Shown: positions 1-64,000, counted from the first letter of the stretch. The stretch: 64,000 nucleotides of DNA from Bigelowiella natans CCMP2755 (GCA_000320545.1 ADNK01003277.1:1-64000); one strand, 5' to 3'. The notes: a model not told the origin generated them from the letters alone. Made by a program: numbers and translations.

Positions 1-457
1 GAGCTTAGAACGACATTTGCATGATGATGTATATGCACGCAACCAGGGTTCTAGCACGAGAGATTATATGCCGTAGTTGTATGAAACTAGTCTAGCAACT
101 TGTTAAATAGTGGTAGTGCACAAACAACGCTTACATGTGTAGATGTTTAGATATGCATCACACATGCACTACAAACACTAGCTTTTAGTGCACGCAAGAT
201 ACATAAGACGGATGTAACTAATCAATTAAATTTGTTCAATGGTTATCCTGATGTAGCTGTGCAATATTTGTATATATACACATGTATGTACACATACACA
301 TTGCATGAACACATGCGTCTGTGTCCGCCAACGCTCTAGCGCTCGCTAGCTAGCTAGCTGCAATGTAGGCGCATTTCATTTGCGTCGACTACGGCTCATG
401 CTAGCATGCAGCTTGCACATCATCATGCCACCGTGCAGCGACATTTCCCTCACGTGC

Positions 458-498
458 TTCCAGAAAACATTCTGGAACATTCTGGAACATTCTGGAAC
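458..498. promoter_or_regulatory. Second HSE-like array (TTCTGGAACA)x3 plus TTCCAGAA
   Basis: ttccagaa aaca ttctggaaca ttctggaaca ttctggaac. Confidence 0.6.
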
Positions 499-775
499 AC
501 CGATCTGGTTTCCCATAGTCAGGTCCCCAAATTTAGGAACTTCGATCGACCGTGCTTTTAACTCTTCACCTTGCCCCACCTCTTGTGATGAGGCGAGCTA
601 CGTACACGTCCACGTCCCCCAATGGAGCTCTTCCCTGAGAGACGAAATTGCGGGCTGGGCTCCAAATACTGTTGGCTGGCTGGGTTGCAGCCATGCCAGA
701 TCGAGAAGGAATGCCGAAGAGAATACAGTCTGCCTTCGTGGGTCTGAAGGCATCATACTCTGGTCATAGCGACAT

Positions 776-906
776 TGTTCTTCCACACCTCCACACAGGG
801 AAGGCAGTTTTTTTCTGTCTTATTTATTTTTAATTTCGTAGGTATCTCGTAGTATATAGCCTTATATCTTGTTCTTGTTTTGTAGGTATCCTGTCTTTGT
901 TCCACA
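776..906 (-). repeat. Candidate short (about 131 bp) 3' LTR
   Basis: Minus strand TGTGGAACA...GGAAGAACA directly after PPT-like ATGGGGGCGAA; contains TATA-like (GATATAAGG, TATATACT) and AATAAA. No second copy to confirm it. Confidence 0.5.
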
Positions 907-1139
907 TTCGCCCCCATGATTGTGCAGTGTCTGGAAGACAGACACTGTGCAATTATATAATCCATAGCGTAATTTACATTCGCCCCCATCGGAGCTGTGC
1001 ACATAGCTGTGCATATAGTCCATAGTAAGATACGCAAGGAAAGGTACACACATATAAAGATGTGTGCCATTAAAACCTTGCAGCCTATATGTTCATATGT
1101 TGTAGGTTTCTAGATGGACGTGGGGCTTTTATAGGGCGT

Positions 1140-4100
1140 CTAAGCGGACGTGGGGCCGACAAGGCGAGGGAGCTTGTAAGGTAGAGCCTTTGTTGTTATT
1201 TTTCTTTTTCTGGTGCCTTGTAGCATGATGGTTAGTTTTTCTCTGTATGATATAGGGAACAAGAAATCACAGTGTTTCTTGTTGCTAGGTCCTGGTAGAG
1301 CCTTGGTAAGTATATCAGCGGGATTGTCCTCCCCAGGTATTTTGTTTATGCAGATCTGCTTGGTTTGATAGTTATCACGAACATTGTGATATTCTATCCT
1401 TATGTTCTTGCCTTTCTGTGTGAATCCAGGCTTGGCTGCAATGGAGATAGCTGCTTGAGAGTCACAATACACAGGTACAGGGTTCGGTATTTTCATTTTT
1501 AACTCCTGTAGTAACTGAGTGACATACACTAACTCTCTGCATATATCTGATAATGCTATGTACTCAGCCTCGCCACTGGACATAGCAACGACCTTTTGCT
1601 TGTTGCTCTTCCAGACAACAGGTGCGTTGCTTAGCGATATGAAATATCCTGAATATGATTTACCCGTTTTCTTGCAGGTCTTCCAGGAAGCATCGACGTA
1701 GGCTTTAAGCTCAGGTTTGGACGCTGCTTTAAAGGTAATTCTTTTGTCCTTTGTGTTGACCAGATATTGTAGTAAGCGCACTGCAGCGATGTAGTGTATA
1801 GTTCTAGGATCTTGACTGTAGGAAGCTAGACGAGATAGAGTGTAGCAGATGTCTGGCCTAGTAGCCACCGCTGCATACATTGCTGCTCCTATGATGGATC
1901 TGTATGCCTTCTGATCTACTTTTTCATGTTCCACGTATTCGTCTAACTTTGATCCTGTTATCATTGGTGTTTTTGCTCTTTTCGTAGGCGTGATATCATA
2001 CTTCTGGGCGAGTCTGGTGAGGTAATCTTCCTGCGATATCCAATAGTTTCCCTCATTGTCGCTACCAACTCTTATGCCCAGTGTTTTCTTTAGCTCGCCT
2101 TCATCGCGAAACTCAAACTTGTCGCCTATTCGCTTCATGACAAAGTCCAGGTCTTTCTTATCTTGATATGCTATGCATATGTCATCCACGAAACATGACA
2201 ATATGATGATTCTTCCTTGTCTGTGCATTATCATTAGGCAAGGATCGGAGTAAAGCTGGACGAAGCCAATGGCGTTGAGATGCTCGAGCAAGGTAAGGCT
2301 GAATATTGCACTTGCTTGTGTCAGCCCATAAATGCTTTTATTTACCAGTAGGGCTAGTGGAAGGCCACTGTTGTATAGCCGGATTTCATCAGGTGTCTTC
2401 GGCTTCCACCCTTTAGGTATTTCCATGTATACTTTACAGTCCATCTTTCCAGTTAGGAAAGCTGTAAGTATATCTATCCCGTGTAGTTTTAGCTTGAGGA
2501 TAGATGCTATGGCTAACATTATCCGAAAACTATTTAGGGACAACGTCGGGGAATAAGAGAAGAAGGAGTCTTCTCCCGGGATCTGCGTGAACCCTCGCGC
2601 GACCAGCCTTGACTTATACCGAATGGTATAGTCTACATTTATTTTCTTCTTGAATACCCATTTAGATGTAACGAAATTTGTATCCTTAGGTCGCACTACC
2701 AGCGTAAACGTTCCAAGTTTTCGAAGCTGGTGCAGTTCCTCTTCCGTAGAAGGTATCCAATGCTTCTTATCATCTCCTGTGATTGCATCGTCATACGTCT
2801 TAGGAAGGTCCTCGATCTCATGTACTGATGGAGCTTTTATATTCATCAGGCGGTCGTAATAGCTACCAAGTATTCCGTAACGAATACCAGGTACTCCCCT
2901 ATTTTCTCTATTCGACCTTCGAGGCTTACTTTTTGCTTTTGTTTCAGGCCCACCATCCTCTGGCAACTCGTCAGTTGCACTGGATGGTTCGGGGGCGTCC
3001 GCGTCGGCAGGACCTTCTGGATAAAGGTACGCCAAAGCCGAATCACTAACTTTGTTTCTCTTCAGCGAAGGAAACTTAAACACTGTGTGGTACCATTTAG
3101 TTACACGGACTCTTTTAATTTTCAGCGTCTTCGTGGCGACGAGAAAAGTACCAAATCTATCGTCATATCCCAACATACGTACGTATTCACCTCTAGCACC
3201 CATACCACCTGCAGGTCGGAGTTCCTTGTCAATGTGGTTTACTCCGATGCATCCCCAGGTAGTTAGATTCTTTAGATTTGGTTGCTCATGGTGCAGTAGT
3301 TCTTTAGGCGTTTTTCTACCAGGTGTGCTGCGATGTGAGGTGACGTTGTGGAGATATGCTGCAGTCTGAGCTGCGTAGGACCAGTATCCGACCGGTAAGC
3401 GTGCATGTTCTAACATAGCTCTTGTTTTCGCCATGATAGTCTGTATGTGACGCTCGGACATTCCATTTTGCTCAGGTGTTCGGGCGGTGCTAGGAACCCA
3501 TTTTATTCCTTCGGAGGTGAGCCAGCTATGTAGCTTTGCGCTCATATATTCACCTCCACCATCCGATCTGAATTCGTCTATGCTTCCACAACCTGGAAGC
3601 TTTCTGATGTGCTTTATGAACTGTATGGTTTTCTGCGTAACTTCGCTTTTCTTTCTCAAGAGCTCCAAGGTAACCCACCTTGTTCCTTCATGTACGAATA
3701 TTACGAAATACTTGTAACCATCCATGCTGTTAGGCATGGTCTTTACATCAGAGTGAATTCTATTCCACATCCGGTTTTTCTTGTGGATAACAGGTACACA
3801 TTTTTGTTTCTTTTTGACAGCATCGTTCTCAATCTTTGCTTTATTCCGATGCTGTTTCATCCTTTCTTGGGCGCTTAGATCAAAGATCGGAGATCTTTTT
3901 GTTTTGGCTACATCACAGGCCTTGCAAAAGATCTTCTTTGGTATCTTTATCATCTTGGAATAAGGTAGACCTTCTGTAACTGCATAGGTGTCTCTTATCT
4001 TATCCGTTGCGATGTGCCCTAGGATGTTATGTGCGTGCTTGATTGGAGATGGCTGCTTCATAGGGTAGGATTTAAATCTTTGTGTATTTGTACTTTTGTT

Positions 4101-5583
4101 TATTTGTTTATATCTCAAATAAAATAGGCCGTCGTCTTGAAAGTCTCCGAACGCGTATTCCTCTCCGTTGGCGGTAATGCTTATTCCTTGTTTTGTCCCT
4201 TTGTACTCGCTGCCACTCTTGACTAGTCTGTTTAGAGAGATCACATTGCCTGCAGCTTCTTCAGAGTACAAAGCTCCTTGTAGAACAATTTTGTGCATCT
4301 TTCCTTGCTTGTTTTTTGTAGTTAGTTTGACGTCGCCTGCATAATTCACAAAGAATCCTGTCCCATCTTTGCCAACTTCTATGTATCGTGGTTGAATAGG
4401 TTTCAACTCGTTGAAGAAGTCGCGGTCGCAGAAGAAGTGGTTGTTGGCTCCGCTGTCGAGAAGGATCAAAGGCTTATGGTTGTACTTCAGCGTTTGCAGG
4501 TAAGAATTGTCGCGTGCCATCTTATTAATGTAAGAGGGTCTTTGGGAAGGGGAGCCATGATCAATAAAAGAATAGTGTTTTCCTTTGTTCTGCTTGCCTT
4601 CATCTCTCATCTTGTTTCTGCATTCCTTTTCCCAATGTCCTTTCTTGCCACAGTAATGGCATTTTGTTCTTTTCTTTAAGTTCAAGAAATAGTCTTCTCT
4701 CTTTTGCTTCTTGGAATTGTCTTGATATGCTTCGCTGTTGTATCTGTTCTTTCCCTTTTTGAATTTCCTCTTGTAGGTCTTCAGCTGACCTGTAAGTTCG
4801 TTTAGCCTTTTCTCCAAGCCATCGTACATCTTCACGTATTTGTGTTCTGCACTGGTGTGTCCTGCATGTTTCTTTGAAGGTCTCTGCCCGTCATCTAATG
4901 ATCGGGAGTTTATGTGGGAGCGGATCATGTCCACTGCAGAGTCGAAGGTAACATCTTTCTTGTTGTTGATGACTGTAACTATAGTCTCGTATTTTTCGCT
5001 AGGTACAAGTCCTCGAAGTAGAGTGGCAAGCGCTTGGTTGTCGGAGTACCCTTCGTGCTGTGCCCGAAGTCTTCTGATCGTCGAGTCAAGGTCAGAATGA
5101 TACTTTGTGAAGTCTCCATTGTACTGACCCATGTTTATATCACTTAGTTTCGAATAAAGTTTCCTGACGGCTACAGGATTGGTAGGCTCGTACTTCTCCA
5201 GCAAGGCTGCTAAGGTAACTGCTACGTCTTTGGGTTTTCCTTCGAGTAGATCGAAGAATTTGTCAGGAAGGGTAGCAGTGAGGAAGAATCTTCCTCTCTT
5301 TCTTTTGTTTATCTTTTCTTGTGATCCTCTTCCTTCAGGTTTGGGATTGAGGATATCGAATTGCTCCGGGGATAGCTTGAGTACTTCTCGTCGGTGAGCG
5401 GGGTCGGTGCGTACATTGACTTCTGTCACCTTTCCTTCTATTTCTATGTTGACATTGAAGCATGATTCCAAATCCGCTGCTTCAAAGGCAGACATTAGCT
5501 TGTACATGTAGGGCTTGTAGTTGCTACCATCGTACTTGAGGGTGAAGTTTTTTTAGTAGGGAGTCTATCTGCTTTTCTGACAT
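1140..5583 (-). CDS. Copia Gag-Pol polyprotein (gag, zinc knuckle, protease, integrase, RT, RNase H); one extra A near the 5' end
   Basis: CHYCGKKGHWEKEC knuckle; LLDSGAN protease; HAHNILGH...CKAC and IHSD/RSDGGGEY/NGMSER integrase; SKWVFKKK, YKSRLVARGFTQ, FVDD RT; YVDASW/AEY/CDSQ/NPADILTK RNase H. ORF 1140-5507 is open. ATG 5583 (MSEKQIDSLLK) joins NFTLKYDGSNYKPYMYKL if one base of the 7-nt run 5548-5554 is removed. Confidence 0.95.
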
Positions 5584-5755
5584 GTTGTTTCGTTCCTATT
5601 TTCTTTGTTTTTCAGTGCTTTGGAGGCTTGACCGAAGATTGGCTGAGGGAATGCTGTTGTCGCTTTCAGTTCCTTCTTCTGGAAGGATGTAGCTGAAGGG
5701 GGGTGGGGGGTTGCTTGGTTCTTTTCTGAGTTGGTTCTCTAGCAAGTCCTCTTGA

Positions 5756-5766
5756 GGCTCATGACC
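5756..5766 (-). promoter_or_regulatory. Primer-binding site, half-tRNA(iMet) type
   Basis: GGTCATGAGCC, one mismatch from the GGTTATGAGCC/GGTTATGGGCC PBS of Ty5/copia-type elements, about 170 nt upstream of the gag ATG. Confidence 0.7.
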
Positions 5767-6860
5767 TTTTAGCGGGCTTGCGGTAGCTGCTTAGCTTTTG
5801 TGCGCGGGACTGTGCTGATGTCACTGAGTGTCAACACGCGGTCCTGTGTGCGTTTGAATTGTGTTGATGACTTGTGACTTGCGCTGCATGCATGTGCGCA
5901 TTGGGTTCCGGCGCATTCGCGAAGATTCTCGAATCTTCCAGAATTCTCTCGAATCTTCCGGAATGTTCTCGAAGCTTCTGGAAGATTCTCGAAGCTTCTC
6001 GAAGATTCCCGAAGTTCTGAGAACTTCCATGCGCATGTGCGCAGCGCAGCGTGCAGCACGAGTGGACGTGCGCATGCTGCGACAGCTCCTTGATCGTGGG
6101 TGGCGCGGCCAGACCGCTGACATCGTTGCCTGGAAGAGAGTGGCCGTCCCGCCTGGTTGACAGGGGGGCCCAGGGAGCACCACGACGCCTGCTAGCCTGC
6201 CAGACTCAAGGAACGTCGCTCGACCACAATGATCATCACCAGATCCAGAGATCACTGGATCAAGTGAAGTTTCGAAGCCAGCATCAAACGCCACGCACGT
6301 TGCTCACACTCGCATCGTGCTCACTTTCATTTTGTGCGGGGTTCGACACGACGCACGCCAGCACGCGACGCGTCGCAACGTGCCAACCCCCTTGACAACA
6401 CCACTTGCAGTTCCAAGTGAGCTGATGCGCTTCCTGGCTGGCACAACCAGGCGAAACCTGGGTACATGGGACCTTGATCGACGATGCGACGGTTTCGCAC
6501 GCGCGTTTATTTCCTGCGCAATGAGCACTGAAGCAATGCGAAGTCTAGCGCAGCTAGCAGCATCCAAGATCGATCTAGCTCGTGCGATGTTCATCATGCG
6601 CACGCGTGCTGCACACAATCGTCGTCGTCCGAAATGCCTCATAGTCTTCTAACCTTGTCGTTGCGCAGTTTGGGTGCAACGACTGAGCGACTGCCCTGTA
6701 GTGATGCGATGATGGCGGTGCAAACATCACACTTTGCAAGTCCATTTGCATGCAGCTGCAGTCCAGCTAGCATCTGCAGCACATCTATGGTCACGGTCTA
6801 GACGGTGTAACAATGGACATGCACAACATCATTAGCAGCAACGCTGCGTTGCCTGAACAG
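5767..6860. other. Palindrome-rich island 1 (similar composition at 1-457), holding the copia element
   Basis: Dense TGCA/CATG/GCGC/CTAG, no microsatellites, lies 3' of V-ATPase G. Confidence 0.65.
5915..6028. promoter_or_regulatory. Long heat-shock-element-like array (nGAAnnTTCn)n
   Basis: GAA at exact 10-bp spacing from 5921 to 6021, with TTC 5 bp later in most units; spacer bases vary. Confidence 0.75.
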
Positions 6861-7029
6861 ATAGAGATGATTCCTCCTTTAGCGTTCTAAATTTTTCGAT
6901 TCCCCAAGAAGAGAATCTTTATTCTTGATTATTTTCCACATGGTGACCCTATCTTTACCTACCCCATCTTATCACTGGTAATTCTTGATTAGCTACCCCT
7001 GACCGTGGTACTTACGATTAAGACCGATT

Positions 7030-7726
7030 TTACGACACAGATTGAATAGCTTTCTGTTGGAAGGCTTGCACATTCTCTTTGGTTGCTTTAGGGTTCACTT
7101 TCGTCACGAAGTGAAGAATAAGGCCTAGCGAATCATTCATTTTCTCTCCAGCCTTCTTTTTTAGTTCGGCCAGCTTCTTATCCGTCTCCTCTTTCAGCTT
7201 CTGCCTCAGTGAGTCATGCCCCTCTTTGTTTTCCTACAGAATATGGTTAATTTTAGTAAATGCATCCCTTTGTGTAGCTATTGAACTTGAGCTGTTATCT
7301 CTCACCGAGGTTCCAAGAATGTCAGCTTGCAGCTGTTTTTTTATTGTTTCTAGTTCCTTATTCGCCTGCGCTTCTGCTTGCTGCTTCTGGACACGTCTCT
7401 CTGATAAGCAAGTTAATCAGACTCAATTTTTTGTGGTCTAAGACAAATTACTTTCGTATGCCTCATTGATAATATCTTGCGCCTTCTTGTCGGCAGCGCG
7501 AAGGTCGCTCAGGTACGCCCCCTACCAATTTAGGCACATCTATTAATTTGTTGACTGCGATTCTCTCTTTTTACCGATTGTTTTTTAATCGGATAAGTGT
7601 TGTCGACAAAATAGCGATCGTAATGTTCACAATGTTTATCATCCACAATCCGGAACTGGGTATTCTCTCGCTCTGCCCTCTCTTATGCCTCTCTGAGGGG
7701 GGATGGTCGCGCACCTGCTTGGACAT
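7030..7726 (-). CDS. VMA10: V-type H+-ATPase subunit G (4 exons; missed by ORF track)
   Basis: Spliced by eye: MSKQ|GAYLSDLRAADKKAQDIINEAYE|RRVQKQQAEAQANKELETIKKQLQ...|ENKEGHDSLRQKLKEETDKKLAELKKKAGEKMNDSLGLILHFVTKV...*; length and charged helical pattern match subunit G. Confidence 0.75.
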
Positions 7727-8059
7727 GCTGATTGAATTTAAGACTAAATTTCTGATATCCTCTTAGAATCATCAGTAATTTCTACTATGCGACATATTAT
7801 TTATATCCATTCAGCTACATAACATTCTCCAATTCTACATCATTCTTGCGAACCTTCCATACTAAGAACGCCAACGAGGGCTGCCAATACTCCCAAATCA
7901 GTGCCGTCTTGTCGCATTTTTCGTAACATTTTACAAAGATATATTTTTCGTCAGGTTGACATTTTTGTGCAGAATTTTACTATGTTTTATTTGAACGACA
8001 ACATATATCGACTAATATGAAATCTGGATCCATAGGACCTAAAAATCCATGATATTTTG

Positions 8060-9515
8060 ATGAAGAATTATGTTGATAATGTTGTCGTATTTGAAAACCA
8101 CCACTGCCACTGTTCTCAGTCCACGAACCGGCCGGCCAACAAGAAACCGGTTCTTAGCAACCGAAGGAGAACGTGGTGGAGTCGAAATTCAAAGACTCTT
8201 TCTTTCGTCGTTCATTCTCAAAAAGAATAATCGTTCGGGCTTGTTACTTGACCCTTCTTTATATTGATGCAAGTGGTAAGTATTGATCCTCGTGAAGTAG
8301 TAGTTTGAGCGAGCCTTCTCTTTTTTGTTTAATGCTCGAACGTCGTCTTACTGTGTTGTTACCCAGAGAAATATAAAGCCGAGAGGACGATCTCGAGCTA
8401 AAGGGAGGGAAGGAATAGAAAAGCAGCGTCTTGCGGAACGAAGGTCTACTTATTTTTTGAAATGTGAATATTTTAAATTCTCTGATTATTCATTGACTAA
8501 ATGGCTGCCTGAAAATATATCAGAACAAACCACACTCGCCATGACCCGAAAGTTATAATGAAACCGTTTTCTATTGGCGGATCTACACCTTTGTATATGC
8601 CAGGTATATTTAGCACATCCAATCTTCGTAGGCATGTCATTATTGGGGAAGTTACATACCTAATCTCCATTCTACATTCTTAGAAAATCAACGCTTCATC
8701 ACCATGGGGGCAGCTCACGAAGAGAAATCAAGGAGGGATGTACTTGTCACGAAAAAAAGAGATATTTTATCATCGAAAAGGTAAAAATAAATCAGATCAT
8801 TCTGCTCTGTGCCTACTTTTTGCTAGTCTGGGCTGTATTTCCAATTGACCTCATTTTGACCGATAATTTCAGATCGGAGAATATTAGCAGAGAACGAAGT
8901 AGATGGCAACATGAAGAGCGAAAATACGTCGCCTCGGATGCCAGAATGAAAATGTTTAGGTTTGTCTGCAATAAGTCGAACATATCCGATGTTTATTAAC
9001 CGATAGAGCGAGAGGCTGAGGAACACAGAATAATTCATTAATAACAATTCACTCTCCAGGGAAACTGGTAAAAAAGCAATGAGGAATAAATCAAGTGTCC
9101 CATTTGATCCTGTGAATCATAGGTATGAAAGATTACAAACTGATATACCAATCCAAGTTGTTTTTTACTTATGCGTCATTTTCTGTGGAAGGTTCAAAGA
9201 CGGACTAGATGCACAGAGGATGGTCCACATGGAGAACAACTTCAAATATCGGGCAGAAGTTAGGAAGGATCGGCTGTACTCAAAAGCCAATGGGTGATTA
9301 TCTTTTTCTCAGAACACAAAATCTAAAAGATAAATGCTACTTTCATTTTTCAGATTCGGGCAACACTTGCAAATATGTATTCCCTAATTTTTATTTTGGT
9401 GTGCAGGCGATTTAACCCTATCACAGGCGTCGAAAAAATAAAAAATCCTGTGAGGCAACGTCCTGTGACTCCACCAAATCTGAAGCACATACCGAAGTGG
9501 AAACGAAATTGCTAA
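8060..9515 (+). CDS. Hypothetical basic multi-exon protein (start uncertain)
   Basis: GT-AG-bounded exons, e.g. SENISRERSRWQHEERK, MRNKSSVPFDPVNHR, FKYRAEVRKDRLYSK, RFNPITGVEKIKNPVRQRPVTPPNLKHIPKWKRNC*. Confidence 0.5.
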
Positions 9516-9559
9516 ACAAAACGAAGATCAAGTTAATGTTTACCGTTGCCAATTAGTGG

Positions 9560-10200
9560 TGACATTAGTGGGTATCATTCAACCTTCTAGGTTAGTACGA
9601 TGCAGCATCATGCATAGATGTGCGTGCTGCAAGTTTCTAAGTCGCATAGCACAGAATCAAATGTTGATTTACATCTCGTACAATATGTCCCCCGGGTGCT
9701 TGGGAGCACACATAGGTTGGCAACAGAAGAATAGAAGCTGTACGTGTCATTGTGCTAGCGCGCGTGTAATAACACGTACTAGCGTGCGTTACATGCATAG
9801 AACATGCAATCGTATCGCCGTGTGTGCTTCATATCTCGTGTACGTATATACGTGGGATGGGTGCCAAGCTAGCTAGCTATAGCAAGCCCTATGTCTAGCT
9901 ATGTGTGGACACAACTACTAGACGACATGATGCGTCCGCTCCATTATTAGTCTAGCTAGCGCTGACATAGTCCATTAGTGTGTGCATTTCTATGCACACA
10001 GTGTGTACAATGTCTCATTCATTGTTTAGCTGTCATATTGCAACGATTGTGTCCATTTCACATAGCTCATTGTCATAAGCTCGGCTCTTATTGTAGCTAG
10101 CATAGCGTAACGGGCGTAGGTACGCCTAGATAGACATGTGTATGCAATTGAAATTCCAATCGAAGACGAAGGCAATTGATCTGAAAATTCCAAGTGGTTG
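9560..10200. other. Palindrome-rich island 2 at convergent junction
   Basis: e.g. gctagctagctatagc, catgcatag. Confidence 0.7.
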
Positions 10201-10259
10201 CAGTGGTGATGTTTATTTATTGCCGCATACTTATACACGACTAAATATGTGAATACGAT

Positions 10260-11436
10260 TCATTTAATTTCGTAGTTCTGTCGGCACATTGGTAGATCTG
10301 CTGCCACTGCGTGTAATTGGTCAATCTCTGCACTTGTTTTTAATGTTTGGCTATATCTGTGATCACTTTGTACTTTTTCTTTGTGTGCGCCATAGGAATC
10401 GATACACCTTTCGAGACCCGAGGACATGCTTCCACCTGATTCTTCCCCTGATGATGAGTCTTCGTCAGAATGCCTAATATTCTTTGCTGCTGGATCATGG
10501 TTTTCATCTATTGGAGAAAGAGTATTTATCCCTCCAAGCTTGCGAGAGAGATTCCGAAAATTATTGTTAGCCTCTTTGACAGTTGTTGTTATCTCATTTG
10601 ACATCTCTGGTAGGTTATTTTTGGTTGATGATTTCCCTTCTGAGTTTGAAGCTCTCTTTCTTGAAAATTCCTCTTGATTATTCAGTTCATTATATTTCTC
10701 AGTTTTCTTGCTTTGATCACCGTTGAATTCCCCTGGTTCCTCGTTTGTACCCTTCTCATTATAATGAACGTTCTCTGTTCTATCTTTCACCTCTCTAAGT
10801 GCAACATTCGAAATTTTCTCTTTCTCGGCGCTTAACGAATAACTGTCTTTACTCGGTTGATCAATCTTCTCATCCTCAGATACAACTTCCATGTTGACTG
10901 CGTGATTATGTTCTTTCGGTCTTGTATTAATCTCACCCCCCCCCCCTAACTCCACAAAATCGGACTCCATTGCTTTGTGTATCCCGGTGGTCCTGTGCGA
11001 GACTACATAGCAAGTACCCCATTACGGAAACAAAACACAACAAACATTAACGTATATATGCGTGTGTATTAATACCATAGACATAGCAAACCTTTTGTTG
11101 GAGGCTGTGAATTTATCTTATCGCTGAGAAGATCCGATTTTCCATCCTCAGAAGTAGCAGCTGCGGTGTGTGTCTGGATCGATGCAGTTTTCACACAAGA
11201 TTTATTATTCTCCACGGTTTGCGCAGAATTATTCACTACGTATTTGTTCGCCTTCGGGTGCCTAAACATTCCAACAACTTGTCTGAGATTCAACTTTTCT
11301 ACCAAAAGTAGTCGGTTTAACAAGAAAAATATCACGCTAATATCTATGTCACTCTCCCTACTCACACAGGTTTCGGACGGCCAGAGTTACTTCGGACATT
11401 ATCTCCTTCGCTCTCGGAAGAGCAGCAAACCCCCAT
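10260..11436 (-). CDS. Low-complexity hydrophilic protein with predicted N-myristoylation/palmitoylation (MGVCCS)
   Basis: Exon 1 MGVCCSSESEGDNVRSNSGRPKP from ATG 11436; downstream exons match ORFs 11069-11365 and 10260-10970. Confidence 0.6.
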
Positions 11437-11549
11437 GACCACTTGGAGCTTAGCTTCTCACTCTTCGAACGATTACAGCGTGTTCAATTCTTTTGGGTGC
11501 AAATAGCTTTCCAGTAAATACTACTTGGAGATATCTACGAATAGGTTGG

Positions 11550-12549
11550 ATGAGTTCCGACAGAGTGAATGTCGTCAACGGATGGGAGGGTGGAGTCCTT
11601 TTCAATTTTGTTGTTGTTCCTCCTCCTCCTCCTCCTTGTCCTTGTTCTCATGCTCTCTTCTATTGTAGTTCCATGAAGTAGAAAGCACACCACAAAAGTG
11701 TGATAGACAAAAACGATCCCTCATGTATGTCGCATTGTGGAAATGCTTTACTTTTTTAGTACATCAAATATCGTACTTGTTGATTCTTGTCGTATTCAAT
11801 AAATCACCTACGTTTTGAACAATTTCAACTGCCATTTCAAATTTGAACTACGAGCAGCAATGGGGTGCTGAGCGATGCTGTGCCGCCTTGTGTTTTAAGA
11901 CCCACGCACAAGGAACATTGACACGACGACACGACGATCATGCGCGTGTCGTCGATTTTCAAGATCATATTTTTTAAGGTGTAGCAATCATTGAGGAATC
12001 TCTGTTGGTCGTACTCAACAAGCTCAAACACAATTTCCATCTCCTCCTCTCGTTGCATATTCCGAAAGCAGGTGTTTCTTCTGGCTTTGTCATTGACTTC
12101 TGGTGGTGTAAGGGCTACACGAAATTATTTAAGGTTTTCTCCACTGTACCAATACCGCGGCATATTCTTTGCTCTAATTAGCTTCTTCTTGTTCTAAGAT
12201 TTGGTGATGATATCATTTGACCAATACACAGCAGGGATACGTGCATGGAACTCGATGGCAACGTCTGCATCAATCGAGAAGACGACCAAGTAGATCTAGA
12301 TTGTGTGCGAAATAAGAGACACTACAGGGATGATGACTGACAAATGTATTTGCTGAACATGGTGTCGTGTATACTTACTTACTTTAGGCAGCTAGTGGCT
12401 TGGGAAAGATGGTTGGAAACACTCATCCGCAGGGGGGGATCCTTGGCGCTTTTGATTTCGATGACGCCTTGTCGCAGGCAAGACAATTATATCTACTGAG
12501 AATATGATCAGTTTATACTACATATGATCTTCGTCCTCATGACGTTGAG

Positions 12550-12582
<33 letters not shown>

Positions 12583-12698
12583 ATAGGATGTGAGTATGAG
12601 GTACGGTGAAATCGATCCCATTCCAAGATCGTCATCGTATGGGCCAGGCATGTACGGGAAAGGGGCAAGTCTTAACTTGGAGGAAGAAAAGTAGTAGT

Positions 12699-12733
<35 letters not shown>

Positions 12734-13466
12734 CTATCCGTACATAACACGAACAGGACTTGCAAAGTTTTTGTGTAAGTGTGTGTCAAGGGTGGGAGGG
12801 GGGAAAGGGAAAGAGGTATTTTCTGGAAGCGATCTTTGTGTTGTAATCGTTTTTTTGCTAAAGCCATTACTGGTTGAAGTTGTTGATGTGCTGCTTTTAT
12901 CATAATACTAAGCGACGATGGTTCTTCTGGATTTAAAGTTCATCTGCCCACGTCACCGTCTCAAGTAAGTAATAAGTGTTGATCACGCTCTACTACCTAC
13001 TTGGTTTTTGTTAGAATTTACTCATTTTGTCTAACTGCTCATACTCATCCTCAACTACTAGCTAGAAGGAGGAGGGTATTATTACTAATATTCAGTACTA
13101 CTAATGGATGTGATTCAATAACCTCCTTTCAACACCGTGAATGTTTGCACAACTCGTACAGCTTCCATCTTTGACCGTGGCTATGTGGATATTCCTTGTA
13201 AGAACTCCACCACCAGATTCTATTAGGTAGTACCAGCCTACTGCTCTAATTAGCCCTCCTCCTCCTCCTCCTCCTCCTCCTCCTCCTCTCTTATTTGTCT
13301 TTCATTTGAATGATACCACCACCACCTAAACACGCACCAACGAGGAGTACAAATACGTTGTTCTATGTATCATCAGTCATGTGTTATCGTCGTCTTCAAG
13401 TGGCGTTCAATCTATAAGTCATGGCAATGCATATGCTAGCACTCAAGCCACGAGTACTACAAGAAG

Positions 13467-13501
<35 letters not shown>

Positions 13502-13645
13502 GTGATAACACCTTCTGCTCACTGTACGTTACTGGATCCTCTAGAAGATTAAGACTACGTTTAGGGTAATAAAAACAATGTGGAAGAAGAAGAAAAAAAG
13601 AAAGAAAGAAAGAAATCATGTTGTTTGTAGGCGGCCGAAGTTCAA

Positions 13646-13685
<40 letters not shown>

Positions 13686-13688
13686 GTT

Positions 13689-13723
<35 letters not shown>

Positions 13724-15390
13724 TGCATTCTGATTCTGGGTTACGACTATATTGGGGGACCGTCAGACAAATAAATCCATCCACTACACTATTCATCATC
13801 TAAAAGTTAATCAACAAATTGTACTATGATCATTTAACCATCAAGTTGTTGTTTTCTGAAAATAAAGCAAAACTAACGGGGAAGAGGTGACCTCAATAAC
13901 CACGCATTCAAGCATTCCTACTAGGCAATGGGTATGAGAAAATAAGGAGCAAGATGATATTTTGTTTTGCATCTCACCAATGCTTTAAACAATAGTATAT
14001 ATCTTTATTACATTGTTCTCCTCTTCTCTGGAGGGCCATTTTTTTCTTGAGCATAGTGATAATGATCGTCGTCATCGCTATCATCATAGCTGATAACCGT
14101 GAACAAAAGAATTGTTTATAGTTGCTGCCATTTGTTTGTTGCATTGGTTGTTTACTGAGGCCGCATTATTATTTTGTTTAGGTTCACATAGCATTTTCCT
14201 TGGAAGGCAAACTATTGGAACTCTACGTGAATGCTCACAAGGATATACAAGTAGGAGGAGGACTGGGATGACGATGATGATGATGACGATGATGATGACG
14301 ACGATGATAATGATGACGACGATGATGATGATGATGATGATGATGATGATAATATATTAGAGATTATTTGAGAATGCCCGTCATCCGTATTACTAGTATC
14401 TATCCCTGTTGTCTGAGCTTGTTATCCCTTTCTTACTCCTCCCTCACTTCGTTCTCTACAGCACGTGCTTGAGCATAAGATGACGATTCCTGGCAAGGAA
14501 TGGCTTTTGGTACATAAATATACATATAAACGGGACGGAAGATCTTTTAAAAACTACTTGCCACTATAATTACGTAACAGCTGATTATATTCACACAATA
14601 CTAATCATTCTCGAGAAATATGATAGAATCTTCTGAAAGACTTATGCTCAATATTAGCAAATTAATTGAATGTGGTGTATACAGGGGGGAGGAGGGCCTG
14701 ATCTATCACTGAAATCGCGGGTTTCATCAACAAAACATGGTATTTGTATTGTATAAAGAAGAAGAAGAAGCAGTCGGAGAATACGGAGAGCACACCCTGC
14801 TAATAGTCCCAAATCATGTTCAATATATGTTGTCAAGTTTACTTACCCTAAAAATAGTAGTATAAAATCACTGTTGGTATTCAAAGCATTATATAACTAT
14901 CATAATTCAATCCTATCTTTATTCTTTGTATATTTGATTCATATAATAAATATTCACTGCACTTTTATTTTTTCTTAGGAAGGAGAAGTGTGGCTGCTTA
15001 CATTGATCGATTGCGATTCTATGAGCGCACTCTAGACCGTGAAGACATTGCGGCGGTATGAAATCCAGTTTGCCGATCTAATTCTAAATATAAACGATCA
15101 TAACGATCACAACAAACAAAGATCGTGATCACGGTGATAGTGATGATGATGAGGAGGAGGAGGAGGAGGATGATGCTTTTGTTCACTAAAATTTGATGTA
15201 GATCATAGAACTAAAAACATGAGAATTAATTGTCATTGTCATCAATAAGAAGACGTTTAAATTAGCTGTAACAGCATCATAAATCAATGCGGAATAACAA
15301 CAGGAATGCAGCAGTATGGCCTTTCCGGGATTGCATCAGTTTCAAGTGTCTTTTGGGTGCAGAAACTGCCACTATAGGTAGAGGGAAGCT

Positions 15391-15431
<41 letters not shown>

Positions 15432-15698
15432 TGTGTCACATGCTAGACGACAACGTCGCACTACTACTTTGTCATAATTAGAGAAGAAGAAGAAGAAGAA
15501 GAAGAAGAAGAAGAAGAAGAAGAAGAAAAAGAAAGCGGGAAATAACTTTCCGGGACAATCTGATAGTTATTTTGATACTGAAAACAATGATAACGATGAT
15601 GATGATGATAATGATGAACCAGTTGTCTTGTTTCAATTTCTTTTTTCATCAAAGCAAGGTTTAACTTCATGCTCTCATCTCTCGCCCCCCCCCCATTC

Positions 15699-15749
<51 letters not shown>

Positions 15750-15751
15750 GC

Positions 15752-15785
<34 letters not shown>

Positions 15786-16658
15786 TAAACAGTGAGGCCC
15801 TGCAAATATGTGCTACGAAGTCTTACCCATCTTCCTCCTCCTCCCTGTCCGATCATCACGTCTGCACTTCGGTAGTAACATTGATGGTGTTCTTCCCATT
15901 ACAATGAAAGCTGAGCAGATAAATGGAAGATAGCACATAGCCATGCACAACCTTGCTTCCACAGAATGATAACATTATTAATAATAATTGTTAGTATTAT
16001 CATCATTATCATCATTGTCATCATCATCATAATAAAACACACAATTAATCACTATCATCGAAGCTTCGACTTAAAGACGTTAATTTATAAAAGAAAACGA
16101 AGAAGGCGTGTCATCATATGAAAAGGGGAATGTATAACTATCGTTTATTGATACATTACAGACGGAGTTACAGCATAGAGGCCAGCTCATTATTGCACAG
16201 TCAATGGTAGTACTAAATGCTGCTACTACATGATGCATGTATAATAATGAGAAAGAAAAGAGAAGTTGTTGCGTTGTCGGGTTGTTGATGATGGTGATGA
16301 TGAATATTCACACTTTGCATAGTCCATTTTCATCGGCCACTAATTCTATCGAAACCTGTTATATTATCTTGTTCGGCTCTAGGGCTGGGTTGACATGAGT
16401 AACGGAAATGTATGGGTATGAACATCACAACAACAAATTACTAATTAGCCTTTGGGCAATTTAAAACATGGTAAATCAGGGGTTAAAGCCTTTATTATAG
16501 ATTTATAGGAGAATATATATTTCTCTCATGATACTACTAAATGCTTTTTCGTCACAACTTTAATAATAATACATACATACATAATCCAGGGCATTGGTGG
16601 TGCAGCGCTTCCAGACCCTTCCATTACCGCCACCGCATTATGCTGTCGTCGGACTTAA
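11550..16658 (+). CDS. LamG/concanavalin A-like domain protein with Cys-rich C-terminus (many small exons; start uncertain)
   Basis: Exons LPSLTVAMWIFL, VHIAFSLEGKLLELYVNAHKD, AAYIDRLRFYERTLDREDIAA (LamG signatures), then FGCRNCHY, EALQICA...HHVCTS, TELQHRG, GWVDMSNGN, ALCCRRT*. Confidence 0.7.
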
Positions 16659-16679
16659 TGATTATGGAAACTCTAGCTG

Positions 16680-17500
16680 CGACAAAAATGATACGATTTA
16701 CTAGTGAATTTGCAACAGTGAGACTATACTGTCCAATGAAGTGCACAAGCAGGTACATTTACAATGTGGCAAAGCCACACTACTCTAGAGATATTAAAGA
16801 TGAATGTGATCCGTTTGCCTTTTATGCCATGCCATATGCCTGATAGAGATGCCTGATCGTGTTCATAGCTAGAGTCACATCATCATCCAGCTACTGCGTA
16901 ATTACATGCTCTGCTTATTCAAGCTATGTATGCCGCAAATAATGCCCCATTATTCGAGCATTATCATGTCCCAATAGCACACGTGCAACAACGTAAATAT
17001 ATGTGCAGATGCGCTTCACAAACAGCTAGAATTTTAATGAATCCTTGATGAATCATCTTGCATGCGCTCGAGATAAGGGAGCTCCGTGTCGAGCAATGAA
17101 TGAATTGTGCTTGTATATGTGCAAAAAGATGCTACAGAGCCAAAAATATCGTCGATATCCAGATTGCACATCAAGTACACGCACTTAAGCACTAGCTAGA
17201 GCAGCAACACACGAACACACGCACATCACGCGAGTTTCTCACAGCACATCATTGCGCAACGTCCAAACGCAAAAAAATCCGCGCAAAGTTTCTGTATAGT
17301 TGTTGCAGCTTATTCATCGCACTGCTCATTAGAAATATTAGTGTGTACTACTCTATTATCAGCATACATGGTGTGGCTTGTTGCTAGCTAGTGTTGTCAT
17401 CATGCATCTACGACATGACAACAATTGCAGCCGCAGCAAGAACTTCTTAAGCGAAGTCCTCTATGTCCTTACCATCACACGTGACCCCAATGACGTGTCT
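16680..17500. other. Palindrome-rich island 3 at convergent junction
   Basis: e.g. gcactagctagagc, tgcatgcgc. Confidence 0.65.
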
Positions 17501-17600
17501 ACGTACGTAGTAGGAATAATAATAATAATAATAAGAAGAAGAATAAGAACATTAGTATCTGTGTGTGATGACGTATGGGCTAAGAAAAATTTGTACCCGG

Positions 17601-17757
17601 TTACTTCGCAATGGTATAGCTGACACGTGTATTCCCTTTGTTGGTTTTTATCTTTGTAATCTTCATTGCCCCGATTTCTTCAGTGTGTGCTACATGGGTA
17701 CCTCCGCATGCACATCCAAGGACGTCCGAACCCACTTTCCTACGTAGTGGGCATGTC

Positions 17758-17793
<36 letters not shown>

Positions 17794-18037
17794 TCATCAC
17801 CAACACTAGTACTCAGTACTCAGTGCAGTGTGTGAGCGAGTGAGTGGGTTTCGTAGGAAGATATGTGCGAACAACATTAAATTTCTTACACGCGTCGAAT
17901 AGTAGAAGTGGTGCTACTGCCACCACTGCCATCTGTGTAACTCACAGCGGTCTTGATCTTACTTTCAATCAACTTATCGATTGCTAAATATTCAATGAAT
18001 TGTTAGCAACAATATCTATACATATTTACTACATATA

Positions 18038-18078
<41 letters not shown>

Positions 18079-20721
18079 TGCAGAGAAATGTTAGAATTAG
18101 ACGATGACCAAGTTGAAGTTCACTTAGAATCTTTGCTCGATCTTTTAGTTCTATTTTGCCTGCAATGCATGTAGTAGCCATTGTTAGGAGGAGGAGGAAG
18201 AAGAAGAAGAAGAGATACAGGGCCGCAAAATACTACTACAACTACTACTACTACTACTACTACTACTACGATGGTGCATTATTGTGTAAAATGCTGATTA
18301 ACCGTAGTAGGTAGGTAGGTAGATAGATTGATGGGTAGAGGTAGGTAGGTAGGTAATAATTATCCACTCTGCAATCCGTACTACTACAACAACAACTACT
18401 ACTGCTGCTGCTACTACTTAACGGAATATCATATTTAAACAACAACAACAACAACAACAATAGTGAATCATCATTCATCAAAGAAGACCAATGTATTCGA
18501 CGTAAGGTCCTTTTGGGAAATGGTAGCCTTTGGAGGGTTTGAGTGTTATTCCCACCTGATGATGATGATGATGATGATTCTTCTTCTTCTTCTTCCTCTT
18601 ACTACTACTACTGCTACTACTACTACTACAACCTGGTTCATTGCCACATCCAATAAATGACCTGCGCTATGTAATCGGGCATGATACTTCCTCATTTCCA
18701 TATTTATTTCCTTCAGTTTCAAGAACAGTAACAACAAGAAACGGTCATTTAGCTGCTACTTACTACTACTACTACACGTCATATACTTTGTGAATCTGAT
18801 GTCCAACATATGATGATACTGTGTAGATGATCAGAGAATAAATTGTCATCTCTCCTTTCTTCCTCCTCCTTCGTTTTCTTCTTTTCGTTCTTCTTATAAA
18901 TGTTGCGTGTTGTTACTACTGTTACTACTACTACTACTACTACTACTATAACTACTACTACTACTATCTGGATGATGGTGTCTACCGTATCAACCTACCT
19001 ACCTACTACCTGTTTGACAATATCCCCAACACCAAATGTATTCTTCTTCCCCTTTCCCTTCTCTTCAAATGATCCCACGTGCAGAATAACCCCGTTGGGG
19101 TCCTTATAAACCTACAGCAGCACACACACGACAACAACGACAACATGTATAACACAATACAATAATGATAGTGATAATGAGCTCAAAGGTTGATTGATGA
19201 TATATCTGATTGGTAATGTTTGTGGTGATTGAGCAGCACACTTTTTTTTTCTTTTCTTCCTCTTCTTCTCTTTTTGGTGGTGGTTGGGCGTCTTTCATAT
19301 TTGTTGCTGCTGCTGCTGCCACCGATGATGATAATGATGATGTTTTAACTTTTTTAAAACGTTTCATCTGTAATGAGTTGTTATTGAAATGGTTGTGATG
19401 ATAATTAACTACCTTATGGACTGTAAATACAGTATCACCAGACTTAATGAGACCTACGTCACTAGGCTGCCCACCTCCCTAAAGCAACCCTCATTTGTAA
19501 ATACTTGAATCATCTCTGACTATTATATTTTAATGAGTTATTGTTATATTAACCCCTTCTACCCTACCTGAGGATGAAAGATACTCTGGTCTGTGATCAC
19601 CTGCACACAGTAAATAATGTGTGATATGTGATGTCAGCGTTATCAAGAAGGAGGAGGACGAGGAGGAGGTAGGGGATTAGTGCAAGAGTAAAGAAGAAGA
19701 CACGTAATGCTATGCTTCAGTCGTAGAAGAGAAAGTAGCAAGTATGCAAAAAGGGAGGAGAAAGGCAGTGGTTCTAGCTAAATCACAGAAGAAACTTCGT
19801 ACCACACTAATCTCAATCAGAAAAGTAATAATAGTGAAAATAATATAGGCAACACAGGATGATATCTTCTGTAAAGTAGTAGTACAGGAAGTCTCTTCAA
19901 GGCATAGTACCATTACCATAGTTTCCTTTCCTCCTTTACCATCGTCTGCTGCTGTGTCGACAACGCACAAGACCTTGAAAATGGTGGTATCAGCTGCTGC
20001 CTCAAAAACCCATCATGATATCTAGAAGGGACATGTCGCAACCACTACCACCAACAACAATATAGCCGCTTGTTAACTCTACCACATAACCACATCAATC
20101 TTGTGGTAACACCTTCGCACTTTCAATGCCGAGATATGTGTCCTTTGCATTAAAATTGAAATAAATATTAACATTAACAATAGAAAACAGCTTAGTACTA
20201 ATCGCACTGTGTTTGGACCAATTAAACTCAATAAAGTTCATATGGATTCATCTTAGTGTTCATCCTCTTATTGAAGTTCATATGGATTCATCCTAGTGGT
20301 CATCACTATCATCACCACCACCCCACCTTGAAGTAAAGTGGTACAGTGGATGGTGTGCCATCTGGAGCAGAAGTTTTACTCTTACTAGTCTTTGGCGTAG
20401 ACTTGGTATTATTGGTGGTCGACGAGGAATGAACTCCTCTCCCTGATGACTTCTTTTTCTCTACGACTAGTTTCTTGGGGGAGGGGATGATGCCGGGAGC
20501 AATTCCTTCTCCTCCTTTTGAGCAGCATGAAGAGAAAATGATGATCTGCTTATCTTTCAAGCTATTTTTCTCTATAAAGTAAGTTGTTTAACCCTTCCTA
20601 ACTCTTAATGCTTTTCATTGTATTACTAAACTGTTTTAAGATGCATATTATTCTCGTCGTAACAGCAGCCAACACAACAGACAGACACAACGATGACGAC
20701 TTGAAACTTACTTTTGACCAT
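17601..20721 (-). CDS. alaX: AlaX-type alanyl-tRNA editing protein
   Basis: PLYFK|DTYL, VITDQSIFHPQ|GGGQPSDVG, RLHSAGHLLD (HxxxH), KGYHFPKGPYVEY, CACGGTHV (CxxxH), TRVSYTIAK*. Confidence 0.88.
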
Positions 20722-21544
20722 ATTGAAACTTGTCGAATCAAATGATTTTAGAAACGGCAACCAAAACAGAAGAGCAGCTTCAGATCCCCCAACACCACCT
20801 TTCAAAAGGAGTTTCGTTCTTTAGACTGGAAGGACGTACATAATAAAGATTCATTTCAAGACCTTTCTTAGACGTTGGCGCGCTATTCGCAACTACGAAT
20901 TGTCTTTTTCCATCTGTGCTGGAGGTGGTAACATTGGCTGCTAGCGACCAATGCCTGGAGTTCCCGAAAGGTAATAGCAACATCGCTACGAGCAATACAG
21001 ATTGTAGTAGCTTCTTGTTGGATTTTGAGAGAAGAGAGATAATAATGAACACTGGCGAGTAATATCAGGCAACTTTGATGCTATTGTGAGTGTAAAAGAA
21101 AGTCAGTCAGCATGCACTGATTCATAAGAGGATTCATTCTTGCCTGAGCACGTTTGTTGCGAGTATTCGTTCTGTCGATGGATAATGATAAAAGTGTTGT
21201 TTGTATTGTCAATTCAAATTGGTACTTGCAGAAGATGTCATTGGGATATATTCTTGACATTTTCTACTTAGAACTATTTGAACAAATTTATCCTTTGCGA
21301 CAAGGTGAGCAAGTGGAGGCATCACAAATTCCCAGTGTGCTAGATCTACCAAAAATCACAATTTGAGGAAGCTCCAAGCGAATCCAATTAGATCTAGTTC
21401 GAAGTAAAATTATGCGTAATCCACACGGAAATTGGACACATTTGTGCGCTAATAACATCATCCGAATAAATAAATAAACGAACGCTATTTTACTTGGGAT
21501 CTGTGACTTTTGTCATGACTCAAAAGAAAAGAGGTCGCAATACC

Positions 21545-21720
21545 AGAAAGAGACACAACAAGAAGAGAGATAGAGAGAGAAAGAGAACCAGAGAGAGAGA
21601 AAGAAAGAGAGATTAACAGGATGTACTAAGACATGCAAGTAGATAAATAGAGAGAGAGAGAGAAAGAAAGAGAGAGAAAGAGAGACAGAGAGAAAGAGAG
21701 AAAGAGAGACAGAGAGAGAG
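21545..21720. repeat. GA-rich polypurine tract upstream of DDX6
   Basis: Imperfect (GA)n/(GAAA)n runs. Confidence 0.8.
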
Positions 21721-21970
21721 ATAACTCCTTACCCGCATTTTTGACCATCATCACGGAGTGATCCTCGTCCTCCTCCAACCCTTTGCATCGCTACACACCC
21801 AGGTTTACTTACACTTAGCCTCAGCGAATAGCAGTGTTCATACTTGAGAACACATCAAATTGGTGGTGGTCAACCGAATTTAAACCAGAAGCGCCAGGTA
21901 ACAGAATTGCAGCAGTCTAGTTATTTAAAGGAAGAAGGCAGTCGCAAACAAACGAAAACCGAAGTTGAAA

Positions 21971-22653
21971 ATGAGCAACAATATCACTCGAGGTTTTGCT
22001 AGTCTGAAAGTATCTTCAGGACAAAGCAAACAGCAACAGCAGGGAACTTCACAACATCGAGGCCCTCAATATGTACAGCGTAGCAATAACAAAAACGCAT
22101 GGGTAGGTAGACAGACACAACACTCGCAAAAGCAGAAGCAACCCACATCAGGTCCGTCTTCTTCTTCGTCCTCTTCGTCTTCTTCAACCAAGCAAGGATC
22201 AAATCCCACGAATTATCATCATCGTCAACATTATCCTTCCCACGCCACCCCCCCTCAACACAACCATGGGTATTATCAACAGCAGCCCCCACCACGAATG
22301 CCATACTACTATGGTCGTCCAGTACCTCCTCCTTCTGGCTACCCCTCTTCAGGATATAACAATGCTCCTCCCAGCTACGCAAATTATTACCAAAATGCTC
22401 CGCCGCCGCCAGTAGCACAGTCTCCTTCCCAGCAGCAGCAGCAGCAACAACAGAAGCCAGGATCAAGAAGACCACCATCATCATCATATCCCCAACCACC
22501 TCCTCCTTATGGGGCGGGAGGAGGCCATCATCAAATGCCGCCATACTACCCCCATTCTCCAAGTCCATACGGTGGGTACAATAATATGTACCACCACCAG
22601 CAGCAACCAGGGCACCATTATCCTCCTTATCATCATCCATACCCACCACCACC

Positions 22654-22684
<31 letters not shown>

Positions 22685-24266
22685 CAAGATGGGAAAAAAG
22701 CAGGAGGGGGGGGACCTCCAGGAATGAATCCAACTGCCATAAAGCAAGGCGCTAACATTGCAAACACGAAGAAGCAGGGAGCAGCAGGACCAACTTCTCC
22801 AAAAACTGCAGCAGCAGTGAAAGGAGCAGCAAAGAAGGAACGAAAAGCTAATGAAGAGGGGGGGGAAGATGCAGCCGATCAAAGTGGTAAAGCTGCAAAA
22901 AACGTTCATACGTCACAATCGAAGAAGGTTAATGGCAGAAAGGGGGATTCTTCTTCTTCTTCCTCGCCTCCTTCCTCTTCATCTGGTAACAATAATTCCG
23001 ATTGGAAATCAAGTCTGAGCTTGCCCAAGAAAGACGGCAGGATTAAGACCGAGGTAGTAGTAGTAATATGAGGATGAGGAGGATTATGCAACACATCATC
23101 ATCATCAAAGTAGTAGCGTGGATGTCAATATGTATGAATTAGCTCAGGAGGAGGGGGGAGAAGGAGGATTGGAGATAGTGTCAATAATATACTACTTCTG
23201 GTAGTTGTAGAAGTAGTAGTAGCAGTACTGTGTTTGTGTATGGTTATTATTATCGGTTGTTGTTATTAGTTAGTCACTAGCACCATCTGTGATCATCATC
23301 ATTCCTAATAATATCCATCATCCTCTAGGACGTCATGAATCGAAATGGAATTGAATTTGCGGACTTTGAGTTAAAGCGCGATCTTTTGAAAGGCATCTTC
23401 GAGATGGGTTTCGAAAAGCCTTCTCCAATTCAAGAAGAATCCATTCCATATGCTCTTATGGGGCGACATATTCTTGCACGAGCGAAGAATGGGACAGGGA
23501 AGACCGGCTCCTTTGTAATTCCTACCATCGAAAAAATCGATGCAACTAATGAAAACGTCCAAGGTGTGCTTCCAACTGATATTAATTAAGAATTTCCTTC
23601 AAATAGAGCGGGTGGGGGGGGAGGGGTCTCGACTTTATTATTTTCTGCTATCATCGCTATTTTTTGCCATAATATCTGATTTTACATACATATGTTCCTT
23701 CTTTTTGTACATCAGCCCTGATCCTGGTGCCAACAAGAGAACTCGCATTACAGACCTCTGATGTGGTGAAGAAGATGTCAAAGCATCTTCCAATCAACAC
23801 AATCGTTACTACAGGAGGTACTGTGTTAAAGGACGATATCATTCGTCTCAAGAGAATAGTCCACATCATTGTTGCGACTCCTGGACGTATTCTCGATCTC
23901 TGTGAACGAAATATTGCAGATCTTTCTCAATGCAAAATGTTTGTGATGGATGAGGTATAATTATCATCTTTCTTCCATACATAGTTTATTCTTACACACT
24001 ATTTTTTCCTAATATTCTCATCGTTAATTTATTTACACTACTCACTCAACATCATTACAATCCCAATTAGTCTTTGATTACTTCGATATTTCATCGTCAT
24101 CTTTTTTCCTAATATTCTCATCGTTAATTTATTTACACTACTCACTCAACATCATTACAATCCCAATTAGTCTTTGATTACTTCGATATTTCATCGTCAT
24201 CATCCCATGTGTCATAAATACACTTAATTACGATGATCCAAATTGATGAATACATGACTGATCTCG

Positions 24267-24300
<34 letters not shown>

Positions 24301-25524
24301 AGGCGGATAAGCTGTTGTCCCGAGAGTTTCAAATTAAATTGAACCAGCTTTTAGAGTTTACACATAAAAAGCGCCAAATACTCTGTTTCTCAGCAACATT
24401 CCCTATGGCTATCAAATCTTTCCTTGACAGATGGATGAGTGATGCGCATCAAATTAATCTCATGGAAGAGCTCACATTAAAAGGAGTCACGCAATACTAT
24501 GCTTTCTTGAAGGAAGGCCAAAAGATTTCTTGTCTAAAAACACTCTTTAAGAAACTTAATATAAACCAATGCATCATCTTCTGCAATAAAGTTAAACGTG
24601 TAGAGTTGCTTGCAAAATGGATAACGAAGATGGGCTTTTCGTGCTTTTACATTCATTCCAAAATGAGACAGGTACAAGCGATTATCATCATCATTAAATC
24701 ATACAATACTTAGTAAATTGCTTTTGTTGTATATTATTATTATCGCAGGAGCACAGAAATCGTGTGTTTCACGATTTTCGTAACGGACAATGCAGAAATT
24801 TAGTGACGTCAGATTTATGCACAAGAGGTAGTAGTGGTATAGTAGTTGCAGTAGTAGTAGTAGTAGTAGTAGTAGTAGTTGTTGTGGTTTGGTGAAGGAG
24901 AATGAGGAAATATTAGGGTAGGATGATCTATCTATTTGGGGTTTTGATTAAGAATCAGAAGAAGAAATACAGAGAATATATGTATGCAAATATACATTTA
25001 GGTATATAGAATGAGAGGACGTATATAAATATTATAGTGAGAAATAACCAAAACTTTAGGATGAATTCTTCATTATGGTGTTCTCCTTCCAGCTGCTTGC
25101 GACTACTTGTTGTTTTTTCCATAATAAACATAATCTGAAACACCCTTCTCCTCCTCCTCCTCTTCATTTTGCAGGTATCGACGTTCAATCGGTGAATGTG
25201 GTCATCAACTTTGATTTTCCTTCGGTCAGTAAGTAGTTGTAGTAGTAGAAGTAGATGATTCTAGTGAGACGACGCCATACATCATTACACATTATTATTA
25301 TAATATCACATCAAAAGCAGCATCCAATGCAAGCCCAAACACAAAATGGTTGTCCATCTACTTACTAATTACTAATACACCTACTCCTTGATGGTGATCA
25401 TGCACACAGGGATCAGAAACTTATCTCCATAGAATAGGACGCTCAGGGCGTTTTGGCCATTTGGGATTAGCGATCAACTTCATCACGATGCAAGATCGTA
25501 CCAACATGTATAAGATTGAGCAGG

Positions 25525-25563
<39 letters not shown>

Positions 25564-25755
25564 AGATTGTACCGACATCTAATTCTAGATTGAGCAGCTG
25601 GTGGTACTGGCAGTAGCATTTAGTACATCCAAGGACGAAATTGTAGTTGCTGAGAATTGATTGATTGTTTACTGCTTCTTTTATGATAAAAGGAACTCGG
25701 TACGGAAATAAAGCAGATCGAGAATGATATTGATGAAAAGCTGTATTGTGTTTAA
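21971..25755 (+). CDS. DDX6: DEAD-box RNA helicase DDX6/Dhh1 with long Q/P/Y/H/G-rich N-terminus
   Basis: [43 protein letters not shown]|[65 protein letters not shown]. Confidence 0.97.
24002..24201. repeat. Near-perfect tandem duplication of about 100 bp in a DDX6 intron
   Basis: ttttttcctaatattctcatcg...ttcatcgtcatc occurs twice back to back. Confidence 0.9.
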
Positions 25756-25870
25756 AATGAGAAGAAATCATATTTTTCTGCTTTCACTCACAACGGCAAA
25801 CAGCATCGTTAGCCATATGTAGATGGTACCTAGACATACACATATGCATAATTTATATATATATCAATTC

Positions 25871-25906
<36 letters not shown>

Positions 25907-26006
25907 GCGAGAGTTAATAGCATATACTTGATAATACCGAATTATTGTCTTCTTTCCTCCTCTACTACCTATGTTACTGGTGGTCACGTAGCAGAGGTAT
26001 CTTATA

Positions 26007-26046
<40 letters not shown>

Positions 26047-26225
26047 AATCTATTAAGCCATGAGTAGTAGCAGTAGTAGTAGTAGTAGTAGTAGTAGTAG
26101 TTGTTGTTGTTGTAGTGGTTGCAGCATTCGTTGACATCTTTTTTTTATCTTGAATAATGCTATAGCGCATACGCACATCAATATTTTTGTTTTTTGTGGT
26201 ATATTTATTCATCATACGGAAAATA

Positions 26226-26257
<32 letters not shown>

Positions 26258-26651
26258 CGTGTCTCCTAAAAGTCTGGAAACCAGTGATTACCGTCGTAAT
26301 AAGATGATGATTTCATCGATCGACACCTCATACGTTCAACGACAACAGCAGTTTTATCAAATGTTAGTGGTACAGAATAATGAGTAGTCGGCCATCTATC
26401 TTGCTGTGACAGCATCACTCAGACAACTACTAAAGCATACTAATATATAATTCCTTATTCTAAGTCTGTTGACTATGAATTTGTTGTATCACCAACATAT
26501 GTACCACATACATGTGTCTATGTGTCTACATAGTTCAGTGTAGTATAGATTCCAATTTTGCACTCCTAGATTTAGATCTCGTTTAATTCTCCCTCCTATA
26601 TTATGTTGCATGCATGCCAGACGATCATACCAACTTATTTTATCATATACT

Positions 26652-26691
<40 letters not shown>

Positions 26692-26739
26692 CGGATGTGA
26701 TGAAGAATCAAATTTATATATATATATATAGAAAGATAT

Positions 26740-27730
26740 ACACATGTATGGATACATGTTGTGTTGATGTCATGCATGCAGTCTAGCAGTCTAGCAGCAG
26801 TGGCAAACACATCATCAAATGCGATACTATGAGTAGCTGCATGATTGTTGATAGTTGCAGAAACACATGGCATGTGTTTTTTAACATCATCATTGGCCAG
26901 CTGCATGACACGGCTAGACGGCGCGTGCGATCGCTGCATTGCTATAGCTAGCTAGCTCTATTGCTAGATTGCTGTTCGTTAGTCTAGAGCTACTTCAATC
27001 GCAACGGTGATTTTTAGTGTTTCCCTGCATGCGCATGCATGCTAGCATGCAAGGCGGCGGAAGACACAAAGTTCAAAGAACATTAACCAGACTAGCTAGC
27101 TAGTAGTGTGAGAACCTCTAGACCTATAGCTAGCTGTCTAGCTGTGCTACGCAACTCATTATTCAACCCTGTGTCTACTAGTCTAGCTAGCTAGCTCTTC
27201 TAATTCGTAGAGCTATTTGATGATTGCAACAACTAGATAGCGCTGCAGCAGCATGCACGTACGTACGTACAGCACCGCAGTGCATCGTCACATTGCATGC
27301 TACTAGGCTAGCATGTTTGCCAAAATGAATTCCAGTCATTGCTAGCTAGCTAGATCGATTGGCCACCACAGACCAACCTAGCTAGCTAGCAACGCACAGT
27401 CTAGCAGTGCTAGAGTTGCATCTAACCTAGCAATGCAATGCCTAGAATTGTGCGCATTTACACACATGTCTAGCATCTAGCATGTGCCTCTCAATTGCCA
27501 GTGCTGGCCCGCACGCATGCTAGTGTGTGTGCATAATAAGATGTGCTGCAGCCGACGACACAGCTACGGCGCACAAACTGTGATTCCTTGCTAGCTAGCT
27601 AGGTCTAGAGGTGCGCGACAGCACCGCATAGCATGTTGCGACTCGCCACACTTTAGTACCAACATATAGATCATGCTAGTCTTAGCATGCTTCGCTGACA
27701 ACGGTGGCAGGGGACATCAATCTGTGTAGA
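26740..27730. other. Palindrome-rich island 4 at convergent junction
   Basis: Many gctagctagc, gcatgcgcatgcatgctagcatgc, acgtacgtacgtac. Confidence 0.8.
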
Positions 27731-27785
27731 CTACTAATACTGTACCATAATGTTGATCATTTCATTATATCATTTCATTGTACAG

Positions 27786-28886
27786 TTAGTTACTACTATC
27801 ATCTTTTGTAAGCAGAGGCTTTCCAGTTGCAGTAGCCCATGAAAAAAAATTGCAACGCGCACCTTTTTGGCCCGGTTTGCCATTTGGGAGTGGACAAACG
27901 TAGAACTTCCTCCCTTTGTTTGGCCCCCTCTTTAGCACTGTCCTTAAAAGACAAACCAAATTGTGGGATTTACATCTCGGTGCAGGAGGTCCTCTCCCGT
28001 GCAAGACATTTCGCCATGCTTTTTGTGATTCTGAGAGACGATGACGACGACGCTGAGAGTGATCATATTCATAGGAAGTGCTACTGATACTATGGTCAGG
28101 TAACAAAGGTAGTTGATTGAAATGATGTTGATTTGAAAGACTTGTCCTTGTCCTCCCTTTATCTAAATTTGATCGTGATGAAGCAGTATCATTTTTCTTA
28201 GCAGCAGTGGTTGAATATATAGCTTTTGCCGCAGAATTTGAAATGGTAGTTGAAGTAGAAGAGGTGTGCGTTGTTGCAATAATCTCATTCCTAAATTCTC
28301 TTATTGTAGAATCTTCACCAGCACAACCACTGTGATCAATATCATTAGAAATTGACTCGGATCGAGAGAACATTTTTTTTTTGTCAGAAAAACGTCCCTT
28401 CTTCTTCTTGTTGTCTACACTATCATCATCTTTAGTTTTCAACTTCTTCTTCTTTGTTGCCGATATTATTGCTGCTGCTGCTGCATCACCATCTAGTGTC
28501 AACGACGTAGTACTACAGCCAAAAAAGGTAAGTATCGAAGATTGCTGTTCTCTCTTCTGGTGGTGTATTAAAGACTTTCTCTTCTTTCTTCGTTGCCACC
28601 TCGATCTCTTACACATTTGACATTTGTTGTCATGTTTTCCATGAGAGGTTGCAATTAAAAAAGGAGCAACTTTATCATCACCACCATAGTCGTAGATGTC
28701 AACCGCGTTATTGACGAATGTACAAGTTTCACACGTCCACGAGGAGGACGATCTTGAAAGAGGAAGAGAAGATGATGATGATGATGGCTTTGATGTTATT
28801 GCTGTTTCTGCTAGTGATGGTGGTAGTGGAAGTGATGAAGACAATGACTGCGATGATGGGGATAGGAGCTGAGGATTCGTTGTTAA

Positions 28887-28930
<44 letters not shown>

Positions 28931-31305
28931 CTTTTTTTGTGAAGTATGAGCTTATTCGTTTTTGTCCTGAGAAACGACCTAGAATGGAATTCAAACTTAT
29001 GGTGAATATGACAGAAGAAAATGATTTGCCAAATAGCTGGGTGGTTTGAAGAAAAAGACGACTCATTACGTACATACAAGTATTGGACGTTTGGAAACTA
29101 CAAATAATTTGATCAACAAATGCATGCACAAGCACACCACCAGTGTAGGCACATTCTGCCACAGTAGGGGCCTTGAAGGAGGAGCTTTCACTTTTGTGCT
29201 GTTGTTCTTTTTTCGGATGATGCAAGACAGCAATGTCTGCGAAGACCGGACAGTGATCCGATCCTAAGATGTCATCCCATATTCCACAATCATTGCAAGC
29301 TTTTTGTGCAACCTTAGCACTCATAAGAATGTAATCTATTCTGCTGCCGTAGTTCGTCTTTCGTGCTCCCGTGACTTGATTCCAGTGTGTATATCTATAG
29401 TATTCATCTTTATTAGCCAAAGCATCATGGTTGCTGTGTAACAAGTCATATTTAAAAAATGGTAGCAAAGTAGCATGCTAGCTGTTTATAGGTGTTAGTT
29501 GTTTGATTCTGTAAAATATAACGCGGATGGAGGGACATTAAATGGGAAGCTGCTAGACAGCAGCAGCAGCCTAGGTTTTAATATAATATTCTATTTCATA
29601 GCTGCTGTGAATACTGGAGAAATAAGAGAGTGCCTGCTCGGGTTTTAAGAACTATTTGCATCTCTCAATTTATGCGATCTATTCCATATTCCTCCCTCCC
29701 AATAGCAATCAGATACTTAATGGCTACTACTCAAGCTGCATCATTACTATTGTAGATGACAACAACTTAACGTATAACTACTTAATACTATTCACCTCCG
29801 TTGTCGTGGATGGAAATGACGGTACGCGTCAACAAAACCTAGTTGGTTTAGCAACTTCTTCAACCATATTCTTGAAAAAGAAGAATGATCCACAGTACTC
29901 CAAGCAACATCTAAGGAGCTGATATAGTAGTAGTAGTAGTAGTATCACAAGAAGAAGAAGAAGAAAAGAGATATATTCGAACATAGTGCCAACTGATGGC
30001 GGTTTTATCGTATCATAATCTATTTAAACAAATAAGGTTAGAACTAGCGCAAGCAAAGAAGTGCTTGGAATTTCTTGGCATTTTGTTCTTTTTCTGTCTT
30101 ATTAGAACTACTATAATAGAGCTACCTTACACACGGAGGAGTTCAGGTTTGGGTTGAGATAATAATATGGAGTTGATAGAGGAATATTTTCCACGAGTAT
30201 GACTATTTTCTTCTACTTCTACTACTACTACTACTATTACTACCTGTGAGATACGTTTAAATCGCCGACAAGTATGACCTCCCTGTTATCTCTTCGCAAT
30301 GCCTTTACACGTAGATAGATGGCACGCAGGTATCGTTGCTTGAATTTAACACGCTGTAATAATAATATATGACAAAGAAGATTGTATGTCATGATCCTAA
30401 ACGAAAGAGTAACACGCTTTCTACAGATCCCATCTTGAAACAACAAAGCAATTCGTAAATGTGTTGACAAATTAAAAAAAACAAGAAGGAAAAAAGATGT
30501 ATAGCGTGTGTCCTCCCATTCTAACAAATAAGAAGATAGAGAAGTCTATCTGTATTATTTTTGAAAATATAACAAGACTAATGAAGCTACTTTATCAAAC
30601 TTGTCCTTATTCTCCAGAGGATCAATTGTTATGGCAGGACAGTATGTATTGATTAGAACGAAGTCTGCATGATCAGTCATTACACATCTGCCTTCGGAGT
30701 CAATCTAACCATAAAGGTAAATAAGCTTAGAAGAGGATGATCATGTTCTAAATGTTCAATATAATATCAAAGAAATCATCGATGAACTACAGGTAGCAAT
30801 ACAAGGGGACAGACACACCTTCATAAACTACCAAACTGCTGTTTAAATTTTCTTCACACCTCAAGTTTCTCAGAATGACTCCAATTTGCAAAGATTTCTT
30901 TCGAAAATTTTGCTCCGATTAACTCAGCGGATGCTGGAACAAGAACCCCCGTAATTCCTTCTTCGGAAGCAATAGGAGGGGTTCTGTTTAATAAGAAAAA
31001 ATGATAGTGGAAAGGGGGGAGGGAACAGAAGATGACGATGAAAATATATATTTATCGAGATTCTCTTCTCAGAGGTTGCCATCTAGCTTTTCGTCATTGC
31101 CCAGCTCTCAGTTTTCCGCAAGAATTTATTAACATATATTATACCAAATAGTCTTTTACCTGGAATATGTAACAACCCCAGAGTAGCCATTTGCTTTCCG
31201 CCCTTTGCACATAGAAAAGTAAGCATGGTATCCTGAGGGGCACGCCTAAGATGTGAGCGATAACGTTGCATCATCAATAGAAGAAAAACTCGACCATCAA
31301 ACGAT

Positions 31306-31338
<33 letters not shown>

Positions 31339-31560
31339 CTCCTACGTACGAGGCTCTCAATTAGCTCTGCCACAGTCAATTTAGTTTCCTGGAAGCATGC
31401 AAGAGACAAAGAGAATCGATGATTCTCAGACGATGATGACGATGACGATGATGATGATAATGATGATGATGGTAAGCCGCAGCGTTCAAGACTCCTTATT
31501 AGCTCCAGAACGTTTTTCACTATCATTACCAAAGTAAAAACACCATAAAATTTGATAGCG

Positions 31561-31645
<85 letters not shown>

Positions 31646-31973
31646 AGTGTATGCTTTTTTGATTGTCTGATGTATTCGTACTCTTTCCTTTCCCCAATGT
31701 ATTATCAATGATGCTTTCAAACATATCATACTCGATAGCCTTTTCAGGATTGCCCGAAGACCGTTGACGTTCCTATTTGTAGATAATCACCACAAGCAAG
31801 CAAACTTAATATTACCAAATACAAAGCCACATCCATATCACTTTCGATTTGCGCAAGTTCAAAATAACAGCGAGTTTCATCGACTACCAAGAAATAAGCC
31901 GTACTGTGGACTTCTTTTCACATTCCCCCTCCTTTTTTCTGTGCAGGGAATTTGCAAAATGGGACTTATCCAT
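27786..31973 (-). CDS. APEX2: AP endonuclease 2 (EEP domain, PIP boxes, GRF zinc finger)
   Basis: LISW|NVNGLR, CFQETK, GYSGV, DSEGRCVMTDH, GDLNVSHR, YTHW...NYGSRIDYIL, GSDHCPV; QKRISSYF and QSSILTFF PIP-like boxes; C-terminal PRCKSH...GPNKGRKFYVC...CNFFSWA. Confidence 0.93.
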
Positions 31974-32372
31974 GATATGGATCTTCACTTCGCTTTTAAT
32001 CCAACTGTAGAATAAAAATATCCTTCGCTCCTTGTCTTCCTGTGGCCTCGACTACCTGTTGCCTCGTTTAGTCGAGGAATGTGAACAGCAGCCCTCCCTT
32101 GTGCGCTACGTGTAATGCCATCCGTCTCCAGTATAAAATCATTATTCAGTATGATTAGTTTTCAGCAGTTTTCTTCCTTCCTTCCTTCCCCCTTTCGGGT
32201 TGCATGGACTGCATGAACGAGAGTTTCATGTATGGGAAGCTCTTCCTCCTCATTGGAATTGATCCGAGCGATTTTTTTACGAATGCAGGGCAATTATCAA
32301 AAGAGACAACTATTTGTATATAAATTTACTTATTTATGCATATCAAATTCATGCAACACATCTGGATACACC

Positions 32373-32950
32373 ATGTCTGCTGCCGACCCCACAGGAGCGC
32401 AAGGTGTGCTAATGGTGGTGATGATGGTGGTGAATGGTGGTGGCGGTAGTTATCGTGTAACCTCACCAGTCTTTTCTTCAAAATTGTTGATGGATTTGAA
32501 CCTTCGACGATTGCAGGTAGTGGAGACCTATACCCTCCACCCCCTCCATTCTATTTACTCTATGGTGCTTCACCCTGTTCGGATGATGATGACATCGAAA
32601 GTGTTGGCCATCAAGGCAGTGTCGCCACCAAAGTTGAAAATAAAGTGCAGGAGCAGGAGCACCTTGGTGGGGAAGTAGTAGCAGCAGCAAGGGAACAGCA
32701 GCAGCAAGGGCCGGTAATAAAATCAGATAAAGCCTAACACCTCATTATTATTCAATGGGTCTGATCCATTATTTCCCCCTTATTATTCAATGACTCTGAT
32801 CCATTATTTTCCTCATTCTGCTTGCCATCCTTCATATTATCTACACTCTTCTATTAGGAACACTCGATGATAAATCCCGATTTATTGCTACCACCACCCG
32901 TGTTGGAGGGAGACTATGTCAAGTTTGGACGACCTGAAACCTCGAAGTAA

Positions 32951-32982
<32 letters not shown>

Positions 32983-34927
32983 ATGGTATTGGGCCTCCTT
33001 TAGGCGTCGTTGTAAGCAAATAAAAACAATGACAACATCACTGTTTAGTAATAACCAAGACCGTGTGTAGGAGCAGACACAATGTTCATAATTATATTCC
33101 CATTTTCATTCTTAGATGTACATTATATTTGACATGCTTCATCGACATGGTGATATATGCATGTTATCCTCCTCCTCCTCCTCGTCATCATCATCATCAT
33201 CTAGTATTCTTGTTTGTTGCTCGAACAAACATAAGGTTTATAAAATGGGATCTTCCGGTTCCAAAGTTATACACAGAGCAGCGCGTCGCTCAAAATGGAA
33301 AACAAATGGAGATATGTAAGCGAATGATCACAAGAAAAACAAAATTATCAAACAACTCAGAAATGACTATTGAAAGGAATCATTAGTTAAAGGACAGAAG
33401 AAAATGATCGAGAGAGAAAAAGAGGGAGAGAATGGAGAAGGAAAGAAAAGAAGGGGACATCTATCACAGTTGTAGCTTCTGCAAATAACGACAGATATTG
33501 TTACCAAATGAAGACGAAGAGGCTACATTCTCATCAAAGCTTTCTTTTGTGTGAATGTGTTAATACACCGTATAATCAATTCTACCTGCCTGTGATGTGA
33601 TTGGTGGAGAAACAAGCTAGTAGTAATAACAGCAATATTCAAGCTAGTAGTAATAATAACAATAACAACATTAATGTGGTGTCCCTGCTGTTTCAACCAA
33701 TTTTAGCATTTGCGTCCGAATTACGTCGCCTAAATAAAAAGACATTTCAGGAATTCATACTTCTTCTTAGAACCATAGCGGTAGTAAACAATGGTGTATC
33801 GTCGTCATCATAACTTTATAGTAGTAGTAGTATTTGATGATGATTAGATGATGAATGATTCTCTGTGTTAACTCGAAATTGACGGAGAATATAGATGTAA
33901 GAGTAGTAGTAGTAGTAGTAGTAGGATTGTTCATATGTGAACCAACGTCCTAATCCATCCTAGTAGTAGGGTTGTTCATATGTGAACCAACGTCCTAATC
34001 CATCCTAGTAGTAGGGTTGTTCATATATGAACCAACGTCCGAATCCATCCTAGTAGTAGGGTTGTTCATATTTGAACCAACATCCTAATCCATCCAAACC
34101 AAACCAACACGCCTCAGGGAAAAGAAGAAGAACATCAACAACAACAAAATGCAGATGAGGACAAGAATAAGCAAATAAAATCCGAGAAAGATGATGGTGA
34201 TGATAACGCCAAAGGTGCATAATAACTGTAACATGAATAAATAATATATCGAAGTATGATCTCCAATTTGTAGTAGTATTGTAGTATCACCGCTTATAAT
34301 AATACGTGATTGTTGTTGTGATGGTGATGATGGTGATGATGAGCTTGCTGCAATATATCTGCTGCTTTAAGATAGATCATCATGACAACGACGATGACGA
34401 TGACGTTGATGATAATTATGGATTTGGTGTATTACAATCCATCCATCAGCAGCAGGGCCATCATCATCATCACTGCCGTTCAACATAGAATCGCTGCCTC
34501 ACTTCAAGCATATGCAGAATCTGGAACATCTATTCTGGTAAGAACTACTATACCAACTCATAATCGATTCATTGGTGGTAGATATTGATAGAATAATCTC
34601 ACGGAAGAAGACATCAAATCTATGCAGTGGTGGTGGCAATTCTTGGTTTTTCGATTATTTATGTCATTATTATCATTTAGTTGTTCAGATGATTATAACA
34701 AACAGCAAACAACAAAAACAATTTCTTCGTCATTCATGTTGTGTACTTGAATTCGTATTGTACTACTACTACCACTACTACTAATACTACTGGATTTATT
34801 ATCTCACGTGTTAATACTACCGGTAGCAGCAGCTTCTTCAGTCTTAGTATTACCCGCTCTGTTGTTCGTCATCTACTACTTGTTATTAGCAACATGACGC
34901 ATTTAACCAACCTCTTGCGCCCTCACC

Positions 34928-34960
<33 letters not shown>

Positions 34961-35072
34961 TATATATACATATAGTAGTAGTAGTAGTAGTAGTACATTA
35001 TCTCATCAATTTTTTTGGATTCTTCTCATGATTCGACAACACTACTACTCTATGATTTCTGTTTTAGTGGAG

Positions 35073-35108
<36 letters not shown>

Positions 35109-35176
35109 AACAACAACAGCATATCTCTATCCATCTCCTCTGTCCTTCATATCAACTTATAATCGCTACTACTACC

Positions 35177-35210
<34 letters not shown>

Positions 35211-36098
35211 TATTATGCGTATCATCATCATCATCATCATCATCATTATTATTATTATGACGTACTTGCACTTCTTCATCATCATCATAATTATTGTGGC
35301 GATCATCATCATCATCATCATCATCATCATTATGGCATACTTGCACTTGTTCTTCTTCCTCTTGTTCTCAGGCACGACGGTCCCTCATTTCCTCCCTTCG
35401 TAAACAAATTGAAAGAAGGAAAAAACGTGTGAAGCATCTTAGAAGATGTGTGGAAAAGGCGAAGGGTAGTAGTACTAATAGTGCTAGTAGTAGTTGTAGT
35501 AGAAGTAGTAGTAGTAGTTGTCAAGCAGTACTACAACACTACTACTACTACCACTACCACTACCACCATTACTAGCACTTGATCTACATAGTAGTAGTGT
35601 GAAAGTCCTACACCTATTATTCTACTATTGCCTATTCCAACACACAACCCATCATACGCATGATGCATACATCTTGAGAAACAGACTACATAATCTCAGT
35701 TAGGGTATACTACTACACCAAACTAAATCCTGATATCTTCTTCTCCTTTTTCTTACTACAGCAAATTAAATCCTGATATCTTGTTCTTCTTTTCTTTTCT
35801 TCTTTCTTTCTCATATCATCATTATCAAGACTATCTTTCTCGCCACCCGAAACCAGTTGAAGAAGAAGAAGAAGATGATGATGAAGAAGATGAAAACAAA
35901 AAGATATCTTCGTCGTCGCTCTCATCATTGAAATCTAAGAAGCACGAAGATCATCATACCCCCTCATCACACGTTACGAAATTAATCGCTTCAGCAGGTC
36001 ACGAGTCATCATCAATGGAACTAGAGCGTGTAGTCGGAGAAAAAGAAAAAATGAGCAGCAGCGTAAGAGCGGAAGGGATTGACGGTAGGAGTAGATGA
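32373..36098 (+). CDS. MED7: Mediator complex subunit 7
   Basis: LYPPPPPFYLLY, LLPPPVLEGDYVKFG, FASELRRLNKKTFQEFILLL, NMTHLTNLLRPHQ|ARRSLISSLRKQIERRK. The C-terminal exon boundary is approximate. Confidence 0.85.
33916..34095. repeat. Intronic minisatellite, 4 x 45 bp
   Basis: tagtagtagggttgttcatatgtgaaccaacgtcctaatccatcc repeated with few substitutions and no spacers. Confidence 0.9.
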
Positions 36099-36549
36099 TG
36101 ATGCCATTGCCAACTATCAACCTTTTGCTGATATAGCTTAAATAGTCGGAAAAATGTTGGCTAGCACTAATTCGAAAGAATCGATTCATTTAGAGGAAGA
36201 AGAAACTAATTTCTCATCAGCATCTTCATAGACAATGGCATGATTGAGACTAACAACAAATTACCCACATGTTACACAAACAACACCTTTACTTATTTTA
36301 CCTTAGAGAAAGACAATGAGGAGATGATTAACTCGGTCGTAATAGATAGCTTGCTGTCGAAGCTGGATGCGCTGTAGGTAATAACATCAACAGTATAGCT
36401 AGCATTACATCCATGTAGTATTATAATGCAAAAAAGACGAGTGTAACTCTTTATGAAAAATACTATTGATCGAACGCGGCTTGATGCCATTACAAGTGAG
36501 CATGAATTCATTTACCATGGTTATTTGTACGCTATCATGGTTAATCAAT

Positions 36550-37110
36550 GAAATCTATCGTTTAGCGTGCACTAGAGTACTTGCGCCTTGCGACGTTCGC
36601 CCATTCTAGCTAAGCATTGCGACATCGATTTGAATGCATGCAGATCGAGAGACAAGTCTGCATGTTTTTGGGCGGCAATAAATCCTAAACAGCGTTAATT
36701 CATCGATCAATTAAAGCTAAATGTGCTAAAGCTGCCCCTTATTAGACATCTAATAATGAACCATTTCTGCACATAAGGCACCGCTAGCTAGCTAGACCGC
36801 TCTCTATATGCAAGCGCCTTCGATACGACGTACTAGCGTAACCCGAGCATGCATGTGGCGTACCGTTCTAGCGTTTACATGCTGCATGCTCTAGTGCTAG
36901 CTTTCGAATCGCTTGTTCCCGAAGTGTGCTAGTCATTGCACTATACGTACAGCTAACAGAGCTTGAGACAGCAGCACTAATATAGAGAATATGGAGTTCT
37001 CTAGTTCTAGAGTTATCAACGTAGGTTTTGTTCATCTAAGAGGATGTGTGACTCACACTCGCATCTACTTGCACATGGTCGAATGCAACATACCATACTA
37101 GCATATCTAG
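36550..37110. other. Palindrome-rich island 5 at convergent junction
   Basis: e.g. gctagctagctag, gcatgcatgtg. Confidence 0.7.
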
Positions 37111-37127
37111 ATATATATACAGCATAG

Positions 37128-37167
<40 letters not shown>

Positions 37168-37518
37168 TACAACCCTCAGCAATCACATGTATTATCATGA
37201 ACTTTGTATCTAGAGCTTCAGAGTGTTAACCACTACTGAAATGACAAAACCACATACACACACATACACATACACATACACATACACACGTAGCTACATC
37301 ATCATCTTCGCATACACACACGTTTAAACGATGATCGAAGACGCTTACGTAGTACTATTACTAATACTACTTCGCTGCTGCTCAGGGACTGTTGTTTTAT
37401 GTGCTAGAGGTCGTCTACTACTACTGCTGCTGCTACTGTTTAGGGGCTGTTCTGTGGGCTGGAGGTCTCCCCCTTTTTGGTTTACTTGTAGCTTCCTGGT
37501 GATTCATATCAGGTAATA

Positions 37519-37557
<39 letters not shown>

Positions 37558-37669
37558 GAGAAACATGCATGATAGATAATAATGAGAGATACGCAAAAAA
37601 CAAAAAGAAATACTTACAAAGTAAGATTTTCCTCTCTATAAGCAGCAGGACTGTTGTAATAGTAGTAGT

Positions 37670-40548
37670 CTACGTATACACTGCTCTTACATTGGTTGAA
37701 GTAGCACTTGGTGATGACAGCAATACTCTTCGGCTCAGTTTGAGTTGATTTTTCTCGTTGATATCAATGACTTTAACATCGATCTGGTCTCCCACTTTAA
37801 ACATGTCGTTGATTTTCTCCACGCGTTTCGAATCAAGTTCACTTATGTGACACAATGCTCTTAGCCCTGGCTTCACCTGTTTATCATCACTATCATCATT
37901 TAAGTAATGTAATAGTAAGAAGTAGCAATATTATAGAGGGAGGACATGGTGTTTCTTGTTTTAAGCATAAACAACAACGATGGTAAAACAACAACAACAA
38001 CCATTTGATGAAAATAATAACCATAACAATAGGAAACAAGAACAAGCAACAACTCTGTAATAATAATAATAATAATAAGATCCATGGGAGAGAATGGTAT
38101 CATCATTGCTACTGGGTATAGTTTGATAACTAGAATAAGAGGAGGAAGCAAGGATGTGGTATTAGTAGTAGGCAAATACGATCGAATGCCTCCTATTTGT
38201 TGTTGGTGTTGTATTTCTCTCCTCTTCCGTCCTCTACCACCCTCCTACAAACAGCGTCACAACTACCACTTCTAGTAGTACAACTACTGCTACTACCTCA
38301 ACAAAGACTCCGTATGCTTCAATCCATTGTATCTTAACACCCTTCAAAACCTCTCCCACCTTAGGCATGGGACCGCTATAAGCCTTTAATTTCCAACAAA
38401 GCAACAACAACAACAACAACAACAACAAACCCATCAATCAGCAAGGAGACCACATTAAAGGCACAATGTTCTCGAGTAACAACTCATCATCAATGATATG
38501 TATTATCATTATCATCAAATCATCATCATCATCACCATTGTATCCACCATAATTCATCACGACAAGTATAGTGATAATGGTCATTTGTCATCATCATGAG
38601 TTGATCGTATTATTCAGGCTGCTGCTGCTACTGCTTCTTCTTCTTCTTCTTCTTCTTCTTCTTCTTCTTCCTCTACTCCTCCACAACATAAAGTTGTCGC
38701 TATTTATATGCTTAGCACCACCAACCTCCTTCGTGTAAGGGCCTTTATCATCTTCTGAAACTAAAGACTCGATTTTTTTCTTTGCTTCTTTAGCAGCATT
38801 CATATCAACGGCCATAATTTTAACTGAACCATCATCTGACACATCGCAAGACTCAAGTTTGTAAGTCTCGATGATACTCTTAATTTGTTTTCCGCCAGGG
38901 CCAATGAGCTTTCCAATGGCATTAGGAGGAATCATCAATGACACCTGGTGTAGTAGTAGCAGTATTATCATAGATACAACAACGAATATCATGCTAAGGT
39001 AGTAGTATAGCTTGAACAACAAGAAGAAGAAGAAGAAGAAGAAGCTTTTCTTCTGCTGGCTAGTGCTTTGTATCGAAATAGAAATTGAATTAAAAAAGGG
39101 GGAGGCTGGCTGCTGCTTTGTATCCAAACAGAATTAAAAAAGGAGGAGGAGGAGGATAAATATTAACATACACAAAGAATTTTGAACAATATCATTTTTC
39201 TGCTGCGTGAATCGGGAAGATACGGAATAGATAGTAATAATTATTACAATTTTAGGTGCTGATGCAGCGAGAGACTCCCTTGTAGTTGGTAATGCTTCAG
39301 TCATTTTGTCCAAAATATGTGTACGTGCAGATCTTGCTTGTAGGAGAGTCTTTCGTATAGCTTCGATGGATAAACCAAAGTTTTTGATGTCTAACTGTAA
39401 TGAGGTAATTCCTGTCGCATTTCCAGCCACTTTGAAGTCCATCATGCCCAATGCATCTTCAAACCCAAGGATATCACTCAAAATCAATGACTCTCCTGTT
39501 TTAATCAAGCGGTAATGTAGAACGTAGGAGGGGGAGGAGGAAAAAGAGAAGAAATAGTAAGAAGGGGTGAAAGAAGAAGAGGAAGAAAAGGACGCAACAA
39601 ACGCAACATCAGCTGCAATTATTACACCATATTTCACTACTACTGCAATTTGTGGATGGATAAACAAAAAAGGAGGAAGTAGTACTGAAATGTCATTAAA
39701 CATGGAGGGAAGCGGGAGGACTGAACGAGTAATAAGATGGGACAAACTAGGTATGGCTGCTTTTAGCCACCACAAGCAATTCCATCTACTGTGAACATGA
39801 TGATGATCATCATATCACATCAGTAGTACTACCTACCTGATGCAACAGTAGTAGGATCGACTAAAAGCCCCATTGCAACACCAGCTACAGGAGACTTAAC
39901 AGGAATCCCAGCATCCATCATAGCTAGAGAACATGCACACACGGTTGCCATGCTGCTACTTCCATCTGATTGAGTAACAAGACTCTCTGCACGTACAGTG
40001 TACGGAAATTGGGAATGCTCAGGCATTGAAGGATCCAGTGCTCTCTCTGCAAGATCACCATGCCCTACCTCTCTTCTTCCAGGAGCTCCTACTCTTCCAA
40101 CCTTTCAATGATGTTGTTGTTATTGTTGTTGTTGTATGTAAGTAAACAAGTAATAATGATGATGATGACGATGATGACGATGAACAGTAATGACAATTGA
40201 GTCATCATCATCATCGTCATCGTCATCGTCATCATCATAAGCGGCCACTACGAAGACATCATGATCTTATTTCTGCTGCAGCAACAACTAAAACAACAAC
40301 AACAACAACAACAACAACTCTATTGCTACTACTCATTACATGTATTATGTATGCATCCAATAAGTAAATAAGTAAATAAATAAATTAATTTATTAATTAA
40401 TATAATAATAATATATTAATTTTTACAGCATGTTCCATCTCAACAGCAACCTAAACTAAACTAGCATCAATTATTTATATTAATTGTTTTATCGAGCAAT
40501 ATGAAATATCATCATGTCTTATGTGTTAAAAAACAACAACAACTGCTA

Positions 40549-40584
<36 letters not shown>

Positions 40585-41464
40585 TGGTATTGGTGCAAGC
40601 AATAATCTACTACTACCTCTCCAACACTGCAGGGAGGAAAGTTGTATTGTAAGTAAAATCTCTGAGAGATATCTCCGTGCAAAGTCGGGTCTATCAACTG
40701 CATGCTACTATCACCAAGCGTGATGGTAGCAAGTGCCTGTGTTGTTCCCCTTGTAAATAGAGCAGAACCGTGTGTACAAGGAAGCACGGGAGTTTCAATG
40801 CCAATGTCCCGCACTTGAAAAATACCTCTACCATCAATCCTTTTGCCTTCGTTTTCAACCATGTGACGCAACCGCTTAATCGTTAGTCGTTTTATTGCAA
40901 TCTTCAGGTCTTCCTAAGGAGCGGGGAGGGGGGGGGGGGAGAGAGTGGTAAGGGGTTACTGGATGATGAACATATGAACTTGTATCTAGTAGTACCTCAT
41001 CGTAACTACTACTACTAATGTTCTCTTCTTCCTCCTTCTCCACTGCGCTGTTATTAGTAGTGTCAGCATCTTGTTCTGCTGCTACTGCTGCTTGAGAGGA
41101 GAGAAGAGATTCCAAAATAGTAGTCTTTGCTTTATCAAATGCTGCACCTCTAACTTGTTTCTCGCTTATATGAAGTGCTTCATCGATAAGTTGTGTGCCT
41201 ACGTCAGCAACTGCATCCATAGCACTCTCAGGAAGGTTATACAAACTCTTCTTTTCTTTTCCGATGTGTGCTGCAAACGCCTCTATTGCATCGCATATAG
41301 GAATGATGTGTTTATGTGCTTCTTCAATGGCGTTGACAACAATATCTTCAGATAAGAAATTAGCTTCGCCTTCAACCATGACGACCTGATTGATGATAGT
41401 CATTGAATCATCATAGCAGTAAGCTTGCGGCAGGGAAATGATGATGATGATGATGACGAACACA

Positions 41465-41514
<50 letters not shown>

Positions 41515-41523
41515 CATTTTGTG

Positions 41524-41569
<46 letters not shown>

Positions 41570-43439
41570 TATTTGTATAATATTACAGTACCGCGTCTTT
41601 CGTTGCACTAACAACAAGCTCAAGTGCTGCAGCTTCAACTTGTACGCGAGTTGGATTTATGACGATTTGATCATTCACAATTGCAACTCGGACACACGCT
41701 ACTGGCTTTCTCATCGGAACCTTTGTTAAGGAGGAGGAGGAGGAGGAGGAGGAGGAGGAGGAGGAGGACGAGATACATGTTGCACTCACCCATGGTTTGG
41801 ACGACTACTAATTTAAGATGATAATATGATGATCCAATCGATTTAAGTACGGTAAGGTGACCAACTACCATATATGCAGTGACAATAATTATGGAAATAT
41901 TAAGAAGAAGAAGGCTGAACCCTTTCATCTTTAATGCATTATAATCATAAAATGATCATATAATTACGAGATTCTTGCTTTGTTAAGGGCTCCTTGCCCA
42001 CTCACCACCTCCCATTATTATGATTATGATCAACATTGTACTACCTCGCTCAAAGCTAAAGCTGCACTCGCAGACGTAACAGCTAACGTCGATGGTAGAT
42101 GCTGTTTGTCATAGCTCAATACCCAAGATAAAGTTTGTGTTTCTTGAGCCCATCCTAGCAAGAGAGGCCGAATCGATCGATCAATTGCTCGTGAAATCAG
42201 AATTTCTCTATCGGAAGGCCTTCCATCACGCTTAAAAAAACCTTGATTTGTTCTACCAGCCGCACTACTCCTTTCGAAATAATCCACCTGAGTTAATATG
42301 AGAATCTATTTTTACTTTGGATCAAATGATCGCCATTGATTGCTTAACTAATGACAGCCCTCTCAATTGCATCATGATCGTCGTCGTCATCGTCATCATC
42401 ATCATCATTTGTTCGACATGTATATCAATATGATGTCACTCTGTTCTCAAATGTGAAATGCTATTTGTTGTTGTGCAAAACATATATAGTTTGTTCATTA
42501 TTGGTATTGTTGTTGGAAGATAATAAAACGCATATGCTTCTACAAACAAATTGCTGTTGATGGGTGCATAAGTTGCCAACCCTTAGAGGAGTGAAGTCGG
42601 AAGGCTTTCCTTCTTCGCCAGGAGCAGCACGTTGTGCACATGCAGTGGTATAAAGTACAGTGTCCCCATCTTTGATGGTCAAAGCGCCACCTGCTAGCTT
42701 CCCAATGACACCCGTCTCCATCTCGATTACCCTTCCTGCACTCTTGAAAAAGAGTGTTGATTTTGTTCCATCACCTTCCACAATTTTGTACTCTCCTTCT
42801 TTTAGATCCGGCGCAACCGTTTGTTTTATATTCATGAAACTAGGGGGGTCGATAGCGCCACGTGTATCATCATTAACATCATCATCATCCTTGCCGTTTA
42901 ATTTGGTGGTAGTTCTAGTGACGCCACTGTCTTCTCCATCTCCCAATGTTGCAAAAGAGGGAATGATAAGGGGGCGGCTTATCATCCTTCTTATTGCAGG
43001 TCTCCTCAACATCGAGACGCCAATAGAAATATCATCCCGGTGATAGTAGCGTGCTCTCCGAGGGATAGGAATATGAAAGGAATGAGGAGTCGATCTCACC
43101 ACTTGTCTGGAAGAAGTAATAGACGACCGTCAAAATTAGTATGTGCAAAGCGCGAACACCAAATTCCGCACCTTGATGAATAAGAAGTTACAGCGCGTGA
43201 CAATGTTTTCTGGGAGGAGCCTGCGCCGCCTATGAAACAAAGAAACTTAACTGCGACTACGTGTCTGCTTCTTCGTTTGTTTAGTTACCTCTTCCTTCAG
43301 TGGCTGCAATGATCACGCCAATAGAAATAGAGGCTAGTATGATAAAAAGTAAAACATTTTGTCCTATTCCTTTTGGTCCTTTTTCAATAGCGGTGGAGGT
43401 TCTGTGAATCCTGTGGCTGTTGTCCCGAGAGGGAGCCAT
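37670..43439 (-). CDS. pnp: Polynucleotide phosphorylase, probably plastid-targeted
   Basis: [24 protein letters not shown]...[58 protein letters not shown] ([10 protein letters not shown]), S1 (LCHISEL). N-terminus MAPSRD...[18 protein letters not shown] is followed by an S/R-rich stretch. The 3' end may extend by extra exons. Confidence 0.95.
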
Positions 43440-43799
43440 TGCAGCCGATTCCCAGATTTAGATAACAACATAGCTATTCTACAATGAAGGTATATTCTAT
43501 TATAAAATTCGAATATCTGCATGACGCAATACTAATATTGACTAAGATTCTTGATACCAAAAACGGATGTCTGTAACAGCGTGATCTGATCACTCATCAA
43601 TGTCCTATTTGTTTACGATAAAGCTCTATAATGAAGTCGTTAACTCAAAATCAATGATATTTTGAAATACATTGTGTAAACTCACCGTGTTTGCTTGTTC
43701 TCTTGTTTTAGCATTATTGTTGTTGTTGTTATTGTTGTTGTTGTTACGGCTGCGGGCAGTCAAGGATACGATTTCATGATCTGAAGCTAGATTCTGAAA

Positions 43800-45547
43800 T
43801 GATTATTTTTGATTTTTTTAAGGAATAGAGTTGACGCAGACATCTACAGGTAGTTAGTCAGTCATTCTAGTCAGCATCTTTTTTCTTCTTTTTTTTTATT
43901 TATTTTTTTTAGTTAAATAGTTATTCTGTTCGCATCCTTGACTTCCCAGCTCAGTTCCAAACGACATTGCGAAAGAAATTCATAACTCAACCAACCCAAC
44001 AAACACAAACAACACAAACAACACAAACTACACAAACAACACAAACAACACAAACAACGCGCTGCTACTGAATGGTGGAGGTGCTGAAGGAGGAGGAGCG
44101 CATCTGAGAAGGCCAATCTTAATAGAAAAAATTTGTTCGGTAGAGGAGGAGTGTAACATCGGCCATGTCGGAGAAATCGAAAGCAAGCCCTTCCCCCCCT
44201 CCGGTAAATTGAAGAGAAAGCAACTAAACGTAGTAGTCCAACTTCCTCCGTTATTTAAATGCTCAATTATCTCTAGCTGTCGCGCCAAATGGCATTAGCA
44301 CTGGTCTGCAATTCCAATGTCAACAGAAGTTTAGAGGGACATCGAATCTTGAAAGAAAAGGTTATTCTCATCCATATTTTTTGAGTTCCCTCAACACTAC
44401 CTTCCATGCCGCAATATTTCTTTTTACATGTGTTGAATAATAGGGGTTCGGGCGGGTTTGGAGCTACGGTGTTGGATCGAAAGTCAGACTTCCCGGAATT
44501 AGAGGCCCGAGTGTGTACATGTTTGGGACTCCTTTTGAAGCAATGCAAAGAGACCTTGAGAATAAGAACTACAACTGGTCTGAGTAGTAGTTAGTTAGTT
44601 CATCGTTAATGTTTTCTGCAACAATAATAGCTACTACTAATCGATAATAATGTTAACTCAGTTGCACTATTGACAGGTATAAGGATAGAGGAATCCTAGA
44701 CATGCTGGATCGTGATGCAAAAGTTGTTCCTCAGCATAGTGAAATTCCCATGAGTTATGAGCATTTGTAGCTTAATGATGCTTTATGCTTAATGAAATTA
44801 AGGTAAAAAAAGCTCCTCGCAGATGGCAAGACGAGAAAAAAAGAAATTACGACTTGGTAAGAGGGGGTAGGAAGGAGGGAGGCTTAACATGATGGGTGTT
44901 GTTATCATGTAATTTATTGTAAATAAGTCTCTTCTTTTTCTTCTTCTCCTGTATTATTTCGTAGATTTTAGCTTATGACATCCGTGCCTACAACATTCTG
45001 ATAGAAGGTAATAATAATAATAATAATGTTACCATCATCATAGATTCTAGTCATTATTCATTATTGCTTGATTTTTCTTCTTATTTTCACGGTGCTGCAA
45101 TAATAAGTCTTTCCAAACTGCTGCATATGTGTCATAGAATTCGAATCCAGTCGTGGGCAACTTGGTTGTCATCCTGTTCACATCATTGGGTCCGATCACA
45201 CAACGCTCATTACATTCGTCTTGTCTAAATCGTCGTTTTCTTGACTTAAAATATATTACATCATCGAAGATAAAAATTAACTACTGTTCATTGACTTCAT
45301 CATCGTCAGTTGGTATGTGGAAGACAGATACTATGAGGCTAGAGAAGCAGCAGAAACGCTGTACAAATTTATTTGTAAGGTTGATACGCCACATATTTTC
45401 TGAATTTTTTGGACGACCATCAATTATTATTTTTCACAGCTCCACAGCTTCGAAGATTGGCAGACGAAGATCGCTTCCTTGGTTGATTCGTTCTTTGAGA
45501 CAGATCACAAAATTGAAGTTCAATACCGAGTATGTTTCACCAGTTAA
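43800..45547 (+). CDS. Hypothetical multi-exon protein
   Basis: Exons DLAYDIRAYNILIE, SWYVEDRYYEAREAAETLYKFICK, LHSFEDWQTKIASLVDSFFETDHKIEVQYRVCFTS*; start not resolved. Confidence 0.45.
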
Positions 45548-45759
45548 GAAGAAATACCATTCCCGGATGCGCGGTGCAATAGCGTAGAGGATATTTACTT
45601 TCGTCGATGCAGTATTTGCCTAGTAACATAACAATCCGTAGGCGTTGCGGAGGTCATGACGTATATCCGCCACATTTTTCGCAAATTATGCATTATAGAA
45701 GTCAAATAATTGTTCGGCGTCATAACACTTAGTTGTTGTATTTGTTAATATGTACGTGA

Positions 45760-47030
45760 TCTCTAGCTTACTCGTGTACAAATTCGCACAACGAATCGTT
45801 GCATGACGAACGTACAACATGCTATTCACATGCCATGGATGATGACACATGTAGTGTACGTGGGTTCACGTTCCCGGGCTCAACCTACTCTAGCAACCTC
45901 GTACAACTTGCGGAGCTTCTCAGAAAATAGTGTGGACTTGCAAGTCCCTATGCGTTGTGTCGTGGCTTGTTTGGTGCATGTGTGCTTTTCAAGTGCATGT
46001 GGTGTGCATGGGTACATGTGTTCTCCTACGATACGCGTACAAGCATGTGGACTCATGAGTCCCTACATCATCAACGCGTGTTTGTCGCCTTGCAAATGCC
46101 AGAGCGAGTGACAAACTGTTGAACAACTGAACAGATCTAGACGTCTGCGCTGAACATGATGTGGCCGCCATCGGCTAACAACAAAGTCACAGGGCGGGAA
46201 GTTGGGAGGTGCATCCCATCTTGTGTGACAACATGCTGCAACCCGGCTCTAACTATTGCCACTAGACTGCATCTGCGCGGTAGTGTCTCATTTTTGCGCC
46301 GGATTGCCAATCTGTCTAGATCTCATCTAGCAATGTTCATCAATATCTGATGCGTGCATGCAGCTGTTTCTATGAAGGCACATGCATGCCACGATGCGGA
46401 TGAATTCATAGATCGCCAGATCTGAAAGACAAAAGGTCAGCAGTGTGCTGTGGCTACATGCCGACTGTGACAACTAGGGCGCAGTTGTGCTGCAACAAGA
46501 AGCACCAGAGCTCAGTCAACGCATGCTGTCTGTGACACAAATGCAGGTCTAGCTAGAGCTAGCAGAGAGATGGGCATGTGGCGCACGCCAGCATGGCGCC
46601 ACAATTGCAGTTTTCTGCCAAGCAGAGACAAATCGATTCAATGTGAGCGCTGTATAGCAGCACAGCCGCTGTTTTGTGCGCAGCTGCATTGGGATAACAA
46701 TTGAACAAAATTGAATTGTTCATTGCATCCGTCTCACATGACAAATCTAGAATTCACTGACACAAATGCATGCGTCTAGCGCTGGCAACGAACAATGAAC
46801 ACAAACACCGAATACAATGGTTACCACGCAGCACAACCATTTTGTTCGGATGTATAGATGAATCGAATGGTTGCCAACGAGTAGTTTTTGTCATTCTGTT
46901 ATTCATTCGAATGGTTTCGAACATAGCCATTGACATGGTGTGTGACAACCACAACTACTCAGCACTAGCAGGCAGGTTCATGCAGTTGCTTCGGTTGCGG
47001 CGATAGGACATAGATGACATCGACGCTGTG
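45760..47030. other. Palindrome-rich island 6 at convergent junction
   Basis: e.g. gtgcatgcagc, tctagctagagctagc. Confidence 0.7.
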
Positions 47031-47131
47031 CCTGCGAACCTTACGTTGGACTCAAATGATCGAAATAATCCAAGCGTGATACATGCATACAACGAATGTG
47101 AGGGCGTCGCCCGTTGTTGTTTTTCCGATGA

Positions 47132-48432
47132 TCATTGTGGGTTTATATCCTCTGACGGAAATTCCAATTCAGAGTCATCTACAAACGGCTTGGGAGTTGG
47201 AATTCCTGCAAAATTTAATTAGGATGAAAAAAAAAAATGATGGCAAGCTTGTGTCATTACCTAATTTCTTCAGAAGCTCATAGGCCTTTAAATCATTTTT
47301 GTGACCGCGCTGAAACAGATGCAACAATAATTGAGTTGGTTGCATTGTCACAGTAATATTCATTTTATTTAACAAAGCAGTCTATGAAGATAGAAGCTAC
47401 TGTGTCAGCACCGAATGTGAGAGAAATGGATGTGCTTTTGAATGCCGTTGGGGTTTTAGGTTTCAAACTTATTCTTATTTTGAAATTATTCCGGAACAAT
47501 TGGTTTATCCCACAAGTATGTAATCTCCCTTATTCCATCCAACAAGGAGAGACAAATATCATAGTAAATTTCATCTCTCTCGACTTTTTTGGTTGTAGTA
47601 CGATAATGTTACTACATGCAACAGCTTCTCCTATTCTAAACTACCTCATCTAATGTCTTGAGATTATCTAGAGCCGCCTTGATGTTGTTAAATTGACTAC
47701 CAGATTCATCACCTTCATCACGACGTTCGATTTCTGCTTAGTAATAGGTATAATAAATATCTAATTATTATGATGTTCTTGTGTATACATATAAATATGT
47801 ATTAACTTTTCCCTATGTACATATGATTTTTGACCGAGAATAGCTTCATCGTCTTCTGGACTCAAAGTATTTCCTTCATCGTTTTCTAAACATCGTACGG
47901 AATAAGGAAATCGATTTTTGATTATCGATAATGAAATATATAAATGTGAAGAATCAACTACCTTGCTTGACTTTCCGTTGGTACGTTTTTGCAGCTTTGA
48001 TTCTCTCTAAAGCACTAGTGGAGGGTAGATTAAGGAGTGAAATATAATCTGGAATACAAGTGGTAGTAGCTACGAAGGGTTACTACAAAACTTAAGTTTG
48101 CGAAATATCCGCCTATGAAATTCAAGGAGAAATGAGAACCACCTTTGGGAATTTGGTGTGGTGTCCATTCCGCTGCCAATACCTGAACGTAATATCATAA
48201 CAATCGAATGTACAGCAGGGTACACTACTTGTTTGCGGGGGTGCGGCAGATTAGCCTTAACTAAAAATAAAGCTCAATTATGGGCTAATTGTAATCACAT
48301 TGGGCGATTGTGATGCAACGGCCATGATCTACTGATGAAAGCTAATGCCTTTATTTACGATGCTGTACATTCGATTGGACACATGCACTCATGCTACTAC
48401 CACTATAAGTACTGCTACTACATCTACTACCA

Positions 48433-48469
<37 letters not shown>

Positions 48470-48594
48470 GTAAACCTGAAACGGCAGGACGAGGTAGTAT
48501 CAAATATCTTGAGGAGCCTACGGTCTTCGTTTTCAGATTCCTCGCAGCACGATTTCTTGCAAACCACCTTGAAATTGATATCTTATCTATCATC

Positions 48595-48646
<52 letters not shown>

Positions 48647-49310
48647 GTGGTATTAGTACAAAGTAGGTACCTGCAATCAGCAGCTGTTGAGATCGCCCGA
48701 TTGCTCCTCCTAATGAATAGCTTGCTGCTGTGCTGGGTTGCAGCAGCCACAGGAGAAGAAGAGAAGAAACTACTACTTTCGCTTGAAACCAATAGGGATC
48801 CTACGGCTAATACTACTACAACTACTAAAACTGCTGCTGCTGTGGAGGAAAATAATAGTGTTTTCTTCTTTTTCCCAGTCCTCATTGTTGTTACAGGCGA
48901 ATAACCTTGCTCACGATACGATGTATTCTACGGACGGCGGCTTCGTGTCCTGAAGCAGAATGAACTAGTCTATATCGTTTCTGATCTTTGTACGATCAAT
49001 GTAGGCCGATACTAATGACGAGGGTGCTTTTTTCTTCTTCTTTTTCTTCTTCTTCGTCTTCTTTCTTCTGTGGACGAGCTTCGAAGAGAGAGGGAGTGGT
49101 ATTAGTAGTAGCGACCAAGTTGTAAATAGTACCGCATTTTCTTTCAATTCTCGGGATAATGAGATTGTCGCTCGTAGTGTTTCCAATGGATTTTTATGGT
49201 TTTCGGTTGTACCGATTCTTCTCATTATCCGATTGTTAAGTTCGTTGTATTTTGAACTGAAGGAGGAGGAAGAGGAGGAGGAATAATAGAGGAACATCCC
49301 TCCCTTCAGC
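47132..49310 (-). CDS. Hypothetical multi-exon protein
   Basis: Minus-strand GT-AG exons ALERIKAAKTYQRKVKQ, ENDEGNTLSPEDDEAIL, EIERRDEGDESGSQFNNIKAALDNLKTLDE, RGHKNDLKAYELLKKL|GIPTPKPFVDDSELEFPSEDINPQ*; 5' part uncertain. Confidence 0.45.
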
Positions 49311-49489
49311 AAGAGACTTACTCACTAACTACCTGACTACATGGGAGGTCAGCACAATTTCTTTGGACAATTTGGTTCAAACCATTTGCTGGAGTAGATC
49401 ATCTATGCATCTATCCTGTGTATTATGTGTTAGTAGTAGTAGTGGATGAGATAGCATCCTGTGTATTATTATAACTATTAATAACAATG

Positions 49490-52232
49490 GAATATGTGTG
49501 TAGCACGAAGTACAAAGCCAGTAGTGGGTGAGATTTTCGAGCTACTGGACCCAAACAAATCTGGCTTCTTGGAACCGGGGGTTATTTTTCACATATTATT
49601 ATGATCAAGAACAAAATAATACTCGTATCAAAATTGATTATAGCTTCTACTATTGTTCTCCCTCACATTAATTTACAAAAGCACTACTCCTCATCACAAG
49701 TAGTACCTCAACTCTTCAGGAATATACCCAGTTGGTGCACTTCATCCACCAGGACAAAGTGATATTACATCTAAGCTGCTGCTACGATTTATATAATCAT
49801 TTTATAAAATCATTCTTGGTCCATTGTTAATATGCACAGGCTCTGGAGTCGATAAAGTTTCCTGAACTGAAACAGATAGATATCGATGGAGATGAGAAAG
49901 TAGTACTCGAGTTTCCTAAACTGAAACAGATAGATATCGATGGAGATGAGAAAGTAGTAGTACTCGAGTGATCATTTTGAAATCAGTGTCGTAAGTCCTG
50001 TGGCAATTCAAAACTGATCTGGTTGCAAGATTCACGAACAAGTTCGAAGCTTCTTATAACCTTAATTGCTTGGCTAATTACTTCACAAAGGTTTCTTTGG
50101 AAGAGCTTTCTCAATTCTTCGCTAAAATAAAGGTCATGTACCATGGTACGGGCATTTTGGTTTTTGGCTGAGTAACTGACTGATTATCTGACTGATTGGT
50201 TGACTGATTGACTGACTGACTGACTGGCATGCCCTGTTGTTGAAATTTCCCCCACCTAGATAGCGGAGCAGCAGTTGCTTTTAATGAAGGTGATGAGGGC
50301 TACAGTTAGGATTAGGGTTAGGATTGGTGCAATAAAGAGGGTAAAGTTATTATAAGAAGAAAAGGCCATCTTCTTCTTCACAATAAGCATTGGAGTGAGT
50401 GAGTTGCTGCTGCTGGAAACATCAATTACGAATATTTTGTTCCTGTTGTGATTGTAGTTTTTGGTCCCATCATTATCGAAGCCATCCTTACTACACTTAA
50501 ATTGTTTGATTGTAACACCAATTACATACAATTTACCAAATTTTTACTTTGAACTTTTGTGTGTGTTTCTTCCATTGTGACTCCATCCACTACCACTGCT
50601 AACATATCGTAACATTTCATATTAGGAAGCCATCGTGAATGTGCTGGATGCTCCTTATGCAAATGAGTAAGTAGTAGGAAATATGGAATCATCATCATCG
50701 TCATCATCATCATCATTATCATCACATGGTTTCTTTCATGACCTTCCCTTACTTACTGGTAAATAGATAATAGTACACTAATCAAAACCCTTCTTCCTCC
50801 TTTGAACAGACCGAACCAATATGATAGCGGGGATGGTGAAGAAGAAGAAGACAGTGATGCTGATTTTAAGGCTCCTCACGAATATAGTATGACTATGCTT
50901 TACACCGTCGCCTTACAACATACAAATGTTTGTTGTACCACTACTACTCATCCGTTGTTTAAATTTGTACATTGCCATAGTTTTCCTTTTGTTTCTATCC
51001 CTTTTAAGCAATAATAACTCAATGGCAATAAGATCTTCTAATCTATTGCACTATTCCTCCTCCTCCTCCTCCTCCCCCTCCTCCTCCTCATTATATTTTA
51101 GTCCGTATGTCCCCATCCCGTCTTTCAAATGCTTCTTTATTTACAGCTCAAGCGAAGGTATTATTATTTGGTCAATTAGTCAGTTGTTCACCATCATCAC
51201 CATCATCATCATCCTCTTCTCACGAATCACAACAGCACATGCACCATAATTGTAACTACAGATAAAAACCTATAAATTTAGCGCAAGTTATTGATACAAA
51301 CCTATAACCTATAAGTAACTCGTCCCCTTCCATATCAGCTAATAATTCCTATTATACTTGATATAGATTCATTTAAATTATGAGCAAAAGATATATGATG
51401 ATGACCGAAGAGAAAAAATGTTGGCACTGAATAATGTTTGTGTCTTAATGCAACTCGCAAAGGAGGGTGATGATTATGATGGTCATACTGAAGATGGTGA
51501 TGAGAAATCAACCAATCTGGGAAAAGCAGCAGCAGCAGCAAAAAGAACAATCCCAAAGCAGAAAAGGAAGGAACATCATATAAGAAGTACAAAGGTAGTC
51601 TATCAAAGATAATAATTGCTACCACTTACACAATTTGCAGAGAAACAGCATTTACTCACTGCAGATAGTTTTTAGTAATGGTGTGAATAATAATCAATCA
51701 TCTTAGCGGTTTCTGTTGTTTTCTTCGCTTTATTTATCATGTGCGAGTAATTGTAAGAATGTAGTACCTATTATTGCAGTTGTCATATTCATTTTATGAT
51801 TATTATTATTATAATTATTATTATTTGACACACTACTACATATATAATACACAAGACCTTCATCACTTTTCTACACATTTAGGAGAAAAAGACAACAACT
51901 GGAAGCGACAGCAAAGACGATAGAGAAGGCTTTGTATGGCATGCTCAGGTTACTTACTTCCATGATGACGTAAAAATCTATATTTTGACTGTTGTGAGTA
52001 CTCTTATGGTGTATGGTATTACCATATCGTCACAATCGTCATCATCAAAAAAAGTAATGCCGTCTACTACTGCTGCTGCTGCTACTATCACTCCTCTTTT
52101 TCTTCTTCTTACAGATTCTTCAAGACAACTACAAAAATTCCAAACACTGTTTCCCATCTGGTCAACTTAAATTAAGACGACAAAGGCCACAGGTAGTACT
52201 ACTTTTTGCTACAGCAATGATAGAAGAAAGAT

Positions 52233-52270
<38 letters not shown>

Positions 52271-53200
52271 TAAAATTACTATGGTGAAGAAGGGTCAATA
52301 TGCTCGAATGAAAGAAGAAGAATCCTTACTAACTAACTGGCAAACAAGATTATTCATAATGAAAAGGAGGGGGGGTTGTGAATGAACACTAACTCCGTAG
52401 CAGTAACGTTATTAATTCAATGATTTTAGATAAAAGGGACGGATTTCTTTGCAAAATTAATGAGTGTTAAAGACCAAAAGAATGATAAAGAAGGAGGGGA
52501 ATATTGGATCTTCAAGTCTCTTGACGGAGGCTTAAATGGGTGATGAAGCAGCATGCCATGCTATTACAGGATAACAATGATAAACATTAGCCCTAACCCT
52601 AACCCTAATCCTTGAATATATTATGGAGGGAGGAAGGTTTTTGTTTTACTTACACAATTCCATCATCACTTTCTGTTTATGTGACTTTGCTAGACAGCAA
52701 GAAGCATGAACAATGGCATTAGTTCTGAATAGATCATCATTACGTTTTAATATTAAAACAAAAGAAATTATAATAATAACAATCATATACCCATGTGTGC
52801 ATGTGCTACTACGATTGTATCTTTTTTTGAGGGGCAGGATGTATTCCACACACCACACGCACATACACACACGCACGCACATACACACACGCACGCACGC
52901 ACGCACAGATGGGGAGGTCTCAATTACTTACAGCTGCGTTCCATTACCTACAAAGAAAAGTGAGGGTGCTAGTAAGAGAGTGTGGGATGAGCAGCAGCAA
53001 GAGTAGCATATGTGAAATGGGAGGCAAGGCGCAAGGGAAAAAAAGATTTTTCAAATCAATAGTTTAGGCAATTCATATAATGCAAAGCGAAGAAAATGAT
53101 GAATTCAATTACAATCAGCAGAAAGAAGATGATATATTTTTGTTTAATTTCTAACAATTACTACTTAAGTCACATACAATATCTACCCTCAAATTTGCTC

Positions 53201-53247
<47 letters not shown>

Positions 53248-53780
53248 ATGGGGCTATGTGGTTTTCTCTGTTCTTTAGGGGAATGCTTGGTAATCGCATC
53301 ATCCGTGCATGGGACAGGTGATGATGCATGCAAAAAACCTCCCATTGTTTAAGAGTATTAATATATTATTCTTTGAAGTAGAAATAGTAGTAGTAATAGT
53401 AGTTGTTGTTGGTAGTAATGCATGTTCCTGTGTGTGAGTGGCGTATACTTACCTTTTATAATAGTGATTGTGATATGATTGGTCAATCCCATCAATGTAG
53501 TTCCAATTATGCTGTAAAGAGGCGTTCTAGTCCTGCAAGAAGGTAATGCTTCCTGCTTCCATTTAATATATCTCATCTTGAGAAATAAATCAAAAGAATA
53601 AAATATTTTATCAAATAAAAAATACAAAGGGTTAGTTAAAAAGTAAAATATTTTATCAAATAAAAAATACAATGGATTAAAATGACAAAAAAATTAACGA
53701 GCAACCTGCCTTACTACCGACCTGTTAGAAAATGTGGAGGATGATAAAAATTTCAAAAAAGTTCTAAAACAATTACAATG

Positions 53781-53822
<42 letters not shown>

Positions 53823-55314
53823 AAATTCGTTGCTCTATTGTCAAGGAGCATATGATTTGATTTTTCTTGGATTTTACGATGTAGGAAAAATAAAGGAAAG
53901 GCAAAAGTCATCCAGGTACTTGTTTGATCTCCTGTGTCTGTATACGCAGCAGATAAAAAGTAACAAACAAAGATGCGTGGCGAAAACTTTAAAAAATATT
54001 CAAGTTATATTAGTGTCTGATAATGTTATAGTCACCTTCGTCAATATCGATCAAGGATAATATAATCGTTCCTCCCTCACTTGCTCACATATGATTAGAT
54101 GAAAATGAGGTGTGGAGGGTTATGACCCACAACCTACTAATATCAGTTATAATAAAAAAGTTTCCCGTTGAAATCTTACCTTGATAGTAGAAATAAATTA
54201 TAACTCGTATCAGTCACAACCACATCCTCCAACGCCAGAATTTCCAGTAGAAGCTGCAAAAAATGGTGATGCGTGAAGAATAAGTATGATATTACCACAA
54301 GAAGAAACGAACAGCCAATTTTGATGGTTAATGTTGTTGTATTCTATTGCATAGTCAATTAGTAGTCCGCGCTCTTCGTCATCAAATTATGTAATACATA
54401 GTGTTGTGGTATGGAATATTTAAAGTGATTATCCACAACTGCTCCATTTCCTCATTTTTATCCTCCTCTTCCTTCTTTAGGACTTTCTGTGAGAGCAACA
54501 TTAGTATCGCCATCGTGGTAATAGTAGTTGAAAGTGTGCATCTTTTTCATCGAAAGAGCAAACACACTTTATCTTCTACAATGCACAACACACGCACGCA
54601 CGCACACACACACACACACACACAGTAATGATATGTTAATGATAGGAGCAAAAAGGGTTGGACCCAAGATTCTCCCGGTCACTTTTGGTGGTAATGATTG
54701 CTTTTTTTGCACTAAAGATGATGAATAATATATATTTTGCGTACATTTTTTAATACAATAAGTTTTTTTGTAAGTTATTACAGCTACTACTATTTGATAT
54801 GATATCATAACAATTATCATCAGTATCATTATCACCACCACCATTCAATAGAATTTTTCGACATGAAGGTATTTTGCCTGTCGTGAGGCTTCGAAAAGGA
54901 GAGTAGGGTGAGAAATGGCAGTGAAATAAATTCATTACTTAAAATGAGAGAATAATATCTTATGGAGCGTTGAGGCAATAATTCCATATTACTATTCTTA
55001 CATTAGCATTATCTTTTGATGAGGAATATATGAAAGGCATTAATTAAATATGAGAACTAATGTTTTTTATCAAATGGCAATCCTTCTATGTCAACCAGTG
55101 ATTTTAATTGATTGAATAGCAACCTGTCTATGTTATTAAAAAGCATTGGAACAAAGATGATTCGAAATCTCCGAAAGTATGCCATTGTTGCGTGCAAATA
55201 GAAATTGAAAATATAAAGTTTAAGAATAAATAGACGGCAGATATGCCATTACTGCTTGCAGCACATTATTCTTATCCATGTGAAGAGTAATATTCCCCCC
55301 TCCTCCCTTCGCTG

Positions 55315-55400
<86 letters not shown>

Positions 55401-55854
55401 AAATGTATGCATCTGTCATCGTAGTCAACCGTACAAGGTTTTATTCCAACATCTATGTTCCTTAGTAGAATTAAAAATATCCTTATACCACCTGTCCTAC
55501 TATACAATACCTCCCGATGTGCTACTCCTGCTGCATTATACACACAGCTATTTGATTCGGGAGCATGAAAGTGAGCCTATTGCCGTCCGAATTCACCATT
55601 TTGCTCACAGGTCAATAACGATGATAATAATAATAATAATATATGATAAAAATACGACGGAATCGGTTGTTTGAAACTAGAAAATGAAATTAATATTGGG
55701 AGGAGGGAAAGGGGGAGAGAACGAGAGGGATATAAGAAGAAGTTTGCTAAATAAGCATACATTCTGGTTCCAGTATATCAAGCACGAACTCTATTTTTTC
55801 TTAATTTTAGCTTTCCAATTAATCTCCACTGCGGCTCTGTGACCATTTCCGTTT

Positions 55855-55939
<85 letters not shown>

Positions 55940-58012
55940 AGGTTTTTATTGCTGGTTTGTATGTGTGTGTGTGTGTGTGTGTGAAATTGCATCGTGTACT
56001 GCATGATTTAGGTATTCTTATAAACGAGCGGAAACTATCAAGGATCAACTAGTATGTGATACAATGATTGTATTATGATACTGAAATGATGATACTGAAG
56101 TATAATTCAAAAGAAGGTGTAGAAGGGAAAAAAAAGAAAAACAAAAAAATGAGAGGAATCGAGGAGAGAAGATTACTATTCTTATATGATGCTGAAATAA
56201 ATACATATACTTCTGCTTACGGGTGTTACCTTTTAGGTATACCATGCAGGAGTGCTGGTTGAGTGGGATCATCGACAGTGAGATGATTATAATTTGTAGA
56301 TAATTGATACAAGAAGGATAAAAAGAGTCAGAGTTGGGGAACATACACCACATAGATGCTACATTATTGCCATTATTATGCCAATCTTACTAATGACGTC
56401 TTTACGGCATAATAGTTCTATTTTGTAACAAATTTTTAACATAATAGATATTGTACGGTTTTTGAATTGGGCTTTCTCAATGGAGTCTCCGGATATGGAG
56501 GAAAGTCAGTTGTATCAGTAGTATTGCTGCAAATAGTAGCAGTAGTGGTGTAATGCATTAGTATTTTTTTCTACGGCCCTCGTATCTTCTATCAGCATTA
56601 ATAATAAACAACAATAAAATACACGTATTGCACACATGAAACCTCATACACTAATACATATGGGCACATAAAGTATGATATCTCAATCATAAAGTAAGTA
56701 GTGCATGACTATTTGCACCATCACTGTTAATAGGTCGAATTGGGTGGTAGATAAAAATGCCAAACCACCTGGGCTGTACCGGGCGATGCCAGGATGTAAG
56801 GATTCCTGGGATTTAATGAAAGAACTATAGTAGCAGTTGCATAAAATTATTCTTTTCCTATTAATGTAAGCATTTTGTAGAAGTGAAGGAAGAGAAGAGG
56901 AAATTAAAGAGTATTAGACAGAAGAAGAATCAAGACTGACGGACGTTGTATCCGACTCATATTTACTACTGATATTGTGAGTCTACTTGATCAAATTTTT
57001 GTGTACTACTCTGCTCTATATATCTTGGTTTCAATGTTGCAAAAATAGGCATGAAAACACCTTGGTTAACTGACAGGTAACTGAGGTTCATGGTTCTAGC
57101 AGCAGTACATATGTTTTCCTTCTAATAAAAAATGGATATAAATAGTGCTACACTATTTCAAAATTAGTCTTAGTCGTTATCATTGGCAGGGCGGAAGTCA
57201 GAGCTGTAGATCTACCAGTGAAGTCCAAAGAAGAGTTCGAAAACTATCTTAGAAAGGTATGCACATTACAGGACGAGAAAGAAGGGGAAATAAATGAACA
57301 TACCAATACAAACGCATATGCATATGCACATCTCTAAATTATCTGCTAAATCATTTTCCCCCCAGTATTCTGGTCGTGGTCTTCGTTTTATTGATCCGCA
57401 GGTGGGTATCATAAGCTGGCTTAGAATGCCAAAGTACGCATCCTTGAGAAATTAGCTTTTGCTTTCAACATAAATTCAGATATCCGAATCCGCGAAGGTA
57501 CGCTTGACTCATAGGAAGCAATCGGACATAATGCGATATATTCTCAACTATATACTTTGCGACGGCAAGGTGATTTGATAGTATAATTTAAACGATCAAA
57601 TGTTATTAAAAACGGTAGCTCCTGCTAAAAGATAGTATAACAGTTTTTCGTATTTCCAATCATATTGGCATCTTTCTCTCCCTCCATCTCTCTCTTTTCC
57701 TATTTCCTCTCAAACATACATGTGCATGTGGCTTGTAGATGATTCTTGCATAATTTGCAAAAATATACTTATTAATTGTCACAATATCTTCAGTATGATG
57801 AGAACTTCAGAAACTGCCAAGTAAGTACTGTCATTAGAGAAATTATGACATATTAAATTACCTAATTAATGTTGAATTAACAGGATTTTGCTGCTGATTT
57901 TTTCGGATTTCTCGCTGGACTTCCTCCTGATAAATGCAAGCCATTCCACGCACTGTGCCGATTGACTTACAAGCACAAGAAATATAATTTTCTATATGAT
58001 CCAGATATTTGA
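49490..58012 (+). CDS. Uncharacterised protein: EF-hand pair plus C-terminal permuted papain-like (PPPDE/LRAT-type) domain; may be two genes
   Basis: IFELLDPNKSGFLEPG|E and IDIDGDEK|VSLEELSQFF EF loops; later VYHAGVLVEWDH, YCTVFELGFLNGVSGYGGK|SNW, YDENFRNCQ|DFAADFFGFL...FLYDPDI*. Confidence 0.65.
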
Positions 58013-58179
58013 GTTCAATAAACACGTAGCATCCCATGGCATTGTCATACTTAAATTGCGGCTGCTGCATTTTATTTGCCGATGATGGATTTCAACCAAA
58101 TATTCTTGTCTGTCATATACACAGGACTAACTTCTCTCGCATTCGCATGAATGTCCAGCACTGTAGGCAAAATAACAGT

Positions 58180-58970
58180 GTGAAATTATGTCGAACAAGT
58201 GCGCTAACAACAATGTAGGTACGTCACGCCTTGCCAAATAACCTAGGTTAGGATCATCTGCGCATGCATGATAACCACGACGGGCGTCCTGCTAACGTAG
58301 CGCAACTAGCCCAGCTACAGCATGTGCATCGCGCGCTCGATGACATGCGAGAGCGGAGACCTTTGTATCCGGCTAGCGAAGACTGCTACTAAATCACACT
58401 AGCACATGACTAATAGCTGTTGCACACGCATAGCGCATGCAACGTGCAAGGACTGAACCTCATTAGCTTCCATGAAAATGTGATTCGATGGCGCATCGCA
58501 GCAGTGCCAGCTCTTAGCGTCATGTTGCGCATGCATGAGTTTGACGTCATGTTGCCAGAGCAGCGAGCGCGGTCAGGCCGTGCTTCGCGGCACGCAGCGA
58601 AACATCTGAGATGAGATCGCATGCTAACGTTCTAGCGTTGTGCTACAGCTGCTGCAATTATATATGTAGTGCACATGCATTTGCACAATGAACATGCGAG
58701 CAACAGCTCCAGGCTGGCGACCTACCTTGGCAAAGACTATTGCCAGCAGCAAGTGTACAATGGTGCACTCATGATCTAGCAGAATGTGTGAGAGCCCAAC
58801 AGTTGCATGCAATGCCTTGTGCCTTGTAATCATAGTCACACCTTAACAAATAAGCGCGTACGTTGCATTAGTAAGTGAGCACCGCATCGTATGCCAATGT
58901 AGACAGATAGATGTGAAGGCAACTCAGTTTTCACAACTCCGCACCATTGTTTATGATGGCATGTCATGTG
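58180..58970. other. Palindrome-rich island 7 at convergent junction
   Basis: e.g. tgcgcatgcatg, gtgcacatgcat. Confidence 0.7.
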
Positions 58971-59126
58971 ACTAATCACAGCTTAATCACTTTAATAATT
59001 TGTTTTAAAACCATTTAACAAATGAATAAAAACTATATCTGCCTCATATCTTGGTACACTCGTCAAGAAACTGTACTGAGCATTTTTGTAGACTATTACA
59101 ACTACGATTTACGCACATCTACACAG

Positions 59127-60647
59127 TTATATTGATTTATTTGTACTCTGGGTTCCAAAAAGAGCTCTACGAATTGAAGTGAGGAAGTTCCATTTGTGCT
59201 GCTCCTTAGTTGGAGTTGCCAACGAGACACCACCACATCTTCTATGTTGATCTCTTTTCGCTTTTTCAGTTCTAATAGGTAGAGCCTCAGCAACGAGAGA
59301 CTTCACAGCCTCATTGATGAATTCGAGGGTTAACGTTGGACGATCGGCATTACCTCTTGATGCAGCAGCAAGAACTGTCGATGGAGTCATCACCTTAGAC
59401 TCTAGTCCACTGAGCACGTCGAGGACATTCTTAAGACGACCATCATACCTCTTTACAACCCCCCCACTTAACACTCGTCCTGTAGTATCAGGAACATGAG
59501 AAAATCTTTGTAATGTTGTCCATGCATAGTCTATTAGAGCGTCATAAGCATCATCCTCTGAAGTTGTATTATGGGCACTTTTAAGGGTGTCTATGTGGAA
59601 TTCTTTTGAGATAATGTAACATCTAGCCACCAGCCAGGCCCAAACTATTCTCTGCGTCTCTGCATTGGCTTGAGCGTAGTCGAGAAGTTTGAATGATCCA
59701 GGAAGATCCATGCTTTCAAAAGACATTCTATGCTCTTTAGAAAATCTTAGTAGAGTGAGAAATGCTAAGGTGGTGTGGGTTCCATTGACGAGAAGAATTT
59801 TTCTTCGAGCATAGTATTCCGCCTGATCAGCGGTGCTGGTTGTGACGATTGTGGGTCCTCCGAAAGGGAGAACATCCATCGCAGCATTAGATTCTTCAGA
59901 TTCAAAATCAGAAGTAAATGTTTCGGTGTCAGAGGCGAGAAGAGGATTCCTCCGGCTGTCGCTCTCTTCCGATTCTGTCGTCGTCTCGATGGTAGACGCA
60001 CGATCTATCCTTGTAACGGGAGTTTCAACCTCTTCTTTCCCTAACAAAGGCGGGAGGACTACAATCTGGCCCTTCCACGGCTCCGCCTTGATTTCTATGT
60101 TTCCATCACGGTTAATGATACGCTGAGAACATATTCTGTCCACCATGCAAGGAAGCACTGTGACACGGCCATCGAGCTCACGAGCCAGATTTTCAACAGC
60201 GGCGTGATCATTCTCGCAAGCATACAGTTTAGGGGGGTTATTTCGCTTCGGTAAACGCCCAAGAATTACTTTAATCCCATCAAGCCCTTTGTTCAAACTG
60301 CATGAAAATGATGTTGCCCGGCGTACAACTTCAAGCAAGGCTTTGCCAGTACTCGCAATGAAGAACGGACCTTCCCCTGTTTTCGCCTTCCCAATTTCTT
60401 TTCCGTGCAGAAAGCGCATATCTCTTCCTACGGTTTCGCCATTTACTTTAACCCTAATTCTCTTTACATCGTGTTTTATTAGATCCTGCCAAGATGAAGA
60501 CGGGCGCTGTACAATTGCATAGTCTATACAATTTGAAGCTTCGATTGCCTCCAAGAGCAATCCAAGTCCAAGTTTACCAGCTCCAAAGTGAAGATGGAGA
60601 GAATGGAGATGTGTAGACGATGTAGAAACTTCAAAACGCGGCATCAT
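59127..60647 (-). CDS. Mannitol-1-phosphate 5-dehydrogenase-like (long-chain polyol dehydrogenase), intronless
   Basis: LHFGAGKLGLG Rossmann motif, YACEND, CMVDRI, RRKILLVNGTHT (catalytic K...N..H). First in-frame ATG at 60647; frame stays open to 60812. Confidence 0.82.
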   Translation of the reverse strand: MMPRFEVSTSSTHLHSLHLHFGAGKLGLGLLLEAIEASNCIDYAIVQRPSSSWQDLIKHDVKRIRVKVNGETVGRDMRFLHGKEIGKAKTGEGPFFIASTGKALLEVVRRATSFSCSLNKGLDGIKVILGRLPKRNNPPKLYACENDHAAVENLARELDGRVTVLPCMVDRICSQRIINRDGNIEIKAEPWKGQIVVLPPLLGKEEVETPVTRIDRASTIETTTESEESDSRRNPLLASDTETFTSDFESEESNAAMDVLPFGGPTIVTTSTADQAEYYARRKILLVNGTHTTLAFLTLLRFSKEHRMSFESMDLPGSFKLLDYAQANAETQRIVWAWLVARCYIISKEFHIDTLKSAHNTTSEDDAYDALIDYAWTTLQRFSHVPDTTGRVLSGGVVKRYDGRLKNVLDVLSGLESKVMTPSTVLAAASRGNADRPTLTLEFINEAVKSLVAEALPIRTEKAKRDQHRRCGGVSLATPTKEQHKWNFLTSIRRALFGTQSTNKSI

Positions 60648-60889
60648 AGGTGTGACTTTGATTGGATTTCTTACAGAGGGGAGAGGACGCGTTTGGTTTT
60701 TGATCGGAAATTCTTTCCCTCGGTTTTCATGAGTGGAGTACAGTAAGTCAGTGTCCGACCCAATATTTCTGCGAAAAGTAATATAATATGTGTTATTTAT
60801 TGGGAGCGACAACTGTAATTTGTTGACTTAGGGGGGAAAACTCATTGTGTTTTATTTTCGGAGAGAAGAAATTCGTGGTGATTCAAAAT

Positions 60890-61195
60890 CTGTCACGTGA
60901 GGAAGATTCCAAATCGCGTGACCCGTTCAGCCCGTTCAAAAGAATTTTTGGATAAAATTACCTAATTCACTCCAAGTCACATGACGTGCACAGCAGCATT
61001 GTCCTGCAAAAGATGTTGCTTGTACAATATGAAATTTCGCACTATTTCTATGTCGCAGTGTTAAAAAATAATCGTTTTTGTGAGATAATAACTCCGGCAC
61101 GTGATTTGCAACGGATATTGCTGCGACAATGATATTTTGGCCTTTGTGGAATGAATTCACGTGTGATACAGTAGTAGATCTAGATCTAGATCTAC
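60890..61195. promoter_or_regulatory. Cluster of E-box/G-box motifs in a bidirectional promoter
   Basis: CACGTG at 60894, 61098 and 61158; GTCACATGAC at 60976; (AGATCT)x3 near 61176. Confidence 0.45.
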
Positions 61196-61680
61196 AAGTA
61201 GATTGTACGAGCGTAGATCTACGAGCTTCACAGGAGGAATTTATTTGAAGATTTCACATGATACAGGCCTATTGTATTTATTGCGAGAGACATAGGATCA
61301 GGCAGGTCCTCAATTTAAAAACCCCTCTGTTTTCCTTTGATGAAGAGAGAGAAATAAAGGAGGGACTACGAGCTTCGCCCTTCATCAGAAAGTTTGAATA
61401 AATCACATCAAGCACATAAAAGAGGAGGAGGAGCACATCATTATTCGGGTCATCCGCCACTTCACCTAGATAACTGCGTTCCTTGAGAAGAATTTTACCC
61501 GACAACCACCTCTCTACGCGCGCACGTTCTTTTCTTTCTGTCTCTCTGCTACAGTCCCTCTTCCAGAAATTGGTAAACGCTTAGACTATTACAATCGCTA
61601 AGGATAGGTAACTAGTTGATAATGTGACTGATTGCTGGTTATATGCTTACTTTTGTACTGCTATCATACTCAGGTAGATC

Positions 61681-62613
61681 ATGGAAACCGCCACACCAGA
61701 GAGTGCTAAAGCTCTAATTTACCGCACTGTGGTATTCTGCTCAATGACTAGTATGCTTCTCGGGTTGTGAGATTTATATTATAGGTGTTACGATAGGTTT
61801 CATGAGTGGGTGTGTATTTTTTCGTTGTTGAAGGTATGATGTCGGAATTATGGCGGGAGCGTTGCCAAATATGGTTGAAGATTTACAATTGTCCACCACC
61901 GAGGAAGAAGTCATCGCAGGTTGTATCGAAAAATAACAACAAGTCAATAAAAGCACAAGTGCAATATATACAACAAATCTATTGTTGAAATTAGGGAGTC
62001 TGAATATTGTCGCGGGGCTGTGTGCTGTCCTTGCCGGGTATTACTTCTACTACTACTACTACTGCTACTACTACTGCCACTCGATGAGAATATGTATTAA
62101 AAAAAAATTCAGCTTAAGTACTACTTTCACGGTTCTAGTGCCTTCTTTCTAATGGCTACTGCAGCGCATGAACTCCTACTACTGCTAATCGATAATTTGG
62201 TGTGCTGATTGATTTTTATATTGATCAGTTACACTGCGGACAAACTCGGAAGAAAAAAAGCTCTTGGAATTGCGTGCATAGTTTTTGCGCTCGGGGCGGG
62301 TGTGATGACAGCTGCGACGAACTTCGCTATACTATTTATCGGACGTATCATCACTGGTGTCGGCGTTGGTTTTGGGTATTAGTACTTTATATCATCGTTA
62401 CATTTAAATTGTATCAATACTGATGATCACAGCGTCATCATCATCCACTATCGGTTGTTTGCTTTCCCTGACAGTGATCATCATCCAATCATCATCCACT
62501 ATCGGTTGTTTGCTTTCCCTGACATAATACCAGGAGAGAAAATAGAGTAGTTGTTCATGAGATTATATACTTAATTCATCTGAGATTAGTACATATTACA
62601 TATGCATATATAA

Positions 62614-62684
<71 letters not shown>

Positions 62685-63729
62685 TGTTTAGGTTGGTTAT
62701 TGCCCCTCTGTATTTGAGCGAAGTGGTACCTCCAGAAAAACGAGGCTTCCTGGTACTACTAGTTGTACATATATTACTGCATCTGCTACAACAGCAACAA
62801 CAACTACTACTACTACTACTACTACTACTACCACATTATCACTACAGCCTCCTCCTTAATCTTATAATATACACTGTGCAAGTATAATCTTACTCTACAA
62901 CAACAACAACAAGAACAGCTGCCCTGTGCTTATTCTGACTAATATAGGTTGATATCTGAATACTCTTATGAAAAGTTTGAACACGTTGCAGGTCTGCCTA
63001 TTTGATGTTATCCTGAATGTTGGAATTCTGGAAGGGTATATCGTTGGGTATGCCGTACAGGTGATGATGATCAACGTTTGATCAGTAATAATAATAACGT
63101 TTGATCAGTAATAATAATAGTTTTGATGATGACGTAATGGATGACGCAATGGAACTTAAATAGTATTAGCAGAATGGCTGATTACACTTCTTCTTTTTAT
63201 GACCTAATCATCCATCACAGGTGTCCATTAATGGTGCTGGAACTCGATGGAGATTGATGATTGCTATTGCCATTGTACGGGCAAATCATAAAATACACAA
63301 AGAAGCTGATGATGATGATGATGATGATGATGATTATTGTGTTCATAATAAATCCAACTAATGTAGATATTTACTTTTAAGGAAAAAATATTGCAATCGT
63401 TGCTATAGGTGTTGATACTCTCAAATGAATTATTCAATTAGACAAATAAGTCTTTTTTTTCTGCGCGTTACTACCCCTCATCGTTTCTTTATTTTCTACG
63501 TTGTTCTATAAATAGTATTAACTGTACATTCATCTCCATATTTTTAGCTTCCTCCCCTTATGATTATTGCTGGGCTTTTTTCTCTGGCCGAATCTCCTCG
63601 ATGGTTGATGCAAGTTGGCAGGTATGATGATGAACAGCAGGAATTATGATGAGAATGATGCAAAGATTCATGCTTGAGAGAAGAAGAAGAAGAAGAAGAA
63701 GAAGAAGAAGAAGAAGAAGAAGAAGAAGG

Positions 63730-63781
<52 letters not shown>

Positions 63782-64000
63782 AAAGGCTGGCGACGGACCC
63801 ATGATAAACAACATTTTTTAGATAGTGTTTGGAAGCTTAATGACAAATATTTTCCATTGTTCTTTTTTTTCTTGTTTAACATCTAGGGAAAGTGAAGCAT
63901 TAGTTGTTATGAGTAAGATGATACCAGATCCGGTAGTAGTAGTAGTCAATAAGATGATATGTGTTTCTTTATTGATACTTATGTGTATCAAAGGAATATA
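61681..64000 (+). CDS. MFS sugar porter, polyol-transporter-like (runs off window)
   Basis: SMTSMLLG|YDVGIMAGA, GSLN, ADKLGRKK, GRIITGVGVGFG|LVIAPLYLSEVVPPEKRGFL, NVGILEGY, WRLM, ESPRWL. Confidence 0.9.

Follow-up and report, generated by a model that had tools for sequence, protein, structure and literature searches.

In a 64,000-nt stretch of Bigelowiella natans CCMP2755 (ADNK01003277.1:1-64000, the window in what follows), the DNA between convergent genes is crowded with short palindromes, which raises the question of whether these islands encode a boundary signal or record mutational processes that act on a particular class of spacer.

Palindromic words and gene orientation

Six palindromic tetramers (TGCA, CATG, CTAG, AGCT, ACGT and GCGC) were counted along the window, and gene ends were re-derived from Pfam anchors, RNA joints and exon reading. 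It was observed that the tetramers reach 47-83 per kb in all six convergent stop-to-stop spacers and 3-32 per kb in the six divergent ones, a complete separation (Mann-Whitney P=0.002), with 13 per kb in the one probable tandem spacer. The median 500-bp window holds 9 of these tetramers, and every 500-bp window with at least 24 falls within an island listed below or at 1-750. Islands thus mark 6/6 convergent junctions and 0/6 divergent spacers, which confirms, in the window, a palindrome-rich sequence class distinct to the DNA between convergent genes; their absence at tandem 3' ends is based on a single, uncertain junction. The features are as follows, with strand given where a feature has one.

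1..370: eighth piece of island, where the contig begins; 81 tetramers per kb, GpC observed/expected (o/e) 1.87, eight CTAG
1140..5507, minus strand: intact copia-type polyprotein ORF of 1455 aa (Pfam RVT_2, rve, gag, Pol_BBD)
5764..6122, minus strand: 5' LTR of the copia element, formerly counted as island
6123..6860: remainder of island A, unique in the genome, beyond the 3' end of the V-ATPase G gene (minus strand)
9515..10259: spacer B with island 9560-10200, between G3 (plus, stop 9512-9514) and G4 (minus, stop 10260-10262), both stops read in the sequence; 58 tetramers per kb, GpC o/e 1.52, 11 CTAG
16658..17601: spacer C with island 16680-17500, between G5 (plus) and the tRNA_SAD-domain gene G6 (minus, Pfam tRNA_SAD at 17604-17819), stops of both read in the sequence; 50 tetramers per kb, GpC o/e 1.67
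26388..27785: spacer D with island 26740-27730, the richest, between a DEAD-box helicase (plus) and an APE2-like EEP+GRF gene (minus), strands fixed by RNA joints (GT..AG on plus, CT..AC on minus); 83 tetramers per kb, 40 CTAG, 15 perfect scars
36099..37669: spacer E with island 36550-37110, between G9 (plus) and PNPase (minus, S1 and RNase_PH exons); 47 tetramers per kb, 18 CTAG, eight perfect scars
45548..47132: spacer F with island 45760-47030, between G11 (plus) and G12 (minus), exons and stops read; 55 tetramers per kb, TpA-poor
45956..46068: short dispersed repeat 1 in island F, at least 30 copies, ~80-87% identity
46618..46740: short dispersed repeat 2 in island F, at least 12 copies, 73-89% identity
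52544..56734: probable tandem spacer (plus, plus) between G13a and G13b, its boundary inferred from exon reading alone; GpC o/e 1.07, no island, no scar
58012..59126: spacer G with island 58180-58970, between G13b (plus, exons and stop read) and G14 (minus); 58 tetramers per kb, GpC o/e 1.79

An earlier note had listed seven palindrome-packed segments, six between convergent stop codons and the seventh 3' of V-ATPase G, with none in a divergent promoter and no alignable homology among them, and each of these observations held. Its list required some correction: the piece at 1-370 had been missed, the first 356 bp of its segment 5767-6860 proved to be copia LTR (6123-6860 stands as a unique island with no second genomic copy beyond 6122), and 45760-47030 was found to carry two short dispersed repeats. 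Islands B, C, D, E and G match only themselves in the genome at E<=0.001. The distance from stop codon to island is in several cases as short as about 20-60 bp, and the islands therefore probably receive the ends of 3' UTRs; two low-depth RNA runs yielded no contigs on 26600-27965, in spacer D.

Regarding composition, tetramer density in the islands relative to the rest is raised 8.2-fold for CTAG, 7.5-fold for GCGC, 4.1-fold for CATG, 3.6-fold for AGCT, 3.2-fold for TGCA and 2.2-fold for ACGT. The dinucleotides are skewed as well, with o/e values of 1.6 for GpC (about 1.65), 1.5 for CpA/TpG (1.4-1.7 for CpA+TpG across islands) and 0.5 for GG/CC, with CpG at 0.9 versus 0.72 elsewhere, with purine-pyrimidine alternating steps at 0.59 versus 0.49, and with A/T runs and homopurine tracts depleted. 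The palindrome excess reported earlier is real, but much of it follows from this dinucleotide make-up, since palindromes of at least 6 nt cover only 1.1-1.8 times as much of the islands as in dinucleotide-matched simulations. Most islands show no depletion of TpA (with CTAG left out, o/e is 0.58-0.95 in 6/8).

An insertion scar and its editing

Within the islands, a stereotyped 8-bp insertion was recognised, consisting of CTAG plus a duplicated 4-bp target (X4-CTAG-X4). Of the 30 perfect scars in the window, where about 1 would be expected, 29 fall inside the islands, which make up 11% of bases (P about 3e-27); introns and divergent spacers, equally non-coding, account for one. It was thus shown that, in the window, the scar-leaving insertion is almost exclusive to convergent spacers. 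The flank is exactly 4 nt long (3-nt flanks, 7 vs 4 expected; 5-nt flanks, 1 vs 0.35), CTAG alone is enriched among cores of 2 to 6 nt, and the target follows the pattern M-N-N-K, only 2/46 ends having a G first or a C fourth (P=4e-4). Three of the words are given here.

26779..26790: intact scar CAGT-CTAG-CAGT, the same word again at 27397
36864..36875, also 58628-58639: scar CGTT-CTAG-CGTT, counted genome-wide
58395..58406: scar CACA-CTAG-CACA, likewise counted over the whole genome

Counting the latter two demonstrated that the insertion scars occur genome-wide: CGTT-CTAG-CGTT was found 244 times, whereas its reversed control gave 20 matches and a word with a broken duplication 4, and CACA-CTAG-CACA was found 375 times, with 20 matches for its control. 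A search of the window for a CT...AG inverted-repeat element with a 4-bp duplication gave nothing credible (12 low-complexity matches vs 5 expected). No paper describing the islands or the scars was found in the literature.

TpA-specific A/T-to-G/C hypermutation has been described in mutation-accumulation lines of B. natans (Mettrop et al., bioRxiv 10.64898/2026.01.13.699255), and the scar cores bear the same change. In the CGTT family, edited cores number 67 for CCAG (control 5) and 54 for CTGG (control 10), 121 in total; in the CACA family they number 108 (control 6) and 121 (control 11), 229 in total. Together, these two cores make up about one third of the recognisable scars of both families. 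The other single core changes tested stand at or below control, namely TTAG 8 (16), CTAA 2 (17) and CAAG 7 (7) for CGTT and CTAA 77 (173) for CACA, and the double edit to CpG in the CGTT family (CCGG, 2 against 10) is at background level; no trace of ordinary transitions is thus seen in the cores. In the two families counted, scar substitutions were thus shown to be restricted to TpA to CpA/TpG, implying that the cores were edited after insertion and that TpA editing acts, or once acted, on the DNA of the islands. In principle, the CCAG and CTGG cores could instead be variant insertions.

The edited cores in the window are concentrated where TpA is scarce. Island A retains an intact scar at 6188 and carries edited ones at 6241 (CCAG), 6251 (CTGG) and 6354 (CCAG), so that 3/4 of the edited-core words in the window lie in this TpA-poor island, and spacer F has no perfect scar; the two TpA-poorest islands are hence those whose scars are edited or gone. 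Mettrop et al. define their hypermutated windows by rho TpA <=0.43 together with rho CpA+TpG >=1.52. The unique part of island A, strongly TpA-depleted, reaches both cut-offs (0.39 and 1.53), and 45760-47030 comes near them (TpA 0.57, or 0.42 without CTAG; CpA+TpG 1.68), with the remaining islands above the TpA cut-off at 0.85-1.18. The likeness to the published process lies in the substitution, TpA to TpG/CpA only, in the same organism, and the scars show that the same editing has acted on the islands. Nevertheless, that study reported two viral regions and 124 clusters of at least 3 kb, with convergent spacers, CTAG and palindromes unmentioned, whereas the islands, 0.6-1.3 kb long, belong to the host, mostly keep their TpA and had no visible burst of mutation in the mutation-accumulation lines. 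In those lines, no CTAG+4 insertion occurred among 21 de novo indels over 3,132 generations, and only about 10/71 non-viral point mutations fell on TpA, most of them near virophage-like ORFs (Mettrop et al.), which suggests that the islands are not visibly hypermutating today.

When scars and editing were applied to the non-genic DNA of the window in a forward model, only part of the island composition was reproduced (r about 0.6). Perfect scars supply about one third of the island CTAG and none of the CATG, TGCA or GCGC excess, and neither the GpC o/e of 1.65 nor the GG/CC deficit emerged from the model.

Origin of the islands

Considering these findings, the islands are read, with a probability of roughly 0.6, as promoter-free spacers between convergent 3' ends whose vocabulary is mainly a mutational deposit and not a code. 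An enzyme making 4-nt-staggered cuts has repeatedly left CTAG and a 4-bp target duplication, and the TpA-to-CpA/TpG change known from silent viral inserts of B. natans then altered the inserted scars. CTAG, AGCT and GCTAGC would derive from scars and their small arrays, and TGCA and CATG largely from edited TA-rich tracts. Both processes may strike these spacers because their chromatin is silent, no promoter is present and no single strand is the transcribed one; the 3' UTRs that probably enter the islands count against such silence. The scar would most likely be the excision footprint of a putative cut-and-paste element with CT...AG ends and, on the model of Tc1/mariner, excision by such an element would produce overhangs of 2 nt. 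A Tc1/mariner footprint consists of the target duplication plus 2-3 terminal nt from each end, and the scar similarly presents a fixed-length duplication around a constant self-complementary remnant, with the symmetric preference M-N-N-K. However, the duplicated target is not TA but almost any 4-bp sequence, the scar's density is extreme and confined to one spacer class, and we know of no element whose ends match it.

The reason for this targeting could be a constitutive chromatin or modified-base domain that aids termination or insulation and leaves the sequence as a by-product, a reading that was the main idea of the earlier note and is tentative in its own right and compatible with the mutational one. 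The mark might be a modified base or else H3K9me3/H3K27me3 heterochromatin, nucleated where convergent transcripts overlap, and such a domain would be the most natural reason for the confinement of both processes to these spacers, introns being equally free to change. In fission yeast, heterochromatin and cohesin loading occur at convergent genes and are not known to leave a sequence signature; by analogy, overlapping transcripts may lead through double-stranded RNA to silent chromatin, a possible reason for convergent spacers to differ from tandem ones. Consistent with a domain of this kind, a copia element integrated inside an island, TpA editing otherwise strikes a transcriptionally silent viral insert (Mettrop et al.), and B. 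natans has a single heterochromatin state, H3K9me3+H3K27me3, over transposons and repressed genes (bioRxiv 10.1101/2025.03.17.643675). On the other side, the island CpG o/e argues against heavy 5mC decay, and a six-frame genome search detected no Tet/JBP domain (PF12851) at E<=0.001, a weak result given that the search, run exon by exon, gave no match in the control genomes either. Base J, a modified thymine made by JBP1/2 and found at kinetoplastid convergent strand-switch regions, had been proposed earlier as an analogy; the likeness holds for position, at converging transcription units, and no further, since base J is invisible as a sequence class, whereas the island feature is the sequence itself, and B. 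natans genes are monocistronic. It is unlikely, on the other hand, that the islands are functional two-way termination or buffer zones, in which self-complementary words would act as polyadenylation or pause signals for both strands or, in a variant, flexible DNA free of A/T runs would hold nucleosomes, and these would obstruct polymerase as well as cryptic antisense promoters. Their presence at every convergent junction in the window, the short distance from stop codon to island, the depletion of A/T runs and homopurine tracts and the part of the composition left over by the mutational processes fit such a role, as does the yeast precedent of palindromic bidirectional signals such as UAUAUA (bioRxiv 10.1101/2022.11.02.514956). 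The yeast zones resemble the islands in that they separate convergent genes in a compact genome and use self-complementary words readable on both strands, but they are about 120 bp long, AT-rich and nucleosome-free around a positioned palindromic UAUAUA centre (same source), whereas the islands extend over about 1 kb (5-10 times wider than known zones), are GC-enriched, have unique sequences with no common positioned motif, and have put up with edits, with 8-bp insertions at random by the dozen, and with the arrival of a retrotransposon and of short dispersed repeats. A sequence-coded terminator or insulator is unsupported, there being no alignable sequence among islands, no Rfam family match and an inconsistent RNA-folding excess over dinucleotide expectation (z -4.8 in one island, -0.6 in another); the position that the earlier note assigned to the islands holds in the window, and its alternative of a mutational scar was right in kind, the scar now being recognised as CTAG+4 insertions and TpA-to-CpA/TpG editing.

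Other rivals concern how the sequence was made. That the scars are misrepaired host double-strand breaks with a 4-nt stagger, and not transposon footprints, is considered improbable. Topoisomerase II, the candidate enzyme, cuts with a 4-nt 5' stagger and is expected to act between convergent genes, where torsional stress gathers and replication forks meet; in top2 mutants of yeast and in tumours with mutant TOP2A (signature ID17), fill-in joining yields Top2-dependent 2-4-bp de novo duplications. The duplication of exactly 4 nt, the restriction of scars to convergent spacers and the lack of a donor element in the window agree with it; however, Top2 duplications are not known to carry an inserted constant tetramer, the constant CTAG between the copies is unexpected from fill-in joining, and plain 4-bp tandem duplications are only weakly enriched (53 vs 35 expected), mostly as small AGCT/ATGC arrays. 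TpA-to-CpA/TpG hypermutation of ordinary AT-rich spacer would by itself explain the high CpA+TpG, the edited scars, and TGCA and CATG as products of edited TATA, but as sole cause it is very unlikely and largely refuted: TpA is retained in most islands, it does not give rise to the words with CTAG, GpC or CpG, double edits to CpG do not rise above background, and its model correlates with the island spectrum at r 0.35-0.46 only. Finally, decay from a single repeat or transposon family, which the earlier note had set against its own reading, is scarcely credible. The copia LTR in island A and the two dispersed repeats in island F speak for it, but at E<=0.001 nothing else in the genome matches the remainder of A or any of five other islands, and no inter-island homology exists, and for the 5/7 listed islands that are unique in the genome it is refuted.

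The mutational reading may be extended to the rather doubtful proposal that convergent spacers are constitutive targets of genome defence, silent through overlapping transcripts or through lack of a promoter, and that this silent chromatin would recruit both the TpA editor otherwise directed at viral inserts and a putative CT...AG element or nuclease. If this were true, the cell would be continually altering the zones where its own transcription ends, and what the islands preserve would be a gene-orientation-dependent mutagenesis of host DNA.

Repeats within the islands

The copia element also landed in one such spacer, the seventh, which it interrupts. Its LTR has at least 40 genomic copies of 86-92% identity, with LTR pairs marked by paired matches ~6.5 kb apart, and the 5' LTR in the window shows a rho TpA of 0.17, no CTAG and an array of heat-shock elements at 5915-6028. 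The fragment at 1..370 is probably the other half of the split spacer; scars lie near the contig start at 332, 346 and 397, the last just past the fragment end. In island F, a 14-nt palindrome at 45934 precedes the first dispersed repeat and a palindrome at 46049 lies inside it.

Palindrome-rich islands and gene orientation

The palindromic tetramers TGCA, CATG, CTAG, AGCT, ACGT and GCGC were counted in 500-bp windows across the 64 kb, giving a median of 9 per 500 bp. An earlier note had described seven islands (A to G) packed with these words, and this enrichment was borne out, since all 500-bp windows with at least 24 tetramers lay within those islands or at 1-750. Compared with the rest of the window, island density was 8.2-fold for CTAG, 7.5-fold for GCGC, 4.1-fold for CATG, 3.6-fold for AGCT, 3.2-fold for TGCA and 2.2-fold for ACGT. 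The observed/expected ratio (o/e) in the islands was 1.61 for GpC, 1.49 for CpA and TpG, about 0.5 for GG and CC, and about 0.8 for AA and TT, with purine-pyrimidine alternating steps at 0.59 versus 0.49. This dinucleotide make-up accounts for much of the palindrome excess, as palindromes of at least 6 nt covered only 1.1-1.8 times as much of the islands as of dinucleotide-matched simulations.

Gene strands were assigned from Pfam searches of 70 window ORFs, which provided seven gene anchors, with the other terminal exons and stops read by eye. Exons were taken singly in protein searches; strand calls from self-trained codon scoring and from a 4-mer classifier proved too noisy. The anchors and the resulting convergent stop-to-stop spacers were as follows.

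Strand anchors and convergent spacers
1140-5507, minus strand: copia polyprotein
Minus strand: last exon of V-ATPase G
Minus strand: tRNA_SAD exon
Plus strand: DEAD-box exons
Minus strand: PNPase exons
27786-32000 (about 32 kb to 27.8 kb), minus strand: a single APE2-like gene with EEP nuclease and GRF finger
RNA joints: helicase GT..AG (plus strand), GRF gene CT..AC
9515-10259: convergent spacer
16658-17601: convergent spacer
26388-27785: convergent spacer
36099-37669: convergent spacer
45548-47132: convergent spacer
58012-59126: convergent spacer

The six convergent spacers carried 47-83 tetramers per kb with a GpC o/e of 1.4-1.9, versus 3-32 per kb and 0.8-1.2 in six divergent spacers, the two density ranges not overlapping (P=0.002). 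Thus, within the window, the convergent junctions carry islands and the divergent ones do not, as had been proposed. At 52.5-56.7 kb lies a probably tandem spacer, its gene boundary only inferred, with 13 tetramers per kb and no island. Stop codons were found 22-560 bp from island edges, so some 3′ UTRs must extend into the islands. In two low-depth RNA runs, no RNA contig was found on 26600-27965, and DNA runs X1 and X14 did not differ from the window in island D (26740-27730). Of the words of the window, DNA runs of one organism contained 0.89-0.94. As a probe of orientation, a sense-biased heptamer and its complement, each 270-300 nt from GCTAGC, gave 765 and 845 matches, which do not discriminate because most of them fall inside islands.

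In the APE2-like gene, EEP nuclease exons of the exonuclease III type are joined to a GRF zinc finger at the C terminus, and the intron at 31083-31772 is filled with microsatellites and mimics an ORF of 213 aa. Its last exon, used as a query for related loci in metagenomes, returned no match.

A CTAG insertion scar and its editing

The pattern X4-CTAG-X4, an insertion of CTAG with a 4-bp target duplication, occurred 30 times in the window versus about one expected, and 29 of the 30 lay in islands (P ~3e-27). The duplicated flank was exactly 4 nt, and among flanks of 3-5 nt and cores of 2-6 nt no other type was enriched beyond re-parsings of the same scar. Since introns and divergent spacers, although just as non-coding, contained a single scar, insertion into the islands is targeted rather than simply tolerated. 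That lone scar, GGCT-CTAG-GGCT at 16375-16386, precedes the stop codon of gene G5 by about 280 bp, probably within its last intron. G at the first base or C at the last base of the target was found in only 2 of 46 ends (P=4e-4), an avoidance that leads to the target rule M-N-N-K and accounts for GCTAGC and TCTAGA. No intact element with CT...AG ends was found in the window. Genome-wide, CGTT-CTAG-CGTT was present 244 times, against 20 matches of the reversed control word and 4 of a word with a broken duplication, and CACA-CTAG-CACA 375 times versus 20.

In a mutation-accumulation study of B. natans, a silent insert of a giant virus and one of a virophage were reported to have mutation rates about 1000-fold above the remaining genome, exclusively through changes of TpA to TpG or CpA (bioRxiv 10.64898/2026.01.13.699255); that study does not mention CTAG, palindromes or convergent spacers. 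As the scars start out as CTAG and are recognisable by their duplicated flanks, variants of their core record the changes that island DNA has undergone after insertion.

Genome-wide counts of scar cores between duplicated flanks (control in brackets)
Core CTAG: X4=CGTT 244 (20); X4=CACA 375 (20)
Core CCAG: X4=CGTT 67 (5); X4=CACA 108 (6)
Core CTGG: X4=CGTT 54 (10); X4=CACA 121 (11)
Core TTAG: X4=CGTT 8 (16), CGTT family only
Core CTAA: X4=CGTT 2 (17); X4=CACA 77 (173)
Core CCGG: X4=CGTT 2 (10), CGTT family only
Core CAAG: X4=CGTT 7 (7), CGTT family only

In these two families, about one third of the recognisable scars carried exactly one TpA edit, and cores expected from ordinary transitions, a transversion or the double edit remained at background level. 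CTAG thus has no protection against TpA editing, which has acted on host spacers, where it stops short of CpG and makes strictly one hit per TpA. Among the window scars, TpA-poor island A (5767-6860) held three with edited cores versus one intact, and strong TpA loss was restricted to islands A and F (45760-47030). The left edge of D, the richest island, coincides exactly with a long microsatellite of (TA)n and (AT)n at 26650-26735 that is unedited, which suggests a sharp boundary of TpA editing.

With regard to timing, none of the 21 indels of the mutation-accumulation lines was a CTAG+4 insertion, and of 71 point mutations outside viral DNA only about 10 fell on TpA (bioRxiv 10.64898/2026.01.13.699255), which indicates that in the islands both processes are slow or episodic, or belong to the past. 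In Table S2 of the same study, 7 of 13 de novo insertions end in ACA, three of these in AACA, including both 11-nt ones, and TGGC is replaced by AACA in one multinucleotide change; these cases look like the work of another stereotyped insertion process, on which the study does not comment.

Island composition and embedded repeats

Scars and editing account for only part of island composition. Removal of perfect scars lowered CTAG in the islands from 15 to 10 per kb, versus 1.9 elsewhere, and left CATG, TGCA and GCGC unchanged. TpA editing alone, simulated on the non-coding DNA of the window, correlated with the island spectrum at 0.35-0.46, and a model with scars and editing at about 0.6; neither yielded the GpC o/e of 1.65 or the GG/CC deficit.

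The possibility that the islands are copies of one repeat family fails, given that islands B, C, D, E and G have no other match in the 91.4-Mb assembly; the earlier statement that the islands share no alignable homology also held. Repeats were nevertheless identified in the remaining two. Island A had to be divided, as only 6123-6860 is unique island sequence and the part up to 6122 belongs to a copia 5′ LTR (5764-6122), which has at least 40 copies at 86-92% identity, with paired matches about 6.5 kb apart. A further island piece lies at 1-370, and the presence of island pieces on both sides of the copia element places this element inside a spacer. The 5′ LTR has a TpA o/e of 0.17 and island-like words (GCATGC, TGCGCA) without CTAG, and the 1455-aa copia ORF is intact; a search for homologues or contigs with this ORF returned no B. 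natans records. Comparison of 5764-6122 with 371-750 detected no matching 3′ LTR, the two LTRs aligning at best at 69% identity over 171 nt, in heat-shock-element arrays only (455-500, 5915-6028), and their use as a natural mutation record was dropped for this reason.

Island F contains two short dispersed repeats. At 45934-46062, a unit of about 130 bp is framed by two 14-nt palindromes, GGACT-TGCA-AGTCC and GGACT-CATG-AGTCC; it is dispersed in at least 30 copies at 80-87% identity and may be a miniature mobile element.

Code or deposit

The earlier note had regarded the islands either as a domain that terminates or insulates colliding transcription or as the mutational scar of such a mark. 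A mutational scar is supported in kind by the insertion scars and the TpA editing, and a sequence-coded terminator is not, since no common sequence, Rfam match or consistent folding was found. The Rfam search of the islands matched no family, and a hairpin terminator was rejected because folding exceeded the dinucleotide expectation in island D (z -4.8), where CTAG arrays cause the excess, and not in island G (z -0.6). A genome search, a weak negative, found no Tet/JBP domain, and the islands tolerate dozens of insertions, edits, one retrotransposon and short repeats. Taken together, these observations lead us to read the island vocabulary as a deposit rather than as code. The islands could still be a two-way termination zone, by analogy with those of yeast, or a chromatin domain; such a domain would most naturally account for why they are targeted.

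No description of the islands or of the CTAG scar was found in the literature searched, and three points are new: scars can serve as a clock for TpA editing, their targets follow the M-N-N-K rule, and scars plus editing cover only part of island composition. This represents a eukaryotic genome with local mutation processes that depend on gene orientation, in which one spacer class, 11% of the window, accumulates both a rare editing of A/T to G/C and insertions of one stereotyped form, neither of which builds up in adjacent introns. Because their starting sequence is known, the scars serve as an internal clock. They show that the editing recently described for viral DNA also reaches ordinary host spacers, and the clock and the target rule together offer a handle for identifying both enzymes. 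In practice, islands flag gene 3′ ends and convergent pairs where B. natans annotation is imperfect.

Gene orientation itself alternates almost perfectly along the window, with about 14 junctions convergent or divergent by turns, where random orientation would make half of them tandem. Two places depart from this pattern: copia comes after V-ATPase G, and genes G13a and G13b may form a tandem pair. Interstitial telomere-like repeats flank G13a, with CCCTAA x3 at 52591-52608 and TTAGGGTTAGG at 50312-50322 on the other side.
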